From Lentisphaeria bacterium (GTDB lineage Bacteria; Verrucomicrobiota; Lentisphaeria; Victivallales; UBA1829), in the NCBI GenBank assembly GCA_017541665.1, contig JAFXYP010000036.1:8686-72685 (forward strand): 64,000 nt of DNA. Reading direction: 5' to 3'. The notes beneath the pieces are model-generated. The model had not been told where the DNA came from, did no database searches, and saw only the letters and a program-made list of their open reading frames with translations. Within the stretch, counting starts at the first letter, position 1. The number at the start of each line of letters is the position of its first letter. The position numbers and the translations under genes were made by a program. Positions 1 through 64,000 of this stretch are shown piece by piece.

Positions 1-192
1 GACTATATGCGCGAAAACGATTTCCATATCGAAAGCGAAGAGGCGTTTATCGAAGCGGTCGCAAACGGCGGCTACGACGCGGTCGTCTGCGACAGCCGTC
101 TGCGGACCGTCCTGCCCCGCACGCAGGCCTTCCACATCATCGACTTCCCGCATTTCGCCGTCTCCGGGCGGCTGTTCGACGAGGTGAAATAA
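1..192 (+). CDS. 3' end of an upstream CDS of unknown function (partial, enters from outside the window)
   Basis: Frame open from base 1 to TAA at 190-192. Only ~63 codons are visible and no motif was recognised. The stop lies 1 nt before the hypF ATG. Confidence 0.3.
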   Translation, partial: DYMRENDFHIESEEAFIEAVANGGYDAVVCDSRLRTVLPRTQAFHIIDFPHFAVSGRLFDEVK

Positions 193-193
193 G

Positions 194-2533
194 ATGAAAA
201 ACGCAGGCGTTTCCACCACGGTTTACCGCATCTACGGCGTCGTCCAGGGCGTCGGATTCCGGCCGTTCGTCAGCCGGATCGCCGTCCGCGCCGGGCTGAC
301 CGGCAGCGTCGCGAACAAGGGGTCGTATGTGGAGGTCCACGCCCAGGGCGGCGAGGAAGCATTGAAGGCGTTCCGCCTCGCGCTCGAACACGAAGCCCCG
401 CCGCGTTCCGCGATCCTGAAGATTGATTCGCGCGTCCGCACGGAACCCGCCTGTCCGACGTTCGAGATCATCGAGAGCGAACACGAGACCGGGGATATCT
501 TCGTCTCGCCGGACATCGCCACGTGCGACCTTTGTAAACAGGAGCTGTTCGACCCGGCGAACCGCCGGTATCTGCACCCCTTCATCAACTGCACCGCCTG
601 CGGCCCGCGCCTGACCATCCTCGACGCCATGCCGTACGACCGCGAACGCACCAGCATGGGATATTTCCCGATGTGTCCGCAGTGCGAGACCGAGTACACT
701 TCTCCCGAATCCCGCCGCTACGACGCCCAGCCGGTCTGCTGCCACGACTGCGGCCCGGAGGTCTATCTCATCGGACGGCCCGAACGCAACGAGAAAGCGA
801 TCTCCGCCGCCCGCCGCGCCATCCTCGACGGGAAGATCGTGGCGATCAAGGGCATCGGGGGATTCCATCTGTGCTGCAACGCCTTCGACGCCGGCGCCGT
901 GGCGCGTCTGCGCGAACTCAAGCACCGCCCGATGAAGCCCTTCGCCGTGATGATGCGCTCGCTCGAGGCCGTCCGGCGCGAATGCGAAGTCCTGCCCGGC
1001 CAGGAGGAGATCCTGGACGGTCACCAGAAACCGATCATCCTGCTGAAAAAACGCAGGGAAAGCACGCTCCCGGACGTCCTCGCGCCCGGCAACCCGACCC
1101 TCGGCGTGATGCTGCCGTACGCGCCCGTCCAGATGCTGATCTTCCGGTACGACGACGATCTGGCCATGCCGGACTGCCTCGTCATGACCAGCGGCAACGT
1201 CTCCGGCGCACCCATCTGCCGCAGCGACGAGGATGCGCTCGCAGAGATCGCCGGATTCTGCGACGTGATTCTGTCCCATAACCGCCGCATCCGCCTCCGC
1301 GCGGACGATTCCGTCATGGATTACCTGGAGGGGCGCCCGTACATGATCCGCCGCTCGCGCGGCTATGCGCCCCTGCCGTTCTTCGTCTCCGGCGAGTTCC
1401 GCGGGCAGGTGCTCGGCATCGGCGGCGAACTCAAGAACACGTTCTGCCTCGCGAACGGCGGCCTCTTCTATCCGTCGCCCTACATCGGCGACATGGAGGA
1501 CCTCCGCACCGTGCGCGCCTTGCGGGAATCGGTCGCGCGCATGTCCGAACTGCTCGAAATGAAGCCGCGGATCGTCTGCTGCGACCTGCATCCGAAATAC
1601 AATTCGTCCGCCGTCGCGGGCGAGCTCGGCATCCCCGTCATGAAGATCCAGCACCACTACGCCCACGTGCTCTCCTGCATGGTCGAAAACGACTGCATGG
1701 ACGAGGTCATCGGCGTGTCGTTCGACGGCACCGGATACGGCACGGACGGCACGATCTGGGGCGGGGAATTCCTGCTTGCGAAACCCGACGGATTCACCCG
1801 TGCCGGATCCATCCGCCCGTTCCTGCAGGCCGGCGGCGACGCCTCCGCACGCGAAGGCTGGCGCATTGCAGTCTCGATGCTCGCGGGACTTTTCCCGGAC
1901 GAGGGAGAGCGCATCGCCGCCGCGCTCGACCTCTGCGCGCCGGGTGTCTACAAGTTCCAGAAGACCATGCTGGAACGGAACCTGAACTGCGTGGTCTCGA
2001 CCAGCGCGGGCCGCCTCTTCGACGCCGTGAGCGCGATCCTCGGCGTCCGCAAATCCTCCACGTTCGAGGGCGAGGCCTCCACCGCGCAGCAGTTTGCCGC
2101 GGAAGCCTGGCTGGAGACGCATCCCGGACAGCCGGAAACGCCCCTGCCCGGCCCCGCCTTCACGCGGGACGCATCGGGCGCGCTCGTTCTGGCGACCGAC
2201 CAACTCGTGAAGGCGATCGTCCGTGCGCGGCTCGACGGCGCGGATCCCGGCATGCTCGCGGCCCGGTTCCATGCGGCGCTGGCGGATATGATCGCGAAGA
2301 CCTGCGAGGCGATCCGCGCGGACTCCGGTTTGAACACCTGTGCGCTGACTGGCGGCGTGTTCCAGAACCGCCTGCTGACGGTCCGCTGCGCCGCGCTTCT
2401 GCGTGCGGCCGGGTTCCGCGTCCTGCTCCACAGCATGATCCCGCCCAACGACGGCGGGATCGGCGCGGGACAGGCGCTCGCGGCCATGTATTACCTGAAC
2501 CACCCTGAAAATCATTCAGCTGTCTTGGCATAA
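194..2533 (+). CDS. hypF: Carbamoyltransferase HypF ([NiFe]-hydrogenase maturation)
   Basis: 779 aa. N-terminal acylphosphatase motif YGVVQGVGFRPFV. Two zinc-finger pairs (CDLCKQE..CTACGPR and CPQCETE..CHDCGPE). YrdC-like middle region and Kae1-like C-terminal part. GAGGTG Shine-Dalgarno sequence just upstream. Confidence 0.95.
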   Translation: MKNAGVSTTVYRIYGVVQGVGFRPFVSRIAVRAGLTGSVANKGSYVEVHAQGGEEALKAFRLALEHEAPPRSAILKIDSRVRTEPACPTFEIIESEHETGDIFVSPDIATCDLCKQELFDPANRRYLHPFINCTACGPRLTILDAMPYDRERTSMGYFPMCPQCETEYTSPESRRYDAQPVCCHDCGPEVYLIGRPERNEKAISAARRAILDGKIVAIKGIGGFHLCCNAFDAGAVARLRELKHRPMKPFAVMMRSLEAVRRECEVLPGQEEILDGHQKPIILLKKRRESTLPDVLAPGNPTLGVMLPYAPVQMLIFRYDDDLAMPDCLVMTSGNVSGAPICRSDEDALAEIAGFCDVILSHNRRIRLRADDSVMDYLEGRPYMIRRSRGYAPLPFFVSGEFRGQVLGIGGELKNTFCLANGGLFYPSPYIGDMEDLRTVRALRESVARMSELLEMKPRIVCCDLHPKYNSSAVAGELGIPVMKIQHHYAHVLSCMVENDCMDEVIGVSFDGTGYGTDGTIWGGEFLLAKPDGFTRAGSIRPFLQAGGDASAREGWRIAVSMLAGLFPDEGERIAAALDLCAPGVYKFQKTMLERNLNCVVSTSAGRLFDAVSAILGVRKSSTFEGEASTAQQFAAEAWLETHPGQPETPLPGPAFTRDASGALVLATDQLVKAIVRARLDGADPGMLAARFHAALADMIAKTCEAIRADSGLNTCALTGGVFQNRLLTVRCAALLRAAGFRVLLHSMIPPNDGGIGAGQALAAMYYLNHPENHSAVLA

Positions 2534-2544
2534 AGGATTCCGCT

Positions 2545-3042
2545 ATGAAAAAGCATACAAAAAACACGCTTATCGCAATCCTGATACTCCTTTTTAATCC
2601 GATCACACTGTATCTTGCTTTTTTTACCTACGGGGAAAGCGTGAAAGCTTGTAAATATCCGGACGATTTCGAGATCTTTTACCGGATTCTGAATCCGCTG
2701 AAGGAGAAATATGAACTCGCCGAGGCCGACTGCGGATACAGCTTAAATCACATCATGTGGATCAAAATCACGGCGAAGGACCCGCAAAAGGTGTTCGACA
2801 TCGCAAAGGACATTTATGAGATCAAACAGAATTCCGAATATCTTGTGAAAGATTCGTTCGAGGTCGAGATCACGAGCGGCGATCCGGGTGTGAAGATGAA
2901 ATACAGGATCGCGGGCGAGTCCGGATACCGGGGATACCGCAAATGGCAAGACGGGATTCTGGAGGATGTGAAACGGCTCGAAGAGGAGTACCGCGTGAAA
3001 ACAAAGGAAAAAGAGCTTGGCACGACACAGATTCCCCAATAA
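2545..3042 (+). CDS. Hypothetical N-terminally membrane-anchored protein, compositionally atypical insert inside the hyp operon
   Basis: 165-aa ORF. One hydrophobic helix (LIAILILLFNPITLYLAFF) followed by a K/E-rich soluble part. Visibly AT-richer than the flanking hyp genes. No family recognised. Confidence 0.55.
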   Translation: MKKHTKNTLIAILILLFNPITLYLAFFTYGESVKACKYPDDFEIFYRILNPLKEKYELAEADCGYSLNHIMWIKITAKDPQKVFDIAKDIYEIKQNSEYLVKDSFEVEITSGDPGVKMKYRIAGESGYRGYRKWQDGILEDVKRLEEEYRVKTKEKELGTTQIPQ

Positions 3043-3117
3043 AACGATCATTCTTTTTAACAATATCTGCAACCTTTTTGCATTCAACCATATAAAAACC
3101 AGAGAAGGAGAAGGCTT

Positions 3118-3336
3118 ATGTGTGTAGGTCTTTCTGCAAGAGTAGTCAGCATTGAGGACGGGACCGCCCTCATCGACGCATCCGGCGCCAGGCGCAAGGT
3201 GTCGGCCGACCTGATCGACGACCTGGAGCCCGGCGATTACGTCATGGTCCACGCCGGCGTCGCCATCGCGAAGATCACCGACACCGACGCGGGCGAAACC
3301 CGCAAGATCATGGAGTCCCTCGATGGAATCGGCTAA
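3118..3336 (+). CDS. hypC: Hydrogenase assembly chaperone HypC/HupF
   Basis: 72 aa starting MCVGLSARV (essential Cys2 motif), with the HypC-typical ..GDYVMVHAGVAI.. AGGAGAAGG SD upstream. Confidence 0.9.
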   Translation: MCVGLSARVVSIEDGTALIDASGARRKVSADLIDDLEPGDYVMVHAGVAIAKITDTDAGETRKIMESLDGIG

Positions 3337-4366
3337 AGAGATCATCGAATCCTACCGCGGGCGCAAGCTCCGCATCATGGAGGTCTGCGGCACCCACACC
3401 CACGAGATCTTCCGCCTGGGCATCCGCCGCATCCTGCCGCCGCAGATCGAACTGATCTCCGGCCCCGGCTGCCCCGTGTGCGTCACGCCCGCCGGGTTCA
3501 TCGATGAGGCCGTGATGCTCGCGCTCGAACACGGCGCGGTCATCTGCACGTTCGGCGACCTGATCCGCGTGCCCGGCTCGGAAATGAGCCTCGCGGGGGC
3601 GCGTCCCAAAGGGGCTGTGGTGAAGACCGTCTACTCCCCGCTGGACGCGGTCGATTTCGCGCGGGAGAACCCGGACAAACAGGTCGTGTTCCTGGCGGTC
3701 GGGTTCGAGACGACCGTCCCGGCGGCGTGCCTGGCTGTGAAGAAGGCCGCCGAGGAAGGGCTCTCGAACTTCTCGATCCTCGGCGCGAACAAGACCATGC
3801 CGAACGCGTACAAGGCGCTGAAGGGCAGCGCGGATGCGTTTCTCTATCCCGGCCATGTGAACGCCATCACGGGCACCGCCGTCTGCGAAGACCTCGTGAA
3901 GCTCGGCGTGTCCGGCGTCGTCGCGGGATTCACCGCCGACGAGATCCTCACCGCGCTGGCGGTCATCGTCCGGCTCTCCGCCTCCGGCGAACCGTTCTTC
4001 CGCAACTGCTATCCGCGCGTGGTGCGGCCGGAGGGCTCGCCCGCCGCGCTGAAGCTGATGGACGCGGTCATGGAGCCGTGCGACACGGAGTGGCGCGGGC
4101 TCGGCGTGATCCCGATGTCCGGCTTGCGGCTCCGTCCGGCGTTCGCCGAATACGACGCGCGCCTGAAATTCGACCTGCCGCCCGTCGCGGGCCGGAGCAA
4201 TCCCGCCTGCCGCTGCGGCGAGGTGCTTCAGGGGAAATGCAAATCCACCGACTGCAAACTTTTCGGGACCGTATGCACCCCGCTCCACCCGGTCGGGGCA
4301 TGCATGGTTTCCAACGAAGGGGCGTGTTCCGCCTACTACCAATATGGAGATGTTCTGAATGGATAA
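3323..4366 (+). CDS. hypD: Hydrogenase maturation factor HypD
   Basis: 347 aa. CGTHTHEI (CGxHxH) motif, GPGCPVCV motif and C-terminal Cys cluster. Overlaps the hypC end by 14 nt. Confidence 0.95.
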   Translation: MESAKEIIESYRGRKLRIMEVCGTHTHEIFRLGIRRILPPQIELISGPGCPVCVTPAGFIDEAVMLALEHGAVICTFGDLIRVPGSEMSLAGARPKGAVVKTVYSPLDAVDFARENPDKQVVFLAVGFETTVPAACLAVKKAAEEGLSNFSILGANKTMPNAYKALKGSADAFLYPGHVNAITGTAVCEDLVKLGVSGVVAGFTADEILTALAVIVRLSASGEPFFRNCYPRVVRPEGSPAALKLMDAVMEPCDTEWRGLGVIPMSGLRLRPAFAEYDARLKFDLPPVAGRSNPACRCGEVLQGKCKSTDCKLFGTVCTPLHPVGACMVSNEGACSAYYQYGDVLNG

Positions 4367-5369
4367 CAACGAATTCGTCACACTCGCCCACGGCGCGGGC
4401 GGACGGCAGACCGCCGAGCTCATCGAACGCGTTTTCAAGGCGCATTTTTCCAACCCGGACTTCACCGGCGACGATGCCGCGGTCCTGCCCGTGGACGCCG
4501 GGAAGATCGCATTCACCACCGACGGCTTCATCGTGTCGCCGTTCGAGTTCCCCGGCGGCAACATCGGCAAGCTCAGCATCTGCGGCACGGTCAACGACCT
4601 CGCGTGCATGGGCGCGAAACCTCTTTACCTCTCCTGCGCGTTCGTGATCGAGGAGGGGTTCCCGCTCGCCAAGCTCGAGGAGATCGCCGCCGCCATGAAG
4701 AAGACCGCCGACGAGGCCGGAGTCCGCATCGTGGCGGGCGACACCAAGGTCGCGGGCAAGGGCCAGGTCGACCACGTCTTCATCACCACGACCGGCGTCG
4801 GCCGGCTCACCGAGGGCGTCCGCACGTCCGGCGCGTTCGCGAAACCCGGCGACGCCGTGATCGTGACCGGCGACATCGGCCGTCACGGCTGCACGATCCT
4901 GCTCGCGCGCAACGAATTCGAGATCGACGCCGACGTCACCAGCGACTGCGCCCCGCTCTGGGGCACGGTAAAGAGCATGCTCGACGTCTCGCACGACATC
5001 CATGTGATCCGCGACGCCACGCGCGGCGGTGTCGGCACCGTCCTGTACGAGATCGCCGACCAGAGCAAGGTCGGAATCCGCATCAATGCCGCCGACGTCC
5101 CCGTCGCCCCAGAAGTGCGCGGCGTCTGCGGCATGCTCGGGCTGGAACCGCTCTACCTCGCATGCGAGGGGCGTCTCGTCGTCTTCGCTCCGAAATCCGA
5201 GGCGCAGGCCGTCCTCGACGCGCTCCGCAAGGGCCCCTACTCCGCCAACGCCGCGATCATCGGCGAAGTCATCGCCGACCACCCCGGCAAGGTCGTCATG
5301 ACCACCGAAATCGGCGCGCAGTCGCTCCTGCCCCAGCCCGGCGGCGAGCTTCTCCCGCGCATCTGTTAG
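4359..5369 (+). CDS. hypE: Hydrogenase maturation carbamoyl dehydratase HypE
   Basis: 336 aa. AIR-synthase/PurM-like fold motifs (LAHGAGG, DDAAV). The invariant C-terminal PRIC ends the protein. Confidence 0.95.
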   Translation: MDNNEFVTLAHGAGGRQTAELIERVFKAHFSNPDFTGDDAAVLPVDAGKIAFTTDGFIVSPFEFPGGNIGKLSICGTVNDLACMGAKPLYLSCAFVIEEGFPLAKLEEIAAAMKKTADEAGVRIVAGDTKVAGKGQVDHVFITTTGVGRLTEGVRTSGAFAKPGDAVIVTGDIGRHGCTILLARNEFEIDADVTSDCAPLWGTVKSMLDVSHDIHVIRDATRGGVGTVLYEIADQSKVGIRINAADVPVAPEVRGVCGMLGLEPLYLACEGRLVVFAPKSEAQAVLDALRKGPYSANAAIIGEVIADHPGKVVMTTEIGAQSLLPQPGGELLPRIC

Positions 5370-5455
5370 ACCGCAAGCGGTCCTGATACTGTGTCCGGCT
5401 TCGCTCGGACACACCGCAAGCGGTCCTGATACTGTGTCCGGCTTCGCTCGGACAC
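5370..5455. repeat. Perfect tandem duplication (2 x 43 bp), each unit carrying a 7-bp-stem palindrome (REP-like element)
   Basis: ACCGCAAGCGGTCCTGATACTGTGTCCGGCTTCGCTCGGACAC at 5370-5412 is repeated exactly at 5413-5455. Each unit contains GTGTCCG..CGGACAC and ACCGC..GCGGT inverted repeats. Confidence 0.9.
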
Positions 5456-5475
5456 GAAAAAAACAACATACCTCC

Positions 5476-5509
5476 CCGTCGGAGATGCCGAGTCTCCGGC
5501 GGTTTTTTT
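5476..5509 (+). terminator. Rho-independent terminator of the hyp operon
   Basis: Stem CCGTCGGAGA (5476-5485) pairs with TCTCCGGCGG (5493-5502), with one G-U pair. 7-nt loop, then T7 (5503-5509). Confidence 0.75.
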
Positions 5510-5652
5510 GTAAGATTTGACATCCGCCTAACTGCCACGGAAACATTCCGGAAGACAGGAAAAAATACATACCGGACACCGAAAAGACGTATGCACCCGG
5601 GCAAAAGATGTAGTTTTTAATATTTTATCGCCGTTTTTTCCTTGTTTTGCGT

Positions 5653-5680
5653 TTGACATTGCTGAGATTACATGTATTTT
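5653..5680 (+). promoter_or_regulatory. Possible sigma70-like promoter for the AraC-family gene
   Basis: TTGACA (5653-5658), 16-nt spacer, TATTTT (5675-5680), in an AT-rich gap ~90 nt upstream of the ATG at 5771. The promoter consensus of this organism is unknown. Confidence 0.3.
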
Positions 5681-5770
5681 ATGTTAGAACATGCAAACCG
5701 AACGGGACACGCCCGGCGTCAGCACGCCGGACGCCCCGGAGCAACACACAAACACTCATGAACTTTTGTT

Positions 5771-6886
5771 ATGTTTGAACTGCCAAAAAAATTCGACCGG
5801 GAATACAGCGGCATCTTCCGCACCATCGGACGCGACGTCTTTTCCACCGGTATCCTCAAGAAAGAAAACGTCTCCATCGACTGGCAGGGCGGCACGTTCC
5901 CGCTCTTCTCCGTCTCGGTCGTGCTCCGCGGGCGCGGCACCTACGTCGACGAGGACGGCACGGAATACCCCCTGATGCCGGGCAAGCTCTTCTTCCGCAT
6001 CCCGAGGCGGAAACACGCCACCTACATCGAGGAGAACAGCCACTGGCTGGAGTTCTACATGTCCTGCCATTTCATGAGCGACGACGTGGCGGATTACGGC
6101 GGCCTCCAGCCGCACGACCACATGGAGCTGGACGAGAAGCGCGAGGGCTACCTGAAGCTGAAGAACATGCCCGGGCAGGACGACAAATGGATCGGCGCCA
6201 TGTGCAAGCACATCTTCTGCGTGAACATGCAGACGCCCGTGCGCGACATCGACTTCTCGCTCGCGCTCCTCAACGAGTGTTTCGACTTCATCTCCTTCAT
6301 GAACAACGAGACGAACCAGTCGAAGATCCCGCTCGAGATGTTCGCCCTGATCACGAAGCTCCTGAAGAGCCGCCGCGAGGATTTCTCCGACCGCATCACC
6401 TCCGAGATCAAGAAGATCATCCTCGAAAACCTCACGGACAACCGTTCCCTGCCCGAACTGCTGAAGGACCTCCCGCTCAGCTATCCGTCCCTGCGCCAGC
6501 ATTTCATGCGCGTGATGGGGCACAACATCGGCGAATACCAGATCCAGTGCCGCATGGAGGAGGCCGTGAACATGCTCATGCGCGGCGTGAGCGTGAAGGA
6601 AACGGCGTTCAACCTGGGCTACAAGGACCAGTTCTTCTTCTCCAAGCAGTTCCACCAGAAGCTCGGCTACCCGCCCAGCGCCATCAACCCGCTGAACCCG
6701 CGCGGCGTCAAACGGTACCAGCCGAAGACCCCTGCGGAACCGGAACCCGTTCCGGCGAAGAGCGTTCCGGCGAAACAGGCCGCCGCCCGCACCGCAACGA
6801 AAGCGCAGGTCCCGCCGCTGCCGCCGCCGAAGGTCAGGAAGAACGCTTCTTCGACGAAGAAGTCCCTCGCGAAATCCGGCAAATAA
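5771..6886 (+). CDS. AraC/XylS-family transcriptional regulator with a Pro/Ala/Lys-rich C-terminal tail
   Basis: 371 aa. N-terminal cupin-like sensor part. C-terminal double HTH (LPELLKDLPLSYPSLRQHFMRVMG..ETAFNLGYKDQFFFSKQFHQKLGYPPS). This is followed by a ~70-aa tail, PKTPAEPEPVPAKSVPAKQAAARTATKAQVPPLPPPKVRK. Confidence 0.85.
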   Translation: MFELPKKFDREYSGIFRTIGRDVFSTGILKKENVSIDWQGGTFPLFSVSVVLRGRGTYVDEDGTEYPLMPGKLFFRIPRRKHATYIEENSHWLEFYMSCHFMSDDVADYGGLQPHDHMELDEKREGYLKLKNMPGQDDKWIGAMCKHIFCVNMQTPVRDIDFSLALLNECFDFISFMNNETNQSKIPLEMFALITKLLKSRREDFSDRITSEIKKIILENLTDNRSLPELLKDLPLSYPSLRQHFMRVMGHNIGEYQIQCRMEEAVNMLMRGVSVKETAFNLGYKDQFFFSKQFHQKLGYPPSAINPLNPRGVKRYQPKTPAEPEPVPAKSVPAKQAAARTATKAQVPPLPPPKVRKNASSTKKSLAKSGK

Positions 6887-6963
6887 GACGCCATCCGTGC
6901 GGCTCTCCACGAACCGCATTTTTTCCGCAGATCAGACATTCAATACTCCACAGGACTGCCCCC

Positions 6964-9900
6964 ATGTCAGAAGAAATGAGCCCCGTTGCGCCGGATGCAG
7001 CTCCACAGCTGACCGCCGAACTCGAATTCCTCCCGTTCTTCAATCTCGCGTTCCAGCAGAACAACATCCCCGCGGTGCAGGAACTGAAGCTGTCCAACCG
7101 GTCGGACCGGCCGCTGGCAGGACTGGTATGCACGTTCAGCTCGTCCCCGGAGATGATCCAGCCAAAGACGATCCACGCGGAGGAGATTGCGCCGGGCGAG
7201 ACGCTGGCGATGCATGGCCTCGGGATCGAACTCAATTTCGATTTTCTGACGGCGCTTTCCGAGGCGGTCAGGGGAAAACTGAAATTGGACGTCTTCCGGA
7301 ACGGGCAGGCTTTGTGCAGCCGGGAATACGGCATCACGGCATTCGCCGCCGACCAGTGGACCGGGCGGGATGTCATGCCGGAACTCCTCGCGGCATTCGT
7401 CACGCCGAACCTGGACGTGATCTCCGAGCTTCAGGCGCGAACGTCCGAAGAACTCCGCAAGGCGACCGGCGACGCCTCCATTGACGGCTACCATTCCGGC
7501 AAACGCGAACGCGTGTATGAAATCTGCGCAGCGATTTACCGCGCGGTCTATTCGTGGGGCATCCATTACTCGCTGCCGCCGTCTTCGATCGGGACGCCCG
7601 GGCAACGCATCCGCTTCGCCGACAACATCTTCCAGTATAAGCTCGGGACCTGCCTCGACACGACCGTGCTGTTCGCATCCGTCATGGAACAATGCGGCCT
7701 GCATCCGGTCATCATGCTCCAGACGGGGCACGCCTATATCGGCTGCCATTTGGTCGACCGGTATTTCCCGGACATCCCGATGGACGACCTGCAGGCAATC
7801 CGCAAACTCGTCGACCTGGACGAATTCCTGGTACTGGAAACGACTGCCGTGTGTTCGGGCGACAATGCCACGTTTTCCAAGGCGGAAGCGATTGCGCGCA
7901 CAAGCCATCTGAACATCGACGAGGATTTCCACTGCGCCATCGACATCTGCCGCGCCCGCCGCAGCGGGATACGCCCCCTGCCCCTGAAACGCAGCGTCAA
8001 CGGACTGGAGCTCGCACCCGTCGAAAACGATGTGGATAAACTCGGCCCGGAGGAAATGCGGACACTTCAGGAGCAAGTGGACCTCTCCTCGCTGGAAAAC
8101 GGCGGGACGCAGTCCGGGCGGGTGCGCCACTGGACGCAGAAACTGCTGGACCTTTCGCTGCGGAACCGTCTGCTGAACGTGCGCGACACGAAACAGATCA
8201 TCCCGATCGCATGCACCGACATAACAGTGCTGGAGGACAAACTCGCCGCGGACGAGAACATCGCGCTCAACACGCTTTCCAATCTCCTGAACGAAAAAGA
8301 CATCCATGACCTGGCGATGCTCCGCAACAGCGAAGTGAAGACAGAGATCAAGGCCCTGCTCGACTCCGAGCTGAACCAGCACCGCCTGTGGAGCATCCTG
8401 CCTCCGCCGGAACTCAACAAACGCATCCTCGCGGTCTACCGTCAGAGCAAATCGGACCTGGAGGAAGGCGGCGTCAACACGCTTTTCCTCGCGATCGGAT
8501 TCCTGGAGTGGAAGCAGACCGAACGGGACGCGAAATCCTATCTGGCGCCCATTCTGCTGGTCCCGATCCAGATCCGGCGCAAGTCCGTCGCAGAGGGGTT
8601 CCGCATTTCCCGCCTGGACGAGGACACCATGATCAACGAAACGCTGCTGGAGCTCCTCCGCAGCCAGTTCCGCCTGACGGTCCCCGGCCTCGACCCGCTC
8701 CCGGCCGACGAGTCCGGCGTGGACGTGGCGCGCGTGATGCAGATCTTCCGCCAGACGCTCAAGGACATGAAGGGTTGGGAGGTCCGCGAGGAAGCCCGCA
8801 TCGGGCTCTTCTCGTTCAGCAAGTTCATCATGTGGAACGATTTGACGGCACGGCAGGACGATCTCCGCAAAAATGCGCTCGTCAGCCACCTGATCGAAGG
8901 CGGCGGACTCTTCGACGACGGGATCGAAGTTTTCCCGCCGGAGGAGATCGCGCAGCATCTGGACCTGAAAAACCTCTGCTGCCCCTTGAGCGCGGACTCT
9001 TCTCAACTGGCCGCCGTCATCTACTCCGGCAGGGGAAAGAGCTTCGTGCTGCACGGCCCGCCCGGCACCGGCAAATCCCAGACCATCACGAACATCATCG
9101 CATACAACCTGGCGCTCGGACGCCGCGTGCTCTTCGTCTCCGAGAAGAAAGCCGCGCTCGACGTAGTCCATAACCGCCTCACGAAGATCGGCCTGAAGCC
9201 GTTCTGCCTGGAGCTTCACTCCAACAAGGCAGGCAAGACCGAGGTGCTGAAACAGTTCGCCGAGGCGCTTCAAATCCCGGAAACCGCCTCGCCCGCCGAG
9301 TGGGACGACGTCGTCGCGTCCATGGAACAGACCCGCGAAGAGCTCAACCGCTATGTCCGCGAGCTTCACAACGTATATCCGAACGGGCTTTCCGCCTACG
9401 ACTGTTTCTCGCGGACGCTCCCGCTGGCGGAGCAGCCCGATCCCGAACTCGCACCGGAGATCGACTTTCTGACGCAGACGCGCGAGGCCCGGGAGACCCT
9501 GGAACGCCTCGTCGCCGACCTCGCGATCGCGTTCCGGGGCACGTCGACCGATGCGCTGGACGCCACGCGCATCCTGGATCCCGTCCCGTGGTCGCCCGTA
9601 CAGGAAAACAATCTTCTGAAATCCGCCCGCGTGCTCGCATCCGCCGCGGGAACGTTGAAGGACGCATTCGCCGCGGTCGCACCGCTTCTTTCCATGCCCC
9701 CGCACTCCGCGAACATCCCCGCCATCCGCAAGACCGCCGAACTCGCCGCACTGTTCCCGGCTGTCCGGGACATCCCGGCGAACCTTGTCTGCGCGCAGTT
9801 CCCGTCGCATGCGGAGTTCCTGAAGGCGTATCTCGCGGACGACCGCCGCCGCGCCGAACTGGAAAGCAGGCTGAAGCCGTACCGACTGGACGTCTTCCCC

Positions 9901-12801
9901 CAGTACGATTTCCCCGGCATCGCCGCCCGGATCGCCGAACACGAAAAGGCGTTCTTCCTCGTGCGGTTCTTCAAGAACAATGCCCTGCTGAAGGAACTGG
10001 CGGGCCTGAAAAAGGGCGGCGGATCGAAGCTGACCATGTCCGAACTGAAGACGCTGCTCCCGGACGCGGAAGAATACAACGTTCTGCGGAGCAAACTCGA
10101 ATCCGGCCGCGGCCGGGCGGAAGAGCTGCTCGGCGCATACCGGAACGCCGGTTCGCCGGACCGGAATGCCGTGGAAGCCATGCTGTCGGACGCGGAAAAA
10201 GTCATGGCAATCGCATCGGAATTCGCCGGGGAAGAGTTGTTTGAAACGCTCCGCAAGTTGCTCCCGGACGCGAAACGGAATTTTGCCGAGTACCTTCCTT
10301 CGATTCAGAAACTCCGGGACGCCGAGGAAGGATTCACGGCGGCGCTGGACGGCTTCGCCGCACATTCCTCCGCCGCGGCCGAGATGGACAATCTTGACAC
10401 GCTTCGCGATTCCGTGCAGGCGGTCATCGTTCACGCCTCCGAACTGCGCCCCGCGCTCCGGTATCTCGTCCTCGCGAAGGAGGCGCGGGAACGCGGCCTC
10501 GCGAAGCTCGCCGGCGCACTCGAAAAAGGCTCGCTGGAACCGTCCGGATTCGCGGAATTCTGCGGCGACGTCTTCGCCTCGGCCATGCTCAACCGGATCC
10601 TGGCCGCATCTCCGGTCCTCAGCCAGTTCGACGGCGCCACGCACGACGACCGCATCCGCAAGTTCTCCGCGCTCGACGATGAATATACGGCGCTGGCGCG
10701 CAGGATCGTCTTCGCAAAACTCGCCGCATCCCTCCCGCGACGGCGTTCCGGCCCCTGCCCCGAAGGCACCGAGCTCGGATTGCTGAAACGCGAATGCGAA
10801 AAACGCGCCCGGCAGAAACCCGTCCGCCAGCTCCTGGAACAGATCCCGACGCTGGCGCCGATCCTCAAGCCGTGCTTCCTGATGAGCCCGCTCTCCGTGG
10901 CACAGTACCTGCCGCCCGACACCGCGCCGTTCGACCTGATCGTGTTCGACGAAGCCTCCCAGATACCGGTCTGGGACGCCATCGGCGTGATCGCACGCGG
11001 CAAGCAGCTGATCGTGGTCGGCGACCCGAAACAGATGCCCCCGACCAACTTCTTCCAGAAACAGGACGCGGACGGCGCGGACGACGAAACGGAAGACGTC
11101 GCCGACCTGGAAAGCATCCTGGACGAGTGCATCGCCGCCGGAGTCCATTCGGCATATCTGAACTGGCACTACCGCAGCCGCCACGAATCCCTGATCGCAT
11201 TCAGCAACCATTACTACTACGGGGACAAACTCTTTACGTTCCCCGCCGCGACCACGTCCGACCGGCTCGGCGTCCGCTTCGAGTTCGTCCCGGACGGCGT
11301 CTACGACCGCAAATCCACCCGTACCAACCGCAAGGAGGCGGAGGCCGTTGTGAAGTATGTATTCGACCGGCTGGCGCGCTCGGACAGGAAACGCTCCATC
11401 GGCATCGTGACATTCAGCCAGGCGCAGAAGGACCTGATCGAAGACCTGCTGGAGGACGAACGCAGGAGGCATCCCGGGCTGGAACCGTATTTCAGCGACA
11501 GGAACCCGGAGCCGCCGTTCGTGAAGAACCTCGAGAACGTGCAGGGCGACGAACGCGACGTGATCCTCTTCTCCATCGGCTACGCTCCGGACGCCGAGGG
11601 CAGGTTCGCCATGAACTTCGGACCTCTGAACCGCCAGGGCGGCGAACGCCGCCTGAACGTGGCGATCACGCGCGCCAAGGAACAGGTCGTGGTCTTCTCC
11701 AGCATCCATGCGAACCAGATCGACCTCTCGCGCACCGGAGCCGTCGGCGCGGCGCACCTCAAGTTCTTCCTCGACTACGCGGAAAAAGGCATCCGCATCC
11801 AGCATGGCAACACCGCCGGCGCGGCCGGGACCGGGCTCGCGGACGTCATCGCGGGAGTTCTGGCGGACAGCGGCTATCCGGTGGAACGCAGCTTCGGCAG
11901 TTCCGAGTACAAGATCGACCTCGCCGTCCGCAATCCCGACAAACCGGAGGATTTCCTGCTCGCCATCGAATGCGACGGCTCCTCCTATGCCGCCCAGCGC
12001 ACCACGCGCGACCGCGAACACCTCCGCCCGTCCGTCCTGCAATCGCTCGGCTGGCACACCTGCCGCGCATGGAGCGTGGACTGGGCGTTCGCACGCAAGC
12101 ATGCGGAGCAATGCCTCGTCCGGTATCTCGACGAGCTGAAAAATGCCCCGGCGGCAACCGAACCGGAACCGACCCCCGAGCCACCCGCGGAAAACGCCGA
12201 AGCGGTCCGTCCGGATGCCAATGACCCCGCTGCACAGGAAGAAGCGCCCCCCGCGCCATCACCGTCCGTTTCGCAGTTCCGGAAAGAATACCGGGTCTGG
12301 CGGCCCTCCGGCAAACTGAACCCGGATGCGTTCTACGAGCCGGAATCCCGCACGGTGATCCGGCAGCAAATCGAAGAGGTCATTCGTACCGAAGGCCCGG
12401 TTTACGAAAGCCTGCTGAAAAAACGCATCGTTAAAGCATGGGGATTCACCCGCGCCGGCGGCAATATCGCCGCAGTTCTGCAGGAATGCCTCCCTCGCGA
12501 CCTGACGACGACCGCAAACGCCGACGAACCGGTCTGCTGGCCGAAGGATGTCTCCCCCGCCGACTTCCGCGACTACCGAGTCGGCACGGACCGTGGATCC
12601 AGACGCGCCATCGACGAGATCCCGCCCGAAGAGCTCGCGAACGCCATGTATGAAATCCTCGTCGACTTCGCATCTTGCGAACGCGACGTCCTCTTCCGCG
12701 AAACGATCCGGCTTTTCGGGCTCAACACGCTTACGGCAAAAGCCCGGCAGTATCTCGAATACGCCGTCGCCGTGCTGCGGAATACCGGCCGACTCGATTA
12801 A
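6964..12801 (+). CDS. Giant multidomain protein: transglutaminase-like fold + DUF4011-like region + Upf1-like SF1 helicase + Vsr/DUF559-like (MTES_1575-type) endonuclease + DUF3320-like tail
   Basis: Start set at the first ATG after the araC-like stop (6964, in frame with the 6187 ORF). 1,945 aa. GTC230LDTT..TGH256AYIGCHLVD (Cys-His-Asp). W390TQKLLDLSLRNRLLNVR. Walker A GPPGTGKS (nt 9055-9078). DEAS (nt 10948). VVGDPKQMPP, YRSRHESL, VQGDERDVILFS, NVAITRAK. Nuclease-like YKIDLAV..LLAIECDGSSYA..LQSLGW (nt ~11850-12125). Confidence 0.9.
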   Translation: MSEEMSPVAPDAAPQLTAELEFLPFFNLAFQQNNIPAVQELKLSNRSDRPLAGLVCTFSSSPEMIQPKTIHAEEIAPGETLAMHGLGIELNFDFLTALSEAVRGKLKLDVFRNGQALCSREYGITAFAADQWTGRDVMPELLAAFVTPNLDVISELQARTSEELRKATGDASIDGYHSGKRERVYEICAAIYRAVYSWGIHYSLPPSSIGTPGQRIRFADNIFQYKLGTCLDTTVLFASVMEQCGLHPVIMLQTGHAYIGCHLVDRYFPDIPMDDLQAIRKLVDLDEFLVLETTAVCSGDNATFSKAEAIARTSHLNIDEDFHCAIDICRARRSGIRPLPLKRSVNGLELAPVENDVDKLGPEEMRTLQEQVDLSSLENGGTQSGRVRHWTQKLLDLSLRNRLLNVRDTKQIIPIACTDITVLEDKLAADENIALNTLSNLLNEKDIHDLAMLRNSEVKTEIKALLDSELNQHRLWSILPPPELNKRILAVYRQSKSDLEEGGVNTLFLAIGFLEWKQTERDAKSYLAPILLVPIQIRRKSVAEGFRISRLDEDTMINETLLELLRSQFRLTVPGLDPLPADESGVDVARVMQIFRQTLKDMKGWEVREEARIGLFSFSKFIMWNDLTARQDDLRKNALVSHLIEGGGLFDDGIEVFPPEEIAQHLDLKNLCCPLSADSSQLAAVIYSGRGKSFVLHGPPGTGKSQTITNIIAYNLALGRRVLFVSEKKAALDVVHNRLTKIGLKPFCLELHSNKAGKTEVLKQFAEALQIPETASPAEWDDVVASMEQTREELNRYVRELHNVYPNGLSAYDCFSRTLPLAEQPDPELAPEIDFLTQTREARETLERLVADLAIAFRGTSTDALDATRILDPVPWSPVQENNLLKSARVLASAAGTLKDAFAAVAPLLSMPPHSANIPAIRKTAELAALFPAVRDIPANLVCAQFPSHAEFLKAYLADDRRRAELESRLKPYRLDVFPQYDFPGIAARIAEHEKAFFLVRFFKNNALLKELAGLKKGGGSKLTMSELKTLLPDAEEYNVLRSKLESGRGRAEELLGAYRNAGSPDRNAVEAMLSDAEKVMAIASEFAGEELFETLRKLLPDAKRNFAEYLPSIQKLRDAEEGFTAALDGFAAHSSAAAEMDNLDTLRDSVQAVIVHASELRPALRYLVLAKEARERGLAKLAGALEKGSLEPSGFAEFCGDVFASAMLNRILAASPVLSQFDGATHDDRIRKFSALDDEYTALARRIVFAKLAASLPRRRSGPCPEGTELGLLKRECEKRARQKPVRQLLEQIPTLAPILKPCFLMSPLSVAQYLPPDTAPFDLIVFDEASQIPVWDAIGVIARGKQLIVVGDPKQMPPTNFFQKQDADGADDETEDVADLESILDECIAAGVHSAYLNWHYRSRHESLIAFSNHYYYGDKLFTFPAATTSDRLGVRFEFVPDGVYDRKSTRTNRKEAEAVVKYVFDRLARSDRKRSIGIVTFSQAQKDLIEDLLEDERRRHPGLEPYFSDRNPEPPFVKNLENVQGDERDVILFSIGYAPDAEGRFAMNFGPLNRQGGERRLNVAITRAKEQVVVFSSIHANQIDLSRTGAVGAAHLKFFLDYAEKGIRIQHGNTAGAAGTGLADVIAGVLADSGYPVERSFGSSEYKIDLAVRNPDKPEDFLLAIECDGSSYAAQRTTRDREHLRPSVLQSLGWHTCRAWSVDWAFARKHAEQCLVRYLDELKNAPAATEPEPTPEPPAENAEAVRPDANDPAAQEEAPPAPSPSVSQFRKEYRVWRPSGKLNPDAFYEPESRTVIRQQIEEVIRTEGPVYESLLKKRIVKAWGFTRAGGNIAAVLQECLPRDLTTTANADEPVCWPKDVSPADFRDYRVGTDRGSRRAIDEIPPEELANAMYEILVDFASCERDVLFRETIRLFGLNTLTAKARQYLEYAVAVLRNTGRLD

Positions 12802-12828
12802 TCGAACGCATTACGCGCCCGGCGGGCG

Positions 12829-13326
12829 TCACACCCGGCCGTTCAAAAGCTGCCGGATCAGGTCCAGCCCCTCCGCGGCGGCCGTCCCCATCGTGTCCGG
12901 GCTGACCAGATACCACACGCCCAGCACGTTCAGGACGACGTACAGCCAGAAGATGGCCATGTAGGAGACCTTCTTCCATTTGTGATGGAACCGTCCCTGC
13001 GCGTACAATGCCCCCGGCCAGCCGCAGAGCAGTTCCCAGAAATGCAGATAGAACTCCGGGATCCGCCAGTTCTGCTGTTCCGCAAGACGCTTATCCTCCC
13101 GGTAGAACAGGATCGTAAGCAGGCTGTTGCACACATACGCCAGCGCGACCCCGGGGACCGGCCGGCCCAGCAGAAGTGAAAGCGTCAGTCCGGGGACGAC
13201 CGCCAGCGGCCAGAAACATGCCAGCCTGGCGGGAAACGGCAGTTTCCTTCTTGCGGATTCCAAACCTCCGTTCCGGCGGGACCGGGGCGACATTCCCGAG
13301 GGCATCCGCCCCTTCCTGTCCGTCAT
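12829..13326 (-). CDS. DUF1294-family membrane protein
   Basis: Motif region YREDKRLAEQQNWRIPEFYLHFWELLCGWPGALYAQGRFHHKWKK is typical of DUF1294. Start placed at the ATG forming an ATGA overlap with the upstream gene stop (13323-13326). Confidence 0.7.
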   Translation of the reverse strand: MTDRKGRMPSGMSPRSRRNGGLESARRKLPFPARLACFWPLAVVPGLTLSLLLGRPVPGVALAYVCNSLLTILFYREDKRLAEQQNWRIPEFYLHFWELLCGWPGALYAQGRFHHKWKKVSYMAIFWLYVVLNVLGVWYLVSPDTMGTAAAEGLDLIRQLLNGRV

Positions 13327-13724
13327 GGCCGCTTCCGCTGTTCCTTTTTCCACTTCTTATAGGCGTCGATCTCCGACTGGAACGAGGATACGACGAGGGC
13401 AAACACCGCGGCATCGTCCACGAACCCGGCGATTGGGATGAAGTCCGGGATGATGTCAAGCGGGGAAACAAGATAGGTCACGGCAAACCCGATCGAGGCG
13501 ATGAGCTTCCACGGCACGGCCTTGTACTCCCCGGCCCGGTAATCCTGAAGCAGGGCCCACAAGACCTTGAAGGTCTCGAATTGATCTCCAAGGGATTTGG
13601 ATTTCTCCTCCGCGATCGCGCTGTCCTCCTGGACTTTCTCCAGGTCGTCCTCGGTAAAATTCCGGGTCCCGTACTCGAATGTCGAATTGATCCTCTCCTG
13701 ATCGACTTTGTCCTTTTCGTTCAT
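13323..13724 (-). CDS. DUF1232 (YkvA-like) membrane protein
   Basis: 133 aa with the DUF1232 signature YLVSPLDIIPDFIPIAGFVDDAAV. Confidence 0.7.
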   Translation of the reverse strand: MNEKDKVDQERINSTFEYGTRNFTEDDLEKVQEDSAIAEEKSKSLGDQFETFKVLWALLQDYRAGEYKAVPWKLIASIGFAVTYLVSPLDIIPDFIPIAGFVDDAAVFALVVSSFQSEIDAYKKWKKEQRKRP

Positions 13725-13897
13725 GATCCGCTCCTCCGGTTGTCTCGTTCTCCTGACGGCGCATTGAAAAAAAAGATGGACTTTTATTAGTATATCCCGT
13801 TTCCGCCGGATGTCAAATCAAAAAGGAACGGAATGTCCATTCTTGTGCGTTTTTTTAGGGGGAGCGAAGTCCGGGCGCCTTCGTCATGAGCAGGCGG

Positions 13898-14428
13898 TCA
13901 ATCGTCCGCGGGTTGCGGATACTCCAGTTCGCCGAGGTCGAATCCGAGTTCCGCCGCGCGTTTCAGGATGGCGTCGAGCCGGTCTTTCTCCATCGACGGC
14001 CGGCGGGCAAGCACCCAGAAGTAGTCGCGGCTTCCCGCGGTAACGACGGCATAACTGTAGTCCGGGGCGAGTTCGATGATGCGATAGTCGGAATAAAACG
14101 GCCAGAAAAACGACACGCGCAGTTCGCCGGCCAGGGGCTTCGCGTCCGGGTGCTTGAGTTTCGCCTTGCCCGTGACGGACGTTCTCTCGCCGTCGCGCAC
14201 GCCGCTGTTCTCGACCCGGATCGTGCCGTCGTCGTTCAATGTGTACTGCGCCTTCACCTCGTTCAGGTCTCGTTCGAAATACTGCGGCAGGCGCACGATC
14301 TCGTACCACGTGCCCATGTAGCGGTCCGGGTCGAAATCCCGCACCGCCGCGATGTCCGATGTCGTCGCGCATCCGGTCAATGCCGCCGCGATCGACGAAA
14401 TGATCCCGCTCATCAGAAAATGCTTCAT
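13898..14428 (-). CDS. blc: Outer-membrane lipocalin Blc
   Basis: 176 aa. Lipoprotein signal with lipobox LTGC. Lipocalin motifs FDPDRYMGTWYEI and YSYAVV..RDYFWVLAR. Confidence 0.85.
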   Translation of the reverse strand: MKHFLMSGIISSIAAALTGCATTSDIAAVRDFDPDRYMGTWYEIVRLPQYFERDLNEVKAQYTLNDDGTIRVENSGVRDGERTSVTGKAKLKHPDAKPLAGELRVSFFWPFYSDYRIIELAPDYSYAVVTAGSRDYFWVLARRPSMEKDRLDAILKRAAELGFDLGELEYPQPADD

Positions 14429-14523
14429 GGTCTCCCCCCTCTTCGGTTGATGATGGTCCGGCAGAGAGGATCATCCTTCCCCCGCTGCCCTTGCCATAAG
14501 ATACCATGGAAGTCGGCAAAAAG

Positions 14524-14573
14524 CAAATGCGGAACGGTCTTTTGTTCCCGAAAAAGTCCCGGAAATGCGGAAC
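14524..14573. repeat. Two 12-bp direct repeats AAATGCGGAACG in the blc upstream region
   Basis: Exact copies at 14524-14535 and 14562-14573, 95-135 nt upstream of the blc start (minus strand). Confidence 0.8.
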
Positions 14574-14636
14574 GTCCGCCGCATCCCTGCGACGGGACGG
14601 GCGGACGGTTTCAATCTATCTTGATTTTTTGGAGGA

Positions 14637-16631
14637 TCACCAGCGGCCGGACGCGCCGCCTCCGCCGAACGAACCGCCTCCGCCGCCCGAATGATGGGAA
14701 CTGGAATGGCTGGAGTACGAACGGGACGACGAGCGGGACGAGTAGGACGAGCCGGATCCGCCGGAATAGGACGAGACATGGACCGCAGTCGGGTCGACGA
14801 TGACCAGATGCGGAGCGGACGTCGCAACGATGCGTCCCCAGTATGCCAGAAGGATGGCGATCAGGCAGCCGAAGACGCCGAGCGCCCCCCACATGGAGTC
14901 GGACGGATTCAGGATGCGCGGGTCATGTTCCGGTTTCGCATAGGTCAGAGGCGGGTATTCGTTCACCTCCGGCACATAGGCCGTCTTCGGCGCGGCCGGC
15001 CGGGCGGGCGTCACGGCCACGCTTTCCGGGCGAACGCCTGTGACATAGAATTCGATGCCCTGCACGACCTTGATCGCCGCTTCTGCGTACTGTTCGGCGC
15101 GGAGTTCCGGCACGATCTCGCGGAGCAGGTCGCCGGCACGGGCATCGCTGACGGGCCCTTCCCAGCCATAGCCGATCTCGAGGCGGGACCGGTGGTCGTT
15201 GATGGCGAGCACCAGCAGCGCGCCGTTGTCCTCGCCCTTCTTGCCGACCTTGTATTTCATGGCGGCGTCGAGTCCGAAATCCTCAATGGAAGTCAGCCCG
15301 ATGGTCGGGACCGTCAGAACCATCATCTCGCCGCCGGTCTGCGCCTCGAGGTGACGGATGGCAGCCGCGAGCTTCGCCGCACCGTCCTCGCCGAACACCT
15401 CGGCATTGTCGACGATCCGCCAGTCGTCGAGCGGCGCGGGCGGGATCAGACTGTTTTCGGCGCGCGGGACATCCTTCTCCACCGGCTCCGACAGCGTCGA
15501 AGACACGAATCCGATGCCATAGAGGATGGCGATAACGGCGGCGGCGATCCGCAGGTACTTGTTGCGCAGGATGCCTTTGCCGTCGAATTCATTGGTATCC
15601 GTAAGCTTAAGCTTCTTGTTGTTTGCACGCTGTTTCTTGAATTTTTCCAGCACGGACGGACCATCTTCCAAGTCTTTTTTGCGCCGGCTCTTTCCACTTT
15701 TCAGGGAGAGGAACGCGACAACGCCGCAGATCGCCAGGAAGACGAGCGCATAGTGCATCGCGGAGCCCTCCCCGCCGCGGCTCGTGACGGACGAATACAG
15801 GATGCCCGCCGAATTCCCCTTTCCCTTGTTCTTCTCGGCATACGCCCGCATCCCGACGGATTCCTCGTCGTCGAAATCCTCGTCGAATTCTTCATCGAGC
15901 GCGGCGCCTGCCGCCTTCTCCTCCGCCTCGATCTGCTTTTCGATCTCCTCATCGGTCATGTTGGCGGGATTTTTGGCCGGAGACGTGCCCGCCTGCTGCG
16001 CCGCCTGCGATGCGGCAGTGTCCGTCGCGGCCGGGGCATTCGCCGCCGTCTGCAGGGAATACTTCAGGCGTTCCAGCAATGCGATCGCACAGGCGCCGCG
16101 TTCCTGACTCTTGTATTTCGCGGCTTCCTTCCCGACCGCCTGAACATCCCAGTCCGCCAGACGCCATCCGCTGCCAATCAGGCCGAACCGGATCGACGTG
16201 CCGCGGACGTCCTGCACCAGCAGCACGCCCTTCCCCGGCGCCCAGTCCGCCGCGATCTGGTCGAAGACCGCCACCGGATCGGCGAACCGCATATCCGGGA
16301 ACATCAGGGCCACGCTGCAGGACGCCATCTTTGCGATCTCTCCGGCGAGGGACTCGAGCTTCGTCCGGTCGTCCTCCAGCAGAACGCCTTCCGGGTCATA
16401 GACCGTAACGCCTCCCTCCGGCGTCTCGAAAACGGTCGCAACCTCACCGACGGAATGGTAATACCCCGTCGCGAGCGAACCGGCGAAAAACAGGAAGATG
16501 ACGAAGATCCAGATACACCCGAGACGCGGCAGACGCGCCTCCGGCTTCGGCGGGGAGTCCAGAAGCGTCTGGTATTTCTCGACTGGATCTGTCGGTGCGG
16601 GGGCGGAAACGGGGGATGATTTCTGTGCCAT
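14637..16631 (-). CDS. Membrane protein with two TPM (YgcG/DUF477-like) domains and a Gly/Ser-rich tail
   Basis: 664 aa. Four hydrophobic segments. Two TPM-like modules (VYDPEGVLLEDDRTKLESLAGEI.. and VDNAEVFGEDGAAKLAAAIRHLEAQTGGEMMVLTV..GYGWEG). C-terminal SGGSGSSYSS..HHSGGGGGSFGGGGASGRW is typical of TPM-domain proteins. Confidence 0.8.
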   Translation of the reverse strand: MAQKSSPVSAPAPTDPVEKYQTLLDSPPKPEARLPRLGCIWIFVIFLFFAGSLATGYYHSVGEVATVFETPEGGVTVYDPEGVLLEDDRTKLESLAGEIAKMASCSVALMFPDMRFADPVAVFDQIAADWAPGKGVLLVQDVRGTSIRFGLIGSGWRLADWDVQAVGKEAAKYKSQERGACAIALLERLKYSLQTAANAPAATDTAASQAAQQAGTSPAKNPANMTDEEIEKQIEAEEKAAGAALDEEFDEDFDDEESVGMRAYAEKNKGKGNSAGILYSSVTSRGGEGSAMHYALVFLAICGVVAFLSLKSGKSRRKKDLEDGPSVLEKFKKQRANNKKLKLTDTNEFDGKGILRNKYLRIAAAVIAILYGIGFVSSTLSEPVEKDVPRAENSLIPPAPLDDWRIVDNAEVFGEDGAAKLAAAIRHLEAQTGGEMMVLTVPTIGLTSIEDFGLDAAMKYKVGKKGEDNGALLVLAINDHRSRLEIGYGWEGPVSDARAGDLLREIVPELRAEQYAEAAIKVVQGIEFYVTGVRPESVAVTPARPAAPKTAYVPEVNEYPPLTYAKPEHDPRILNPSDSMWGALGVFGCLIAILLAYWGRIVATSAPHLVIVDPTAVHVSSYSGGSGSSYSSRSSSRSYSSHSSSHHSGGGGGSFGGGGASGRW

Positions 16632-16723
16632 GGTATCTTTGCGTGGTTGGGGATGTGTTTATGATAAAGGAAGCCTATGCGCTCCGGCAGCCGGAATCAG
16701 AAAAAAGAGACCGTCCGCCGTGC

Positions 16724-16745
16724 TTATCTAAATATTATCTAAATA
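16724..16745. repeat. Tandem 2 x 11 bp TTATCTAAATA in the upstream region of the TPM gene
   Basis: Exact adjacent copies at 16724-16734 and 16735-16745, ~95-115 nt upstream of the minus-strand start at 16631. Confidence 0.8.
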
Positions 16746-16777
16746 TAGTCCCGCTCGCGCGGAAAACAAGCAGGAAA

Positions 16778-16803
16778 CGCAAAAAATACCGTTATTTTTT
16801 GCG
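16778..16803 (-). terminator. AT-rich 11-bp-stem hairpin, possible terminator of the DMT transporter gene
   Basis: CGCAAAAAATA-ccgt-TATTTTTTGCG is a perfect inverted repeat. It lies 112 nt downstream of the minus-strand stop at 16915. Its T-run is embedded in the stem, so it is not a canonical terminator. Confidence 0.35.
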
Positions 16804-16914
16804 CGGGGAACGGATTGGTTTGATCCGTCTTTCTTCTCCAGCGGAAAAACTGCTGCATGACAATCAAAACGACAGACAAAAGGGGGTTGTCATTTTCTTC
16901 CGGAATATCCCGGC

Positions 16915-17832
16915 TTACCTCGTGCGGCCGGCGTTTGCCATGTAGACGCCGAGGACGATCAGGACCGCGCCGACGATCTGCACGGGCGTGAGCGGTTCCC
17001 GAAGCATCAGCGTGCCGGTCAGGACGGACACCAGCGTCGCCACGCCGATGAAGGATGCCGCCCGGTTCACGCCGAGCTTTTCGATGGCGGCGTTCGAGAG
17101 CCAGAACGCGAAGACGGAGCAGCCGATCCCCAGGTACAGTACGGCGATCAGGAACGGCCGGTCGCGGAACGGCAGGGCGACGAGCGTCCCGACGTTTCCG
17201 TCATGGAGGGCTTCGATCAGCGCCAGAGCCGTGAACAGCGCGGCGCCGGAAATCTGCATGGCATACGCGAGTTCCGCGCTCGTGTAGGCGGATGCCTTCT
17301 CGACGCAGATGAAATACAGCGAATAGGACAGCACGGCCACCGACAGGAAGATGTATCCGGGCACGGAGAGGCTGGACGTCATGCCGACGGCCGTGACGCA
17401 TGTCACCATGCCGACGAGCGTGGTCACGATGCCCGCGACCTGGATCCCGGACGGGCGGTTTTTCAGGAGCACGGCGGAAGCGACCAGGGAGATGACCGGG
17501 ATGCTCGCGACGAAGATGCCGCATTCCGTGGACGTGGTCCGGCTGATGCCGAGCGTCTCCCCCAGGAAATAAACGCAGGGGCAGAGCAGGATCACCTGAA
17601 GGAGCGGCTTCAGCGGCTTGCCCCGGAAACGGACCTTGATGAGTCCGGCGGCGATGCAGACGGTCATCACGGCGGCGGCGATCAGGAACCGCCACCCGAG
17701 GATGAAAAAGACGCCCGCCGTGTTCGTCGACTGTTTGGTGAACGCATAGCTCATACCGTGCAGGATCTCCGCACCGGCGGCGCAGACGCATCCTGTGAGC
17801 AGGGCTTTTTTCGATAGCTGTTTGACTGACAT
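16915..17832 (-). CDS. EamA/DMT-superfamily transporter
   Basis: 305 aa from ATG 17832 (MSVKQLSKK). About ten hydrophobic helices in two repeated halves, typical of EamA. The longer ORF to 18012 adds a non-hydrophobic Arg/Pro-rich leader and was trimmed. Confidence 0.8.
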   Translation of the reverse strand: MSVKQLSKKALLTGCVCAAGAEILHGMSYAFTKQSTNTAGVFFILGWRFLIAAAVMTVCIAAGLIKVRFRGKPLKPLLQVILLCPCVYFLGETLGISRTTSTECGIFVASIPVISLVASAVLLKNRPSGIQVAGIVTTLVGMVTCVTAVGMTSSLSVPGYIFLSVAVLSYSLYFICVEKASAYTSAELAYAMQISGAALFTALALIEALHDGNVGTLVALPFRDRPFLIAVLYLGIGCSVFAFWLSNAAIEKLGVNRAASFIGVATLVSVLTGTLMLREPLTPVQIVGAVLIVLGVYMANAGRTR

Positions 17833-17944
17833 GGAGAGACTCGGCCGTTTCGGCGTTTTCCCCGTCGAAATACCGACAGGGAATCTTAATAAAATACACC
17901 GTCGCGGCAGCTTTTGCAAGTGCGGACAGCACAAAACGGCTTTT

Positions 17945-18889
17945 TCAGCCTTCCATGATATGAAGTTCGCGGATCTCGCGGTCGCGGATGCCGGACTGCA
18001 CGGCGAACGCATGCGGCTCCAGATAAACGTCGTCGCAGTCGCTCAGCCCCTGCGCCCGGAGTTCGGACACGATCTGCGCACAGACCGCCTCGATCCGCTC
18101 CGCCTTCTTTTCTCCGGGGTCCATTGCAGTCAAAAGGACCGCCAGCTCGTCCGAAAGACCGCCGAGCTTCGGCAGGTTCCGCATCGCCCGGAACACCCAT
18201 TTGTAGTACGGTGCGAAATGCCGGTTCAGCAGGAACGCCATGGACGCGGCGTTCCGCACGAATTCGTCCAGCGCGAGCGCCGCCGCCCCGGGTTCGCCGT
18301 GCCGAAGGCATCGCAGGTAGTTGTACTGCCCGCTCTGCGCCATGAAGACGGCGCGCGCCGCGATCTTCTTCCGCCGCACGTCCTCCGGCATGCCGGTCCG
18401 GATCGTCTCCCGGATGCCGGAAAAGACGCCGGTATCGTCGCGGAAGACCGCGCCGTTCACGGCCTCGGCGAACGCATGGTCCGGCGTGTAGAGCCATTGC
18501 CGCCAGTTCTCCGGCGCGCCGGGGAATCCCAGATGCCGCCGGTAGAAATCCCCGATCGTCATGACGCCGTCCTCGGCCTCGCCGAACCGGCTGCAGCCCG
18601 TCCCGGATGCGCCGCCGTCCGGCGGGAACTCCTTCTTCAGGCGGGCATAGGCGCGCTCCAGGCGGAATCCGAAGGCACGTTCGTCCTCCTCCGTGATCCA
18701 GAGCTGGAATCCGATGAAATAGTCATGGTCGCGCGAGATCTCGTCATCGTAGCCGAAACACTCCGAGCCGTGCCCGGCGCGTCCGGCCGCGATCCGCGCC
18801 GCATCGCCGCCGAACTCGCGTTCCAGCATCGGCGCTCCGGCTTCCTCGTACCAGCGCCGCGCCGCGTCAATGCCCCGCATAGTATTCAT
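17945..18889 (-). CDS. Nucleotidyltransferase-fold + DUF4037-like protein
   Basis: Start at ATG 18889 (or 18880). G41S-x11-D54HD56 (GHGSECFGYDDEISRDHDYF) fits the Pol-beta NTase motif hG[GS]x9-13DhD. The remainder resembles DUF4037 (..YNYLRCLRHGE..LLNRHFAPYYKW..). Start overlaps the stop of the TPR gene. Confidence 0.7.
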   Translation of the reverse strand: MNTMRGIDAARRWYEEAGAPMLEREFGGDAARIAAGRAGHGSECFGYDDEISRDHDYFIGFQLWITEEDERAFGFRLERAYARLKKEFPPDGGASGTGCSRFGEAEDGVMTIGDFYRRHLGFPGAPENWRQWLYTPDHAFAEAVNGAVFRDDTGVFSGIRETIRTGMPEDVRRKKIAARAVFMAQSGQYNYLRCLRHGEPGAAALALDEFVRNAASMAFLLNRHFAPYYKWVFRAMRNLPKLGGLSDELAVLLTAMDPGEKKAERIEAVCAQIVSELRAQGLSDCDDVYLEPHAFAVQSGIRDREIRELHIMEG

Positions 18890-19790
18890 CCGCGCGCCAG
18901 TTGAGTTCGTCTTCGAATTCCGGGCGGCCGAGCGGTCCGAACGCCGAAGCGCATTTGCGGCAGGTGTGGGCATAGTAGCCGTCACGGACCGCCGCAGGAT
19001 CGTCGAAACACCCCGCGGCCAGGTCCAGTTCCGCCGCGATCCGCGGGTCGCCCCGATTCTCCGCCGCATACATCTGCGCCAGATTCACGTGGGTGACTGC
19101 CGCATCCATCAGGTTCCCGCACGCTTTCAGCACGTCGAGCGCCTTGCGGTAGTACGCCTCGGCGTACTTCACATCGTGTTTCGCCGCATACGCCGCCGCC
19201 ATATTGTTGAGCAGTCCGGCGAACCGCCAGTCGTTCGGATCGAGATGTGCGCCGTAGCAGCGGAACGCTTCCTTGTAGTAGATCAGCGATTCGTCGATCT
19301 CGCCGAACGCCTGAAGCGCGGTCGCGCCGTTGAGCAGGATAGTCCCCGCGCTGACGCTTCCCGCGATGCCGAGCTTGCCGAGCAGTGTGAATCCTTCGCG
19401 CACCGCCTGCATGCCGCGTTCGCGGTCGCCCTGCATCCGGTAATGCCCCATGAGTTCGCTCAGAATGCCGAGTTCGCCTTCGCGGTCGCCGATGCGCCGC
19501 GCCTCGTCAAGCCATTTGCGGAGGTGTTCCCCCAGCTCGAACGTCCTTTCCTCGTTGAACAGCCGGTCGCTCTCCTCGATGATCTCCTGCATCGGGATGC
19601 GCCGTTGAGGGTTCCGGTGCGGCAGCGCGCCATGTCCGTGGTCGTGTCCGCAGTCGCAGCCGTTTCCGTGCGTATATTCCGCGCCGGGTCCGCTTCCGCG
19701 GGCGTGGCCGGCGTTTTCATGGCCGCGGCATCCGCACGGTTCTTCCAGCGGGCATTGCGGCTCCAGATAGTCTTCGGGATCGATCGTCAT
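18867..19790 (-). CDS. TPR-repeat protein with His/Cys-rich N-terminal segment
   Basis: Start at ATG 19790, preceded by AAGGAG. N-terminus CPLEEPCGCRGHENAGH..THGNGCDCGHDHGHGALPH. The remainder consists of TPR-like helical repeats (..YYKEAFRCYG.., ..AEAYYRKALDVLK..). Confidence 0.7.
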   Translation of the reverse strand: MTIDPEDYLEPQCPLEEPCGCRGHENAGHARGSGPGAEYTHGNGCDCGHDHGHGALPHRNPQRRIPMQEIIEESDRLFNEERTFELGEHLRKWLDEARRIGDREGELGILSELMGHYRMQGDRERGMQAVREGFTLLGKLGIAGSVSAGTILLNGATALQAFGEIDESLIYYKEAFRCYGAHLDPNDWRFAGLLNNMAAAYAAKHDVKYAEAYYRKALDVLKACGNLMDAAVTHVNLAQMYAAENRGDPRIAAELDLAAGCFDDPAAVRDGYYAHTCRKCASAFGPLGRPEFEDELNWRADEYYAGH

Positions 19791-19889
19791 CTTGCGGGGT
19801 CTCCTTGTTGTCGTCTGGCTAAACAATACCACGGTTTCATCCGTTTGTCAACCCCGCATCCGGGAAAAAACGGAAAGACGCCGCGAAAA

Positions 19890-20813
19890 TCATCCTCGCG
19901 GTCCGCCGGGGACGCGGATCAGCGAACGCCCCATGTGCTTCCGGCTGAACTGAATGAATTCATGGATGAACCGCTGGTCTCCGTCCGCCGTGTAGAGGAA
20001 GTCCACGCGCCGCAGGATGTCCCCCTCGGCAAACGACCCGGACTGAAGCGTCCCGGCTTTGACTTCGTTTTCCACGGCGAGTTCCGACAGCACCGAGATG
20101 CCGCCGCCCGCCTGCACCAGGATCTTCACGGCGTCGGACGAGCACACCTCCGTGATCTTCGACGGCGGCATCTCCGGCAGGCCATGTTCGCGCACAAAGC
20201 GTTCCAGCTCCAGGCGTCCGCCGGCATCCGACTCGTCGAGGACGAACTCCCCTCCCCGGCGGATGTATTCGCCGAGCGAAAACGTCTTCCGTTTGCAGTA
20301 GCCCGGCGCGAAAACGGGGCGCAGGCGGTCCATGCAGTACGGTTCGGACAGGAAAAACGCATGGTCGTACGGCGCGTCGGTCAGCGCCAGCGCGAGTTCG
20401 CCCGCGGCAAGCATCCGGTACAGCGTCTCCGGCGGCTCGATCTTCAGATGCAGGTCCCGGTTCGGGTGCGACTTCCGGTAAACCGCGTTCATGCCGATCA
20501 GCAGGAAACTCCCCGCCGTCGCGGTCCCGCCGACCGGATACAGCCGCTTCCCTTCGTTCGCACTCCTGAGCTTCCGCATGATGTCCGCCTCCATGGCGAA
20601 CAGGTGTTCGCACTCGTCCCGCAGGACCTCGCCCGCAGGCGTCAGGCGCACGTTGCGGCCGGTACGTTGGAAAAGCTGCATACCGAGGCGGCTTTCCAGG
20701 TTCGCGATCTGTTTCGTGACGTTCGGCTGGGTCATTCCGCTCATCGCGGCGACCTCCGTGAAATTGCACACGGCGGCGGCCGTGCGGAATATGGACAGGC
20801 TTCGTTCGATCAT
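19890..20813 (-). CDS. LysR-family transcriptional regulator
   Basis: 307 aa from ATG 20813. N-terminal HTH LSIFRTAAAVCNFTEVAAMSGMTQPNVTKQIANLESRLGMQLFQRTGR. C-terminal substrate-binding fold. Confidence 0.85.
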   Translation of the reverse strand: MIERSLSIFRTAAAVCNFTEVAAMSGMTQPNVTKQIANLESRLGMQLFQRTGRNVRLTPAGEVLRDECEHLFAMEADIMRKLRSANEGKRLYPVGGTATAGSFLLIGMNAVYRKSHPNRDLHLKIEPPETLYRMLAAGELALALTDAPYDHAFFLSEPYCMDRLRPVFAPGYCKRKTFSLGEYIRRGGEFVLDESDAGGRLELERFVREHGLPEMPPSKITEVCSSDAVKILVQAGGGISVLSELAVENEVKAGTLQSGSFAEGDILRRVDFLYTADGDQRFIHEFIQFSRKHMGRSLIRVPGGPRG

Positions 20814-20869
20814 GGTTTGCCCCTTGCGATTATGTTTTCGAGTTGAACTCCGACATATACTATACATCC

Positions 20870-20884
20870 ATAACTTTTCTTTAT
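20870..20884. promoter_or_regulatory. Candidate LysR-type T-N11-A box in the lysR/bioB divergent region
   Basis: ATAACTTTTCTTTAT (ATAA-N7-TTAT, T-N11-A) lies between the divergent starts at 20813 and 20989. Confidence 0.25.
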
Positions 20885-20988
20885 CAAACCATGCCGAATG
20901 ATTATTTTCAGTTTTGCTTCGCGCGGGGTATATTATATTTCGTCATTCTGCTTTTCGAACCAATTCCCCATCTTTCCTGGAGCCGCAC

Positions 20989-21993
20989 ATGGACCATACG
21001 ATCATCCACCCGCTCATCCGCAAAGCCTATTCCGTCCTGGACGGACAACCGATCTCCCGCGCAGACGCACTCTCCATCGCGGAAAATGTCCGCGGCGCCG
21101 ATCTGCTCGACCTGGTCTCCCTCGCAAACAAGGTCCGGCTGAAATTCGCGCCCGCCGTCCACGCGTGTTCCATCATCAACGCCAAGTCCGGCAGATGCCG
21201 CGAAAACTGCCGGTTCTGTGCCCAGAGCGCCGCATACGGCACCGGGATCGAGACCTATCCGGTCCTCGCGCCGGAAGCCGTGCTGGAAGCCGCCGGAAAA
21301 GTCTATGCCGAGGGTGTCCGCGCGTTCGGCTACGTGACCAGCGGACGCGGCTGGGACAAGCCCGATGCCGAGTTCCGGACGATCCTTGACACGCTCGACC
21401 TCCTGCATGCGAAACACCCCGATCTGCGCCTCTGCGTTTCGCTCGGCATCCTCTCCGAAGAATGCGTGAAGCTCCTCGCCGAACACCATGTCTGGCGGTA
21501 CAACATGAACATCCAGACCAGTCCGGCACGTTACGGCGAACTCATCGCCACCACGCACACGATCGAACAGAAGCTCGAGACCATCCGGCTCATGAAGAAG
21601 TACGGCATCACGAACTGCACCGGCGGCATCCTCGGACTCGGCGAGACCTGGGCGGACCGCGTCGACATGGCGTTCGCCATCCGCGAGATCGACGTCGAAT
21701 GTTCGCCTCTGAACATTCTGCTGCCGATCCCCGGCACGCCGCTGGAGCACGAGAAGCCCGTGACGCCCGCGGACGCCGCGAAGGCTTTCGCGATCTTCCG
21801 CCTCGTCAACCCGACGAAAGCGCTGAAATTCTGCGCCGGACGCGAAACCGTCATGAAGGATTTCCAAGGGCTTCTGATGCTGTCCGGCCTGAACGCCCTC
21901 ATGACCGGCGGATACCTGACCACGCGCGGACGCGAGATCGCACAGGACCGTGCGTTTACGGCGTCGCTCGACGGCTTCGGCGCGAAGGATTGA
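20989..21993 (+). CDS. bioB: Biotin synthase-like radical SAM enzyme (BioB family, variant auxiliary-cluster ligands)
   Basis: 334 aa from ATG 20989. CRENCRFCAQS (CxxxCxxC + QS as in BioB), YNMNIQTS (compare YNHNLDTS), NCTGGILGLGET, FCAGRE. Hand alignment to E. coli BioB. Confidence 0.8.
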   Translation: MDHTIIHPLIRKAYSVLDGQPISRADALSIAENVRGADLLDLVSLANKVRLKFAPAVHACSIINAKSGRCRENCRFCAQSAAYGTGIETYPVLAPEAVLEAAGKVYAEGVRAFGYVTSGRGWDKPDAEFRTILDTLDLLHAKHPDLRLCVSLGILSEECVKLLAEHHVWRYNMNIQTSPARYGELIATTHTIEQKLETIRLMKKYGITNCTGGILGLGETWADRVDMAFAIREIDVECSPLNILLPIPGTPLEHEKPVTPADAAKAFAIFRLVNPTKALKFCAGRETVMKDFQGLLMLSGLNALMTGGYLTTRGREIAQDRAFTASLDGFGAKD

Positions 21994-22014
21994 ACCATCG
22001 TCCCGCCTTACAAC

Positions 22015-22050
22015 AAAAAAAAACAGGGGACGGCGCGAACCGTTCCCCTG
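22015..22050 (-). terminator. Rho-independent terminator of the small Cys-rich protein gene (hairpin shared with the bioB 3' end)
   Basis: The minus strand reads CAGGGGAACGG-ttcgcg-CCGTCCCCTG followed by T9. It sits 33 nt after the stop at 22084. Confidence 0.8.
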
Positions 22051-22083
22051 TCGGATGGATGACGATGTGCTGAGGGATCGGGT

Positions 22084-22434
22084 TCAGCAGGCGAACGCCT
22101 CCGCGTTCTCCAGGAGCTTCGATCCGGCGGCGCATGCATCGCAGAAGCACCACTTGCCGCCTTTCGCCTTCGTCTCATGGGCGACCGCGGCAAGTTCCTT
22201 CGCCTTCGCCTCGCCGAAATACTCCACCGCCCGGGGCGAATCGAAGAATGCGAGCGCGTGGTCGATCGTGCAGACGTCTTCCTTCAGTTCCGCCAGCAGA
22301 GTGTCCGCGGCGGCCTTTTCCCCGGCGGTCCCGACGGCGTCGATCCATGTCTGCGCGGCGGACTTGAGTTCCCGGCAGCAGGACGGCGCTGCGATCATTG
22401 CTTTTGCGGTTTCGATGAGTTCCTGTTTGGTCAT
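22084..22434 (-). CDS. Small cysteine-containing hypothetical protein
   Basis: 116 aa with sensible amino-acid composition and its own terminator. Cys pairs SCC, CFCDAC and a C-terminal C. No family recognised. Confidence 0.55.
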   Translation of the reverse strand: MTKQELIETAKAMIAAPSCCRELKSAAQTWIDAVGTAGEKAAADTLLAELKEDVCTIDHALAFFDSPRAVEYFGEAKAKELAAVAHETKAKGGKWCFCDACAAGSKLLENAEAFAC

Positions 22435-22535
22435 TTTGACGTATTCCTTTCTGAAAGTTACGTGTTTGGTTCCGGTCCGGAACTACAATACACCGTCCGC
22501 ACGGAAAATGCAAGCGCTGCAATCGGATTCCGATG

Positions 22536-22569
22536 AAAAAAACATGCCCCCGGGGATAAGCCGGAGGCA
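22536..22569 (-). terminator. Rho-independent terminator of the giant repeat-protein gene
   Basis: The minus strand reads TGCCTCCGG-cttatcc-CCGGGGGCA-tg-T7. It sits 37 nt after the stop at 22607. Confidence 0.7.
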
Positions 22570-22606
22570 CGCCGTTTGCAGATAAAACTTGTTCGGAGAT
22601 ACCGGT

Positions 22607-25600
22607 TTATGCGATGGAGGAAAGCTCCTTCAGCACATCGACCTGCTTGTCGTCGACAAGGCCGGACGCGGCAAGGCTTCCCCCGCAGACGGACTGGACG
22701 TCGGCCGGCCAGGCGAGCACATCATCGACGGGCGGCCCGGCCGTACAAGGCTCCATTTGGACCTGTTCGGGAACCGGATAGCCGCAGGACCATTCATAGA
22801 GGATGTCGTCCGTGCAGTCCGGCGCGGCCGGGAGCGGATCGACGATCTCGCCCCAGTTTTCATCGTTTGCGGTCTCAGCCGGGTAGAACGTGCTGCCGGC
22901 ATTGTTGAGGCTCAGGGTGTAGTACGCACCGCCGCCCTGCGCGGCATTGTCCGACTGCATGGAGAAGTAGTATTCGCCCGCTTCGAGATGAAGCGCCTTC
23001 GTATCCGCCAGGTATTTCCCCGTCTGCTTGTCCAGCACGAGCGCGGTCGTCTGGAGCGTCTTCAGCTTGTACGTGCCGTTTCTCGCCTCGATCAGGCTGT
23101 AGACCGTGAACGTCGCGGCGCCGTCGGCCTCGACCGCGAAGCTCAGGTCGGCATCGTCGAAGGTCGAGAATCCGGCATAATCGAACTCGTCGCCGAATCC
23201 GACCCAGCCGTCGGCCAGTTCATAGCTGTATTCATCCACGAAGCCGATGCTGCCGACCATGCCGTACGGCCCTTGCTGCGTGATATCGGTCCAGTCGTCG
23301 CTGTTGTCCGCCTCCGTGTAGAACGTGCTGGCGGTGGCATTGAGGGAAAGATTGTAGGCGGCGGACCCGCCCTGCGCGGCGTTCGTCGACTGGATGGAGA
23401 AATAATACTCACCGGCATTCAGCAGGAGTTCCTTTGTGGTCGCCTCGTAGTCCTGCATCTGCTTGTTGAACGCGAGCGTGGTCGACTGAAGCGCTTTCAG
23501 CCTGTATGCGCCGTTTCCGGACTGGACCAGCTGATAGACCGTGAACGTCGCCGCATCGGTGGCGTCGATGGAGAAACTCAGTTTCGCATCGCTGAAAAGC
23601 GTAAATCCCATATAATCCACAGCGTCGCCGAAGCCGACCCAGCCCGAGGCAAGGTCGCCGGAATACCCGTCCACCACGCCGATGCCGCCCACGTCGCCAT
23701 AGGCGCCTTCCGTCGCGAGGCTGGTCCAGTCGTCGCTGTTGTCCGCCTCCGTGTAGAACGCGCTGCCGGGGGCATTGAGGGAAAGATTGTAGGCGGCGGA
23801 CCCGCCCTGCGCGGCATTCGCCGACTGCACGGAGATATAGTATTCGCCCGCTTCGAGCAGAAGCGCCTTCGTGACCGCTTCGTAGTCCCCGGACGACTTG
23901 TTCAGGGACAGGGAAGTCGTCTGGAGCGCCTTCAGGGAATATGCTCCGTGCCGGTCCTGAACCAACTGATAGATTGTGAACGCCGCCGCGTCGGAGGCAT
24001 CAAGGGAGAAGCTCAGTTTCGCACCGTTGAAAAGGGTAAATCCCATGTAGTCGACCGCATCGCCGAAGCCGACCCAGCCGGTCGCCAGGTCCGTGCTGTA
24101 CTCGTCGATCACGCCGACGTATCCGACATTCCCGTACGCGCCCGCAGTCTTCAGGTCGGTCCAGTCGTCATAGTTCTCGCCCTGCGTGTAGAACGTGCAG
24201 TCGGAGGGATTCATGGACACCGTGTACTGCGCATCCCCTCCCTGCGCCGCGTTGGACGACTGCACGCAGATATAATAGTCGCCGGCTTCGAGCAGGAGCG
24301 CCTTCGTGACCGCTTCATAATCGCCGGACTCCCTGTTCAGCGTCAGCGCGGTCGTCTGGACGGGGGTCAGCGTGTACATGCCGCTCTTCGTCTGCGTGAG
24401 GCGACAGATCGTGAACGACACGGCGTCGCCGGCGTTGATGGAGAACCGCAGGGATGCGGCGCTGTTGAGCGTAAAGCCTGTATAGTCGAACTCGTCGCCG
24501 AAGCCGACCCAGTCGCGGATGAGTTCACCGTCGAATTCGTCGATCACGCCGACGTATCCGACATTCCCGTATGCACCCGCGGTCTTCAGGTCGGTCCAGT
24601 CGTCGTAATTCCATCCTTCCGTGAAGAATTTGCTGTCTTCGCCGTTGAGGCTGATGCTGTAGTTCACGTACTTCGAGGAGTCCGCGGACTGCATGGAGAT
24701 GTAGTATTCGCCCGCCTCGAGCAGAAGCGCCTTCGTGGCGGCGTCGTATTCCTGCGTCTGCCGGTTGACCGTGAGAGTCGTCGACTGGAGTGCAGTCAGG
24801 GAGTATTTGCCGTTTTTGTCCTGGACAAGCCGGTAGACCGTGAATTTCGCCGCAGCGTCGGCATTGAGCGAGAAGCTCACCTGACCGGCGTTATACAGGC
24901 TGATCCGGGCATAGTCGGCTTCCCTGCCGCCGACCCAGCCGGACGTCAGTTCCGTGGTATATTCGTCCACCCAGCCGAGGTCGCCGACCGACCCGTCCGG
25001 GCCGAGCGCCTCAAGGTCGGACCAGCTGTTGCCGCCGTCCGCCGTGAAGAACGTGCTGTCTTCGCCGTTGAGACACACCCAGTAGTTGGCGCCTCCGCCC
25101 TGCTGGGCGTCGGTCGACTGCACGCAGATATAGTAGTCGCCCTTCGCGAGGAACAGGGATTTCGTCGTCGCCTCGTAATCCTCGTATTCCCTGTCATAGG
25201 AAAGCGAGGTCGTCTGGAGCGCCTTCAGGGAATAAGTGCCGCCGGCGGACTGGACGAGCTGGTAGACCGTGAACTTCGCCGCGCCGTCGGCGGTGATCGA
25301 AAAGCTCAGTTTCGCCGCGGTGTCGAGAGAGAATCCGGCATAGTCGACCGCATCGCCGAAGCCGACCCAGTCGCCGATCAGGTCGAAACTGTATTCGTTC
25401 AGGAAACCGAGGTAGCCGACCGATCCGCAGGCGCCTTCCGTCGCGAGGTCGGTCCAGTCGTCCTGGTTGTTTCCGAATGAAAAGAATTCGCTGCCGCCCG
25501 CCTCCGGGTCCTGGTTGAGGAGGATGCCGTAGTAAGCGCTGCCGCCCTGCGCGGCGTTGGTCGACTGCACCGAGAAATAATACTCCCCGGCCTCCAGCAG

Positions 25601-28120
25601 GAGCGATTTCGTGATCGCTTCGTAGTCCTGCATCTCCTTGTCGTAGGAAAGCGAGGTCGTCTGGAGCGCCTTCAGGGAATAGGTGCCGCCGGCGGACCGG
25701 ATGAGCTGGTAGATCGTGAATTTCGCGGCATCAGTCGCCCACAGGGAGAAACTGAGTTTCGCTCCTGTCTCAAGCGTGAATCCGGCATAGTCGACCGCGT
25801 CGCCGAAGCCGACCCAGTCGCTGCGGAGATCGAAGCAGGACTCGTTCAGCACGCCGATGGAATCGACGGCTCCGTCGGGGCCTTCCACCGCGAGGTCGGT
25901 CCAGTCGTCCGAGTTGTTCCCGTCCAGGAAGAAATCGCTGCCGCCCTCCTCCGGGTCCTCGTTGAGGTAGATGGCGTAGTTCGTGCTGCCGCCCTGCGCT
26001 GCGTCCGGCGACTGCACCGAGAAATAATATTCCCCGGCCTCCAGCAGAAGCGCCTTCGTGACCGCTTCGTAGTCCTCGAACTCCCTGTCGTAGGAGAGCG
26101 AGGTCGTCTGGAGCGCCTTCAGGGTGTATTTGCCGCCGGCGGACCGGATGAGCTGGTAGATCGTGAATTTCGCCGCGCCGTCGGCGGTGAGCGAGAAACT
26201 GAGCTTCGATGCGTTGTTCAGCGTAAACCGTGCATAATCGCATTCGTCTCCGAAGCCGACCCAGTCGCTGCGGATCTCGAAGCTGTTTTCGTCGATGACG
26301 CCGACGTCCCAGACCTGGCCGAGCCGGCCTTCCGTCGCGAGGTCGGTCCAGTCGTCCGAATTGTCGCCCGCAGTGAAGAATGCGCTGGCGCCGTCCTCGT
26401 CATTGAGGTAGATGTTATAGTAGGCGCTGCCGCCCTGGGCTGCATTGGTCGACTGCATGGAGATGTAGTATTCGCCCGCATCCAGCAGGAGCGCCTTCGT
26501 CGTCGCCTCGTAGTCCTCGAACTCCCTGTCGAAGGAAAGGACGGTCGTCTGGAGCGTCTTCAGGGAATACGAACCGTTCCTGTCCCGGACCAGCTTGTAG
26601 ATCGTGAACTTCGCGGCATCGGTGGAATCGAGGGAGAAACTGAGCTTTGCGGCACTGTCGAGCGTGAATCCGGCATAGTCGACCGCATCGCCGAAGCCGA
26701 CCCAGTCGCTGAGGAGGCAGAAACTGTATTCGTCCAGAGTGCCGGCATAGGCAACCTCTCCGAATTCGCCTTCCGTTTTGAGGTCGGTCCAGTCGTCGGT
26801 GTTGTCCCCCTCCACGAACATGTCGCTGTCTTCGCGGTTGAGCTCGAATTTATAGGACGCGGCGGAATCTCCGTCATTCGCGGGTTCGGAGGACTGCACA
26901 TAAAGGCAGTATTGCCCGGCCTCCAGCAGAAGCGCCTTCGTCGTCGCCACGTAATCGCCGCTTTCCGCATCGTAGACCAGCGAGGTGGTCTGAAGTGCCT
27001 TCAGCGTGCAGGCGCCGCTTTCGTCCTCCACGCACTGGTACACGGTGAACGTCGCCGCATTCGTGGCGCTGACCGTGAAACTCAGTTTGGCGCCGACTGC
27101 CAGGTCGATCTTCGAGAAATCGGAATCCGCGTATTCGGTCCAGTCGCTTGACAGGTCGATGCCGTATTCCTCGAACACGTCGTATTCCTGGAACGGATAC
27201 GGGGACGGGTCGATGATGGTCCAGCCGCCGATCGGACGCTCCGGGATCCCGATCCAGCCGCCGCCGATATACGGGTCGTCGATAACGATCACGCCGCCGA
27301 TCGGATACGGTCGATAGCCGGTGGCAGGTTCGGAAATGATATACTCGTATTCGCCGGACGATCCGCCGGACGAAGAGAGATGTCCGTTGTATGTCTTGCC
27401 GGATTCGTACACCACGGAGCCGTTCGATTCGGAAGACTTCGCTTCAAGATCGTATCCGACCTGGTACGTCCTGAAGTTCGCCATGTCTTCAGCACTGATT
27501 GACAGGTTGCACTGGACCGGTCTTTTTGAAGTGCCGGACGCGGATCCGGTCCCGGCGGCTCCCTTCCGCGGGCCGCCGTCGATGTCGATGTTTCCGACCG
27601 GAAGGATCCCCGCTGCCGAGGATTCCGAGGGAACTGTGAAACTGCCTGCGGCCGGGCCGGCGGCCCCGCCGTTTTTACCGGTCGCGGAGACTTCTTTTTT
27701 CTCATGGTTTGCGAAAAGTCCGCTGAAAACAGGCGTTTCCTGTTCCTTGAGCTTCAAATTCACGCCGTTCGAAGTCCCCTGCGCGGCCACGGAGGAGTCC
27801 GGCGTGACGCGGAAGGACATGTTTTTCCCGAAACGGATGGAAAAAACGGACGATGCGGCCCTGCTGTTCAACCCGGAAGAAGAAAGAGAAAACGTCCGGG
27901 ACTGCGGACGGGAGACGGAGAATCCGTCTGTTCCGAAGCGGGTTCGCCTTGCCGTGGTGCTGCTCCAAACGTAGGAAAAACGCCTTTTTGCCGGGAGAGA
28001 CATCGTATTATCCGATCTCAGCGACTTGAGGATGGACGTGACACCGCCATTCGCAAGGGCAAGATCGCTGCTTGTCTCGCGTTTCGTTTCAATGATATAG
28101 TCTTCGTACTCGTCAGTCAT
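22607..28120 (-). CDS. 1,837-aa repeat protein: Ser/Gly-rich N-terminal region + ten tandem pre-peptidase-C-terminal (PPC)-like ~145-aa modules + Cys-containing C-terminal segment
   Basis: Start at ATG 28120 (AAGGAA upstream). Repeating module ..DDWTDL..G..G.VG..G.ID.....L..DWVGFGDAVDYAGFTL...AKLSFSL.A.DAAKFT.YQLV......Y.LKALQTT.L......DYEA.TKALLLEAGEYY.S.QS.NAAQGGSA.Y...LN. No N-terminal signal peptide recognisable. Confidence 0.85.
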   Translation of the reverse strand: MTDEYEDYIIETKRETSSDLALANGGVTSILKSLRSDNTMSLPAKRRFSYVWSSTTARRTRFGTDGFSVSRPQSRTFSLSSSGLNSRAASSVFSIRFGKNMSFRVTPDSSVAAQGTSNGVNLKLKEQETPVFSGLFANHEKKEVSATGKNGGAAGPAAGSFTVPSESSAAGILPVGNIDIDGGPRKGAAGTGSASGTSKRPVQCNLSISAEDMANFRTYQVGYDLEAKSSESNGSVVYESGKTYNGHLSSSGGSSGEYEYIISEPATGYRPYPIGGVIVIDDPYIGGGWIGIPERPIGGWTIIDPSPYPFQEYDVFEEYGIDLSSDWTEYADSDFSKIDLAVGAKLSFTVSATNAATFTVYQCVEDESGACTLKALQTTSLVYDAESGDYVATTKALLLEAGQYCLYVQSSEPANDGDSAASYKFELNREDSDMFVEGDNTDDWTDLKTEGEFGEVAYAGTLDEYSFCLLSDWVGFGDAVDYAGFTLDSAAKLSFSLDSTDAAKFTIYKLVRDRNGSYSLKTLQTTVLSFDREFEDYEATTKALLLDAGEYYISMQSTNAAQGGSAYYNIYLNDEDGASAFFTAGDNSDDWTDLATEGRLGQVWDVGVIDENSFEIRSDWVGFGDECDYARFTLNNASKLSFSLTADGAAKFTIYQLIRSAGGKYTLKALQTTSLSYDREFEDYEAVTKALLLEAGEYYFSVQSPDAAQGGSTNYAIYLNEDPEEGGSDFFLDGNNSDDWTDLAVEGPDGAVDSIGVLNESCFDLRSDWVGFGDAVDYAGFTLETGAKLSFSLWATDAAKFTIYQLIRSAGGTYSLKALQTTSLSYDKEMQDYEAITKSLLLEAGEYYFSVQSTNAAQGGSAYYGILLNQDPEAGGSEFFSFGNNQDDWTDLATEGACGSVGYLGFLNEYSFDLIGDWVGFGDAVDYAGFSLDTAAKLSFSITADGAAKFTVYQLVQSAGGTYSLKALQTTSLSYDREYEDYEATTKSLFLAKGDYYICVQSTDAQQGGGANYWVCLNGEDSTFFTADGGNSWSDLEALGPDGSVGDLGWVDEYTTELTSGWVGGREADYARISLYNAGQVSFSLNADAAAKFTVYRLVQDKNGKYSLTALQSTTLTVNRQTQEYDAATKALLLEAGEYYISMQSADSSKYVNYSISLNGEDSKFFTEGWNYDDWTDLKTAGAYGNVGYVGVIDEFDGELIRDWVGFGDEFDYTGFTLNSAASLRFSINAGDAVSFTICRLTQTKSGMYTLTPVQTTALTLNRESGDYEAVTKALLLEAGDYYICVQSSNAAQGGDAQYTVSMNPSDCTFYTQGENYDDWTDLKTAGAYGNVGYVGVIDEYSTDLATGWVGFGDAVDYMGFTLFNGAKLSFSLDASDAAAFTIYQLVQDRHGAYSLKALQTTSLSLNKSSGDYEAVTKALLLEAGEYYISVQSANAAQGGSAAYNLSLNAPGSAFYTEADNSDDWTSLATEGAYGDVGGIGVVDGYSGDLASGWVGFGDAVDYMGFTLFSDAKLSFSIDATDAATFTVYQLVQSGNGAYRLKALQSTTLAFNKQMQDYEATTKELLLNAGEYYFSIQSTNAAQGGSAAYNLSLNATASTFYTEADNSDDWTDITQQGPYGMVGSIGFVDEYSYELADGWVGFGDEFDYAGFSTFDDADLSFAVEADGAATFTVYSLIEARNGTYKLKTLQTTALVLDKQTGKYLADTKALHLEAGEYYFSMQSDNAAQGGGAYYTLSLNNAGSTFYPAETANDENWGEIVDPLPAAPDCTDDILYEWSCGYPVPEQVQMEPCTAGPPVDDVLAWPADVQSVCGGSLAASGLVDDKQVDVLKELSSIA
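22880..27160 (-). repeat. Ten in-frame tandem coding repeats, period ~427-450 bp
   Basis: The landmark GCCGAAGCCGACCCAG (or a 1-3 mismatch variant) recurs near 23200, 23635, 24065, 24495, 24920, 25355, 25800, 26250, 26690 and 27135. Confidence 0.85.
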
Positions 28121-28231
28121 AAAGATTCCTTGCCCGATGAATTGACAGGTCTTCGGAGCGGGGCGAGCACCTCGGACCGGGCAGTCGGAAAACAGATCGG
28201 CAGGATGTAAAACCTGCGGCATCTTGCATAT

Positions 28232-28259
28232 AATATAGCACCGAATACGCGTATGTCAA
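28232..28259 (-). promoter_or_regulatory. Possible sigma70-like promoter of the giant repeat-protein gene
   Basis: The minus strand reads TTGACA (28259-28254), 16-nt spacer, TATATT (28237-28232). About 105 nt upstream of the ATG at 28120. Confidence 0.4.
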
Positions 28260-28386
28260 GCGCGCATGCGAAAAATTATTGAGGCAAAAAGGATCGTCCG
28301 TCTTGAGCGGGATTGTCTCCGGATCGCACGGATCGGGATATCTCATTGCAGGGGAGAAGGAAAGGAGAAACGGACAGCGGTCCGCA

Positions 28387-30030
28387 TCAATTCGAAGACG
28401 TGTCTTCTTCCCGGTACAGGATGCGGCCTTCCATCATGTAGCGCGGTTTGACGGCGAATTCCGGCGAAAGGAAGTCTTCGGACGCCGGATACCCCTGCGA
28501 GGAAACGCCGAACACGGACAGAATGCCTTCGGCGGCGCGGTCCATCTGGATCGGCCTGTCGACGGCGGACTCCGCGGCGGCAATGCGGTCGGGATAGGAC
28601 GCGCGGTATTCCGGCGAGAACCAGAACAGGAACGGAACTTCGTAGGAGTCGCGTTTTTCGGCATCCCGGTAGTTCTGCATGAAACTTGTTTCGACGTTTT
28701 CGCCATGGTCGGAAAAATAGAAAAGCAGGTTTTTCCCGCCGACATTTTTCAATTCGTCGATGATCCTGCCGAGGATGAAATCCGTGTAGCGGATGGAGTT
28801 GTCGTAGGTGTTGATATTTTCCAGAAAGATCGGGTTGATTTCCTTCCCGGAAACATCACTTTTTTCCTCGTCGAAATAGCTGAAACTTTCGGGATAACGG
28901 TTCCGGTAAGTGATATGGCTTCCCATGATGTGAAGGATGACAAGCGTCGGGCCTTCCCGCCTCGCGAGAGCCTCGCGAACGTCTTCGATCAGGCATTCGT
29001 CGAATTCCTCTTCATGATATTTCGGCTGCCACTGCGTGAAAAGTGCGGAAACGGAATTCTCGCCGAAATTCACCTGCGTGGAATAGGCGTCGATGTGATA
29101 TCCTGCGCGGTCCAGGACGGACATGATCGTGGCGCGCGGGTGCATCTGATCGTCCAAAGTCTTGAATGTCAGCATATAATAAAGGGAGTAGTTTGTGACC
29201 GGCATCGCGGAGATGACGTTTTTGAAAACGACGAGTTCGTCCCGGTTTTTTTCAAGTTCCGGCGTCGTGTCGCGGTCGTATCCGTAGAGCGACAAATGCG
29301 ACCGCACGGCGCTTTCCCCGATCACGATCACGGCGACATCCGCCTTCCCGTCGCAGGTCAGGTCCGGCGGGATCTGCGGGTGCTCGATGCACTCGTGCAG
29401 GACGTCCATCTTCCTGCGGGAATCGGCCCACTGGTTCGGCAGCAGCGCGAACCACGCGGCGGAGTCGCGCTGCACGGGATCGGGGTCGATCCAGCTGTAG
29501 TACACGAAGACCCACGCCATCGGAAGGACGGTGCATAAGGCAAGGACGGCCGAGATCTTCCGGTTCGGAAGCGGCTTGACCCCGAATCCGAAAAAGCGGA
29601 AGATCAGCAGCCCCGTCGCGGTGGCAAGGACATAGTAGACCCCGGACAGCGAAAGGATTTCGCGCGTCAGGAATTCGCGGGACTCGCGCCAGGACGTCGT
29701 GGAAAGCAGGTCCAGCGTGCCCGTATGCACCGGCATGTGGAAGCGCATGATCACATAGCCGCTGACAAAGAACCCGAGCGCGGCGAAGAACATCAGCACC
29801 GCCGCATAGACGCGGAACCAGCGTCCGCGCAGCAGAAACAGCGGCGCGGCCGGGAAGACATACCCGGCGAACGCGGACAGCACCGCGGTCCATTCCAGCG
29901 GAGCCTGGTTGTGATGCACGAAGAGGCGCGGCAGGCAGTCCGGTCCGGCGATCAGGACGAGGTATACGGCCAGGTAGACCCAGAGGTTCGAGAATACCTT
30001 GTCGCAGCTGTTTTTTATGTTGACTTTCAT
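28387..30030 (-). CDS. Phosphoethanolamine transferase (EptA/CptA-type sulfatase-fold membrane enzyme)
   Basis: N-terminal multi-TM region plus periplasmic sulfatase domain: VIVIGESAVRSHLSLYGYDRDTTPEL, HIMGSHITYRNRYP, YDNSIRYTDF, FYFSDHGE. Start uncertain (ATG 30030 chosen; GTG 30054 possible). Visibly lower GC than its neighbours. Confidence 0.8.
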   Translation of the reverse strand: MKVNIKNSCDKVFSNLWVYLAVYLVLIAGPDCLPRLFVHHNQAPLEWTAVLSAFAGYVFPAAPLFLLRGRWFRVYAAVLMFFAALGFFVSGYVIMRFHMPVHTGTLDLLSTTSWRESREFLTREILSLSGVYYVLATATGLLIFRFFGFGVKPLPNRKISAVLALCTVLPMAWVFVYYSWIDPDPVQRDSAAWFALLPNQWADSRRKMDVLHECIEHPQIPPDLTCDGKADVAVIVIGESAVRSHLSLYGYDRDTTPELEKNRDELVVFKNVISAMPVTNYSLYYMLTFKTLDDQMHPRATIMSVLDRAGYHIDAYSTQVNFGENSVSALFTQWQPKYHEEEFDECLIEDVREALARREGPTLVILHIMGSHITYRNRYPESFSYFDEEKSDVSGKEINPIFLENINTYDNSIRYTDFILGRIIDELKNVGGKNLLFYFSDHGENVETSFMQNYRDAEKRDSYEVPFLFWFSPEYRASYPDRIAAAESAVDRPIQMDRAAEGILSVFGVSSQGYPASEDFLSPEFAVKPRYMMEGRILYREEDTSSN

Positions 30031-30436
30031 GGATTCTGTCAATGCGGATCCCACATTGTGAGGTTGACGGTACGGGCATTCCGCCGGATTCCGAAAAGCA
30101 TCCGCCTTACAAAAAACGGGGCTTTTTTGAATCCGAACGAAATGAAATATTTAATATACCATGGAACACCGGAAAAATCAAACGTAAAACGTTTTTGCAG
30201 GAGAGTGTCTTCACGATATTTCCCGGCATACCGGGGGACTTCCGCAAATGAACGGCATTTCGCATATCCGTCTCCATCCGTCCGCCGATGAAAAAGACAT
30301 GAAAGATTTCGCCGCATTTCAGTTGAAAAAAACAAAAAGCATGATACAGTATTATAGCAAGAATTAAGGCAGAAGGGTCGCCTGCATACACCGGCAGGTG
30401 ACCGCAGACCGTTTTCAAGGAGTTTGTTTCGTCTTT

Positions 30437-31165
30437 ATGGCACAGGATCGTCTCGCATTCATCATCGGCGCATCCCGCGGCATCGGGTATGCATCCGCTT
30501 TGCGTCTGGCGCAGGACGGCTTCGACATCGCGGCGTCCTGCCGCGGCGACACGGCACGTCTCGACGGCCTGCGCACCCGGGTCGAGGCGCTTGGACGCTC
30601 CTTCCTGCCGGTCTCTCTGGATGTCACCGACCGCGCGGGGTCCCTGCGGGTCGTGACGGACCTTTTCGCGGACAATCCGCCCTTCGCGGTCGTCTACAAC
30701 GCCGGCATCTCCCGGGACGACCTTTTCGCATGGATGACCTCGGCGGAATGGGACGACGTGATCCGGACCGGACTCGACGGGTTCTACAACTGCGTCCAGC
30801 CGCTGGTCCAGCCACTCATTTCCGCGAAGAAAGGCCGCATCATCGTGATCAGCAGCGCCTCCGGCCAGGTCGGACGCCCAGGCCAGGTCAACTACTCCGC
30901 CGCGAAGGCCGGGCTTATCGGCGCGGTCAAGGCGCTTGCCGGGGAGCTCGGGCGCAGGAACATCCTCGTGAACGCCGTCGCGCCCGGCATCATCGACACC
31001 GAAATGACGCGCGACCTGGACATGACGAAGCTCCTGCCGCTCATCCCGCTCGGACGGAAAGGCGCCCCGGAGGAAGTCGCGTCCGTCGTTTCCTTCCTCG
31101 CCGGACCGTACTCCGCCTACGTCACCGGACAGGTGATCGGCGTCAACGGAGGCCTGGTATGCTGA
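30437..31165 (+). CDS. 3-oxoacyl-ACP reductase (SDR, FabG/ApeQ-like)
   Basis: 242 aa. GASRGIG cofactor motif, NAG, catalytic S..YSAAK. AAGGAG upstream. Confidence 0.85.
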   Translation: MAQDRLAFIIGASRGIGYASALRLAQDGFDIAASCRGDTARLDGLRTRVEALGRSFLPVSLDVTDRAGSLRVVTDLFADNPPFAVVYNAGISRDDLFAWMTSAEWDDVIRTGLDGFYNCVQPLVQPLISAKKGRIIVISSASGQVGRPGQVNYSAAKAGLIGAVKALAGELGRRNILVNAVAPGIIDTEMTRDLDMTKLLPLIPLGRKGAPEEVASVVSFLAGPYSAYVTGQVIGVNGGLVC

Positions 31166-31196
31166 CCGGCACAAACGCAGACTGGAGGCAATCCGC

Positions 31197-32414
31197 ATGA
31201 ACGGACTGAAACGCGTCGTTATCACCGGCAGCGGCATCTACAGCGCGCTCGGATTCACCCCCGGCGAACTCTTCGACAACCTCGCCGCGGGCAGAAGCGC
31301 CATCGTCAGAGGCGGCGAGGAGGAGGATTTCCTGCCGACCGCCCCTGCCTCGCGCGATCCCGAACGCTTCCGCGTCCTGCCGCGCACGCTCCGCCGCGCC
31401 ATGGCGCCCTCGGCATGCTTCACCGCGATGGCAGGGCTTGCCGCCATGCGGGACTCCGGCCTGTCGCAGGACGAACTGCTCGCGCTGAACGCCGGATGCG
31501 CCGTCGGCTCCACCATGGGGTCCGTCAGCACCCTGCGCGAAGGGTATTCCCTGGTCCTTTCCGGGCAGAGCGACCGCCTCTCCCCGATGCACTTCTTCAA
31601 ATGCGCCTCCCACACCACGGCGTTCAACCTCGCCCGCACCCTCGGGCTCAACGGCGCGATCTACTCGCCGTGTTCCGCCTGCGCCTCCGGGCTCCAGTCC
31701 ATGGGACTCGGCGCGGCGCTCATCTCCGCCGGACAGGAAACGGTCATGTTCTGCGGCGGCGCGGACGAGACCGGCTCCGAAGTCTCCGGTTCGTTCGCCC
31801 TGATGTACGCGCACGCCCCCGCCGAAGGCGACCTGGCGGAGAGCTCCCGGCCCTTCTCGGCGCACCGCAAGGGGCTGGTCTGCGGCGAAGGTGCGGCGGT
31901 CTTCTGTCTGGAGGAATACGACCATGCCGTCCGCCGCGGAGCGAAGATCTACGGCGAAATCGTCGGCTACTCCTCGAACAGCGGCGGGAACGGCCTCAGC
32001 CAGTCCGATGCACCAGCCATCGCCCGCTGCATGGCGGACACCTGCACCTCCGCCGGGATCGCCCCGGCGGACATCGACTACATCAGCGCGCATGCCACGT
32101 CCACGCTCCAGGGCGACGCCGCTGAAGCCGCCGCGATCCGTGAAGTCTTCGGGTCCGGCGTCCCGGTCTCCAGCCTCAAGGGACACCTCGGGCATACGCT
32201 CGGCGCATCCGGCCCGCTGGAAATGGCCGCCGTCTTCGAGATGGCGCGGCACGGCATCCTGATCCCGACCCGCAACCTCGACGAAATCGACCCCGCCTGC
32301 GCCGGGATCGACCATGTGACCGAGCTCCGCGAAAAACGGATCCGCATCTTCTTCAAAAACTCCTTTGCGTTCGGAGGCATCAACGCCTCCCTGATCTGCA
32401 AGCTCAACGTATAA
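31197..32414 (+). CDS. Beta-ketoacyl-ACP synthase (KAS I/II-like, KS 1 of 3)
   Basis: 405 aa. Active-site CSACASG, HATSTLQGD and GHLGHTLGASG (Cys-His-His triad). Confidence 0.9.
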   Translation: MNGLKRVVITGSGIYSALGFTPGELFDNLAAGRSAIVRGGEEEDFLPTAPASRDPERFRVLPRTLRRAMAPSACFTAMAGLAAMRDSGLSQDELLALNAGCAVGSTMGSVSTLREGYSLVLSGQSDRLSPMHFFKCASHTTAFNLARTLGLNGAIYSPCSACASGLQSMGLGAALISAGQETVMFCGGADETGSEVSGSFALMYAHAPAEGDLAESSRPFSAHRKGLVCGEGAAVFCLEEYDHAVRRGAKIYGEIVGYSSNSGGNGLSQSDAPAIARCMADTCTSAGIAPADIDYISAHATSTLQGDAAEAAAIREVFGSGVPVSSLKGHLGHTLGASGPLEMAAVFEMARHGILIPTRNLDEIDPACAGIDHVTELREKRIRIFFKNSFAFGGINASLICKLNV

Positions 32415-32441
32415 CAAACTTTCCCCGGAAGGAACCAAAAT

Positions 32442-32762
32442 ATGAACCTGACACGCGACGAAATCATCGAGGCCGTCAACGGCGCCCTCGTCAATGAAAT
32501 GGAACTCGACCCCGCCGACCTCGCACCCGACAAGACCTTCTTCGAAGACCTCGGGCTCGACAGCCTCGACATGGTCGACCTCATGATCGGACTCCAGCGC
32601 AAATTCGGCATCTCTCTCCGCGAAAACGAGGAGATCAAACAGGTCCGCACCCTCGGAGACGTCTACGATTTCTTCGAGAAGAACCAGGCGATGCTCACCG
32701 CCCAGGCGGAGGCCGCGAAAGCCGCCGCGCAGGCCGCGCAATCCCAGCCGCCGAAGGAATAA
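32442..32762 (+). CDS. Acyl carrier protein with Ala/Gln-rich C-terminal extension
   Basis: 106 aa. Phosphopantetheine site DLGLDSLDMVDL. Tail AQAEAAKAAAQAAQSQPPKE. Confidence 0.85.
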   Translation: MNLTRDEIIEAVNGALVNEMELDPADLAPDKTFFEDLGLDSLDMVDLMIGLQRKFGISLRENEEIKQVRTLGDVYDFFEKNQAMLTAQAEAAKAAAQAAQSQPPKE

Positions 32763-32807
32763 CCCCTTTCCCACCGCCTTTTTCCGCCCGCCCGGCAGGA
32801 GCCGAAG

Positions 32808-33599
32808 ATGTTCTCCCTGATCGTCTACACGCACATGGTCGTTTGCATTCTCCTCTACTGCATTCTGGCCTCGCCGTTTTTTCTGATCGCGGGGATATTC
32901 TGCCTTCTCACCGGCAGGCCGTTCAACGTCGCGGTCCTGAAATTCATCCGCACGTTCGGCCGCTTCATGATCCGCTGCTGGTACAGCGTCTACGTCCCGG
33001 TCCGCCTCGACGATTTCTCCGGCGGCGCGAACCACGGCATCTTCATCGTGAACCACCGGTCGTCCTCCGACCCGTTCCTGGTCTCCATCATCCCCGCCGC
33101 GGGCGCCGCCATGGCCGCGGCAAAGGGCTGGGCACTCCACATGCCGTTCTTCGGCGTCTTCGCGCGGATGGGCGGCTTCATCGACGTGAACAACCTCACC
33201 TACGAGCAAATCGTGGAGCAGACGCGCCGCGCCCTGAGCAATTCCGGCACCATCTACGTCTTCCCGGAGGGCACACGGTCCGGCTCCCGCGTCATGGCAC
33301 CCTTCCACAGCGCGTTCTTCCGCGCCGCGAAGGAGCTCGGCGCGCCGTTGATCCCGGTCGCCATCGCCGGCAACGAACACTGCCCCGAACGTTCCTTCCG
33401 CATGCGCCCGGGCCGCGTCATCATGCGCGTCCTGAAGCCGATCCCGCCGGAACGCATCGCATCCGAGCCGCATTTCCGCATCCAGCGGGAGGTCCACCGC
33501 ATCCTCGAGGAGGAGACCGCCGCGCTGGACCGCGAGATCGACGCGTGGAAACAGGAACGCCGCTATCCGTTTTTTCTTTCTTCCGCAAAATCTACTTGA
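32808..33599 (+). CDS. Lysophospholipid acyltransferase (PlsC/LPLAT family, ApeD-like)
   Basis: 263 aa. N-terminal TM. HX4D motif NHRSSSD, FPEGTRS and IPVAIAG blocks. Confidence 0.85.
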   Translation: MFSLIVYTHMVVCILLYCILASPFFLIAGIFCLLTGRPFNVAVLKFIRTFGRFMIRCWYSVYVPVRLDDFSGGANHGIFIVNHRSSSDPFLVSIIPAAGAAMAAAKGWALHMPFFGVFARMGGFIDVNNLTYEQIVEQTRRALSNSGTIYVFPEGTRSGSRVMAPFHSAFFRAAKELGAPLIPVAIAGNEHCPERSFRMRPGRVIMRVLKPIPPERIASEPHFRIQREVHRILEEETAALDREIDAWKQERRYPFFLSSAKST

Positions 33600-33637
33600 A
33601 CATACCAATACCGTTTTCAGAAGGGAAACCATTCATC

Positions 33638-34114
33638 ATGACCGATCCCAACGCTCCGAAATCCGAAAAACCGCCCATCCCGCACGACGAACTGCGGAAA
33701 AAACTGCCCTTCCCCGCCTCCGGACTGCTCCCGCACGGCGAACCCTTCGCCCTGGTCGACACGATCCTGGAAGAATGGGACCAGGGCGGGATCACGTCCT
33801 CCGTGGTGCATCCCGACCATCCGCTCCTCGCGGCCGACGGGACCGTCGGGGCCGAGACGCTCATCGAATACGCCGCCCAGTCCTGCGCCGCGCTGGACGC
33901 CTTCCAGCGGCAGGACAAGTCTTTCGGCGGGCTTCTGGTGGAGGTCGTCGACTCCAAGTACACCATGCTTCCCCGCGTCGGCGACACCGTGAAAGTCACC
34001 ATCAACGTCCAGTACGACCTCGGCAAATGGCGCGGCATCGCATATCAGACTACCGTCAACGGGAAACCCGCCGCCGAAGGCAGCCTCAAGTTATGTATCA
34101 TCAACGAACAGTAA
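33638..34114 (+). CDS. Hotdog-fold FabZ/FabA-like dehydratase subunit (probably non-catalytic partner, ApeI-like)
   Basis: 158 aa from ATG 33638. LPHGEPFALVD (compare the FabZ LPHRYPFLLVD) but no HFPGxPxxPG catalytic motif. Confidence 0.7.
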   Translation: MTDPNAPKSEKPPIPHDELRKKLPFPASGLLPHGEPFALVDTILEEWDQGGITSSVVHPDHPLLAADGTVGAETLIEYAAQSCAALDAFQRQDKSFGGLLVEVVDSKYTMLPRVGDTVKVTINVQYDLGKWRGIAYQTTVNGKPAAEGSLKLCIINEQ

Positions 34115-34797
34115 GGGCGTCGAAGATCCGCCGCTTTCTGTTTTTGTTGGCGGCTCCGCTCCTTGTTTTCCTGTCTTCCGCCTCCCTCTCCGCGGAGGAG
34201 GCTTCCGTGCAGACGGACGGGAAAACGCAGGGGACCGGGGACGCCGGCATGGCGGAGATCCTGTCGAACATCGCGAACTTCAGGACGCTCCGCACGAAAT
34301 TCGTTCAGACGAAACATCTCAAGTCGTTTAAGAAGCCCATGGTCCTGAACGGCGAACTCTGTCTCGACCGCCCCGGCAAACGCTTCGCATGGCACGTCGA
34401 AAAACCGCTCCGATACTCCTGCGTCATCGCGGACGGCAAGCTCACGCAGTGGGACGAAGACTCCGGCAGGACCGTCTCCGTACCGTTCTCCAAGTACCCC
34501 ATGCTGGAAATGCTTTCGGACGCCATGACGGCGTTCGCGTCCGGCGATCTGAAGGCGCTGGAAAAGGATTTCGAGGCGGCTCCGGGCAAGGACGGCGCGA
34601 TCGTGCTGAAGCCGCGTTCCGAACGCTTCGCCGCCTCGCTTATCACCGAAGTCGAACTCTCGCTCGACGACACGAAAACGAAGATCGTGAAGGTCCGCGC
34701 ATCCGAGAAAAACGGCGACGTGACCGAGCTCGTCTACTCGGATTCCGTTTTCGACTCCGACATCCCGGATACACTCTGGCAGGCGAAACAGAAATGA
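34093..34797 (+). CDS. LolA-like lipoprotein-carrier-fold protein (ApeL-like)
   Basis: 234 aa. Signal peptide IRRFLFLLAAPLLVFLSSASLSA. FRTLRTKFVQTKHLKSFKKPMVLNGEL is typical of LolA-like proteins in lipid-export clusters. Start at ATG 34093 overlaps the preceding gene by 22 nt. Confidence 0.7.
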   Translation: MYHQRTVRASKIRRFLFLLAAPLLVFLSSASLSAEEASVQTDGKTQGTGDAGMAEILSNIANFRTLRTKFVQTKHLKSFKKPMVLNGELCLDRPGKRFAWHVEKPLRYSCVIADGKLTQWDEDSGRTVSVPFSKYPMLEMLSDAMTAFASGDLKALEKDFEAAPGKDGAIVLKPRSERFAASLITEVELSLDDTKTKIVKVRASEKNGDVTELVYSDSVFDSDIPDTLWQAKQK

Positions 34798-37700
34798 AAC
34801 ACCTCCTTCGGCGCGTCATACTGTTCGGTCTGCGGCGCCCGGTCCTTGCGGCGCTCCTGTCTCTTCTCGCGCTTGCGCTCGCCGCCCTCCCGCTCTTCTT
34901 CGCCTCCTTCAGCGCAGACATCACGCGCATGCTCCCCTCCGGCAGCAGGTCCGAACAGGAATGCGCCGTTCTCCTGAACTCCGGCCTGTTCAACCAGTCC
35001 GCCGTCCTGTTCACCGCGGACACGGAAGACCGGCTCGACGCCGCATCCGCGGAGATCGACCGCATCGCCGACGAGATCGCGTCCGTGCCCGGCGTGACGC
35101 GCGTCGACAACCGTTTCCTGCCAAACGACCTCGCCGCCACCCTCGCTTCCTTCCAGGAATGGATCCCGCAGTTCCAGCCGTTTTCCGAACTTGATCCCGC
35201 CGGGATCGTTTCCGCTGTCAAAAGAAAGATCCTGCTCGGCGGATTCGCCTCGCTCGTGCTTGCCGACCCGACCGGATTCGCCGCATCGAAACTTGCCACG
35301 CTCGAACAATTCCGTTCCGCCTCGTCGTTCCGCCTGAAAGACGGCGAAACCGCCATCGTCTCCCCGGATGGCCTGCATCGGCTGCTTCTGCTCGAAACGG
35401 ATGTCTCCGCGGCAGACACGACGGGCGGACGGCGGCTCATGGGCGACCTCGAAAGCATCCTCGCGAACCACCCGATATCCGGCATCCGCGCCGACCTCCT
35501 GCTCGCCCACGCGCACTCCATCGAAAACGAGCGTGTCATCAAGTCGGACGTGAAGCTCGCGTGCATCCTGTCGATCCTCTTCTTCCTGCCCGCGGTCCTG
35601 CTGCTTTTCCGCCGCGACCTGCGCGCGCTGGCGATCCCGGTCTTCCCGGCAGTCGTCTCGCTCGCCGCCGTTGGACTCCTCGCGATCCCCGGCGAACCCG
35701 TCCTGCTTTTCGTGACGGCCACCGGCGGGCTCGTGATCGGGCTGGCGGTCGACTACGGCGTGCATGTGTACATGACCATGCAGACGCCCTGCCCCGTGCG
35801 ACGCCTGATCCGCATCGCGCCCTCCCTGCTGACGGGCGCGGCGACCTCGGCGGCCGTGTTCCTCCTGCTCGCGCTGACGCCGATCCCGGGCGTACGGCAG
35901 TTCGGCGTGTTCATCGGGATCAGCCTGCTCGCCAGCCTGTTCCTCACGCTCCTGCTGTTCCCGTCCGTCCTCATCCGCACGAAGGCGCCCCTGCCGAAGC
36001 CGCGCCCGCTGAAGACGTTCTCCCCGAAGCTCGCATGCGGTATCTGCTTCGGCCTGATGGCGCTCTTCGGCGTCCTCGCGGCCCTGCGGCTCACCGTCCG
36101 CACCGATCTCCGCCAGTTCGACGCCGCGCAGGAGAAGCTCAGCGAAACGGCGGACGCGGTGGAACGCCTCTTTCTCGACGGCCCGGCGCAGGGCGTACTG
36201 GCTGTGCCCGGCAAGGATGCGAACACAGTGCTGATGTCCGCCAGCCTGATCTGCGATACTTTTCTCAAATTGGATCCCGGGCTCGAGGGCAGGATCTTCT
36301 CCACGTCTTTCCTGATCCCGCCGCCGTTCGACGTGACAAAAAGTATTCGGGAGATCAATCTCTCTTCCTGGCGCGAAAATTTCGATTACGACAAATTCGC
36401 GGAATCGCTCCGCGCCGCCGCGGAAAAGGAAGGCTTCGAGCCGGACGCCTTCGATCCCTATCTCGCTTCGCTCAAACGCGGCATCGAATCGCCCGACCTT
36501 GTTTCCTATCCCGAAGTCTTTGCGCCCGTGCTGAACCGCATCCTGCGCCCGGCGGCGGACGGCAACGGCTGGTATGCGGCGATCTTTCTGCCGCAGTCGG
36601 CCCTCGCCAGGCATCGCCCCGGAGTCGGAAACAGGCAGCCTGTCCCGTACGATATCTTAGGAGCCGTCGCCATATCCCGCACGGACATCCCCGCGCAGAT
36701 CGTATCCGACATGAAGTCCGCCGCGACGCTCCCCGTGATCCTCGCCGTGCTCTCGGTCTTCGCGATTGCGTTCCTCTTCTTCCGCAGCGTCCGCGACAGC
36801 CTCTGCGCGATGATCCCGGTGGCGGCGGCCCTGCTGACCGTCTGCGCCGTCTACGCGCTCTGCGGCAAGCCGCTGAACCTCGCCGCCGAGATCTCGCTCG
36901 TGCTGCTCTCCGGCCTCGCCATCGACTACGGCGTCTTCGTGATCGGCAGCGAACGTTCCGCCTCGAATCCGTACGTCTTCCGCGCCATCACCGCCTCCGC
37001 GGTCACGACCGCCGCCGGCGGCCTCACCATCGCGTTCGCGGGGCATCCGCTCCTGCACGAAGCCGGGTTCGCGCTGATCCCCGGCGTGCTCGCCGCCTGG
37101 GGTGTCGCCGTGCTGCTTCTGCCGTCCATCCGCCGCGGATTCGCGGCGCAAACCAAACCCGTTTCGCCCGGGCTCAAGACGCTTCTTCTCGCGGTCACCC
37201 CCGTATTCCTCCTGTTCGCCTCGTCCGCGTGCCGTTCCCTGCCCTACGATTACGAACCGGTCCCGCCCCTGACGGAAACGGATTGGCCGCTCTACCGCGA
37301 CGCGGTCCAGCCGCCGGCCGCCCCGATGCAGCCGTTCGCGTTCCAGGGCAAAGTCACCATCGAATACAAGTTCTTCTCCCAGGCCACGCTCTGCGCCGTC
37401 TCCTACGACGAATCCGGCGAGCTGCGCGTCGCGGCGTTCTCCCCGTCCGGCGGCAAGCTCTTCGAACTGGCGGGCACGGCGGACGCCCTGGCGGATTTCT
37501 GGTTCGTGCCGTTCGACATCCTGGACGGCCACGAAAAAGAGGCGGCGGGATTCATCCTGGAGGATTTCTTCAACATCTTCAGCCATCTGGAACCGTGGCG
37601 CGGCGCAAAAGCCGGGGCGACGGAAACAATCGACGACGGCAAAAAGATCATCCGCCGGGAAACCTCCGGGGACGACGGCGGAGAGCTTGTCAGCGAGTTT

Positions 37701-37892
37701 TGGGGACCGAAATTGCCCGTAATGAACAAATATTACTTTAAAAACGAAAGTATCGACTGGCAATCCTGGTATTTTCGGTATATCGTAAAAGATACGGTTA
37801 TTTTTCCCGAAATCATCGTATACGACAATAATAAACACGGATACCGCCTTATCCTGTCGGTATCGGATTACTTCGAGGACAGCGAATCATGA
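34794..37892 (+). CDS. MMPL/RND-type predicted exporter fused to a C-terminal DUF3261-like lipoprotein domain (ApeM+ApeN-like fusion)
   Basis: 1,032 aa. ATGA overlap with the LolA-like gene. Two blocks of ~6 TM helices with large loops (MMPL pattern). After aa ~790 there is an internal signal-like segment LKTLLLAVTPVFLLFASSAC (Cys813, nt 37230-37232) followed by a ~220-aa soluble domain. Confidence 0.8.
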   Translation: MKHLLRRVILFGLRRPVLAALLSLLALALAALPLFFASFSADITRMLPSGSRSEQECAVLLNSGLFNQSAVLFTADTEDRLDAASAEIDRIADEIASVPGVTRVDNRFLPNDLAATLASFQEWIPQFQPFSELDPAGIVSAVKRKILLGGFASLVLADPTGFAASKLATLEQFRSASSFRLKDGETAIVSPDGLHRLLLLETDVSAADTTGGRRLMGDLESILANHPISGIRADLLLAHAHSIENERVIKSDVKLACILSILFFLPAVLLLFRRDLRALAIPVFPAVVSLAAVGLLAIPGEPVLLFVTATGGLVIGLAVDYGVHVYMTMQTPCPVRRLIRIAPSLLTGAATSAAVFLLLALTPIPGVRQFGVFIGISLLASLFLTLLLFPSVLIRTKAPLPKPRPLKTFSPKLACGICFGLMALFGVLAALRLTVRTDLRQFDAAQEKLSETADAVERLFLDGPAQGVLAVPGKDANTVLMSASLICDTFLKLDPGLEGRIFSTSFLIPPPFDVTKSIREINLSSWRENFDYDKFAESLRAAAEKEGFEPDAFDPYLASLKRGIESPDLVSYPEVFAPVLNRILRPAADGNGWYAAIFLPQSALARHRPGVGNRQPVPYDILGAVAISRTDIPAQIVSDMKSAATLPVILAVLSVFAIAFLFFRSVRDSLCAMIPVAAALLTVCAVYALCGKPLNLAAEISLVLLSGLAIDYGVFVIGSERSASNPYVFRAITASAVTTAAGGLTIAFAGHPLLHEAGFALIPGVLAAWGVAVLLLPSIRRGFAAQTKPVSPGLKTLLLAVTPVFLLFASSACRSLPYDYEPVPPLTETDWPLYRDAVQPPAAPMQPFAFQGKVTIEYKFFSQATLCAVSYDESGELRVAAFSPSGGKLFELAGTADALADFWFVPFDILDGHEKEAAGFILEDFFNIFSHLEPWRGAKAGATETIDDGKKIIRRETSGDDGGELVSEFWGPKLPVMNKYYFKNESIDWQSWYFRYIVKDTVIFPEIIVYDNNKHGYRLILSVSDYFEDSES

Positions 37893-38272
37893 CCATCTGG
37901 GATGAAATCGACTCCATCTACAATCAGGCCGGAGAGAACGGAGAAGGCCCCTGCACGTTCTCCGTCCCCGTCACGTTTTCCGGCTACCGCGGACACTTCC
38001 CCGGCAATCCGATCCTGCCCGGGATCGTCCAGCTCTCTTTCATCCGCCGCCTGGCGGAACGCCGCCTCGGGCGTCCGCTCCGTCTCGCAGGCGTGCGCCG
38101 CATCAAGTACCTGCGCCTGATCACGCCGGACATGCCGGTGACGCTTTCGCTGGAGCTCGAGCCGGTCGAGGGCGAAGGCACCTGGGCCGCGAACGCATCT
38201 CTCCTGAACGCGGAAGGCGGACGCGTCTCCGCGGCAAAACTGTTCTTCGCGCCCAAAGAAAGTGCATCATGA
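37889..38272 (+). CDS. FabZ-like 3-hydroxyacyl-ACP dehydratase (catalytic, ApeP-like)
   Basis: 127 aa. YRGHFPGNPILPGIV catalytic-His motif. ATGA overlap with the upstream gene. Confidence 0.8.
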   Translation: MTIWDEIDSIYNQAGENGEGPCTFSVPVTFSGYRGHFPGNPILPGIVQLSFIRRLAERRLGRPLRLAGVRRIKYLRLITPDMPVTLSLELEPVEGEGTWAANASLLNAEGGRVSAAKLFFAPKESAS

Positions 38273-38751
38273 GACACCCCGAGTTCAAGCAATATTTTGA
38301 ACGCAAACCCGGTGACCCGCCGCCGCTCGAAGTCAGAGTCACGCGCCGTCTCCAGTTCAGTGAGTCCGACCCCCTGAAGATCGCCTGGCACGGCAACTAT
38401 GCCAGGTTCTTCGAGGCCGCCTACACCGAGCTTTCGCACAGCTTCGGGTTCGACAACGACTGTCTTGAGCGGGAGCACGTCTCCGCGCTCTTCTACCACG
38501 ACGAATACGACTACCGCATCCCGCTCCCCTGCGACGCCCTCTTCCACACCTCGGCCGCGCTCATCTGGACCGATGCTCCGCGCATCAACATCGAGTACGC
38601 CGTGCGCATGGAGGACGGCCGCGTCGCCGCCGCCGGATGCACCACGCAGGTCTTCATCGACGCCCGCGACTTCACGCCGCTGTGGCACATCCCGCTCTTC
38701 TGGGAGGAATTCCTGAAGCGCTGGAAGGAGGGAGCATACCACCATGGATGA
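38269..38751 (+). CDS. 4HBT/YbgC-type hotdog acyl thioesterase (ApeK-like)
   Basis: 160 aa. VTRRLQFSESDPLKIAWHGNYARFFEAAYTEL matches the 4HBT thioesterase N-terminal pattern (catalytic Asp). ATGA overlap upstream. Confidence 0.75.
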   Translation: MRHPEFKQYFERKPGDPPPLEVRVTRRLQFSESDPLKIAWHGNYARFFEAAYTELSHSFGFDNDCLEREHVSALFYHDEYDYRIPLPCDALFHTSAALIWTDAPRINIEYAVRMEDGRVAAAGCTTQVFIDARDFTPLWHIPLFWEEFLKRWKEGAYHHG

Positions 38752-39853
38752 CCGCACTCCCGTCATCGTCGACTGCGACCTGTACACCGCGTTCGGACCC
38801 GGCGTGGAAGCCTGCTGGAACGGGCTTCTGCAGAACCATGCCGCGTTTTCCGACTGCTCCAGGTTCCACAACGAGAAATTCTCCACGGCCCTCGCGGCCA
38901 TGGCGCCCGGCGCCGAGGTCAACGGCACGGAGGAGATCCCCGGATTCTTCCTGGACTACCTCTCCGCGACCGCGAAGAAGATGCCGCGCGACTCCGAGCT
39001 TTTCCTCGCCAGCACCGTCGGCGAGATCGAATACATCGACAATCCCGAACGCCGCTGCACCTGCGACATGCTGCTGGAACGCGCGCTGAAGGTCTGCGAC
39101 AAGGAGCACGGGCGCATCGTTTCCGCCGCCTGCGCGTCCTCGAACTCCGCCTTCGTTTCGCTCGCCCGCCACATCCGCAGCGGCCGCCTCGACTCCGCGG
39201 TCGTGATCGGCACCGACTACGTCAGCGAATTCATCTTCTCCGGCTTCGCCACGCTGCGCGCCCTGGCCCGCACGATCGCACGTCCGTACGACCGCAACCG
39301 CGACGGGCTCCTGCTCGGCGACGCCGCGTCCATCGTGAACATCTGCTCCGCGAAGAAGGCCGCCGAACTCGGCCTGAAGCCGCGCGCGGTGCTGACGTCC
39401 GGCGGAATGAGCTGCGACGCGGTCCACATCACCGCGCCCATGCCGCACGGCGAGGCGCTTTCCGAAGCCATCGGACACGCACTGGATGAAGCCGGGCTCA
39501 CCCCGGACGACATCGGCGCCGTGATCGGGCACGGGACCGGAACGCGCTACAACGACGACATGGAGATCCAGGCCATCCACCGGAACTTCGGCGACCGCTC
39601 CGTGCCGATGCTCTCCGTGAAGGGCGCTTGCGGGCACACGCTCGCGGGCGCGGGCCTCGTGGAGGCCGTCGTCGGGGTCCGTATGCTGGAGACCGGGCTG
39701 ATCCCGCCCCAGACTTCCCTGCTCACTCCCGAGCCGGAGGCCGCCCGCTACGTCTCCACCGAAATCCGCAAACTCGAAAAGCCGCGCGTTCTGTGCATGA
39801 ACTCCGGGTTCGGAGGCCTGAACGCCGTCATCATCCTGGAGGCCGTATCATGA
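38744..39853 (+). CDS. Beta-ketoacyl synthase (KS 2 of 3)
   Basis: 369 aa. SAACASSNSA active-site Cys, CDAVHITAP and GHGTGTRYND/GACGHTLAGAG His motifs. Confidence 0.85.
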   Translation: MDDRTPVIVDCDLYTAFGPGVEACWNGLLQNHAAFSDCSRFHNEKFSTALAAMAPGAEVNGTEEIPGFFLDYLSATAKKMPRDSELFLASTVGEIEYIDNPERRCTCDMLLERALKVCDKEHGRIVSAACASSNSAFVSLARHIRSGRLDSAVVIGTDYVSEFIFSGFATLRALARTIARPYDRNRDGLLLGDAASIVNICSAKKAAELGLKPRAVLTSGGMSCDAVHITAPMPHGEALSEAIGHALDEAGLTPDDIGAVIGHGTGTRYNDDMEIQAIHRNFGDRSVPMLSVKGACGHTLAGAGLVEAVVGVRMLETGLIPPQTSLLTPEPEAARYVSTEIRKLEKPRVLCMNSGFGGLNAVIILEAVS

Positions 39854-40482
39854 ACCGCGCGTATCCCTGGCACATCATCGGCGGCGTCACGGTCGAAGGG
39901 CTTTCGTTCCGCACCTGGCGCCGCGGCATCGTCTGCACGGCGGAGGACACGCAGGACGCCAAGGCAAAAGTCTCGTCCGTTCAGGACGATTTCCCGCACG
40001 TCTACGGCCTCGACAACTTCCGGCGCGGCGATGCGAAAGTCCGCACCTACATCCTGGCCGCCGTCCTCGCGCATCGCGACGCGGAGGTCGATGCCGTCCG
40101 CGGGACCGCCATCATCGATTTCGGCCGGCAGGGCTGCCACGAACAGAACCTGGACTATTTCAACGACTACCGCGAGCACGGACGCCATCTCGGGCGCGGT
40201 CACCTTTTCGTCGGGACGCTCCCGACCACGCCCCCCTGCGAGGCGGCGATCTCCCTCAAGCTCACCGGGCCGTGCTTCTACATGGATGCGTTCGACCGCT
40301 GGCCCGTCCTCTGGGACGAGGTCACCAACTTCTTCGAGATGCCGAGCATCCGGCGCGTCATGGTCTGCCGCTACGGATCGGGCAAACTGACCGTTCTGCT
40401 GGCGGAATCCGGCGGCCCGATGGAGATCCCGGACGAGTCCGATCCCGAAACCCTCGCCCGGCGCATCTTCCGCGCGGAATGA
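39850..40482 (+). CDS. Short KS-N-terminal-like protein without active-site Cys (chain-length-factor-like partner 1, divergent)
   Basis: 210 aa. ATGA-coupled to KS 2. LFVGTLPTTPPCEAAISLKLTGPCFYMD occupies the position of the KS active-site loop but lacks the TACSS motif. Assignment is by context and weak similarity. Confidence 0.5.
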   Translation: MNRAYPWHIIGGVTVEGLSFRTWRRGIVCTAEDTQDAKAKVSSVQDDFPHVYGLDNFRRGDAKVRTYILAAVLAHRDAEVDAVRGTAIIDFGRQGCHEQNLDYFNDYREHGRHLGRGHLFVGTLPTTPPCEAAISLKLTGPCFYMDAFDRWPVLWDEVTNFFEMPSIRRVMVCRYGSGKLTVLLAESGGPMEIPDESDPETLARRIFRAE

Positions 40483-40500
40483 CACCGGGGGGATGATCTC

Positions 40501-41667
40501 ATGCGCTGCTGCTGCGTGATCCCCGTCTTCAACCATGCGTCCACGGCCCCGTCCGTGATCGAGCGGACGCGCGCCGTCATGCCCGACGTCCTCGTGATCG
40601 ACGACGGTTCGGAGGACGTCGACCTGGCGGAGCTCTACGCGGGCACCGGCGTCGAGGTCATACGGCATCCGCACAACATGGGAAAAGGCGCGGCGCTCCT
40701 CACCGCCATCCGCACGCTCGCCCCGCGCGGCTACGACTACATGATCACGCTCGACGCCGACGACCAGCACGACCCGGAGGACATCCCGAGGTTCCTGCCG
40801 CTGCTGGAACGCAACGACTGGACGCTCGTCGCCGGAGTCCGCGATTTCTCCGTGCCGAACGTCCCGGGCAGGAGCAAATTCGGCCGCGCCTTCTCCAACT
40901 TCTGGTTCCTCGTCGAAACCGGCAAAAAGATCTCCGACTCCCAGAGCGGATTCCGCGCGTACCCGCTCCAATACGTCTCGCGGATCCGGTGCTCCTCGCT
41001 CCATTACACGTTCGAGACCGAGCTGCTCACGCGCTGCATGTGGGCGGGGCTCGAGCTTGCCGAGGTCCCGATCTCCACGCATTACGACCCGCCCGGGGAA
41101 CGCGTCTCGCATTTCCATCCCGTCCGCGACAACTGGCGCATGACCTGGCTCCATACGCGCCTCGTGTTCCGCCGCCTCGTCCCGTTCGGCGTCAGGAAAC
41201 TCCGGGAGACGCCCCGCGAATACCCGTGCCTGTGGAAGCCGAAGGAGCTCTGGGCCTGGCTCGTGAAGGAAAATACATCCTCGCTCGGGCTCGCGTTCTC
41301 CGCGTTCGTCGGCGCGCTCCTCGCCGTATACCCCACCTACGGGTTCTGCACGATTCTGATCCTCTACGTCGCCACGCGCCTCCACCTCAACAAAGCCATG
41401 GCGGTCATGGCGCAGAATCCATTCATGCCGCCGGTCTGCCCGGTCCTCTGCATCGAACTCGGCTATTTCCTGCGGCACGGCAGATTTCTGCTCCCGGAGG
41501 ACCTGAATTTCCACAGTACGGTCCGCGAGATCCATCTGCGCTGGTTCGAATGGCTTCTCGGCAGCATCGTCCTCGCCCCGGTGTTCGCCGCGACATTCGC
41601 CGTCATCGTCTACCTCGCCGCCGAACTCTGCCGCGCGATCATCCGCAGAAAGGGCGCACGTATATGA
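40501..41667 (+). CDS. Family-2 glycosyltransferase fused to a DUF2062-like membrane domain (ApeJ-like)
   Basis: 388 aa. CCVIPVFNH..VIDDGSED..TLDADDQHDPEDI (GT-A DxD). C-terminal hydrophobic part ..AFVGALLAVYPTYGFCTILILYVATRLHLNKAMAVMAQNPFMPP. Confidence 0.8.
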   Translation: MRCCCVIPVFNHASTAPSVIERTRAVMPDVLVIDDGSEDVDLAELYAGTGVEVIRHPHNMGKGAALLTAIRTLAPRGYDYMITLDADDQHDPEDIPRFLPLLERNDWTLVAGVRDFSVPNVPGRSKFGRAFSNFWFLVETGKKISDSQSGFRAYPLQYVSRIRCSSLHYTFETELLTRCMWAGLELAEVPISTHYDPPGERVSHFHPVRDNWRMTWLHTRLVFRRLVPFGVRKLRETPREYPCLWKPKELWAWLVKENTSSLGLAFSAFVGALLAVYPTYGFCTILILYVATRLHLNKAMAVMAQNPFMPPVCPVLCIELGYFLRHGRFLLPEDLNFHSTVREIHLRWFEWLLGSIVLAPVFAATFAVIVYLAAELCRAIIRRKGARI

Positions 41668-42578
41668 ACGGCGCATCCGCGGCACGGCAGCCCGCCGCAA
41701 ACCTGAGCGACACGCGCAGGAACAAGCTCGGATCCGCGATCCTTCGCGGGATCCTGTCCCTCTTCGGCCCTGCCGCCGCGTGCTTCCTCGTCAAGTTCAT
41801 CGCGCTCGTCTATGCGCTCACGGACCGGCAGGCCGAACAGCGCGCCCTGCCCTACCTGAAGCACCGTTTCCCGGAGGCAAAGGGTCTCCGCATGAAACGC
41901 CATGTCTGGCGTCTCTTCACGGCCCAGGGGGAGGCGCTCATCATGGCGCTGGCGCTGGCCGACGGACAGGCGAAGGTGTGCGAACGCAACCCCGAAGTCT
42001 TCACCCCGCTCCGGGATGCTCCCGGCGGGCTCGTCTTCCTCTGCTCGCATTTCGGCGCGTGGCAGGCCGCCATGCACTGCGTGAACGCCGGGAACCGCCG
42101 GGTCGCGTTCGTCGCGAAACCTGACCGCAACGCCGACGTCGACAAAAGCCGCGCGTTCAACGGCGGGGAAACCGCGCCGATGCACATCATCGACACCGCG
42201 GGCGCTTTCGGCGGACTGCTGGAGGCGTTCGATGTGCTCGAATCGGGCGGCGCGGTCGGCCTGATGGGCGACCGCTGCCTGGAACACGACGCCGTGCCGG
42301 TGCGTTTCTTCGGCGGGACCGCGCATTTCCCCGCGGCGGCCTTTTTCCTGGCGGCCAGGGCGCATGCCCCGGTCGTGCCGTTCTTCCTGACGCGCGGCGA
42401 TTCCTACCGCGAACTCCGTCTCGAATTCGCCCCCGTCGTGCGTCCGGCGCGCCCGGCCCGCGGCGGGATCAAATTCCAGGCGGACGTCCAGCTTTATGCC
42501 GATGCGCTCGAACGCATGGCAATGGAGCATCCTTACGACTGTTTCCTCTTCGAAAACGTATGGGAGGCCCGCACATGA
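41664..42578 (+). CDS. LpxL/HtrB-family (lipid A late) acyltransferase-like protein
   Basis: 304 aa. ATGA overlap upstream. N-terminal TM. LCSHFGAWQAA (HX4-type motif region), GLMGDR and FFGGTAHFPAAAFFLA blocks are typical of the lauroyl/myristoyl acyltransferase family. Confidence 0.7.
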   Translation: MNGASAARQPAANLSDTRRNKLGSAILRGILSLFGPAAACFLVKFIALVYALTDRQAEQRALPYLKHRFPEAKGLRMKRHVWRLFTAQGEALIMALALADGQAKVCERNPEVFTPLRDAPGGLVFLCSHFGAWQAAMHCVNAGNRRVAFVAKPDRNADVDKSRAFNGGETAPMHIIDTAGAFGGLLEAFDVLESGGAVGLMGDRCLEHDAVPVRFFGGTAHFPAAAFFLAARAHAPVVPFFLTRGDSYRELRLEFAPVVRPARPARGGIKFQADVQLYADALERMAMEHPYDCFLFENVWEART

Positions 42579-43789
42579 TCTACAGAATGCCTTTCGATCC
42601 CGTCATAACGGGGTTCGCGCATCTTTCCTGCGCCGGATCGACCGACGCCGAGGCGCTGGCGCTGTTCCGGGGCGAACGCGCACCCGAAACGCCGCGAAGC
42701 GCATGCTCCGTGATCGACTCGGCCATCCGGGACCAGGTATTCTACCTTGATTCCTTTCAGTCCGGGCCGGAAGGTCTGCGCACGCTCGCCATGATCCGCG
42801 CAACCGTTTCACGGGCATTGGACGCCGCAGGGCTCACGCCCGGCATGCTGCGCGGGTCCGCGACCGGCTGTGTGGTCGGCACGACCATCGCCCACCAGTT
42901 CACGGAGACCCCCTACTACGCGCGTCTGCGCGAGGACCCGGACACGGAGGAAAACGGACCGGCGCAACGCTTCCTGGACTCCAATCCGGCGGAGACGGTC
43001 GCCCGCGAATACGGCCTGTCCGGCCCCGTCTACACGGTCTCCAATGCGTGCTCCTCCGGCGCGGACGCCATGTCCATCGCCGCGCTCTGCCTCCTCTCCG
43101 GCCAGTGCGAACGCATGATCGTGATCGGAGCGGACGAGCTTCACCGCACCCCAGTCGCAGGATTCCACGTCCTCGGCGTGACCTCGCCGTTCCCGTGCCG
43201 TCCGTTCGACTCCGCGCGCGCCGGGCTGAATCTCGGGGAAGGCGCGGGCGTCCTGATCCTGGAAACGCCCGAATGCGCCGGAAAACGCGGAAAGAAGTCG
43301 GAGTTTGCATTATGCGGGTTCGGTATGTCCTGCGACGCATCCCACATCACGGCCCCGGACGCGACCGGAGGCGGCATGAAACGCGCGTTCCGGGACGCCC
43401 TGCTCCGCGCCGGACTCTCGCTCGGCGACGTCGCGTTCATCAACGCCCACGGCACCGGCACCGTCCTGAACGACCAATGCGAGACCGCGGCGTTCGCCGG
43501 ACTGGCGGAGGAAACCGGAGCCGCCGCCCCGCCGCCGTTCCTCTCCACGAAACGTTTCACCGGGCACACGCTCGGCGCCGCCGGCACGCTCGAATTCATT
43601 TTCACCATGCTCATGCTGCGGGACGGCATGGTCCCGGCGAGTCCGGGCTGCAAGACGCCGGACCCCGCGCTCGCATGCGCCCCTCTGACCTCGCCACTGC
43701 ATCTCCCCTTCGGCACGCGCTTCGCGGCATCGACCTCTCTGGCGTTCGGCGGCACGGATGCCGTCCTCATCGCGGAAAGGATAGACTGA
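42575..43789 (+). CDS. Beta-ketoacyl synthase (KS 3 of 3)
   Basis: 404 aa. ATGA overlap and GGGAGG SD. VSNACSSGADA active-site Cys, CDASHITAP, NAHGTGTVLND, FTGHTLGAAG. Confidence 0.85.
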   Translation: MIYRMPFDPVITGFAHLSCAGSTDAEALALFRGERAPETPRSACSVIDSAIRDQVFYLDSFQSGPEGLRTLAMIRATVSRALDAAGLTPGMLRGSATGCVVGTTIAHQFTETPYYARLREDPDTEENGPAQRFLDSNPAETVAREYGLSGPVYTVSNACSSGADAMSIAALCLLSGQCERMIVIGADELHRTPVAGFHVLGVTSPFPCRPFDSARAGLNLGEGAGVLILETPECAGKRGKKSEFALCGFGMSCDASHITAPDATGGGMKRAFRDALLRAGLSLGDVAFINAHGTGTVLNDQCETAAFAGLAEETGAAAPPPFLSTKRFTGHTLGAAGTLEFIFTMLMLRDGMVPASPGCKTPDPALACAPLTSPLHLPFGTRFAASTSLAFGGTDAVLIAERID

Positions 43790-43792
43790 ACC

Positions 43793-44410
43793 ATGTCGCT
43801 CCGTCTGCTCGCTTCTTCGTTCACCGCCCCCGGTGCCGACCTGCGCTGGGATGATGAATTCCTCCGCGCCGAACGCTCCCGCCTCGGGCTCGGGCGGCGC
43901 ACCGACCGCATGACTGCCGCCGTCCTCTCCGCGTTCGACCGGCTCGAAGGACGACCCGGCGACGCCCCTCTGGTCTTCGGCAGCATGCTCGGCGTGCAGA
44001 GCCGCATCACGGCGCTCCAGAACGACCTGATCGACTTCCCCGAGGACCAGATCGGCCCCGTGTCGTTCTCCTGCTCCGTGCACAATGCCGTCCCGGGCGC
44101 CGCGGCGATCCGTTTCGGCATGAAGGTCCCCGTCTTCTCCCTCGCCGGATTCGACCGGCTCCACGAACGTGCCTTCCGGCTCGCCGACGCGATCCTCTCC
44201 GCCGGGGACGCCGAACATGCGATCGTGATCCTGACGGAGGAACGTTCTCCCTTCGCCGAACGCGCGATGAAGCTGTCCGGCCTCGAACCGATGGAGTTCG
44301 CCGCGGTCTTCCTGCTGGAGCACGCCGGCGCGGACGATCCATGCGCATGGCCCGGCCCGCCGCCGGACCTCAGTTATTTCCGGTGGATCGGGAGCCTCTT
44401 ATCAAACTGA
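43793..44410 (+). CDS. Beta-ketoacyl synthase chain-length-factor-like protein (Ketoacyl-synt_2 type, ApeC-like)
   Basis: 205 aa. GPVSFSCSVHNAVPGAAAIRFG contains the SVHNA signature of short CLF-like KS N-terminal domains. No catalytic Cys-His-His set. Confidence 0.7.
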   Translation: MSLRLLASSFTAPGADLRWDDEFLRAERSRLGLGRRTDRMTAAVLSAFDRLEGRPGDAPLVFGSMLGVQSRITALQNDLIDFPEDQIGPVSFSCSVHNAVPGAAAIRFGMKVPVFSLAGFDRLHERAFRLADAILSAGDAEHAIVILTEERSPFAERAMKLSGLEPMEFAAVFLLEHAGADDPCAWPGPPPDLSYFRWIGSLLSN

Positions 44411-45107
44411 CGCTCCGGGCCGCGGCAGCCCTCAGGCGCGCCGCCAGATAGTATCCGTCCGAGAAACACCGCCCGAATCCGTGCTCCAGCAGGATCCTCC
44501 GCACCTCGGATGCGGTATCCCGCCTGTGCACCGTGCTGGCGCCGCCCAGCGCGAAATCCGTGATCTCCTGATTTATGAACCGGAACACCGCGCCGGACTC
44601 CTTCGCGCGCAGGAACAAGTCCAGATCGGCACAGATCGGCCACCGGATGTCGAATCCGCCAAGCCGTTCCAGCAGGGACCGGCGGATCGCAGTCGCCGGG
44701 TGGAAGATCCGAGCCCCGCAGAACGACGACATTCCATGCGGCGGACGGTATTTCCGGCCGTTCACGCGGATGCACCCGTGCAGGATGTCCGTATCGGGGT
44801 TCCCGCGCAGCACGCGCATCATTTCCTCCGGCGCGCCGGGCAGATACCGGTCGTCGGCGTTCAGAAACATCACATAATCTCCGTGCGCGGCCGCCCATCC
44901 CTGGTTCATGGCGTCGTAGATTCCCCGGTCGGGCGACTGCACGACGACCGCATCCGGCCGGATCCCGCGGACGATCCCGCAGGTCCCGTCCGTGGACCCC
45001 GCGTCTTTCAGGATGTACTCGACGTCCGGTTGCCGTCCGACGGATTCCGCAGCGCGCGCCACGGTCGCGGAGGCATTTTTGGTAACGGTTACGATGGAGA
45101 GAAGCAT
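44370..45107 (-). CDS. Family-2 glycosyltransferase
   Basis: 245 aa from ATG 45107. LSIVTVTKNASATV..KDAGSTDGT..FLNADDRY (GT-A DxD). The 3' end overlaps the convergent CLF-like gene by 41 nt. Confidence 0.8.
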   Translation of the reverse strand: MLLSIVTVTKNASATVARAAESVGRQPDVEYILKDAGSTDGTCGIVRGIRPDAVVVQSPDRGIYDAMNQGWAAAHGDYVMFLNADDRYLPGAPEEMMRVLRGNPDTDILHGCIRVNGRKYRPPHGMSSFCGARIFHPATAIRRSLLERLGGFDIRWPICADLDLFLRAKESGAVFRFINQEITDFALGGASTVHRRDTASEVRRILLEHGFGRCFSDGYYLAARLRAAAARSVSLIRGSRSTGNN

Positions 45108-45297
45108 GTTCGGTTTCCTGTGTTTTCTGCCCGAATAATATCGCACATATCCGCATAAAATCAAGCCTGTTTCCGCTTTTTTGTTTGAAATCCTCCTTCC
45201 GCCGTGGTATTATATTATCGGTTCAGGAATGCCCCTGCCCGACGGCACGGGGCCCCGCAGCCGCACTTCGCCCCGTCCACCCCGTTCGATTTTCAGC

Positions 45298-46524
45298 ATG
45301 AGTCTCCGAGACAGTTACATCCACACCCTCCACGCCTGCAACATCAGCTACGTCACGCAGGCCATCGTCAACGACTTCGCGCCGCTGCTTTTCCTGTGGT
45401 TCCGGAAGAACTATGCCCTCGAGCTCGGACAGCTCTCGTTTCTCCTCATCGGCAACTTCTGGCTCCAGATGTGCGTGGCGTTCGCCTGCGCCAAGCTCGC
45501 CGACAGGCTTTCCTACCGCGTCACGCTCGTCGCCGGGCAGTTCTGCTCGGCCGCCGGGCTCGCGCTCATGACCGTCCTGCCGGGGCTTCTCCCGAGCCCG
45601 CTCGCCGGACTGACCTGCGCGGCCGCACTGTACGCGGTCGGGGGCGGCGTGGTGGAGGCGGTCACCAGTCCGGTCGTCGAGGCGTGCCCGTTCAAACGCA
45701 AGGCCGCCGCGATGAGCCTGGTCCATTCGTTCTACTGCTGGGGGCAGATGATCGTCGTGCTCGGGTCGACGCTCTTTTTCCATTTCTTCGGGCTGGACAA
45801 CTGGCGCCTGCTCGCGCTGGTCTGGGCAGCCGTCCCGCTCCTCGACGGCATCTACTTCCTGTTCGTGCCGATGCGGCCGCTGATCGCCGGCAACGCAAAT
45901 GGACTCGGTTTTTCCGGGCTCTTCAAGCTCCCCGTCTTCTGGCTCATGGCCGTAATGATGCTCTGCGCGGGCGCGTCCGAACACTGCATGAACCAGTGGG
46001 CATCGTCATTCGCGGAATCCGCCCTGCATGTGAGCAAGAGCACCGGCGACCTGGCAGGGCCGTGTCTCTTCGCGCTCCTCATGGGGCTTTCCCGTACGCT
46101 CTATGCAGCTTTCAGCACGCGCCTCAACCTCATCAACTGCCTCATCACGAGCTGCGTTCTCAGTATCATCGCCTATCTCGTCGCGGTCTTCGCACCCTGC
46201 CCGGCGCTCGCGCTCGCCGGATGCGCCCTCTGCGGCTGGGCGGCCGGCATCCTCTGGGCGGGCGTCTTCAGCTCGGCGTCCGTCGCGATCCCGCTCGGCG
46301 GCACTGCCATGTTCGCGCTGCTCGCCCTGCCCGGCGACTTCGGCTGCGGGCTCGGGCCGGTGTACGTCGGGACGATCGCCTCCTTCTTCGGCGACGACCT
46401 GAAAGCCGGGCTGCTCGCGGCGGCGTTCTTCCCCGCATTGATGCTCGCCTGCCTCATCTGCTACAAGTACGGCTACCTGCCCCGCCACAAGGAAATCGCG
46501 TCCCGCGGCATCCCGGAAGGATGA
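45298..46524 (+). CDS. MFS-type transporter
   Basis: 408 aa from ATG 45298. About 12 hydrophobic helices in two halves. No substrate-specific motif recognised. Confidence 0.7.
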   Translation: MSLRDSYIHTLHACNISYVTQAIVNDFAPLLFLWFRKNYALELGQLSFLLIGNFWLQMCVAFACAKLADRLSYRVTLVAGQFCSAAGLALMTVLPGLLPSPLAGLTCAAALYAVGGGVVEAVTSPVVEACPFKRKAAAMSLVHSFYCWGQMIVVLGSTLFFHFFGLDNWRLLALVWAAVPLLDGIYFLFVPMRPLIAGNANGLGFSGLFKLPVFWLMAVMMLCAGASEHCMNQWASSFAESALHVSKSTGDLAGPCLFALLMGLSRTLYAAFSTRLNLINCLITSCVLSIIAYLVAVFAPCPALALAGCALCGWAAGILWAGVFSSASVAIPLGGTAMFALLALPGDFGCGLGPVYVGTIASFFGDDLKAGLLAAAFFPALMLACLICYKYGYLPRHKEIASRGIPEG

Positions 46525-46724
46525 AGCATTCGTTTCATCTTTTTCAAGTCCGGTTTCCGTTTTTTCTTCCGAAAAAATCCTTCGGGACTAAACAATCATT
46601 TATCTTGTTGATTTCCAACGAGATTCCATTCTTTTTCCGTGCCATGCGGGATGTGTCATTTTGACGCAAAAGTCAATGCAAATACACCTCTGATTTTTTT
46701 TTATAAAAATTTTCCGTTTTGGCA

Positions 46725-46754
46725 TTGCATTTATCAAGGGATTGATTATATTAT
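46725..46754 (+). promoter_or_regulatory. Possible promoter of the nrdG-nrdD operon
   Basis: TTGCAT (46725-46730), 16 nt, TATATT (46747-46752), overlapping TATTAT. Preceded by a T9/A-rich UP-like tract (46694-46712). Confidence 0.4.
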
Positions 46755-46762
46755 ACCGGAAC

Positions 46763-46780
46763 ACCACAAGATGTTGTGGT
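46763..46780. promoter_or_regulatory. NrdR box (strong)
   Basis: ACCACAAGATGTTGTGGT is a near-perfect palindrome matching the NrdR-box pattern aCACwAtATaTwGTGt. It lies immediately downstream of the putative -10 and 43 nt upstream of the nrdG ATG. An nrdR gene is present at 54008-54496. Confidence 0.6.
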
Positions 46781-46794
46781 TTTCATTTGTTTTA

Positions 46795-46810
46795 ACACCA
46801 TTATTCATCT
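46795..46810. promoter_or_regulatory. Second, degenerate NrdR box
   Basis: ACACCATTATTCATCT has a good left half-site and a weak right one. Its centre lies 31 bp from the centre of box 1, which is the usual tandem NrdR-box spacing. Confidence 0.3.
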
Positions 46811-46822
46811 TTCCCTGCTCAA

Positions 46823-47548
46823 ATGAACGCCGACTCCCGTTTTGGACTGCAAAAGCTCACCTTGCTCGATTACCCCGGCAAGGTCGCGTGCACCATTTTT
46901 CTGCACGGATGCAACTTCCGCTGTCCGTTCTGCCACAATGCCTCGCTCGTGGTGGTCCCGCAGGACCAGTCCGCCATGATCTCGTTCGACGAGCTGAAGG
47001 ACTTCCTGTCGAAACGGGGAAAGATCCTGGACGGCGCGTGCATCACGGGCGGCGAACCGATGCTCCGTCCCGACCTCGCCGACCTGCTGGAACTCCTGCG
47101 TTCCTGCGGACTGCTGATCAAGCTCGACACGAACGGCTCCTTCCCCGACCGCCTGCAGGACGTCGTGGAGCGCCGCCTCGTGGACGCAGTGGCGATGGAC
47201 GTGAAGAACAACTACGCCAAGTACGACGAGACGGTCGGCGTGTCCGGCATGGCCGACCGGGTGAAAGAGAGCGCGGCCTACCTCAGGAGCGCCCCGCTGG
47301 ATTACTACGAACTCCGCACGACGGTCGTCCGCCAGTTCCACACCGTGGACGACCTGGCGGAGCTCGCCTGCGAGCATGCCGGCACAACGCATTATTTCCT
47401 CCAGAAGTTCAAGGACTCCGGCGACCTGCTCGGCGCAGGGCTGAGCGCGATGCCGGACGACGAAATGGCGCGCGCGCTGGAGGCCGTGCGGGAGTTCATC
47501 CCGAACGCGCAGCTCCGCGGCGTCGACGCCCCCGAAACGGATTCCTGA
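46823..47548 (+). CDS. nrdG: Anaerobic ribonucleoside-triphosphate reductase activating protein (radical SAM)
   Basis: 241 aa. YPGKVACTIFLHGCNFRCPFCHN (CxxxCxxC), GGEP and KLDTNG blocks. Confidence 0.9.
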   Translation: MNADSRFGLQKLTLLDYPGKVACTIFLHGCNFRCPFCHNASLVVVPQDQSAMISFDELKDFLSKRGKILDGACITGGEPMLRPDLADLLELLRSCGLLIKLDTNGSFPDRLQDVVERRLVDAVAMDVKNNYAKYDETVGVSGMADRVKESAAYLRSAPLDYYELRTTVVRQFHTVDDLAELACEHAGTTHYFLQKFKDSGDLLGAGLSAMPDDEMARALEAVREFIPNAQLRGVDAPETDS

Positions 47549-47603
47549 TCATTTTCCATTTTATCCAATATAACATTTTCAAACACAGAAGAGGTCACCA
47601 AAC

Positions 47604-50015
47604 ATGTATCAAGTCCAGAAACGCAACGGCAAAGTCATCGACTTCGACATCCAGAAGATTTCGAACGCGATCAAACTGGCTTTCGAGGCGCAGGAGAAAA
47701 ACTACCATCCGTCCGTCATCGATTTCCTCGCGCTGAAGGTCACCGCCGAATTCGAGCCGAAGATCAAGGAGGGCCTGATCGCCGTCGAGGACATCCAGGA
47801 CTGCGTGGAATCCGTGCTCGTGCAGGCCGGCTACGCGGACGTCGCGAAAGCCTACATCCTGTACCGCCGCCAGCGTGAAAAACTCCGCAACACCGCCAAC
47901 ACGATCATCGACTTCAAGACCACCATCGACGACTACCTGAAGATCAACGACTGGCGCGTGAAGGAAAACTCCACCGTCACCTATTCCGTCGGCGGCCTCA
48001 TCCTCTCCAACTCCGGCGCGCTCACCGCCAACTACTGGCTCTCCGAGATCTACGACGACGAGATCGCGAACGCCCACCGCAACGCCGACCTCCATCTGCA
48101 CGACCTCTCCATGCTCACCGGCTACTGCGCCGGCTGGTCCCTCAAGCAGCTCATCCAGGAAGGCCTCGGCGGCGTCCCCGGCAAGATCACCAGCGCCCCC
48201 GCGTCCCACCTCGCCACCCTCTGCAACCAGATGGTGAACTTCCTCGGCATCATGCAGAACGAATGGGCGGGCGCACAGGCGTTCTCCTCTTTCGACACCT
48301 ACCTCGCGCCGTTCGTGAAGGTCGACAACCTCAACTACGACCAGGTCAAGAAGTGCATCGAGTCCTTCATCTTCGGCGTGAACACCCCGTCCCGCTGGGG
48401 CACCCAGGCGCCCTTCTCCAACATCACGCTCGACTGGACCGTGCCGAACGACCTCGCCGAGCTCCCCGCCATCGTCGGCGGCAAGGAAATGCCGTTCAAG
48501 TACAAGGACTGCAAGGCGGAAATGGACCTCATCAACAAGGCGTTCATCGAAACCATGATCGAAGGCGACGCCAACGGACGCGGATTCCAGTACCCGATCC
48601 CGACCTACTCCATCACCCGCGACTTCGACTGGAGCGAGACCGAGAACAACCGCCTCCTCTTCGAAATGACCTCCAAGTACGGCACCCCGTATTTCTCCAA
48701 CTACGTGAACAGCGACATGGAGCCGAGCGACATCCGCAGCATGTGCTGCCGCCTCCGCCTCGACCTCCGCGAGCTCCGCAAGAAATCCGGCGGCTTCTTC
48801 GGCAGCGGCGAAAGCACCGGCAGCATCGGCGTCGTGACCATCAATATGCCGCGCATCGCCTACCTCGCCGCGGACGAGGACGACTTCTACAAGAGGCTCG
48901 ACCACATGATGGACGTCGCCGCGCGTTCGCTGAAGGTAAAACGCCAGGTCATCACGCGCCTCCTCGACGAAGGCCTCTATCCGTACACGAAGCGTTACCT
49001 CGGCAAGTTCGACAACCACTTCTCCACCATCGGACTGGTCGGCATGAACGAGGCGTGCCTCAACGCCAAGTGGGTCCGCCGCGACCTCACCGATCCCGCC
49101 GCGCAGGAGTTCACCGCGAACGTCCTCAACCACATGCGCGAACGCCTCTCCGACTACCAGGAGAAGTACGGCGACCTGTACAACCTCGAAGCCACGCCCG
49201 CCGAGTCCACCGCCTACCGCCTCGCCAAGCACGACCGCAAGCGCTTCCCCGAGATCATCACGGCCTCCAAGGGCGACGACGACACCCCGTACTACACGAA
49301 CAGCTCCCACCTCCCCGTCGGATACACGGACGACATCTTCTCCGCCCTCGACATCCAGGACAAGCTCCAGACCCTCTACACCTCCGGCACCGTCTTCCAC
49401 GCCTTCCTCGGCGAGAAGCTCCCCGACTGGAAGAGCGCCGCGAACCTCGTCCGCAAGATCGCCGAGAACTACCGCCTCCCGTACTACACCCTCTCCCCGA
49501 CCTACTCCGTCTGCAAGAACCACGGCTACATCTCCGGCGAAAAGGAGACCTGCTCCAAGTGCGGCGAGAAGACCGAGGTCTACAGCCGCATCACCGGCTA
49601 CTACCGTCCCGTCCAGAACTGGAACGACGGCAAGTCCCAGGAGTACAAGGACCGCAAGACCTACGACATCGGCAAGTCCATGCACCACACCGTCAAGCAC
49701 CATGAAGGCCCCGCGCATGCGGACCCGGCGCACCCCGTCGAGACTGCCGCACCGGCGTCCGCGGGCGCTCAGGACCGCATCATCCTCTTCGCCACCAGCA
49801 CCTGCCCGAACTGCAAGATGGCGAAGCGCTTCCTCGACCAGGCCGCGATCCGCTACGACGTCATCCTCGCCAACGAGGACATCGCCTCCACCGACCTCTA
49901 CGGCATCCGCCAGGCACCCACGCTCGTCGTCGTCCGCGGCGGCAAGATGGAGAAGTTCGAGAACGTCTCCAACATCCGCCGCTTCATCGAAGAATCCGCC
50001 GCCGTGGCCCTGTAA
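47604..50015 (+). CDS. nrdD: Class III (anaerobic) ribonucleoside-triphosphate reductase NrdD with C-terminal fused thioredoxin/NrdH-like domain
   Basis: 803 aa. N-terminal ATP-cone (VQKRNGKVIDFDIQKIS..AKAYILYRRQRE). Finger-loop RSMCCRLRL (C381-C382). Zn site CKNHGY..CSKCGE. Glycyl-radical motif SRITGYYRPV. Then a His-rich linker and an ~82-aa domain, IILFATSTCPNCKMAK...APTLVVV (nt 49767-50012). Confidence 0.9.
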   Translation: MYQVQKRNGKVIDFDIQKISNAIKLAFEAQEKNYHPSVIDFLALKVTAEFEPKIKEGLIAVEDIQDCVESVLVQAGYADVAKAYILYRRQREKLRNTANTIIDFKTTIDDYLKINDWRVKENSTVTYSVGGLILSNSGALTANYWLSEIYDDEIANAHRNADLHLHDLSMLTGYCAGWSLKQLIQEGLGGVPGKITSAPASHLATLCNQMVNFLGIMQNEWAGAQAFSSFDTYLAPFVKVDNLNYDQVKKCIESFIFGVNTPSRWGTQAPFSNITLDWTVPNDLAELPAIVGGKEMPFKYKDCKAEMDLINKAFIETMIEGDANGRGFQYPIPTYSITRDFDWSETENNRLLFEMTSKYGTPYFSNYVNSDMEPSDIRSMCCRLRLDLRELRKKSGGFFGSGESTGSIGVVTINMPRIAYLAADEDDFYKRLDHMMDVAARSLKVKRQVITRLLDEGLYPYTKRYLGKFDNHFSTIGLVGMNEACLNAKWVRRDLTDPAAQEFTANVLNHMRERLSDYQEKYGDLYNLEATPAESTAYRLAKHDRKRFPEIITASKGDDDTPYYTNSSHLPVGYTDDIFSALDIQDKLQTLYTSGTVFHAFLGEKLPDWKSAANLVRKIAENYRLPYYTLSPTYSVCKNHGYISGEKETCSKCGEKTEVYSRITGYYRPVQNWNDGKSQEYKDRKTYDIGKSMHHTVKHHEGPAHADPAHPVETAAPASAGAQDRIILFATSTCPNCKMAKRFLDQAAIRYDVILANEDIASTDLYGIRQAPTLVVVRGGKMEKFENVSNIRRFIEESAAVAL

Positions 50016-50036
50016 CGGAAAGGAGCGGTTTCCGGC

Positions 50037-50951
50037 ATGATCGACATCCTCATCATCGGAGCCGGGCCCGCCGGCCTCACCGCCGCCGTCTATGCACGGC
50101 GCGCGGGCCGGTCGGTCCTGATCCTGGAACGCGAATCCTTCGGCGGGCAGATCGTGTATTCGCCCAAGGTCGAGAACTACCCCGGATTCCTCGCGCTTTC
50201 CGGCAGCGAGTTCGGCGAAAAGCTCGTCGACCAGGCGATCCACCACGGCGCGGAACTGGAGCTCGACGAGGTCACCGCCATCCAGGACAACGGCAAGATC
50301 AAGTCCGTCCTCACCAAGCGGACGCAGTACCTCTGCAAATCCGTCATCGTCGCCGCCGGATCCCGCCACAGGCCGCTCGGGCTCCCGCGCGAAGACGAGT
50401 TCGTCGGGCACGGCATCTCCTACTGCGCGCTCTGCGACGGAGATTTCTACAAGGGCAAGGACATCGCCGTCATCGGCGGCGGCAACACCGCGCTCCAGGA
50501 CGCTGTGCTCCTCTCCGAAACCGCGAAATCCGTCACGATCGTCCAGAACCTTCCCAAGCTCACCGGCGAGGTCAGCCTCGCACAGATCCTGAAGGCGCGC
50601 CAGAACGTGAAGATCGTCTACAACACGGTCGTGACCGAACTCCTCGGCGATGCCGAGCTCACCGGGATCAAACTCAAAAACACCGCGAACGGCGAGGAAT
50701 CCGAGCTCACGCTCGACGGCGTCTTCGTCGCCATCGGACAGATGCCCGACAACAAGCCGTTCCATGATGTCTGCGACCTCGACGCGGGCGGGTTCATCAC
50801 CGCGGACGAAGCATGCCTCACGAAGACCCCGGGCGTGTTCGTCGCGGGCGACTGCCGCACCAAGGGCGTCCGCCAGATCGCGACCGCCATCGGCGACGGA
50901 GCCACCGCCGCCCTCGCCGCCTGCCGCTACCTGAACGCCCTCGTGTTCTGA
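50037..50951 (+). CDS. Low-Mr thioredoxin-reductase-like flavoprotein lacking the NADPH 2'-phosphate (HRRxxxR) motif
   Basis: 304 aa. GAGPAG FAD motif, redox CALC (C130/C133), GGGNTA. Where E. coli TrxB has VHLIHRRDGFRAE, this protein reads VTIVQNLPKLTGE (nt 50544 onward). Confidence 0.85.
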   Translation: MIDILIIGAGPAGLTAAVYARRAGRSVLILERESFGGQIVYSPKVENYPGFLALSGSEFGEKLVDQAIHHGAELELDEVTAIQDNGKIKSVLTKRTQYLCKSVIVAAGSRHRPLGLPREDEFVGHGISYCALCDGDFYKGKDIAVIGGGNTALQDAVLLSETAKSVTIVQNLPKLTGEVSLAQILKARQNVKIVYNTVVTELLGDAELTGIKLKNTANGEESELTLDGVFVAIGQMPDNKPFHDVCDLDAGGFITADEACLTKTPGVFVAGDCRTKGVRQIATAIGDGATAALAACRYLNALVF

Positions 50952-50953
50952 AC

Positions 50954-51058
50954 ATGGAAACGCACAGCGGCGGCATGGGAATGGGTTTGATCCTTCTGGC
51001 GGTCGTCGTCAACGTCGTGATCATCGCCATCGCCCTCGCCTGCCGGAAAAAGAAATAA
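50954..51058 (+). CDS. Possible 34-aa single-TM peptide
   Basis: METHSGGMGMGLILLAVVVNVVIIAIALACRKKK. The ATG lies 3 nt after the trxR-like stop, and a strong terminator follows. No SD is obvious. Coding status uncertain. Confidence 0.35.
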   Translation: METHSGGMGMGLILLAVVVNVVIIAIALACRKKK

Positions 51059-51090
51059 GCCTCAGGACACGACATACATATCGGCATCAG

Positions 51091-51125
51091 GAGCCTCCCG
51101 GGCAAAATCGGGAGGCTCTTTTTTT
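51091..51125 (+). terminator. Rho-independent terminator of the nrd-trxR operon
   Basis: GAGCCTCCCG-ggcaaaat-CGGGAGGCTC is a perfect 10-bp stem followed by T7. Confidence 0.85.
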
Positions 51126-51154
51126 GCCGTTTTCAGAGGGAAAGGAGGGGAGGA

Positions 51155-52141
51155 TCACGCGCAGGTGATCTTTTCGGGGCGGCGGGTGATCATGCCGGTG
51201 AAGAACGCCGCAAGGCCGTTCAGAATCCCGGCGGCGGCTTTCCGCCCGGCGCAGCCCATCGCCTCGGTCGCGAACGACTCGGCATCGGCGAAATGCAGCA
51301 GAAGCTTCAGCGGCGTCGCGGCATCGGCCCCGTGGCGGGCGCATGCGCCGTCGGCCGCGATGCAGAGTTCGTCCACGCAGGCCGCCACAGGCGCCAGAAG
51401 CGGCGCGAACGCCAGTTCCGTGACGGGCGTTTCCAGCTCCGATCCGCGCAGAAGCGGGAAGAAGCGCAGCTCCACGCGGAGCGCGGGGAACACGCGCAGG
51501 TCGACCGGCTGGACCTTCACCGCGCGGCACTGCGGGGCCAGCAGGCGCGCGGACTCCGCCGAAATCCGGCAGGTGAACTCCTCCGGCGGCAGGATGAATC
51601 CCTTGTCGTTCCAGCCCGGTTCCGGCAGGGAAAGGTTCACCGAGCCGACCGCGTCGAGCGAATCCAGGAAATGCTTCGCGAGCTCCAGCACGAGTTCGGT
51701 CGAGGAAACGTCCGCGCCGATGGCACGCAGCGTGTTGGACACCTTCCGCGCGACGGCGGCGAGGCGTTCCCCGCTCAGCTGAAGGCGTTCGTTCAGCAGT
51801 GCGGCGATCCGGGCGTCCTGGAACCGGTCCGATTCGTCGTCGATGCGCTTCGTGCGCCCGTAGGCCGCGGCGGCTTCGTCCAGGCCGACCGACTGGAGGA
51901 TGTTCGCGATCATGGCGTCGACCGCGGAGGCTTTCACATACAGAGGGCCGGATTTCGGTTTCCCGGCGCGGCGCAGGGCGTACTCCACGGCGCTGACGGC
52001 GTCGCGGGCGAGCGCATCGGATTCCGCGCCTTTTCCGGGCAGGACGGACCGGATGCGGACAGCGAGGTCGTCCGCGTCGAACGGCACGGCGCATCCGTGC
52101 GAATCCTGAAGGAAAATCGCCTGTGCGGAAAGTTCGATCAT
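51155..52141 (-). CDS. Hypothetical protein with degenerate ATP-cone-like N-terminus
   Basis: 328 aa. aa ~8-95 parallel the NrdD ATP-cone of this window: LQDSHGCAVPFDADDLAVRIRSVL vs VQKRNGKVIDFDIQKISNAIKLAF, and VKASAVDAMIANILQSVGLDEAAAAYGR vs VEDIQDCVESVLVQAGYADVAKAYILYR. The remainder is unrecognised. Confidence 0.6.
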   Translation of the reverse strand: MIELSAQAIFLQDSHGCAVPFDADDLAVRIRSVLPGKGAESDALARDAVSAVEYALRRAGKPKSGPLYVKASAVDAMIANILQSVGLDEAAAAYGRTKRIDDESDRFQDARIAALLNERLQLSGERLAAVARKVSNTLRAIGADVSSTELVLELAKHFLDSLDAVGSVNLSLPEPGWNDKGFILPPEEFTCRISAESARLLAPQCRAVKVQPVDLRVFPALRVELRFFPLLRGSELETPVTELAFAPLLAPVAACVDELCIAADGACARHGADAATPLKLLLHFADAESFATEAMGCAGRKAAAGILNGLAAFFTGMITRRPEKITCA

Positions 52142-52183
52142 GGTCGGGAATCCTGGTTATCCTCGGGTCAAAGGTTCAAAAGT

Positions 52184-53989
52184 TCAAAACAGTTCGGGGC
52201 GGTTTTCGATCAGGTAACGGTAGCGGTCCAGCACGCGGTCCTTGGTGACGAATCCGAGGCACACGCCGTCGCGCACCACGGGCACCGCCGTTTCGTGGTG
52301 CTTCTCGAAGATGGCGATCGCGCGTCCGAGCGTGTCGCCCGGCTTCAGCACGGCTTCCGGCGGCCGCATGATGTCGAAGACCAGCGCGACGTCGTAGAGA
52401 GAGGTCTCCAGCAGGTAGTGCCGGAGGTTGTCCAGCGTCACGACGCCCGCGAGATGGCCATCCTGGTCGAGCACGGGGAAGATGTTCTGTGTCGTCTTCA
52501 TGACCGAAGCCAGCACGCTCCGCATGGAGTCGGTCTCCGCCAGCGGCAGATAGTCCTTCTCGATCAGGCTGTCCGGAATCGCCTGCGTGAGCGCGTGGGC
52601 ATCGCGCGTGCCGTCCGGGTCGCCGCCGCGGAACCGGATCATCGTCTTGTAGACGTTGTGCGCGCAGAGCTTGCGGCAGACGAACGTGGAGAGCGCGGAG
52701 ACGATCATCAGCGGGATGAAGAGCTTGTAGCCGCCCGTGAGCTCGGCGATCAGGAAGATGCCGGTCAGCGGCGCGTGCATCACGCCCGCCAGCACGCCGC
52801 CCATCCCGATGGCGAGGAAGTTCATTTCGCTGATGTGTCCGCCCCAGACCAGCCCGGCCATATGGACCAGTTTCGCGATGGAGTAGCCCAGGAACGCACC
52901 GATGAACATCGACGGGGCGAAGATGCCGCCGTCCGCGCCGCTCTCCAGGCTCGAGATTGAGACCATCGCCTTCAGGAACACCAGCAGGAACGTCAGCAGC
53001 AGGAACACCCGCGGATGCGAGAAGGCCGCCGCGACCGGACTGCCCTCGTACAGGGCCTCCGGACGGGCGATCAGACAGCTGATGAACGGGTAGCCGTCGC
53101 CGCGCAGGGCGGGGAAAAGCAGGATCGCCAGATACAGGACCGCGCACCCGATCAGCCCCCTCGCCCACGGATTCTTCACGTTTCCGTACCGTTTTGAGAT
53201 CCGCGTGTACATCTTGATGACGAACACGGACACGAGGCCGGCGGCGGCCCCGAGGATCACATAGTACGGCACCGCGCGGAGATTCCACGGCAGCAGGTCG
53301 AAATTATAGGGGTGCGGCGGATAGATGTGCTGGGACACGATCAGCGCCGTCGCGGACGACAGGATCAGCGGGATGATCGCCGGGATCGCGCTCGCGGTCT
53401 TCGGCAGCAGGATCTCCATGGCAAAGAATGCGCCCGCGACGGGGGTGTTGAACATGGCGGAAATGCCCGCAGCGCCGCCGCAAGCCAGCAGCAGGATGCG
53501 GTTTTCGTGGTTCAGCAGCAGGCTGCGGGCGACGTTGCTGCCGATGGCCGCGCCGGTCTGTGCCACGGGAGCCTCGAGTCCGGCGGACACGCCGAACCCG
53601 ACGCTGACGCCGCTGGTGATGATGTGGGAGAAGGTCTTGTGAAGCGGGATCGCGCCCGTGCGGTTCTTCACGCTCATGATGACTCCCGCCAGGCCGCGTT
53701 CGTATTTGCCGCGCATGATGACCTGCGCCACGAAAATGCAGAAGAAGACGCCGATCGCGGGCGTCGCGGGGAGCACCCAGACCGCCCAGGAAGCATCCGC
53801 GGGGATGAGCTCCACCAGCGACTGCACCAGATGCACCACCGCTTTCATCAGCGCGCCCGCCACGCCGGACAGCAGTCCGACCAGCACGCTCAACAGGATG
53901 ATGTAGTTCTGCTCGCCGAGCGTCTTCTGGAACGGGTTGGCGAGACGGAGGAATCGGCCGTGGAGCCAGGAAAGGAACGAAAAATGCAT
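52184..53989 (-). CDS. ClC-family chloride channel/H+-Cl- antiporter with C-terminal CBS pair
   Basis: 601 aa. ClC selectivity motifs GVSAGLEAPV and GGIFAPSMFIGA, GVMHAPLTG. C-terminal tandem CBS-like domains (..FPVLDQDGHLAGVVT.. and ..AVPVVRDGVCLGFVT..). Confidence 0.9.
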   Translation of the reverse strand: MHFSFLSWLHGRFLRLANPFQKTLGEQNYIILLSVLVGLLSGVAGALMKAVVHLVQSLVELIPADASWAVWVLPATPAIGVFFCIFVAQVIMRGKYERGLAGVIMSVKNRTGAIPLHKTFSHIITSGVSVGFGVSAGLEAPVAQTGAAIGSNVARSLLLNHENRILLLACGGAAGISAMFNTPVAGAFFAMEILLPKTASAIPAIIPLILSSATALIVSQHIYPPHPYNFDLLPWNLRAVPYYVILGAAAGLVSVFVIKMYTRISKRYGNVKNPWARGLIGCAVLYLAILLFPALRGDGYPFISCLIARPEALYEGSPVAAAFSHPRVFLLLTFLLVFLKAMVSISSLESGADGGIFAPSMFIGAFLGYSIAKLVHMAGLVWGGHISEMNFLAIGMGGVLAGVMHAPLTGIFLIAELTGGYKLFIPLMIVSALSTFVCRKLCAHNVYKTMIRFRGGDPDGTRDAHALTQAIPDSLIEKDYLPLAETDSMRSVLASVMKTTQNIFPVLDQDGHLAGVVTLDNLRHYLLETSLYDVALVFDIMRPPEAVLKPGDTLGRAIAIFEKHHETAVPVVRDGVCLGFVTKDRVLDRYRYLIENRPELF

Positions 53990-54007
53990 GTCGGGCGGTC
54001 TTTCTGC

Positions 54008-54496
54008 TCAGCTGATCTTCCCGCCGCGGGACGCCTTGCCGCCGTGGCTGTGCCCCATGCTGCGGATCTCATCGATGAATTCGTCGATGTCCTTGAAATC
54101 GCGGTAGACGGATGCGAAGCGCACATACGCGACCTTGTCGACCTGGCGCAGGGCCTCCATCGTGCGGTTGCCGACCTCGTTGGACGGCACTTCGCGTTCG
54201 TAGTCGGACTCCAGGCTGCTCGTCACCTGCGACACGATCATGTCGATCGCCTCCGGCTTCACATCGCGTTTCCAGCAGGCTTTCTCGATCCCCGCCCGGA
54301 TCTTGTTCGGATCGAAATCCTCCCGCGAATTGTCGCGTTTCACGACTTTCAGTTCCGCCTGGATGATCTCCTCGTGCGTGGTGAACCGGTGTCCGCAAGC
54401 CGTGCATTCGCGGCGGCGGCGCACGGCGGCGCCGTCTTTCGAAGCGCGGGAATCGATCACGCGGTCTTCCTGGCAACCGCAGCGGGGACAGCGCAT
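54008..54496 (-). CDS. nrdR: Transcriptional repressor NrdR (zinc ribbon + ATP-cone)
   Basis: 162 aa. MRCPRCG..CTACGHRFTTHE zinc ribbon followed by an ATP-cone (VVKRDNSREDFDPNKI..). Confidence 0.95.
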   Translation of the reverse strand: MRCPRCGCQEDRVIDSRASKDGAAVRRRRECTACGHRFTTHEEIIQAELKVVKRDNSREDFDPNKIRAGIEKACWKRDVKPEAIDMIVSQVTSSLESDYEREVPSNEVGNRTMEALRQVDKVAYVRFASVYRDFKDIDEFIDEIRSMGHSHGGKASRGGKIS

Positions 54497-54560
54497 AAGG
54501 GAACTCTCCTGAAAAAAATGATCCGGTCGGGAGGGGAGAAAAAGGGCGCAGAGCGGATTG

Positions 54561-55178
54561 TTACCGCATGCGCTGCTTCACATCGTTCTTCTTGAACTTG
54601 AGATAAGTGGCGTCGTCCTGGTTGATCTCGTACGGGGTGATGTTGAGCGAGATCCCGCGGAACGTCACTTCGGAGTCGGGGTCGACGATGAACATCAGGC
54701 GGACATAGCGCGCCTTGCAGTTCTCATTGGCGAGGAAGAAGAGGCGGAAGGAATAGTTTTTGAACGATTCATCGAACTCGTTCAGGTTGAACCCCTGGTG
54801 GCGTTCGCCGATGAGATTCTGTTCGGCGTCGCAGAAATCCACGCCGAGCGAGAACGATCCCCTGCCCTTCGCATCCGCGACGATGTCGAGGATCGAGTCG
54901 TCGTTGACGTCGTAGTATCCGCAGTAGTAGCAGAGCGCCGGCCTGTCGTTCGTCCGCATGGTAAAGAGGTTGGCGGACGGATCATGCTTGTCGCCGGCGG
55001 CGTTCAGTTCAAAATACTCGGGCTTCGAGAAGAAGCCGTCCTCGCGGTTGCGCCAGCCGTTCGGCATGAATGCGTCCTTTTCCGCATGGAAACGGCTCGT
55101 GTACAGCGGCGGATCGGGCAGATGGGAACAGGAGCAAAGGAGACAGAAAAGCATTGAAACAAGGAAAAGATGTTTCAT
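54561..55178 (-). CDS. Hypothetical lipoprotein (beta-sandwich/CBM-like?)
   Basis: 205 aa. Signal peptide with lipobox LLCSC. No family recognised. Confidence 0.6.
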   Translation of the reverse strand: MKHLFLVSMLFCLLCSCSHLPDPPLYTSRFHAEKDAFMPNGWRNREDGFFSKPEYFELNAAGDKHDPSANLFTMRTNDRPALCYYCGYYDVNDDSILDIVADAKGRGSFSLGVDFCDAEQNLIGERHQGFNLNEFDESFKNYSFRLFFLANENCKARYVRLMFIVDPDSEVTFRGISLNITPYEINQDDATYLKFKKNDVKQRMR

Positions 55179-55406
55179 TTCAGGAAAACCTTTCGGAATA
55201 TTTGGTTCGTATCATTAATAAAAAACACTGCAGAAAAATTTAATCCTGAAACCGGTAAAATGCAAGCGGATTTTGAAAAAAAGTTCTCCCGGACTTGAAA
55301 AAAAGCTTTTCCGGCTTATCTTATTAGAGACACAAAACAGCAAAAAGAGGTGTCCGGCAGCCGCTCTTCGCGTCCGGCGGATGCCCGCACCATCAGAAAG
55401 AGCCCC

Positions 55407-56123
55407 ATGCCCGACACCATAAAACTCTCGATCGTGATCCCCGTCTACAACGAGGAGCATTACATCGATGCCATCCTCGAACGCGTCCTCGCCGTCCGCT
55501 TCCAGCCCGGTGTCGAGCTGGAACACATCGTCGTGGACGACCATTCCACGGACAGGACTTGGGAACGCCTCCAGCCCTGGGCGGAACGCGGGTTCAAACT
55601 GAAGCGGCACGAAGTCAACGGCGGCAAGGGAGCCGCGCTCCACACCGGATTCGCCATGGCCACCGGCGACGTCATCACGGTCCAGGACGCCGATTTCGAG
55701 TACAGCCCGGAGGAACTCCCGTCCGTGCTCCAGCCCATCCTCGACGGCAAAGCGGACGTCGTCTTCGGCGCACGCACGTCCATCCTGCGGACCGGCACGC
55801 ACCAGGTCATGCTTTACTGGCATTCCAAGATCAACGAATTCCTCACGCGGTACTGCAACATGTTCTCCAACCTCGCGCTTTCCGACATGGAGTGCTGCTA
55901 CAAGATGGTCCGCACCGAATTCCTGCGGAAGATCGTCCTCCGGGAAAAGCGCTTCGGATTCGAACCCGAATTCACCCTCAAGATCGCGCGTCTCCATCCC
56001 CGCGTCTGGCAGGTGCCGGTCTCCTACGCCCCCCGAAGCTACGAGGAAGGTAAGAAGATCAACTGGAAGGACGGCGTCTCCGCGCTCCGGTGCATCATCC
56101 AGTACGGCCTTTTCCGGCTCTGA
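55407..56123 (+). CDS. Family-2 glycosyltransferase (polyprenyl-phosphate sugar synthase-like)
   Basis: 238 aa from ATG 55407. LSIVIPVYNEE..VVDDHSTD..NGGKGAAL..VQDADFEY..FGFEPE blocks. Confidence 0.8.
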   Translation: MPDTIKLSIVIPVYNEEHYIDAILERVLAVRFQPGVELEHIVVDDHSTDRTWERLQPWAERGFKLKRHEVNGGKGAALHTGFAMATGDVITVQDADFEYSPEELPSVLQPILDGKADVVFGARTSILRTGTHQVMLYWHSKINEFLTRYCNMFSNLALSDMECCYKMVRTEFLRKIVLREKRFGFEPEFTLKIARLHPRVWQVPVSYAPRSYEEGKKINWKDGVSALRCIIQYGLFRL

Positions 56124-56165
56124 CGCCGCCCCTCAATCAAAAAGCAACAACAGGAGGACCCGCCC

Positions 56166-56489
56166 GTGATAATCGCAAACAGAAACATGACGCCCGGCAT
56201 GGTCGTCCTGCTGGTCATCCTCGCGATCCTCTTCGCCTTCATCGTGGTGCCGGTCCTGATCATCGGCGGGTTCTGCTGGCTCGTCTGCCAGGCCATAACG
56301 GGCAGTTCCCCCGCCGAGCTCTACCTCAGAAACAAGGCCCGCAGGCATACCCGCAACTACGAAGGCCCGTTCGAACGGGAGACTCCTCCGCAGGATGCGG
56401 ACGGCACATCCGCGGACGGGGACGACACGATCGAATGCGAAGTCATCAGCGCCCGCACGCTGGACGAAAACGGACGCGAGATCCATTAA
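56166..56489 (+). CDS. Small membrane protein, unknown function
   Basis: 107 aa. GTG start 8 nt after AGGAGG. One or two TM helices (MVVLLVILAILFAFIVVPVLIIGGFCWLV), then an acidic tail. Confidence 0.5.
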   Translation: MIIANRNMTPGMVVLLVILAILFAFIVVPVLIIGGFCWLVCQAITGSSPAELYLRNKARRHTRNYEGPFERETPPQDADGTSADGDDTIECEVISARTLDENGREIH

Positions 56490-56511
56490 TCCCAAACGGA
56501 GACAAGACTCC

Positions 56512-58080
56512 ATGAAAAAAACAATTCCACAGCATCTCCTCCTCTCCGCAGCAGCCATGCTCTGCACGGTCCTTTCCGCACAGTCTCCGATCTTGGATGC
56601 GGAGATCAGCCTTACCCCGACGGCCTCCAACGGTTCGCCGTTCAACGGCGGCGTCTTCGAAGGCTGGGGCACCTCGCTCTGCTGGTGGGCGAACCGCGTC
56701 GGCTACAGCGACAAGCTCACGGACGCGGCGGTGGACGCGTTCTTCGACCCGGACAAGGGGCTGGGACTGAACATCGTGCGCTACAACATCGGCGGCGGCG
56801 ACGATCCTTCCCACCGCCACATCACGCGATCCGATTCCAACATGCCGGGCTTCGCGCAGCCGGTTCCGAGCCCGGTCCCCGGCGCGATCGAGGTGGACGA
56901 CGACGGGATCGCCATCTACGACTACGACTGGGACCGCGACAGGAACCAGATGAACGTCCTGACGAAGATCCTCGCCCGCAACCCGGACACGCTCGTCGAG
57001 GCCTTTTCCAACGCCCCACCGTACTTCATGACGTGGAGCGGATGCTCCAGCGGAGGCCGCGGCGAGCACAAGGACAACAATCTGAGGCCGGAATACGTCG
57101 CCCCGTTCGCCGAATTCCTCGCCGACGTCGTGAAGCATTTCCGCGACGACCTCCACATCAGGCTGAACAGCATCGACCCCTTCAACGAGCCGTCGTCCGG
57201 CTTCTGGGGCGCATTCAGCAACAAGCAGGAAGGCTGCGACATCAAGGACAACAAGCTCAAAAGCGAGGTCATCCTTGCTCTCGACAAGGCGCTCCGCAGG
57301 CGCGGCGTCCGCGACGGCATCCTCATCGCGGTCGCCGATGAGACCTCCATGGACCTCTCCATCGACACCTACAGGGCACTGTCGCCCGATGCGAAAAAGG
57401 CCGTCGGCCGCATCAATACGCATTCCTACAGCGGCAGCCGCAGGACGGACCTGCGCAAACTCGCCGCGGGCGAAAACAAGCACCTCTGGATGAGCGAGGT
57501 CGACGGCAACAGCACCATCGGAGGCCAGGCTGCGGGAGACATGGGCGGCCCGCTCTGGCTCGCCAAACGCATCATCGAGGACATGAACGGCATGAGGCCG
57601 TCCGCCTGGGTGCTCTGGCAGGTCATCGACCGCCACCGCTCCGACTTCAACGCCGCCGAACGCGCGAACACGTCCCTCGCCGGGTCCTACTGGGGACTCG
57701 GCATCGCCGACCATTTCGAGGAGAAGCTCCTCCTCGGCAAACGTTACTACGCCTTCGGCCAGTTCTCCCGTTACATCCGTCCCGGCGACCGCATCATCGC
57801 CTCCTCCCCGTACACGCTCGCAGCATACAACAGCGAGTCCGGCAGGATCGCGATCGTCGCGGTCAACGACTCCGGCACGGAACGCCCCGTAAAGTTCGAT
57901 CTCAGGGCATTCGATCGGATCCCCGCGGATTCCGCGAAGGTCATCCGCACCAGCGGGCCGGTCAATTCGGGGGAAAACTGGAACGAAAACATCCCGGAGG
58001 TCCCGATCCGCCTCAAAACGCTGGCCGTCCGGCTCGCGCCGTTCTCCATTACCACGTTCGTCATCGGCAAACCCCGCTGA
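56512..58080 (+). CDS. Secreted glycoside hydrolase, family 30-like
   Basis: 522 aa from ATG 56512. Signal peptide MKKTIPQHLLLSAAAMLCTVLSAQ. FEGWGTSLCWWA, LNIVRYNIGGG, FNEPS and WMSE blocks resemble GH30 enzymes. The subfamily cannot be set by eye. Confidence 0.7.
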   Translation: MKKTIPQHLLLSAAAMLCTVLSAQSPILDAEISLTPTASNGSPFNGGVFEGWGTSLCWWANRVGYSDKLTDAAVDAFFDPDKGLGLNIVRYNIGGGDDPSHRHITRSDSNMPGFAQPVPSPVPGAIEVDDDGIAIYDYDWDRDRNQMNVLTKILARNPDTLVEAFSNAPPYFMTWSGCSSGGRGEHKDNNLRPEYVAPFAEFLADVVKHFRDDLHIRLNSIDPFNEPSSGFWGAFSNKQEGCDIKDNKLKSEVILALDKALRRRGVRDGILIAVADETSMDLSIDTYRALSPDAKKAVGRINTHSYSGSRRTDLRKLAAGENKHLWMSEVDGNSTIGGQAAGDMGGPLWLAKRIIEDMNGMRPSAWVLWQVIDRHRSDFNAAERANTSLAGSYWGLGIADHFEEKLLLGKRYYAFGQFSRYIRPGDRIIASSPYTLAAYNSESGRIAIVAVNDSGTERPVKFDLRAFDRIPADSAKVIRTSGPVNSGENWNENIPEVPIRLKTLAVRLAPFSITTFVIGKPR

Positions 58081-58220
58081 CAGATAACGTTCGTTCCCTG
58101 ACGTACGATTCCGCCTCCTCGCTTCCGCCCGCGGAATGCTGTCGTTTTGCGTGATCGCCCGCCCCTGCAAATATTATCGTATTCCTTCACGTTAAGTTTA
58201 CGTTAATATTACCATCCAAT

Positions 58221-58301
58221 TTGTTTTTTCGTTTTCCGCATATATAATATTTTCCGTCAACGCTTTTTTCTTTTGTCTCCCAACATGCGGAAAACGACAT
58301 G
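58221..58301 (+). promoter_or_regulatory. Promoter-like element bracketed by a perfect 13-bp inverted repeat, upstream of the sugar-acid operon
   Basis: TTGTTT (58221-58226), 16 nt, TATAAT (58243-58248). The arms TCGTTTTCCGCAT (58229-58241) and ATGCGGAAAACGA (58285-58297) are exact reverse complements. The right arm ends 1 nt before the ATG at 58299. Confidence 0.45.
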
Positions 58302-59303
58302 CCCACGACCACCTATCTGACCAGGGACGGACTCGAGATCACACCCGTCATTTTCGGGACCAGCTGCCTCGGCAACCTCTACCGCGCCCTGCCATACGAA
58401 ACGAAGCTGGAGCTCGCAAAAGCCTGGTTCCGCACCGCCGCGAAGCCCGCGATCGACTCCGCCGGGAAATATGGGGCGGGGCTCGCGCTCGAATCCGTCG
58501 GACGGGCGCTCCGCGACCTCGCCGTCCCGCCAGGCGGCATCACCATCAGCGTGAAGCTCGGCTGGCGCCGCAAACCGCTCACGGCGGCGGAGCCGACGTT
58601 CGAGCCGGGCGTCTGGGCCGGCCTCGAATACGACGCCGTGCAGGACATCTCCTACCGCGGCATCATGCGGTGCTACGACGAGGCGGCCGAATTCCTCGGC
58701 GGGGAGTATGCCATCGATCTCGTTTCCGTGCACGACCCCGACGAATTCCTCGCCGGAGGCGGCGCGGCCGAAGACATCCTCGGCGCATACCGTGCGCTTT
58801 TCGAACTCAAGAAGGCCGGGCGTGTCCGCGGCGTCGGCATCGGAGCGAAGGACTGGCACGTCATCCGCAGCCTCTACGGCAGCATCCGCTTCGACTGGGT
58901 CATGTTCGCATGCGCACCGACGATCCTCCGGCATCCGCGCGAACTCCGCGAATTCATGCACGAGCTCAAGGCCGACGGCGTCGGCATCATCGACTCCGCG
59001 CTCTTCAACGGCGGATTCCTCACCGGCGGCTCCATGCTCGACTACCGCAAGGCCGATCCGGTCCGGGACGCGGCGCTCTTCCAAAAACGCGCCGACTACC
59101 TCGCCGTCTGCAGGGACTACGCCGTCGATCCCGCCGCGGCCGCCGTCGAATTCGGATTCCGCCAGCCCGGCGTCACCGCCGTGTCGCTGAACACCTCCGA
59201 CCCGGCCCGCATCCCGGTCAACGCCTCCTACGCCCGGTACCGCGCTCCGGAAGAATTCTGGAGCGAACTCATCCGCAGAAAGGTCATCGACGATGAAAAT
59301 TGA
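58299..59303 (+). CDS. Aldo/keto reductase (candidate L-galactose/L-fucose-type aldose 1-dehydrogenase)
   Basis: 334 aa. AKR-fold pattern (IFGTSCLGNLY.., DSAGKYG, SVKLGW, VSVHDPDEF). Specific function inferred from operon context only. Confidence 0.7.
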   Translation: MPTTTYLTRDGLEITPVIFGTSCLGNLYRALPYETKLELAKAWFRTAAKPAIDSAGKYGAGLALESVGRALRDLAVPPGGITISVKLGWRRKPLTAAEPTFEPGVWAGLEYDAVQDISYRGIMRCYDEAAEFLGGEYAIDLVSVHDPDEFLAGGGAAEDILGAYRALFELKKAGRVRGVGIGAKDWHVIRSLYGSIRFDWVMFACAPTILRHPRELREFMHELKADGVGIIDSALFNGGFLTGGSMLDYRKADPVRDAALFQKRADYLAVCRDYAVDPAAAAVEFGFRQPGVTAVSLNTSDPARIPVNASYARYRAPEEFWSELIRRKVIDDEN

Positions 59304-60126
59304 CGCGCACCACCATTTCTGGCACTACAACACGCAGGACTACGGCTGGATCTCCGACGAGATGTCCGTGCTCCGCCGCGATTTCCTTCCCGCCGACCTG
59401 AAACCCGAGCTCGACCGCGCCGGGATCGACCGCGTGGTCTCCGTGCAGGCGCGCCAGTGCGTCGAGGAGACCGAATGGCTCCTGAAGCTCGCGGAGGAAA
59501 ACGACTTCATCGCGGGCGTCGTCGGCTGGCTGCCCATCGCCTCGCCCGATTTCCCCGCCCTGCTCGAACGTTTCGCCGCGAACCCGAAACTCCGCGCCGT
59601 CCGGCACGTGGTCCAGGACGAACCGGACGACCGCTTCATCCTCGGCGAGATGTTCAACCGCGGCATCGACCGCCTGCCCGCCGCGCATCTGGCGTACGAC
59701 ATCCTGATCTTCGAACGCCACCTGCCCTATGCGGTCGAGTTCGTGCGGAACCACTCCGAGGAGCAAATCTTCGTGCTCGACCACATCGCCAAGCCGAAGA
59801 TCGCCGCCGGCGAAATGCAGCCCTGGGCGGACAACCTCCGCAAGCTGGCGGCATTCCCGAACGTCTTCTGCAAGCTCTCCGGTCTCGTGACCGAGGCGGA
59901 CATCCATAACTGGACGCCCGGCCAGCTCCGCCCCTACGTTGAGACCGTGCTGGACGCCTTCGGGCCCGCCCGCGTCATGTACGGCTCCGACTGGCCGGTC
60001 TGCACCTGCGCCACCACCTATTCCGCCTGGCGCGGACTCGTCGGCGAATTCATCTCGCAGCTCAGCGAACCCGAACAAGCTCAAATCATGGGCGGGACCG
60101 CCCTGAAAGCATATTTTGGAGGTTGA
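59293..60126 (+). CDS. Amidohydrolase_2-family lactonase (candidate L-galactono/L-fucono-1,5-lactonase)
   Basis: 277 aa. MKIDAHHHFW metal-binding start, VSVQA, DHIAKP and YGSDWPV blocks are typical of the sugar-lactonase branch of amidohydrolases. Confidence 0.75.
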   Translation: MKIDAHHHFWHYNTQDYGWISDEMSVLRRDFLPADLKPELDRAGIDRVVSVQARQCVEETEWLLKLAEENDFIAGVVGWLPIASPDFPALLERFAANPKLRAVRHVVQDEPDDRFILGEMFNRGIDRLPAAHLAYDILIFERHLPYAVEFVRNHSEEQIFVLDHIAKPKIAAGEMQPWADNLRKLAAFPNVFCKLSGLVTEADIHNWTPGQLRPYVETVLDAFGPARVMYGSDWPVCTCATTYSAWRGLVGEFISQLSEPEQAQIMGGTALKAYFGG

Positions 60127-60132
60127 TTCATC

Positions 60133-61155
60133 ATGCGTGCATTTTCCATCACCGCGCCGTTCCAAACCGGTTACCTCGACATCCCCGAACCCGAGCTCAC
60201 TTCCGGCAGCGTCCTGCTCGCCGTCAAGTTCGTCGGGCTCTGCGGCAGCGACCTCAACACGTTCCGCGGCAAAAACCCGCTCATCACCCTGCCCCGCATC
60301 CCCGGCCACGAGATCAGCGCCGTCATCGAGGCCGTCGGACCCGGCGTCCCGGACTGCTGGCGCGTCGGACAGAAGGTGACCGTCTCCCCGTACACGAACT
60401 GCGGCATCTGCCCCAGCTGCCTCGCCGAACGCCCGAACTGCTGCCAGTTCAACCAGACCCTCGGCGTGCAGCGCGACGGCGCGCTCACGAAACATATCGT
60501 CGTACCCTGGACCAAGCTCTTCGACGCCAACGCCATGAAGCAGGAGGAGATCGCCCTCATCGAACCGCTGACCGTCGGCGGCCACGCGTCCGACCGTTCC
60601 GGCGCGACCGAGGACAGCATCGCCGCCGTGATCGGCTGCGGGGCCGTCGGGCTCGGCGCCGTGCTCGGACTCGCCCGCAAAGGCGTCCGCAAGATGATCG
60701 CGATCGACGTCGATCCCGAAAAACTCGCCCTCGCCCGCGAATTCGGCGCGACCGACGTGATCGACTCTTCGAAGACCGACCTCCACCAGGCGCTCGCCGA
60801 CCTCACCGGAGGCCGCGGCCCGAACGTCGTCATCGAGGCGGTCGGACTCCCGCAGACTTTCCGCGCCGCCGTCGACGAAGTCGCGTTCGCCGGGTGCGTC
60901 ACCTACATCGGCTACGCCAAGGCCCCGGTCGAATACGAGACCAAGCTCTTCGTCCAGAAGGAGCTCGACATCCGCGGCTCCCGCAACGCCATGGCGTGCA
61001 ATTTCCGCCGCGTGATCGACTTCGCCGCCCGCGGGCTCTTCCCGATCAGCAAGATGATCTCCCGCGTCTACGGGTTCGACCGGGCCGGGCAGGCGCTTCA
61101 AGACTGGCACGACGCCCCCGCGAAAGTCTGCCGCTACCTCATTTCCGTGGATTGA
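60133..61155 (+). CDS. Zinc-dependent medium-chain dehydrogenase (candidate L-galactonate 5-dehydrogenase, LgoD-like)
   Basis: 340 aa. GLCGSD..GHE catalytic zinc motif, structural zinc CGICPSCLAERPNCC, GCGAVG NAD motif. GGAGG SD. Confidence 0.8.
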   Translation: MRAFSITAPFQTGYLDIPEPELTSGSVLLAVKFVGLCGSDLNTFRGKNPLITLPRIPGHEISAVIEAVGPGVPDCWRVGQKVTVSPYTNCGICPSCLAERPNCCQFNQTLGVQRDGALTKHIVVPWTKLFDANAMKQEEIALIEPLTVGGHASDRSGATEDSIAAVIGCGAVGLGAVLGLARKGVRKMIAIDVDPEKLALAREFGATDVIDSSKTDLHQALADLTGGRGPNVVIEAVGLPQTFRAAVDEVAFAGCVTYIGYAKAPVEYETKLFVQKELDIRGSRNAMACNFRRVIDFAARGLFPISKMISRVYGFDRAGQALQDWHDAPAKVCRYLISVD

Positions 61156-61169
61156 AAGGATTTAAAAAT

Positions 61170-62477
61170 ATGAAACAGCTGACCCGTGAAACTCCCCTGA
61201 CCCGCCCCGTTCGCGTTCTCCAGTTCGGCGAGGGCAATTTCCTGCGCGCGTTCGTCGACTGGATGATCGACCGCATGAACAAGGCGGGCGTATTCGATTC
61301 CGCCGTCCGGATCGTCCAGCCCCTGCCCCAGGGCATGTGCAACGTGATCAACGCCCAGGGCGGTCTCTACCACGTGATCCTGCGCGGCGTGAAGGACGGC
61401 CGGGTGGTGGAGCAGATCGAACAGATCGACTGCGTGAAGGACTGCATCAACCCCGCCACGGACTGGGACAAGGTCGTCGAAGCCGCCCTCGATCCCGATC
61501 TTCGCTTCGTCTTCTCGAACACGACCGAAGCGGGCATCGAATACCGTCCCGACGCCGACACGTTCCCCTCGAAGGTCGCGAAGCTCGTCACCGCCCGTGC
61601 GAAGGCCGGGCTCGGCGGCCTCATCTTCATCCCGTGCGAGCTCATCGAGCACAACGGGCGGAAGCTCCGCGAATGCGTCCTGAAATACCTCTCCGATCCC
61701 GAGGTCATCCGCTATGTCGAGGACAAGTGCATCTTCTGCAGCACGCTCGTCGACCGCATCGTGGCAGGCTATCCGCGCACCGACGCCGCGAAATACTGCG
61801 AGAAGCTCGGGATCGAGGACAAGCTCCTCGACTGCGGCGAACCGTTCTTCTTCTTCGTGATCGAAGGCCCCGCCGGGGTCGAGCGGGAACTCCCCGCGAA
61901 GAAGGCCGGGCTGAACGTCCTCTTCACGGACGACCAGACCCCGTACCGCACGCGCAAGGTGCGTTTCCTGAACGGCGCGCACACCGCCAGCGTGCTCGGC
62001 GCGCACATGGCGGGATTCACGTTCGTGGACGAGATGGTCCGCGACGAAAAGTTCGGGAAGTTCCTGCGGACCGTCCTCTTCGAGGAGGTCATGCCGACCG
62101 TGAACCTGCCCGAGGCGGAGAAACAGGCCTATGCGGAATCCGTGCTGGAACGCTTCGCGAACCCGTACGCCCAGCACAGGCTGCTCTCCATCGCGCTGAA
62201 CTCCGTTTCCAAGTGGAAAGTCCGTGTCCTCCCGACGCTCCTCGACTATCTCAAACTCACCGGCAGGCTCCCCGCCTGCCTCACGCAGTCCATGGCATAC
62301 CTCATCGACTTCTACCGTTCGTGCGAGATCAACGACGCGCCGGAGGTGAAGGCGTTCTTCGCCGGCAAGCCCGATGTAAAGGCCATCCTCGGCAAGTCCG
62401 AATTCTGGGGCATGGACCTGAACACCATCCCCGGCTTCACCGCCGCCGTGGAACAGGGAGTCACGAAGCAGCCATGA
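61170..62477 (+). CDS. uxaB: Tagaturonate reductase (altronate oxidoreductase)
   Basis: 435 aa. VLQFGEGNFLRAFVDWMI N-terminal motif and long-chain mannitol-dehydrogenase-family layout. Confidence 0.85.
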   Translation: MKQLTRETPLTRPVRVLQFGEGNFLRAFVDWMIDRMNKAGVFDSAVRIVQPLPQGMCNVINAQGGLYHVILRGVKDGRVVEQIEQIDCVKDCINPATDWDKVVEAALDPDLRFVFSNTTEAGIEYRPDADTFPSKVAKLVTARAKAGLGGLIFIPCELIEHNGRKLRECVLKYLSDPEVIRYVEDKCIFCSTLVDRIVAGYPRTDAAKYCEKLGIEDKLLDCGEPFFFFVIEGPAGVERELPAKKAGLNVLFTDDQTPYRTRKVRFLNGAHTASVLGAHMAGFTFVDEMVRDEKFGKFLRTVLFEEVMPTVNLPEAEKQAYAESVLERFANPYAQHRLLSIALNSVSKWKVRVLPTLLDYLKLTGRLPACLTQSMAYLIDFYRSCEINDAPEVKAFFAGKPDVKAILGKSEFWGMDLNTIPGFTAAVEQGVTKQP

Positions 62478-63826
62478 TCATCCATCCGCTCGACAACGTG
62501 GAGGTCCGCGACGACGGCCACAAGTACGCCATCCGCCCCATCGCGCCGGGCGAAAACGTGATCAAGTACGGCATGCCGATCGGACACGCGAAGGCCGCGA
62601 TCGCACCCGGCGAACACGTCCACACGCACAATCTGGCGTCCAACCTCGCCGGACGCCTCGAATACACGTACAAGCCGGATTTCAAGCCGCTTGCCATCAA
62701 GGCCGACCGCACCTTCGCCGGATTCCTCCGCCCGGACGGACAGGCGGGCGTCCGCAACGACCTGTGGGTCATCCCGACCGTCGGCTGCGTGAACGACCTC
62801 GCGCGGCGGCTCGCGGATGCCGTCGGCGGCATCGCGCTTACGCACCCCTACGGCTGCTCCCAGCTCGGCGGCGACCACGAATGCACGGCGAACCTGCTGG
62901 CGGCCTTCGCGCACCACCCGAACGCCGGCGGCGTGCTGGTCGTCGGGCTCGGATGCGAGAACAACACGCTCGACAGCTTCAAGGAACGCCTCGGCGACAT
63001 CTCCAGGCTCAATATCCGGTTCCTGCGCGCGCAGGACGACGGCGACGAATACGCCCGCGGGTTGGAACTCCTCGCCGAGCTCGACGCCGCCCGCGTCAAA
63101 GTCCGCACGGACATCCCCGTGTCCGCGCTCCGCGTCGGCCTCAAATGCGGAGGTTCCGACGGGCTCTCCGGCCTGACCGCGAACCCGCTCGTCGGGCGGT
63201 TCTCCGACTGGCTGGCGGCGCAGGGCGGCACGACCGTCCTGACCGAGGTCCCGGAGATGTTCGGCGCGGAGACCCTGCTCATGAACCGCTGCGTCTCCCG
63301 CGAGGTCTTCGACAAATGCGTCGCCATGATCAACGGCTTCAAGAGCTACTACGAGCGCCACGGCCAGCCCATCGACGAGAATCCGTCCCCCGGCAACAAG
63401 GCGGGCGGCATCTCCACGCTCGAAGACAAATCCCTCGGCTGCGTCCAGAAGGGCGGATCGTCGCCCGTCGTCGACGTCCTCGAATACGGACAGCGCCTCA
63501 GCAAGTCCGGTTTGAACCTGCTTGCCGGCCCCGGAAACGACCTCGTCGCCTCCTCCGTCCTCGCCGCCGCGGGCTGCCAGATCGTTCTCTTCACCACCGG
63601 ACGCGGCACGCCGTTCGGCACGGTCGTCCCGACCGTCAAGATCGCCACGAACACCCGTCTGGCGCAGTCCAAGCCGCACTGGATCGACTGGGACGCCCAG
63701 GGGCGGCCCGACACCGCGGAATTCGTCGAATTCGTCCTGAAGGCCGCTTCCGGCGAAATCGCCGTCAACAACGAAAAGAACTGCGCCCAGGAAATCGCCA
63801 TCTTCAAGGACGGCGTCACGCTCTGA
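62474..63826 (+). CDS. uxaA: Altronate dehydratase (UxaA family)
   Basis: 450 aa. ATGA overlap with uxaB. N-terminal SAF domain (DNVEV..GENVIKYGMPIGHA..GEHVHTHN) and UxaA C-domain (GLKCGGSDGLSG, GPGNDLV, FTTGRGTPFG). Confidence 0.85.
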   Translation: MIIHPLDNVEVRDDGHKYAIRPIAPGENVIKYGMPIGHAKAAIAPGEHVHTHNLASNLAGRLEYTYKPDFKPLAIKADRTFAGFLRPDGQAGVRNDLWVIPTVGCVNDLARRLADAVGGIALTHPYGCSQLGGDHECTANLLAAFAHHPNAGGVLVVGLGCENNTLDSFKERLGDISRLNIRFLRAQDDGDEYARGLELLAELDAARVKVRTDIPVSALRVGLKCGGSDGLSGLTANPLVGRFSDWLAAQGGTTVLTEVPEMFGAETLLMNRCVSREVFDKCVAMINGFKSYYERHGQPIDENPSPGNKAGGISTLEDKSLGCVQKGGSSPVVDVLEYGQRLSKSGLNLLAGPGNDLVASSVLAAAGCQIVLFTTGRGTPFGTVVPTVKIATNTRLAQSKPHWIDWDAQGRPDTAEFVEFVLKAASGEIAVNNEKNCAQEIAIFKDGVTL

Positions 63827-63850
63827 GTTCCCGGCTCATCGGGGCACAAA

Positions 63851-63885
63851 AAAATGCTTCTCCTGTTCGGGGGAAGCATTTTTTA
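63851..63885. terminator. Bidirectional-looking terminator hairpin
   Basis: AAAAAATGCTTC-tcctgttcgggg-GAAGCATTTTTT: an A-run before and a T-run after an 8-10-bp stem, between convergent gene ends. Confidence 0.6.
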
Positions 63886-63915
63886 TGGATCAGAAATCCG
63901 GGATCTCTGTCGGGA

Positions 63916-64000
63916 TCAGTTCCCGGACTGTGCCGTCAGATTGACATTGAGGGTGTGCTCGTCCAGCGTATAGGCTCCGGCGGAGAAGAGGCCGACGGCG
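63916..64000 (-). CDS. 3' end of a minus-strand CDS running off the window (unknown product)
   Basis: The reverse frame reads ..AVGLFSAGAYTLDEHTLNVNLTAQSGN* with the stop at 63916-63918. Only 28 codons are visible. Confidence 0.3.
   Translation of the reverse strand, partial: AVGLFSAGAYTLDEHTLNVNLTAQSGN

Follow-up and report, generated by a model that had tools for sequence, protein, structure and literature searches.

Background

Upf1-like helicases and nucleases are combined in several bacterial defence systems. Nhi and Hna carry an SF1-type helicase and a nuclease on one polypeptide and act alone. To our knowledge, neither contains DUF4011, DUF3320 or a transglutaminase-fold head, and their nuclease types and domain orders differ from those of the ProA family considered here. 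Hhe, which combines a DUF4011 helicase with a Vsr nuclease, is an anti-phage protein active against lambda, T3, T7 and PhiV-1, and its nuclease mutation E1731A abolishes defence (bioRxiv 10.1101/2022.06.16.496414). For the system itself, the same preprint cites Gao et al. 2020. An initial annotation of the DNA studied here had held that the DUF4011/DUF3320 helicase family has no experimentally assigned role; this statement has to be withdrawn, as Hhe is a published anti-phage gene, and ProA bears an anti-phage name in NCBIfam.

We analyzed a single large protein encoded in a 64,000-nucleotide stretch of a Lentisphaeria bacterium genome (contig JAFXYP010000036.1, positions 8,686 to 72,685), hereafter called the window. 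Its best explanation, which we consider probable, is a ProA-family single-polypeptide anti-phage helicase-nuclease related to Hhe.

Gene structure and family assignment

The gene and its immediate neighbours are arranged as follows.

5771..6886, plus strand: AraC-type (HTH_18) regulator gene, 78 nt upstream of the ProA gene and on the same strand (Pfam HTH_18)
6964..12801, plus strand: ProA-family open reading frame, 1,945 aa (translation; NCBIfam NF058533, 1984 bits; PADLOC PDC-S37, 1240 bits)
12829..13353, minus strand: convergent DUF1294 gene, marking the module boundary (GC3 frame analysis; Pfam DUF1294)

Translation of the plus strand from 6964 to 12801 gives an uninterrupted protein of 1,945 aa followed by a stop codon, and a string search located every motif of the initial annotation at its listed position in this one 5,838-nt reading frame. 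The frame stays open in the 5' direction as far as 6187. Because part of this extension overlaps the AraC-type gene, and because M1 is conserved, with homologues starting at the same methionine as the 6964 frame, we regard 6964 as a sensible start. A promoter-like site (5653-5680) and a terminator-like site (5476-5502) both lie upstream of the AraC-type gene. No convincing plus-strand terminator, in the form of a GC-rich stem followed by a T run, was found in the interval between the AraC-type gene and the ProA gene, and the two genes are possibly co-transcribed. The described position of the gene, behind an AraC regulator and bounded by a convergent gene, is correct. Its description as a single-gene module also holds, since neither the window nor the surroundings of the plasmid-borne homologues yielded a partner gene (such as a ‘ProB’) or partner family.

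Comparison with curated profiles places the protein well above the cutoff of the NCBIfam equivalog NF058533, ‘anti-phage protein ProA’ (1984.3 bits against 1500), and the alignment runs end to end, from profile position 1 to 1902 of 1903 and from aa 27 to 1921 of the protein. The PADLOC candidate PDC-S37 was matched with 1239.7 bits (aa 386-1944 on profile positions 9-1538 of 1550); this model has no curated PADLOC cutoff, and PDC entries denote candidates, not validated systems. For the Hhe equivalog NF042953 the score was 799.6 bits against a cutoff of 2000, and thus below it, with the best stretch covering aa 1023-1752 only; the PADLOC model for Hhe (PDLC02194) gave 552 bits. Neither Nhi nor Hna was matched by PADLOC at E <= 0.01. 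Judged by these profiles, the protein belongs over its full length to ProA, a single-gene anti-phage family that had already been named, and Hhe is a sister family of ProA, not the same family. The proposal of a self-contained helicase-nuclease defence protein agrees with the membership in NF058533 and PDC-S37, and it is by homology only that a defence role is suggested for the Lentisphaeria copy. Full-text literature searches returned neither a publication defining the name ProA nor text on PDC-S37 (apparent matches to ProA proved to be ‘proactively’ and ‘proaerolysin’). Therefore the anti-phage label rests on NCBI curation and on Hhe. A search for an E. coli copy gave no match.

Helicase-nuclease body

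Downstream of the N-terminal head, the protein contains the following modules, all on the plus strand.

8140..8658, plus strand: DUF4011 domain, aa 393-565 (Pfam PF13195, E 5.9e-41)
8995..9300, plus strand: N-terminal part of helicase domain RecA1, aa 678-779, with Walker A motif GPPGTGKS at aa 698-705 (Pfam AAA_11, AAA_19, AAA_30)
9301..10833, plus strand: insertion of about 510 aa, aa 780-1290, between motifs I/Ia and II (no Pfam family above threshold)
10861..11700, plus strand: helicase motifs II-VI, aa 1300-1579 (Pfam AAA_12, aa 1384-1579; PDB matches; motif conservation)
11848..12123, plus strand: Vsr-like PD-(D/E)xK nuclease MTES_1575, aa 1629-1720 (Pfam PF18741, 81.1 bits against a cutoff of 38.2)
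12136..12288, plus strand: Pro/Ala/Glu-rich linker, aa 1725-1775 (composition; lowest conservation in the protein)
12325..12798, plus strand: DUF3320 tail, aa 1788-1945 (Pfam PF11784, aa 1788-1836, E 1.5e-14)

The modules that had been proposed for this part of the protein were all recovered. DUF4011, whose hallmark WTQKLLDLSLRNRLLNVR occupies aa 390-407, scores above the Pfam gathering threshold, as do the nuclease, the DUF3320-like tail and the Upf1-like SF1 helicase (AAA_11 and AAA_12). By string search, the helicase motifs after the insertion are DEAS (1329-1332), VVGDPKQMPP (1351-1360), YRSRHESL (1403-1410), VQGDERDVILFS (1526-1537) and NVAITRAK (1565-1572). In a phmmer search against the PDB, the RecA1 part matched IGHMBP2 (2e-9), and Upf1 (2e-7) and Sen1 were matched over aa 1323-1579. 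Upf1-like motors act on both DNA and RNA. The Walker A lysine, Lys704, is kept in all 105 full-length homologues. Among the long stretches of the protein the insertion is the least conserved, with conservation of 0.27-0.52 for aa 801-1250 compared to 0.8-0.9 in the motifs.

The nuclease motifs were located as YKIDLAV (1649-1655), LLAIECDGSSYA (1665-1676) and RPSVLQSLGW (1688-1697). Their acidic residues are conserved among the same 105 homologues: Asp1652 in 99, Glu1669 in 97 and Asp1671 in all. The linker is evident from composition, with 14 Pro, 12 Ala and 8 Glu among the 66 residues of aa 1725-1790. The DUF3320 tail is absent from 8 of the 120 best homologues and from the Acinetobacter plasmid copies.

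N-terminal head

Two modules were distinguished in the head.

7009..7341, plus strand: N-terminal beta-sandwich, aa 16-126 (AlphaFold2 strands; Foldseek)
7351..7998, plus strand: transglutaminase-fold core, aa 130-345 (AlphaFold2; Foldseek; residue conservation)

No Pfam family exceeded its threshold in the N-terminal 390 aa, the best being the ‘transglutaminase-like’ DUF553 (E 0.19, 11.6 bits against a cutoff of 20.5), and a head profile compared with PDB chain sequences gave no relevant match. Structure prediction was more informative. The AlphaFold2 model of aa 1-392 (pLDDT 86.9) places strands between residues 16 and 126, and Foldseek with the whole head aligned some 120 columns with Ig-like sandwiches and with TG2, TG3 and factor XIII; the beta-rich N-terminus noted earlier is supported by both. 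Since the model of the core alone does not retrieve TG2, TG3 and factor XIII, and since they appear in the company of Ig-like sandwiches, we assigned these matches to the N-terminal beta-sandwich and did not take them as proof of a transglutaminase core. The core model (aa 128-350) has a pLDDT of 92.2, and among the 50 Foldseek matches listed most have the transglutaminase fold, at weak scores (E of at least 0.013, TMq 0.25-0.39). The top matches were TgpA, the cysteine protease 3isr, PNGase, TglA, menin, RavJ, PeiP/PeiW and Rad4, and 4xz7 was also among those with this fold. The suggested transglutaminase-like fold is in this way supported as a prediction by AlphaFold2 and Foldseek, at weak E-values and with no curated profile above its threshold.

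Residue conservation agrees in part with the putative catalytic triad read from the sequence as Cys-His-Asp. GTC lies at aa 228-230 and TGHAYIGCHLVD at aa 254-265; among the 105 full-length homologues, Cys230 is kept in 104 and His256 in 105. Position 265 is a variable column (D56/E39/N6/G2 in the 105 sequences), which rules out Asp265 as a triad residue. His262, Asp286 and Glu292 are invariant in the alignment, Glu292 within the strand FLVLETT, and Glu292 or Asp286 is the candidate for the third residue. In the AlphaFold2 core model, Cys230 stands at the N-terminus of a helix, His256 begins the next strand but one and Glu292 lies in the strand that follows. The predicted core resembles transglutaminase-like cysteine peptidases in fold class and in the placement of Cys, at the N-terminal end of a helix, and of His, on the sheet that comes next. 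Cys230 and His256 are 26 residues apart, close to the 27 residues of PNGase. The predicted core differs from these peptidases in an extra helix (aa 276-284) ahead of the strand with the likely third residue, and in that this residue is Glu rather than Asp.

The head had been thought to make the Lentisphaeria copy unusual. This is not the case, because it lies within the ProA profile, 108 of the 120 best homologues have it, and 6,395 representative clusters (50% identity) carry it. It also occurs in ProA homologues on conjugative plasmids of Klebsiella, Acinetobacter, Rhizobium and Pseudomonas. At the same locus in two sibling genomes, a clean in-frame deletion of residues about 25-361, joined at a CCCG microhomology, has removed the whole head. 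Because such natural head-less variants keep an intact body, the head is not the core of the machine. We infer that it is an accessory module, either regulatory or sensing, or a second enzyme (peptidase, isopeptidase or deamidase).

Whether such a module needs catalysis can be argued in two directions. A catalytically dead head, which would only bind nucleic acid or protein, as Rad4/XPC or menin do, and would provide neither a second effector nor proteolytic activation, is possible if somewhat doubtful. In its favour, the structural matches include Rad4/XPC and menin, in which the fold has no catalytic use, curated profiles for proteases and transglutaminases all stayed below threshold, Asp265 is variable, and head-less variants persist in nature. 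However, the near-complete conservation of Cys230 and His256 would be unusual for a dead site, and both residues lie on the expected structural elements with PNGase-like spacing and an invariant Glu292 in the following strand. A more specific idea, that the head is an active Cys-His enzyme or a trigger sensor gating the helicase-nuclease body and that head polymorphism records selection on this gate, is speculative and on balance unlikely. If the head does act as a gate, phage proteins that target or trigger it would be an example of the selecting agent, and a head-plus/head-minus allele pair would already be available for dissecting ProA activation.

Genomic context in sibling genomes

The gene order hypF-hypD-hypE-AraC-ProA is kept in six sibling genomes, with the AraC-ProA pairing in all six, and synteny is lost beyond the genus. 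The surroundings are of housekeeping type (hyp genes, a lipocalin, an EamA transporter). A PADLOC scan of 10 window neighbours gave no defence match, and no tRNA, Rfam feature or mobile-element marker was found. The GC3 of the ProA gene (0.81) is within one standard deviation of the window mean (0.838 +/- 0.042). Recent horizontal acquisition was rejected on the basis of this native GC3 and the absence of tRNA and Rfam features. The ProA gene is a native, solitary and stably inherited chromosomal copy.

This context could be expected of a host housekeeping enzyme for nucleic-acid repair or RNA/DNA surveillance, for example one resolving stalled replication or transcription intermediates, whose likeness to ProA and Hhe would reflect shared machinery and not role. 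The syntenic position in the six siblings, the native codon composition and the lack of defence genes among the window neighbours all fit such an enzyme, and Upf1, Sen1 and IGHMBP2 are themselves cellular surveillance helicases. Moreover, all P. aeruginosa isolates have a DUF4011 gene as a core flanking gene (PMC10250203), and some relatives therefore behave like core genes. Nevertheless, we consider a housekeeping role distinctly unlikely. The protein exceeds the curated equivalog cutoff of an anti-phage family, the synteny does not extend beyond the genus, and ProA diverges faster than its flanking genes, with 79-83% identity among siblings compared to 95-97% for hypD and hypE.

Homologues on plasmids, in viruses and in distant genomes

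Homologues were found in 525 plasmid records, including 219 conjugative and 148 mobilizable plasmids; 22 of the 525 have at least 80% query coverage, head included. A copy on an Enterobacter IncF plasmid scores 2224 bits on the ProA profile and adjoins the replication region. In three plasmid contexts, the copies lie near IS110 and repA, near a large integrase with WYL and ThiF genes, and near ParDE and a bacteriocin gene. This frequent occurrence on conjugative plasmids and near IS elements, integrases and toxin-antitoxin modules also speaks against a housekeeping enzyme. Of 17 more distant loci, only 2-3 had Type I restriction-modification genes nearby, and the neighbours were mostly metabolic or regulatory, which is in line with the housekeeping role. 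The initial annotation had named a conserved housekeeping context lacking defence-gene enrichment as evidence against defence; such a context is partly seen in this lineage and is contradicted by the plasmid-borne relatives. Homologue architectures vary, some being head-less, some tail-less and others extended by CpXC/Sel1 or Sel1/AAA. Such domain gain and loss is atypical of core repair enzymes and suggests the modularity typical of immune proteins.

Carriage by phages is rare, the head being present in one of 2.9 million viral contigs (IMG/VR). Taken with the 525 plasmid records and the IncF copy beside a replication region, this raises the question of the target. The main target could be plasmids or other conjugative elements rather than phages, with the family engaged in inter-element competition and chromosomal copies limiting incoming DNA. 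We give this version only a slim chance, as the curated ProA name and the Hhe data concern phages; it is in any case one form of the defence reading and does not compete with it.

Proposed mechanism

Under the preferred reading of an anti-phage helicase-nuclease, we infer the activity and substrate of the protein, the sequence of steps and the contribution of the head as follows. Transcription would possibly start at the promoter of the AraC-type gene upstream. Assisted by DUF4011 and the fast-evolving insertion, the Upf1-like SF1 motor would load on nucleic acid of foreign origin, with phage DNA or replication intermediates the most probable substrates, and would translocate using ATP. The C-terminal Vsr-like nuclease (Asp1652, Glu1669, Asp1671) would then cut the tracked nucleic acid, stopping phage replication, and the head would act as an accessory module.

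Comparison with known systems

The range of a named single-gene anti-phage family now includes a Lentisphaerota gut or rumen lineage. The head of this family is modelled as a beta-sandwich followed by a domain of transglutaminase fold, in which a Cys-His pair is invariant. The new detail is the head-less sibling alleles, which, at an otherwise identical locus, provide ready-made controls for studies of ProA/Hhe-type regulation; no new class of system is opened.

Mokosh MkoA and MkoC resemble the Lentisphaeria protein in the Upf1-like helicase core, with weak PADLOC matches of about 89 bits. Only the helicase motifs match, and Mokosh has a PLD nuclease and other accessory domains; the protein is not a Mokosh member. 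Hhe is likewise encoded by a single gene and combines DUF4011, an SF1 helicase and a Vsr-like nuclease, and its profile match spans the C-terminal half of the helicase and the nuclease. The nuclease glutamate needed for defence in Hhe probably has its counterpart in Glu1669. Hhe differs in showing no evidence of a ProA-type head. The PDC-S37 model also differs in this respect, as it begins at DUF4011. With ProA (NF058533), the protein shares the complete module order of beta-sandwich, transglutaminase-fold core, DUF4011, split SF1 helicase, MTES_1575 nuclease and DUF3320, and 108 of the 120 best homologues have these modules too. In contrast to the proteobacterial plasmid copies, to which it is 35-40% identical, the Lentisphaeria copy is chromosomal and lies behind an AraC regulator in housekeeping surroundings.

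Domain architecture and family assignment of the ProA gene product

The ProA gene occupies an uninterrupted frame on the forward strand at 6964-12801 of the window and encodes 1,945 residues (the query, to which all residue numbers refer). The open frame reaches upstream to 6187, into the AraC-type gene (5771-6886); the methionine at 6964 is common to the aligned homologues, and third-position GC selects the frame 6964-12801 together with the adjacent genes. The ORF and domain layout described in the initial annotation were confirmed by translation, by motif positions (a string search found all quoted motifs at the residue numbers given) and by five Pfam domains above the gathering score.

Pfam domains of the ProA gene product
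aa 393-565, DUF4011
aa 678-779, AAA_11
aa 1384-1579, AAA_12
aa 1629-1720, MTES_1575
aa 1788-1836, DUF3320

Among PDB sequences, the query matched IGHMBP2, Upf1 and Sen1. Its helicase is split between Walker A and DEAS by an insertion of about 510 residues, which has no Pfam match above threshold and shows the lowest conservation among the long stretches of the query in the homologue alignment. The nuclease residues Asp1652, Glu1669 and Asp1671 are retained in 99, 97 and all 105 of 105 full-length sequences, respectively.

The NCBIfam equivalog NF058533, 'anti-phage protein ProA', scores 1984 bits against the query (cutoff 1500), with query residues 27-1921 aligned to positions 1-1902 of the 1903-position profile. 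Judged by this profile, the query is a further member of a family already curated and named as anti-phage, in agreement with the functional class guessed from sequence alone. Since the alignment starts at residue 27 and profile position 1, the N-terminal region (the head) belongs to the family definition. The part of the query that begins at residue 386 also matches the PADLOC defence candidate PDC-S37 (1240 bits). A full-text literature search found no publication behind the ProA name, and the anti-phage label for ProA itself rests on NCBI curation.

Fold and conserved residues of the head

The AlphaFold2 prediction for residues 1-392, which drew on 23 homologues (pLDDT 86.9), places an alpha/beta domain after a beta-sandwich (aa 16-126). 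With the whole head, Foldseek returned animal transglutaminases; these matches span only about 120 columns and are interspersed with Ig-like sandwiches, and were therefore assigned to the beta-sandwich and not taken as evidence for the core. A separate model of the core (residues 128-350, pLDDT 92.2) matched TgpA, the 3isr cysteine protease, PNGase, the transglutaminase 4xz7, TglA and menin, and further RavJ, pseudomurein endoisopeptidases and Rad4/XPC. These are transglutaminase-fold proteins matched with weak E-values (0.013 or more), and the only Pfam match to the head is DUF553 (E 0.19). It is the agreement among the matches, and no single statistic, that gives good support to the predicted transglutaminase fold class.

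In the core model, Cys230 starts a helix and His256 starts the second strand after it; they are conserved in 104 and 105 of the 105 full-length sequences, respectively. The head alignment of 23 sequences shows no variation at His262, Asp286 and Glu292, and each of these is retained in at least 95% of the 105. The initial annotation had placed Asp265 in a Cys-His-Asp triad, but this column varies (56 Asp, 39 Glu, 6 Asn and 2 Gly among the 105). We propose Glu292 instead as the third residue of the Cys-His site, because the strand FLVLETT (aa 288-294) resembles the 'lDpT' strand of transglutaminase cores. That the head is catalytically dead and serves for binding only appears doubtful to us; this question is separate from that of the protein's role.

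Distribution of the head and head-less natural alleles

The head profile recovered 6,395 representative clusters at E <= 0.001, of which 1,575 reach E <= 1e-30; the best matches are mostly 1.9-2.3 thousand residues long, with the head N-terminal. A domain census of the 120 best full-protein matches found head, DUF4011, nuclease and tail (DUF3320) in 108; the tail was absent in eight, the head in two, and both nuclease and tail in two that are possibly cut at contig ends. The head, earlier considered unusual, is thus a family trait and not a peculiarity of this copy. Longer variants carry CpXC and Sel1 repeats, or Sel1 repeats and AAA ATPases, ahead of the head. ProA-like head-profile matches of 2.6-3.1 thousand residues (P0127, P0145, P0258, P0189) have a CpXC zinc-ribbon and Sel1 repeats ahead of the head, and in one protein the head is preceded by Sel1 repeats and two AAA ATPase domains; all are additional N-terminal modules on the same body. 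Close matches are dominated by gut and rumen PVC bacteria, whereas a relative from the marine cyanobacterium Prochlorococcus sp. AG-402-M23 (L038, 10001-14821) aligns to query residues 392-1707 only, at 37% identity.

Two sibling genomes, RUG555 (L003) and RUG11954 (L004), have the same locus at 82-83% identity with the head deleted.

hypFDE-AraC-ProA loci with head deletion (corresponding to window 7036-8046)
L003:9905-14758
L004:9842-14743

Their protein of about 1,604 residues, represented by cluster P0017 and found on six contigs, retains the first 24 residues and resumes at query residue 362. The deletion is clean and in frame (residues ~25-361) and removes both the sandwich and the transglutaminase-fold core; its junction has a shared CCCG microhomology, preceded by ACTCG on both sides. 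P0017 still exceeds the ProA cutoff (1653 bits, positions 348-1902). P0018, a second head-less relative, has a different N-terminus. The head can therefore be lost as a module while the body is retained. The interest of this family member rests mainly on these natural alleles and on the role of the Cys-His head.

Genomic context in Lentisphaeria

In the window, the gene order is hypF, hypD, hypE, AraC-type gene and ProA, followed on the opposite strand by DUF1294, DUF1232, lipocalin, TPM, EamA and other genes. PADLOC gave no match on 10 window neighbours, NCBIfam assigned no anti-phage family to seven, and no tRNA or Rfam features were found in the window. The GC3 of the ProA gene is 0.81, compared with 0.838 +/- 0.042 for the window. 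The hypF-to-ProA order is kept in six sibling rumen Lentisphaeria/Victivallales genomes, across which hypD and hypE are 95-97% identical and ProA only 79-83%. Loci with ProA identity of 63% or less have none of these neighbours in common. In 17 distant loci, the 112 flanking ORFs are for the most part metabolic or regulatory, and Type I R-M parts occur near ProA in two or three loci. In P. aeruginosa, the defence hotspot cDHS1 is flanked in every isolate by a core gene, a large one with DUF4011 (PMC10250203). We regard a housekeeping surveillance enzyme as an improbable reading of the ProA gene product.

Other features of the window were also noted. The hypF-hypD gap (2545-3320) is the expected site of the small hypC, and its only long ORF (2545-3042, 165 aa) matched neither Pfam nor NCBIfam; annotation of the hyp cluster is incomplete here. 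A second giant ORF on the reverse strand (22607-28222, 1,871 aa, coding-like GC3 0.80) matched nothing in Pfam (above threshold), PADLOC or NCBIfam, and a 1,167-aa ORF on the forward strand (34389-37892) had no PADLOC match.

Plasmid-borne relatives

A homologue is present in 525 plasmid records, including 244 from Klebsiella, and an Enterobacter IncF copy scores 2224 bits with the ProA profile. The three plasmid contexts inspected contain, respectively, IS110 and repA; large integrase, WYL and ThiF genes; and ParDE with a bacteriocin gene.

Plasmid-borne homologues
7950-13841, ProA homologue on the Enterobacter IncFIA/IncFII plasmid NZ_CP056553.1 (L039), flanked by an IS110 transposase on one side and the IncFII repA region on the other
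4612-9768, tail-less copy of 1,718 aa without DUF3320 on the A. baumannii plasmid pOXA58_005078 (L040)

Next to the A. baumannii copy lie genes for a site-specific integrase of 1,064 aa, a WYL-domain protein and a ThiF-family protein, an arrangement that resembles a small cluster of defence genes carried by a resistance plasmid. Only one IMG/VR contig has the head (L042, IMGVR_UViG_2524614847_000002, a 2,152-aa ProA-like ORF at 7611-14069), so carriage by phages or prophages exists but is rare. Overall, in Proteobacteria the family behaves like mobile cargo, whereas in the query lineage it behaves like a chromosomal gene that is settled and evolves fast. An action of ProA against plasmids seems to us quite unlikely.

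Proposed mechanism and comparison with Hhe

The ProA gene product probably has a defence role. Based on domain identity, conservation and the published Hhe system, the SF1 motor would load on foreign nucleic acid and translocate with ATP, the Vsr-like nuclease would make the cut (Asp1652, Glu1669, Asp1671), and recognition or control may come from the head and from the insertion, which is poorly conserved.

Hhe contains a Vsr endonuclease domain, is active against lambda, T3, T7 and PhiV-1, and loses defence upon the E1731A substitution, according to a study of nuclease-containing systems (bioRxiv 10.1101/2022.06.16.496414). Because this activity is published, the earlier statement that no role has been assigned to DUF4011/DUF3320 helicases is outdated. 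The PADLOC Hhe profile matches the query partially, and the NCBIfam Hhe profile scores 800 bits, below its cutoff of 2000; the query is a sister of Hhe and not Hhe itself.

Follow-up and report, generated by a model that had tools for sequence, protein, structure and literature searches.

A translationally coupled aryl-polyene-like operon without recognisable starter-unit genes in a rumen Victivallales bacterium

The operon and its chain-building genes

The window, i.e. the whole 64-kb stretch of DNA analysed here, comes from an uncultured cow-rumen member of the Victivallales (Lentisphaerota), a host outside the Proteobacteria and Bacteroidota, as an earlier sequence-only reading of the locus had proposed. 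That reading had also described 15 same-strand genes with six ATGA start/stop overlaps, encoding a ketoreductase (KR), three ketosynthases (KS), one ACP, a dehydratase pair, a 4HBT thioesterase, PlsC- and LpxL-type acyltransferases, a GT2-DUF2062 protein, a LolA-like carrier and an MMPL exporter. All of this holds: the genes are tightly packed at 30437-44410 (+), every one of the 15 carries a high-GC3 coding signature, the six overlaps are in place (34794, 37889, 38269, 39850, 41664 and 42575), and a further overlap of 8 nt lies at 38744. A candidate sigma-70-like promoter (30323..30350, +; TTGAAA-16-TACAGT with TG, 9/12 matches), which is a consensus match only, sits between the KR gene and the adjoining, divergently oriented gene for an EptA/CptA-like phosphoethanolamine transferase (-).

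The KR (30437..31165, +; 242 aa) is an ApeQ-type 3-ketoacyl-ACP reductase (Pfam adh_short_C2, 2e-47; 193 bits to Escherichia coli ApeQ by phmmer) with intact GASRGIG and YSAAK motifs. It also matches the NCBIfam models FabG, FabG2 and FlxB, each below the equivalog cut-off, with FabG at 269 versus 273 bits.

Three Cys-His-His ketosynthases had been claimed, and the Cys/His/Lys/His set is indeed intact in all three. KS_R (31197..32414, +; 405 aa, both Pfam KS domains) is of the ApeR type: it scores 233 bits against E. coli ApeR, and its top PDB match is Acinetobacter baumannii ApeR (7f27; 259 bits, versus ~200 bits for FabF), with sequence identities of 37% to ApeR and 35% to FabF. The aryl-stacking residues of A. 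baumannii ApeR (F118, Y135, F202) are Y, F and F in KS_R, and these positions do not set ligase-plus clades apart from ligase-minus ones. The ApeO-type KS_O (42575..43789, +; 404 aa, Pfam KS domains) scores 158 bits against E. coli ApeO. In a neighbour-joining phylogeny KS_R clusters with ApeR (96% bootstrap) and KS_O with ApeO (78%), both apart from FabF. The third enzyme, KS_2 (38744..39853, +; 369 aa, Pfam KS N and C domains), has a diverged N-terminal third and a full-length, below-cut-off match to an AmcF-like NCBIfam model. It forms a clade with KS_O and ApeO (100% bootstrap) as the sister group of the ApeO-type KS, and lacks a counterpart in the E. coli ape cluster.

Of two proposed CLF-like KS fragments, one is recognisable by sequence. 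The 205-aa chain-length factor (CLF; 43793..44410, +) belongs to Ketoacyl-synt_2 (PF13723, 2.7e-12), the family of E. coli ApeC, and weakly matches A. baumannii ApeC (PDB 7f28_A, E=0.02). The second, a 210-aa protein (39850..40482, +), has no sequence match in Pfam, NCBIfam or PDB and is CLF-like only by predicted fold and gene fusions: the top Foldseek matches of its AF2 model (pLDDT 83.7, pTM 0.84) are the ishigamide CLF, FabF and ApeC (6qsp_B), and two relatives (L028, L046) as well as 553-604-aa library proteins have a homologue fused behind a KS. Comparison with a PF13723-type CLF by hhalign gives E=6e-4, and an alignment read by eye places Asp at the position of the KS active-site Cys. 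We regard this protein as a putative CLF-like half-thiolase and partner of KS_2.

The sole ACP (32442..32762, +; 106 aa, Pfam PP-binding, DSL motif) is of the ApeF type, scoring 52.8 bits against E. coli ApeF versus 22.3 bits against ApeE. The catalytic and non-catalytic hotdog proteins described earlier are an ApeI/ApeP pair, between which the FabZ His and Glu are divided in the same way as in E. coli. The ApeI-like subunit (37889..38272, +; 127 aa; weak Pfam FabA and ApeI-like matches, 31.5 bits to E. coli ApeI) has the catalytic His within a protein that bears a GHFPGNPILPG motif and Ser at the FabZ Glu position. The ApeP-like subunit (33638..34114, +; 158 aa) keeps the FabZ Glu and has lost the His position, like E. 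coli ApeP; it matches FabZ and E. coli ApeP weakly and no Pfam model itself, and its orthologues in L004 and L005 carry the ApeP-like domain PF22817. A 4HBT/YbgC-type, ApeK-like thioesterase (38269..38751, +; 160 aa; Pfam 4HBT_2 and 4HBT; 32 bits to E. coli ApeK) completes this set.

Anchor and export genes

The PlsC/LPLAT-type acyltransferase (32808..33599, +; 263 aa; PF01553, 1.5e-18) has an N-terminal TM segment and the motifs HRSSSD and FPEGTR; it scores a low 19.8 bits against E. coli ApeD, a member of its own Pfam family. Two further products together amount to a split version of E. coli ApeJ. The N-terminal part corresponds to a GT2 glycosyltransferase with a DUF2062 membrane domain (40501..41667, +; Pfam Glycos_transf_2 4e-19, DUF2062 1e-8), which scores 120 bits against ApeJ and has the DAD motif. 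The C-terminal half is represented by an LpxL/Lip_A_acyltrans-type acyltransferase (41664..42578, +; PF03279, 3e-16; 25.8 bits). The latter protein shares the motif SH(F/V)GxWQ with its whole family, and across that family Gln takes the place of the catalytic Glu found in E. coli LpxL and ApeJ.

The ApeL-like periplasmic carrier (34093..34797, +) matches Pfam LolA (5e-10) and, below cut-off, NCBIfam LolA2_flexi (6e-21). Its start could be at 34093, 34144 or 34207; the ATG at 34093 gives a signal-peptide-like N-terminus and an overlap with the ApeP stop codon, and orthologues are 190-227 aa long. The adjacent ApeM-like exporter of the MMPL/RND type (34794..37892, +) reaches the Pfam MMPL model exactly at its cut-off, also matches NCBIfam HAE3 and MMPL, and scores 52.6 bits against E. 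coli ApeM. It also has an extra TM segment and, at its C-terminus, a domain rich in beta structure (residues ~796-1032, nt 37179-37889). This tail, which the sequence-only reading called DUF3261-like, matches no Pfam model even at E<=10. A LolB/ApeN-like identity is plausible: the best six Foldseek matches are all LolB, for an AF2 model of low confidence (pLDDT 54), and hhalign against E. coli ApeN gives P=0.0095. Other Lentisphaerota MMPL homologues of ~1000 aa have the same tail.

Missing starter genes and related clusters

An HMM made from 32 ligases of the family together with ApeH picked up no AMP-binding ORF anywhere in the 64-kb window at E<=10. Nor does one occur within +/-10 kb in the related genomes L004-L017, and the 12 full-coverage relatives likewise lack starter genes over that span. 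By Pfam, neither a ligase nor an ammonia-lyase domain occurs among the flanking and larger gene-like ORFs of the window; the 15 operon products contain no enoyl-reductase, FabD, FabH or ligase domain (Pfam/NCBIfam). E. coli ApeB and the ApeE-type ACP find no match apart from the single ApeF-type ACP. The proposed absence of starter genes therefore stands within these bounds, with one correction: the ligase of related clusters is FlxY/PaaK-like and not ApeH-like.

The same 15-gene order and the translational coupling are kept in 12 related species-level genomes (12 of 14 recovered loci with full coverage). Measured against three relatives, each of the 15 genes has a dN/dS of 0.05-0.39 at dS 0.3-0.8, i.e. 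is under purifying selection. An MFS_1 transporter gene (45298..46524, +) was probably the sixteenth gene of the ancestral operon. In L004 (GTGA) and L005 (ATGA) its start codon shares nucleotides with the stop codon of the CLF gene, and its dN/dS is 0.19-0.20. In the window, a GT2 gene on the opposite strand (-) is inserted between CLF and MFS genes, and a promoter-like site (45185-45213) precedes the latter.

The nearest other clusters in Lentisphaerota are syntenic but additionally encode the FlxY/PaaK-type ligase, a radical-SAM::ApeP fusion (the ApeP-like domain being the C-terminus of a radical-SAM/SPASM protein), B12-radical-SAM genes ('ladderane-type', TIGR04072) and a second ACP, which is of the ApeE type and missing from the window clade. 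These extra genes indicate that the window cluster is a secondarily reduced core; since its clade nests among ligase-bearing Lentisphaerota, the reduced state is derived. Desulfobacterota also have ligase-less variants. In three Lentisphaerota (L020, L022, L040) only the upstream half of the cluster lies within 10 kb, the halves being >10 kb apart, and unlinked components, such as a ligase, another ACP or an enoyl reductase working in trans, are therefore realistic.

Proposed product, alternatives and known systems

In our best explanation the operon is functional, vertically inherited and a stripped-down core of the widespread APE/'ladderane-type' family of type II FAS/PKS-like clusters for envelope lipids; we consider it an even call that it makes a fatty-acyl- or acetyl-primed polyene or 3-hydroxy acyl glycolipid for export to the outer membrane. 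We infer the starter, polyene nature, anchor and destination of this product as follows. Without a dedicated adenylated starter, a KS, most likely the FabB/F-like ApeR-type KS_R, would be primed by a housekeeping acyl-ACP or by acetyl from malonyl decarboxylation. Malonyl extension on the single ApeF-type ACP would be carried out by KS_R and by the KS_O:CLF and KS_2:210-aa partner heterodimers, with KR and ApeI:ApeP dehydratase as the only processing enzymes in each round; because the operon has no enoyl reductase, the resulting polyenoyl or 3-hydroxy-polyenoyl chain would be conjugated. The PlsC/ApeD-like acyltransferase could transfer the chain onto a lysophospholipid, GT2-DUF2062 could place a sugar on the head group, and the LpxL-like enzyme could add a further acyl group, while the 4HBT thioesterase may assist release or editing. 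Finally, the MMPL pump with its putative LolB-like tail and the LolA-like carrier would take the lipid to the outer membrane.

The split clusters noted above, the aromatic residues that KS_R retains at the ApeR aryl-stacking positions, and the aryl-acid ligase of the sister clusters all suit a special starter supplied in trans. In that case an aromatic or other carboxylic acid would arrive via an unlinked ligase, as a CoA thioester or on another ACP, and the product would be an ordinary aryl-polyene or flexirubin-like pigment lipid, with only the gene linkage differing; the examined part of the host genome is 64 kb. We nevertheless consider this unlikely, though worth serious thought. Ligase, radical-SAM domain, B12-radical-SAM genes and ApeE-type ACP were lost together in the clade, and the missing ACP is the type that normally receives an adenylated starter; the other 15 genes are contiguous and coupled in the 12 full-coverage relatives, and the window, over 30 kb upstream and 20 kb downstream, contains no ligase. 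We similarly doubt that the operon is a specialised fatty acid synthase for an envelope glycolipid with non-polyene chains, in which housekeeping FabI/K/V reduces the chain, or synthesis stops at the 3-hydroxyacyl stage, and unusual long or hydroxy fatty acids end up attached to an anchor that is a glycosylated phospholipid or resembles lipid A. Its appeal lies in the nearly equal identity of KS_R to FabF and ApeR, a KR just short of the FabG cut-off, the PlsC- and LpxL-type acyltransferases, the neighbouring EptA/CptA-like gene and the fact that a polyene product has never been linked to the ladderane-type relatives. However, the specific ApeI:ApeP split dehydratase and KS:CLF pairs of the ApeO:ApeC type are characteristic of highly reducing type II systems that form polyenes, no cluster of any relative has an enoyl reductase gene either, and the characterised homologous machinery makes polyenes, one of them alkyl-tailed.

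That we are looking at a decaying remnant of a ladderane-type or APE cluster, its product abolished by the loss of essential genes, seems very improbable. Genes of the nearest relatives are indeed missing, but all 15 ORFs are intact and remain coupled in the 12 full-coverage relatives, the dN/dS values show purifying selection, and catalytic motifs are preserved in the three KS, the KR, the ACP, the PlsC-type enzyme and the dehydratase pair.

Returning to the stripped-down core, its homology to APE clusters is clear: 13 of the 15 products have E. coli Ape homologues (among them KR=ApeQ, KS_R=ApeR, KS_O=ApeO, ApeI/ApeP, ApeK, ApeL, ApeM, the split ApeJ and ApeD), and the CLF adds a link to ApeC through PF13723. 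Aryl-polyene calls have been published for Victivallaceae before (PMC8863827). The kinship proposed earlier is real, but the operon is closest to 'ladderane-type'/flexirubin-like clusters found in Lentisphaerota, Omnitrophota and Desulfobacterota rather than to the E. coli type. A precedent for the predicted chain comes from Xenorhabdus, whose APE lipids contain the conjugated fatty acyl 26:5-3-OH (bioRxiv 10.1101/2020.12.19.423268). Published work has ApeE carry the ApeH-loaded aryl starter; a preprint proposal assigns the conjugated fatty acyl to ApeF as carrier and to ApeD for transfer to lyso-PG (bioRxiv 10.1101/2020.12.19.423268; PMC8358021). The window operon keeps an ApeF-type ACP and an ApeD-like acyltransferase, the very pair proposed in Xenorhabdus for the non-aryl, conjugated acyl part.

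Gene content and catalytic motifs of the operon

Fifteen open reading frames with the GC3 pattern of real genes lie on the plus strand between 30437 and 44410, in a sequence of 63% G+C. All six ATGA start/stop overlaps reported by the sequence-only reading (34794, 37889, 38269, 39850, 41664 and 42575) fall exactly at the claimed coordinates, the genes for the thioesterase (TE) and the second ketosynthase (KS) overlap by 8 nt, and, with the exception of the uncertain start of the LolA-like gene, the remaining intergenic gaps do not exceed 45 nt. That start is most likely the ATG at 34093, which provides a signal peptide as well as an overlap with the stop codon of the ApeP-like gene.

Pfam and NCBIfam searches recover the parts list proposed in the same reading, i.e. 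a KR, three KSs, an ACP, hotdog proteins, a TE, acyltransferases, a GT2-DUF2062 protein and LolA and MMPL components; the reference for our protein-by-protein comparison was the ape (aryl polyene, APE) cluster of E. coli CFT073. The operon opens with the KR (30437-31165; YxxxK motif; 193 bits to ApeQ), the ApeR-type ketosynthase KS_R (31197-32414; 233 bits to ApeR), the ACP (32442-32762; DSL motif) and a PlsC-type acyltransferase (32808-33599), which carries HX4D and FPEGTR motifs and matches ApeD weakly, PF01553 being common to both. They are followed by a small, ApeP-like hotdog protein (33638-34114), a LolA-like carrier matching ApeL (ending at 34797), a 1032-aa MMPL protein matching ApeM, hereafter the pump (34794-37892), a FabA/ApeI-like hotdog protein (37889-38272), a 4HBT thioesterase matching ApeK (38269-38751) and the second ketosynthase, KS_2 (38744-39853), which matches ApeO. 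The last five genes encode a 210-aa protein without a family (39850-40482), the GT2-DUF2062 protein (40501-41667; 120 bits to the N-terminal part of ApeJ), an LpxL-like protein of the Lip_A_acyltrans family (41664-42578; 25.8 bits to the C-terminal part of ApeJ), the third ketosynthase, KS_O, again matching ApeO (42575-43789), and a CLF (43793-44410) that is assigned to PF13723, the family of E. coli ApeC, at 2.7e-12, above the Pfam cut-off, and that matches PDB 7f28_A weakly.

The Cys, His, Lys and His residues are present in all three KSs. The two catalytic residues of FabZ are divided between the hotdog proteins, with the Glu kept in the ApeP-like product (IEYAAQ) and the His in the ApeI-like one (GHFPGNPILPG), likewise in their E. 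coli matches ApeP and ApeI. With a dN/dS of 0.34-0.39, the ApeP-like gene evolves faster than any other gene of the operon; its product fails the Pfam ApeP-like model, and the orthologues in two related rumen loci (L004 and L005, 70-74% identical) are recorded with PF22817. In the LpxL-like acyltransferases an SH(F/V)GxWQ motif is invariant family-wide (the window protein and ~40 loci), with Gln at the position of the catalytic Glu of E. coli LpxL (HFLTLE) and of the C-terminal part of ApeJ (HLGDVE).

In a neighbour-joining tree rooted on E. coli FabF, KS_R grouped with ApeR (96%) and KS_O with ApeO (78%), and KS_2 was sister to the ApeO-type group (joint clade 100%); a grouping of the KSs with housekeeping FabF/FabB, which the sequence-only reading had named as counter-evidence, was not found. 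The identity of KS_R is low, at 37% to ApeR versus 35% to FabF, and its best PDB match is A. baumannii ApeR 7f27, with 259 bits compared with ~200 bits for FabF. A housekeeping fab operon was ruled out as an identity of the cluster: Pfam detects no enoyl reductase (ER), FabD or FabH domain among the 15 products, and the NCBIfam FabF/FabB matches lie far below the equivalog cut-offs. The best solved-structure match of both KS_O (164 bits) and KS_2 (146 bits), ahead of FabF and A. baumannii ApeO, is PDB 9s5h_B, a 2026 entry annotated just as '3-oxoacyl-(ACP) synthase', for which our literature search found no paper.

Since sequence searches of Pfam, NCBIfam and PDB sequences gave no match for the 210-aa protein, it could be identified only through structure prediction and gene fusions. 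A model built from a 15-sequence alignment (pLDDT 83.7, pTM 0.84) retrieved thiolase-fold KS/CLF chains in Foldseek, namely the ishigamide CLF 6kxe_B, FabF, MxnB and ApeC 6qsp_B (E 1e-4 to 1e-3, TM ~0.44), and hhalign aligned the protein with the PF13723 CLF alignment at E=6e-4. Its conserved motif GHLFVGTLPTTPxCEAAISLxLxGP...AFD parallels a FabF segment of 32 residues, and, as read from the alignments, Asp replaces the active-site Cys, as it does in the cluster's CLF (...AGFD). Homologues are fused C-terminally to a KS in two loci (L028 and L046), and library proteins of 553-604 aa show this fusion too. With 366 representatives at E<=1e-3 among 1.84 billion, the family is small. The protein, which has no family model, is best read as a putative second CLF-type partner, serving KS_2. 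ApeG was considered as its identity and rejected, there being zero TM segments in the protein versus about five in ApeG.

The C-terminal 237 residues of the pump come after an extra TM segment ending in '...FASSAC'. This tail had been called DUF3261-like from the sequence alone. Pfam gave no DUF3261 match even at E<=10, and hhalign with a single ApeN sequence was weakly collinear (P=0.0095); the six best Foldseek matches of its AF2 model, itself poor (pLDDT 54), are all LolB, which makes the label plausible. The export set includes homologues of ApeL and ApeM; a homologue of ApeG was not found.

Several features of the surroundings are described here in their own right. Upstream and divergent lies a gene for an EptA/CptA-like phosphoethanolamine transferase (28387-30054, minus strand; Sulfatase domain; 198 bits to CptA, below the cut-off), which occupies the same position in L004, L007 and L015 of the related rumen clade; this shared position may point to a functional link with envelope-lipid modification. 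Beyond it, a 1871-aa ORF (22607-28222, minus strand) combines a good coding signature with sub-threshold Pfam matches only. On the other side, a GT2 gene on the minus strand (44370-45164, likely start 45110) sits between the CLF gene and an MFS gene, its 3' end overlapping that of the CLF gene by 41 nt. This inserted gene is found in the window and in L006, L008, L012, L016 and L017, and is absent from L004, L005, L007, L014 and L015; where it is absent, the MFS start overlaps the CLF stop (GTGA in L004, ATGA in L005). In the window the MFS gene (45298-46524) starts, by homology, at 45298 and is preceded by a promoter-like site (45185-45213). Assignment of its product to a named transporter family, e.g. 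the lysophospholipid flippase LplT, failed, with no NCBIfam match at E<=0.001.

Downstream of the MFS gene follow NrdG, NrdD and a thioredoxin-reductase-like gene; 46823-50951 encodes an anaerobic ribonucleotide reductase, NrdG/NrdD, to which a glutaredoxin domain is fused, and 194-5369 the hydrogenase maturation proteins HypF/HypD/HypE. Both sets fit a strictly anaerobic host. The other window ORFs scanned include a ClC channel, a GH30 enzyme and a 2204-aa protein (6187-12801, plus strand) with DUF4011, AAA_11/AAA_12 helicase, MTES_1575 endonuclease-like and DUF3320 domains; large helicase-nucleases of this type are common in defence contexts. Neither Rfam families nor tRNAs were detected in the window, and terminator and promoter scans returned weak consensus matches only.

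Conservation of the operon and loss of the starter genes

Close homologues of the pump (71-100% identity, n=50) all come from metagenomes or MAGs, and the next identity is ~26%. When GTDB was scanned with one genome for each species, 80 loci were recovered, among which the group at 78-88% (L006-L017) consists of rumen MAGs labelled Victivallales or Lentisphaeria; all cluster genes were mapped on all loci with phmmer. MAG assemblies with the operon are found in the WGS sets CACYHQ01, JBGUKN01, CACYZF01, CADCMR01, JAGCTY01, JAFSZN01, JBGUKB01, ONQZ01, CACZEK01 and JAEEQN01. The 15-gene order is identical in 12 of the 12 full-coverage loci of the rumen group, each with a single ACP and with neither a ligase nor a radical SAM (rSAM) gene. 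Each of the 15 genes has a dN/dS of 0.05-0.39 against L006, L010 and L005 (dS 0.3-0.8), from which we conclude that the operon is maintained by selection.

The sequence-only reading had also claimed that the starter-unit genes and a second ACP are missing, and the searches of the 64-kb window bear this out. No AMP-binding ligase was found at E<=10 when all window frames were searched with an HMM of 32 family ligases and E. coli ApeH, and the flanks and larger window ORFs scanned with Pfam contain neither an AMP-binding enzyme nor an ammonia-lyase. The single ACP of the operon is of the ApeF type (52.8 bits to ApeF versus 22.3 bits to ApeE); the second ACP that is present in outgroup clusters and missing from the window clade, ACP2, is of the ApeE type (58.6 bits).

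In the tree of MMPL proteins the rumen clade is tight, long-branched and nested inside ligase-bearing Lentisphaerota, indicating that the minimal state was derived by loss. The interval from the ACP to the pump gene is covered in 50 loci, 25 with and 25 without the ligase, and the accessory genes are distributed as a mosaic; a joint absence of ligase, rSAM domain, B12-rSAM genes and ACP2 is confined to the rumen clade. A family-wide rule by which ligase and ApeE-type ACP are always lost together was considered and fails outside this clade, since ACP2 is kept without a ligase in L052, L058, L074 and L084 and the ligase occurs without ACP2 in L021. In L020, L022, L040 and L019, a distance of 10 kb from the pump gene takes in just the upstream half of the cluster, from KR to ApeI, and the TE-KS_2-GT2-LpxL-KS_O-CLF half must lie elsewhere or be missing; the organisation of the cluster is therefore plastic in Lentisphaerota.

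Stacking against the aryl moiety is reported for F118, Y135 and F202 of A. baumannii ApeR; the corresponding residues are aromatic in all of the 50 KS_R orthologues, and these positions do not separate ligase-plus from ligase-minus clades.

A candidate lipid product and its rivals

In characterised APE systems, 4-hydroxybenzoate is adenylated by ApeH, which loads it on ApeE; elongation by ApeO:ApeC and ApeR, reduction by ApeQ and dehydration by ApeI:ApeP follow, and enoyl reduction does not take place (PMC8253772; PMC8358021). The Xenorhabdus lipid has two polyene chains on a glycerol-phosphate-GalNAc backbone, one an aryl polyene and the other the conjugated fatty acyl 26:5(4t-12t)-3-OH; in the authors' proposal, ApeF is the carrier on which the conjugated fatty acyl is assembled, ApeD transfers it to lyso-PG, and ApeJ subsequently adds GalNAc and attaches the aryl polyene from ApeE (bioRxiv 10.1101/2020.12.19.423268). 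From the published structure we infer that this conjugated fatty acyl starts as a saturated fatty-acyl primer, which is then elongated without ER.

The operon retains the ACP of the ApeF type and the ApeD-like enzyme, and its ligase and the ACP of the ApeE type are gone; on this basis the simplest mechanism would be the following. The KS enzymes would be primed by a housekeeping acyl-ACP or by acetyl, and the chain would be elongated on the single ACP without enoyl reduction and passed to a lysophospholipid by the PlsC-like enzyme; the head group would then be glycosylated by GT2-DUF2062, a further acyl group added by the LpxL-like enzyme, and the lipid exported by the LolA-like carrier and the pump with its putative LolB-like tail. 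Gene content and homology are direct observations, on which the starter, chain chemistry, anchor and destination of this fatty-acyl- or acetyl-primed, single-ACP pathway are modelled, and our belief in it is evenly balanced. More tentatively, and with doubt outweighing belief, we suggest that the whole clade of strictly anaerobic rumen Victivallales may make an 'aryl-less' APE lipid, i.e. an outer-membrane glycophospholipid with a fatty-acyl-primed conjugated polyene chain, analogous to the conjugated-fatty-acyl-only half of the Xenorhabdus lipids.

Were the starter supplied in trans, the operon could still yield an aryl product. The split clusters of some Lentisphaerota (L020, L022 and L040) would accommodate this, as would the retention of aromatic residues at the ApeR aryl-stacking positions of KS_R and the fact that the stretch examined spans 64 kb; however, four accessory functions have gone together and the other 15 genes are still coupled, and we consider such a supply improbable. 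Equally unlikely, in our estimation, is a non-polyene product arising through housekeeping enoyl reduction, to which the closeness of the KR to FabG and of KS_R to FabF lends some weight; the split dehydratase of the Ape type and the KS:CLF pairs speak against it. That the operon is the decaying remnant of a cluster is rejected as highly improbable, given the dN/dS values and the intact motifs.

APE-type clusters are reportedly the most widespread bacterial BGC family, and, to our knowledge, the roles of their second ACP, second ketosynthase and anchor/export genes are poorly resolved. No product is known for the ladderane-type relatives in anaerobes. A naturally minimal core, kept under selection with no starter ligase, rSAM enzymes or ApeE-type ACP, offers a clean system for asking whether the core of the family yields a conjugated fatty acyl lipid with no aryl group, as the hypothesis of a conjugated fatty acyl branch would have it, for assigning functions to the KS:CLF pairs and the ApeD/ApeJ-type enzymes, and for addressing the role of such a lipid in a habitat free of oxygen, to which the common 'antioxidant pigment' explanation applies less obviously. 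Should the aryl-less reading be true, the 15 genes would represent the minimal autonomous core of the APE/flexirubin/'ladderane-type' superfamily, with the aryl starter, radical-SAM chemistry and second ACP as optional add-on modules. The cluster is also a warning that products behind genome-mining labels such as 'arylpolyene' and 'ladderane' may differ chemically. The superfamily itself is already known, and genome mining would probably flag the cluster as 'arylpolyene'; such calls have already been made in Victivallaceae (PMC8863827). Our literature search found no description of a ligase-less or minimal APE cluster, and this one remains an uncharacterised BGC variant of uncultured bacteria.

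Comparison with known systems

With the APE clusters of E. coli CFT073, Xenorhabdus doucetiae and A. baumannii the operon shares homologues of ApeQ, R, F, D, P, L, M, I, K, O, J and C, together with the absence of an enoyl reductase, the split His/Glu dehydratase pair, the KS:CLF heterodimer logic and Lol-like plus RND export. Unlike them, it has no ApeH ligase, ApeE-type ACP, ApeB methyltransferase, ApeG or ApeA (the protein comparison with E. coli CFT073 found no counterpart of ApeA, ApeB, ApeG or ApeH in the cluster). It is thereby without the starter ligase and the ApeE/ApeF pair of ACPs, both of which are defining for APE clusters. Further differences are that ApeJ is split into the GT2-DUF2062 gene and a separate LpxL-like gene, that ApeN is at best a tail fused to the pump, that there is an extra KS:CLF-like pair (KS_2 and the 210-aa protein), and that the gene order and the host phylum, Lentisphaerota, are others.

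The likeness to the flexirubin clusters of Bacteroidota consists in matches of the KR to FlxB_rubin_SDR, of the LolA-like protein to LolA2_flexi and of the ligase of sister clusters to FlxY, all below equivalog cut-offs; there is no FlxY ligase in the window, no tyrosine ammonia-lyase among the window ORFs scanned and no KAS III-type (DarB-like) domain in the operon. The highly reducing (polyene-forming) type II PKS of actinobacteria, represented by ishigamide Iga11/Iga12, and the AmcF/AmcG system (cispentacin) likewise combine a KS:CLF heterodimer with a KR and a DH and no ER, and produce non-aromatic chains. The predicted fold of the 210-aa protein best matches the ishigamide CLF, and KS_2 and KS_O give full-length AmcF-like matches; however, identities are low and matches below cut-off, and the products there are soluble metabolites, with genes for a lipid anchor or for Lol/MMPL export absent.

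The FASII-like cluster of the 'ladderane type', originally recognised in Kuenenia, Desulfotalea, Geobacter and Pelobacter, includes 'phenylacetyl-CoA ligase' and SAM-radical genes in synteny (Rattray et al. 2009, PMC2649909), and antiSMASH makes 'ladderane' calls on such clusters in non-anammox phyla, where their function is unknown (PMC9902471). After the rumen group, the next-closest hosts are other Lentisphaerota (including Oligosphaera ethanolica DSM 24202), Omnitrophota, Verrucomicrobiota, Desulfuromonadales, Geopsychrobacteraceae and Desulfobacterales, whose clusters are larger but remarkably syntenic, with the order KR-KS(-KS)-ACP-PlsC-AMP ligase-radical SAM/SPASM::ApeP-LolA-MMPL-ApeI-TE-KS_2-partner-B12-radical SAM x2-3-GT2DUF-LpxL-ACP2-KS_O-CLF. 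In the ligase-bearing outgroup loci L001 and L003, the ligase and the rSAM/SPASM enzyme sit between PlsC and LolA; both are absent from the window. The B12-rSAM family TIGR04072 (NCBIfam 'lipid biosynthesis B12-binding/radical SAM protein'), which one of the B12-rSAM proteins passes in L001 with 449 bits (cut-off 360), is missing in the window and its clade. The sister-cluster ligase is FlxY-like (397 bits versus a cut-off of 520) and also PaaK-like; as E. coli ApeH has no phmmer match in any of 85 loci, and neither have ApeN, ApeG, ApeB or ApeC, the ligase of this family is not an ApeH orthologue and is FlxY/PaaK-like instead. Among the nearest non-rumen relatives, a ~479-aa radical SAM/SPASM protein has the ApeP-like dehydratase as its C-terminal domain (L001:4085-5524, L003:7194-8633 and many other loci), and the rSAM-bearing cluster type with mosaic accessory genes is widespread in Lentisphaerota, Omnitrophota and Desulfuromonadales.

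The window cluster lacks these defining radical-SAM features of its nearest ladderane-type relatives: it has neither the B12-radical-SAM genes nor the radical-SAM/SPASM domain fused to ApeP. The FlxY/PaaK-like 'phenylacetyl-CoA ligase' and the second ACP are missing as well. By sequence and gene order, its closest relatives are nonetheless the 'ladderane-type' FASII-like clusters of Lentisphaerota, Omnitrophota and Desulfuromonadales/Desulfobacterales, with which the remaining FAS-like, acyltransferase and export genes are syntenic across 80 loci in the shared order KR-KS-ACP-PlsC-...-ApeP-LolA-MMPL-ApeI-TE-KS_2-partner-...-GT2DUF-LpxL-...-KS_O-CLF.
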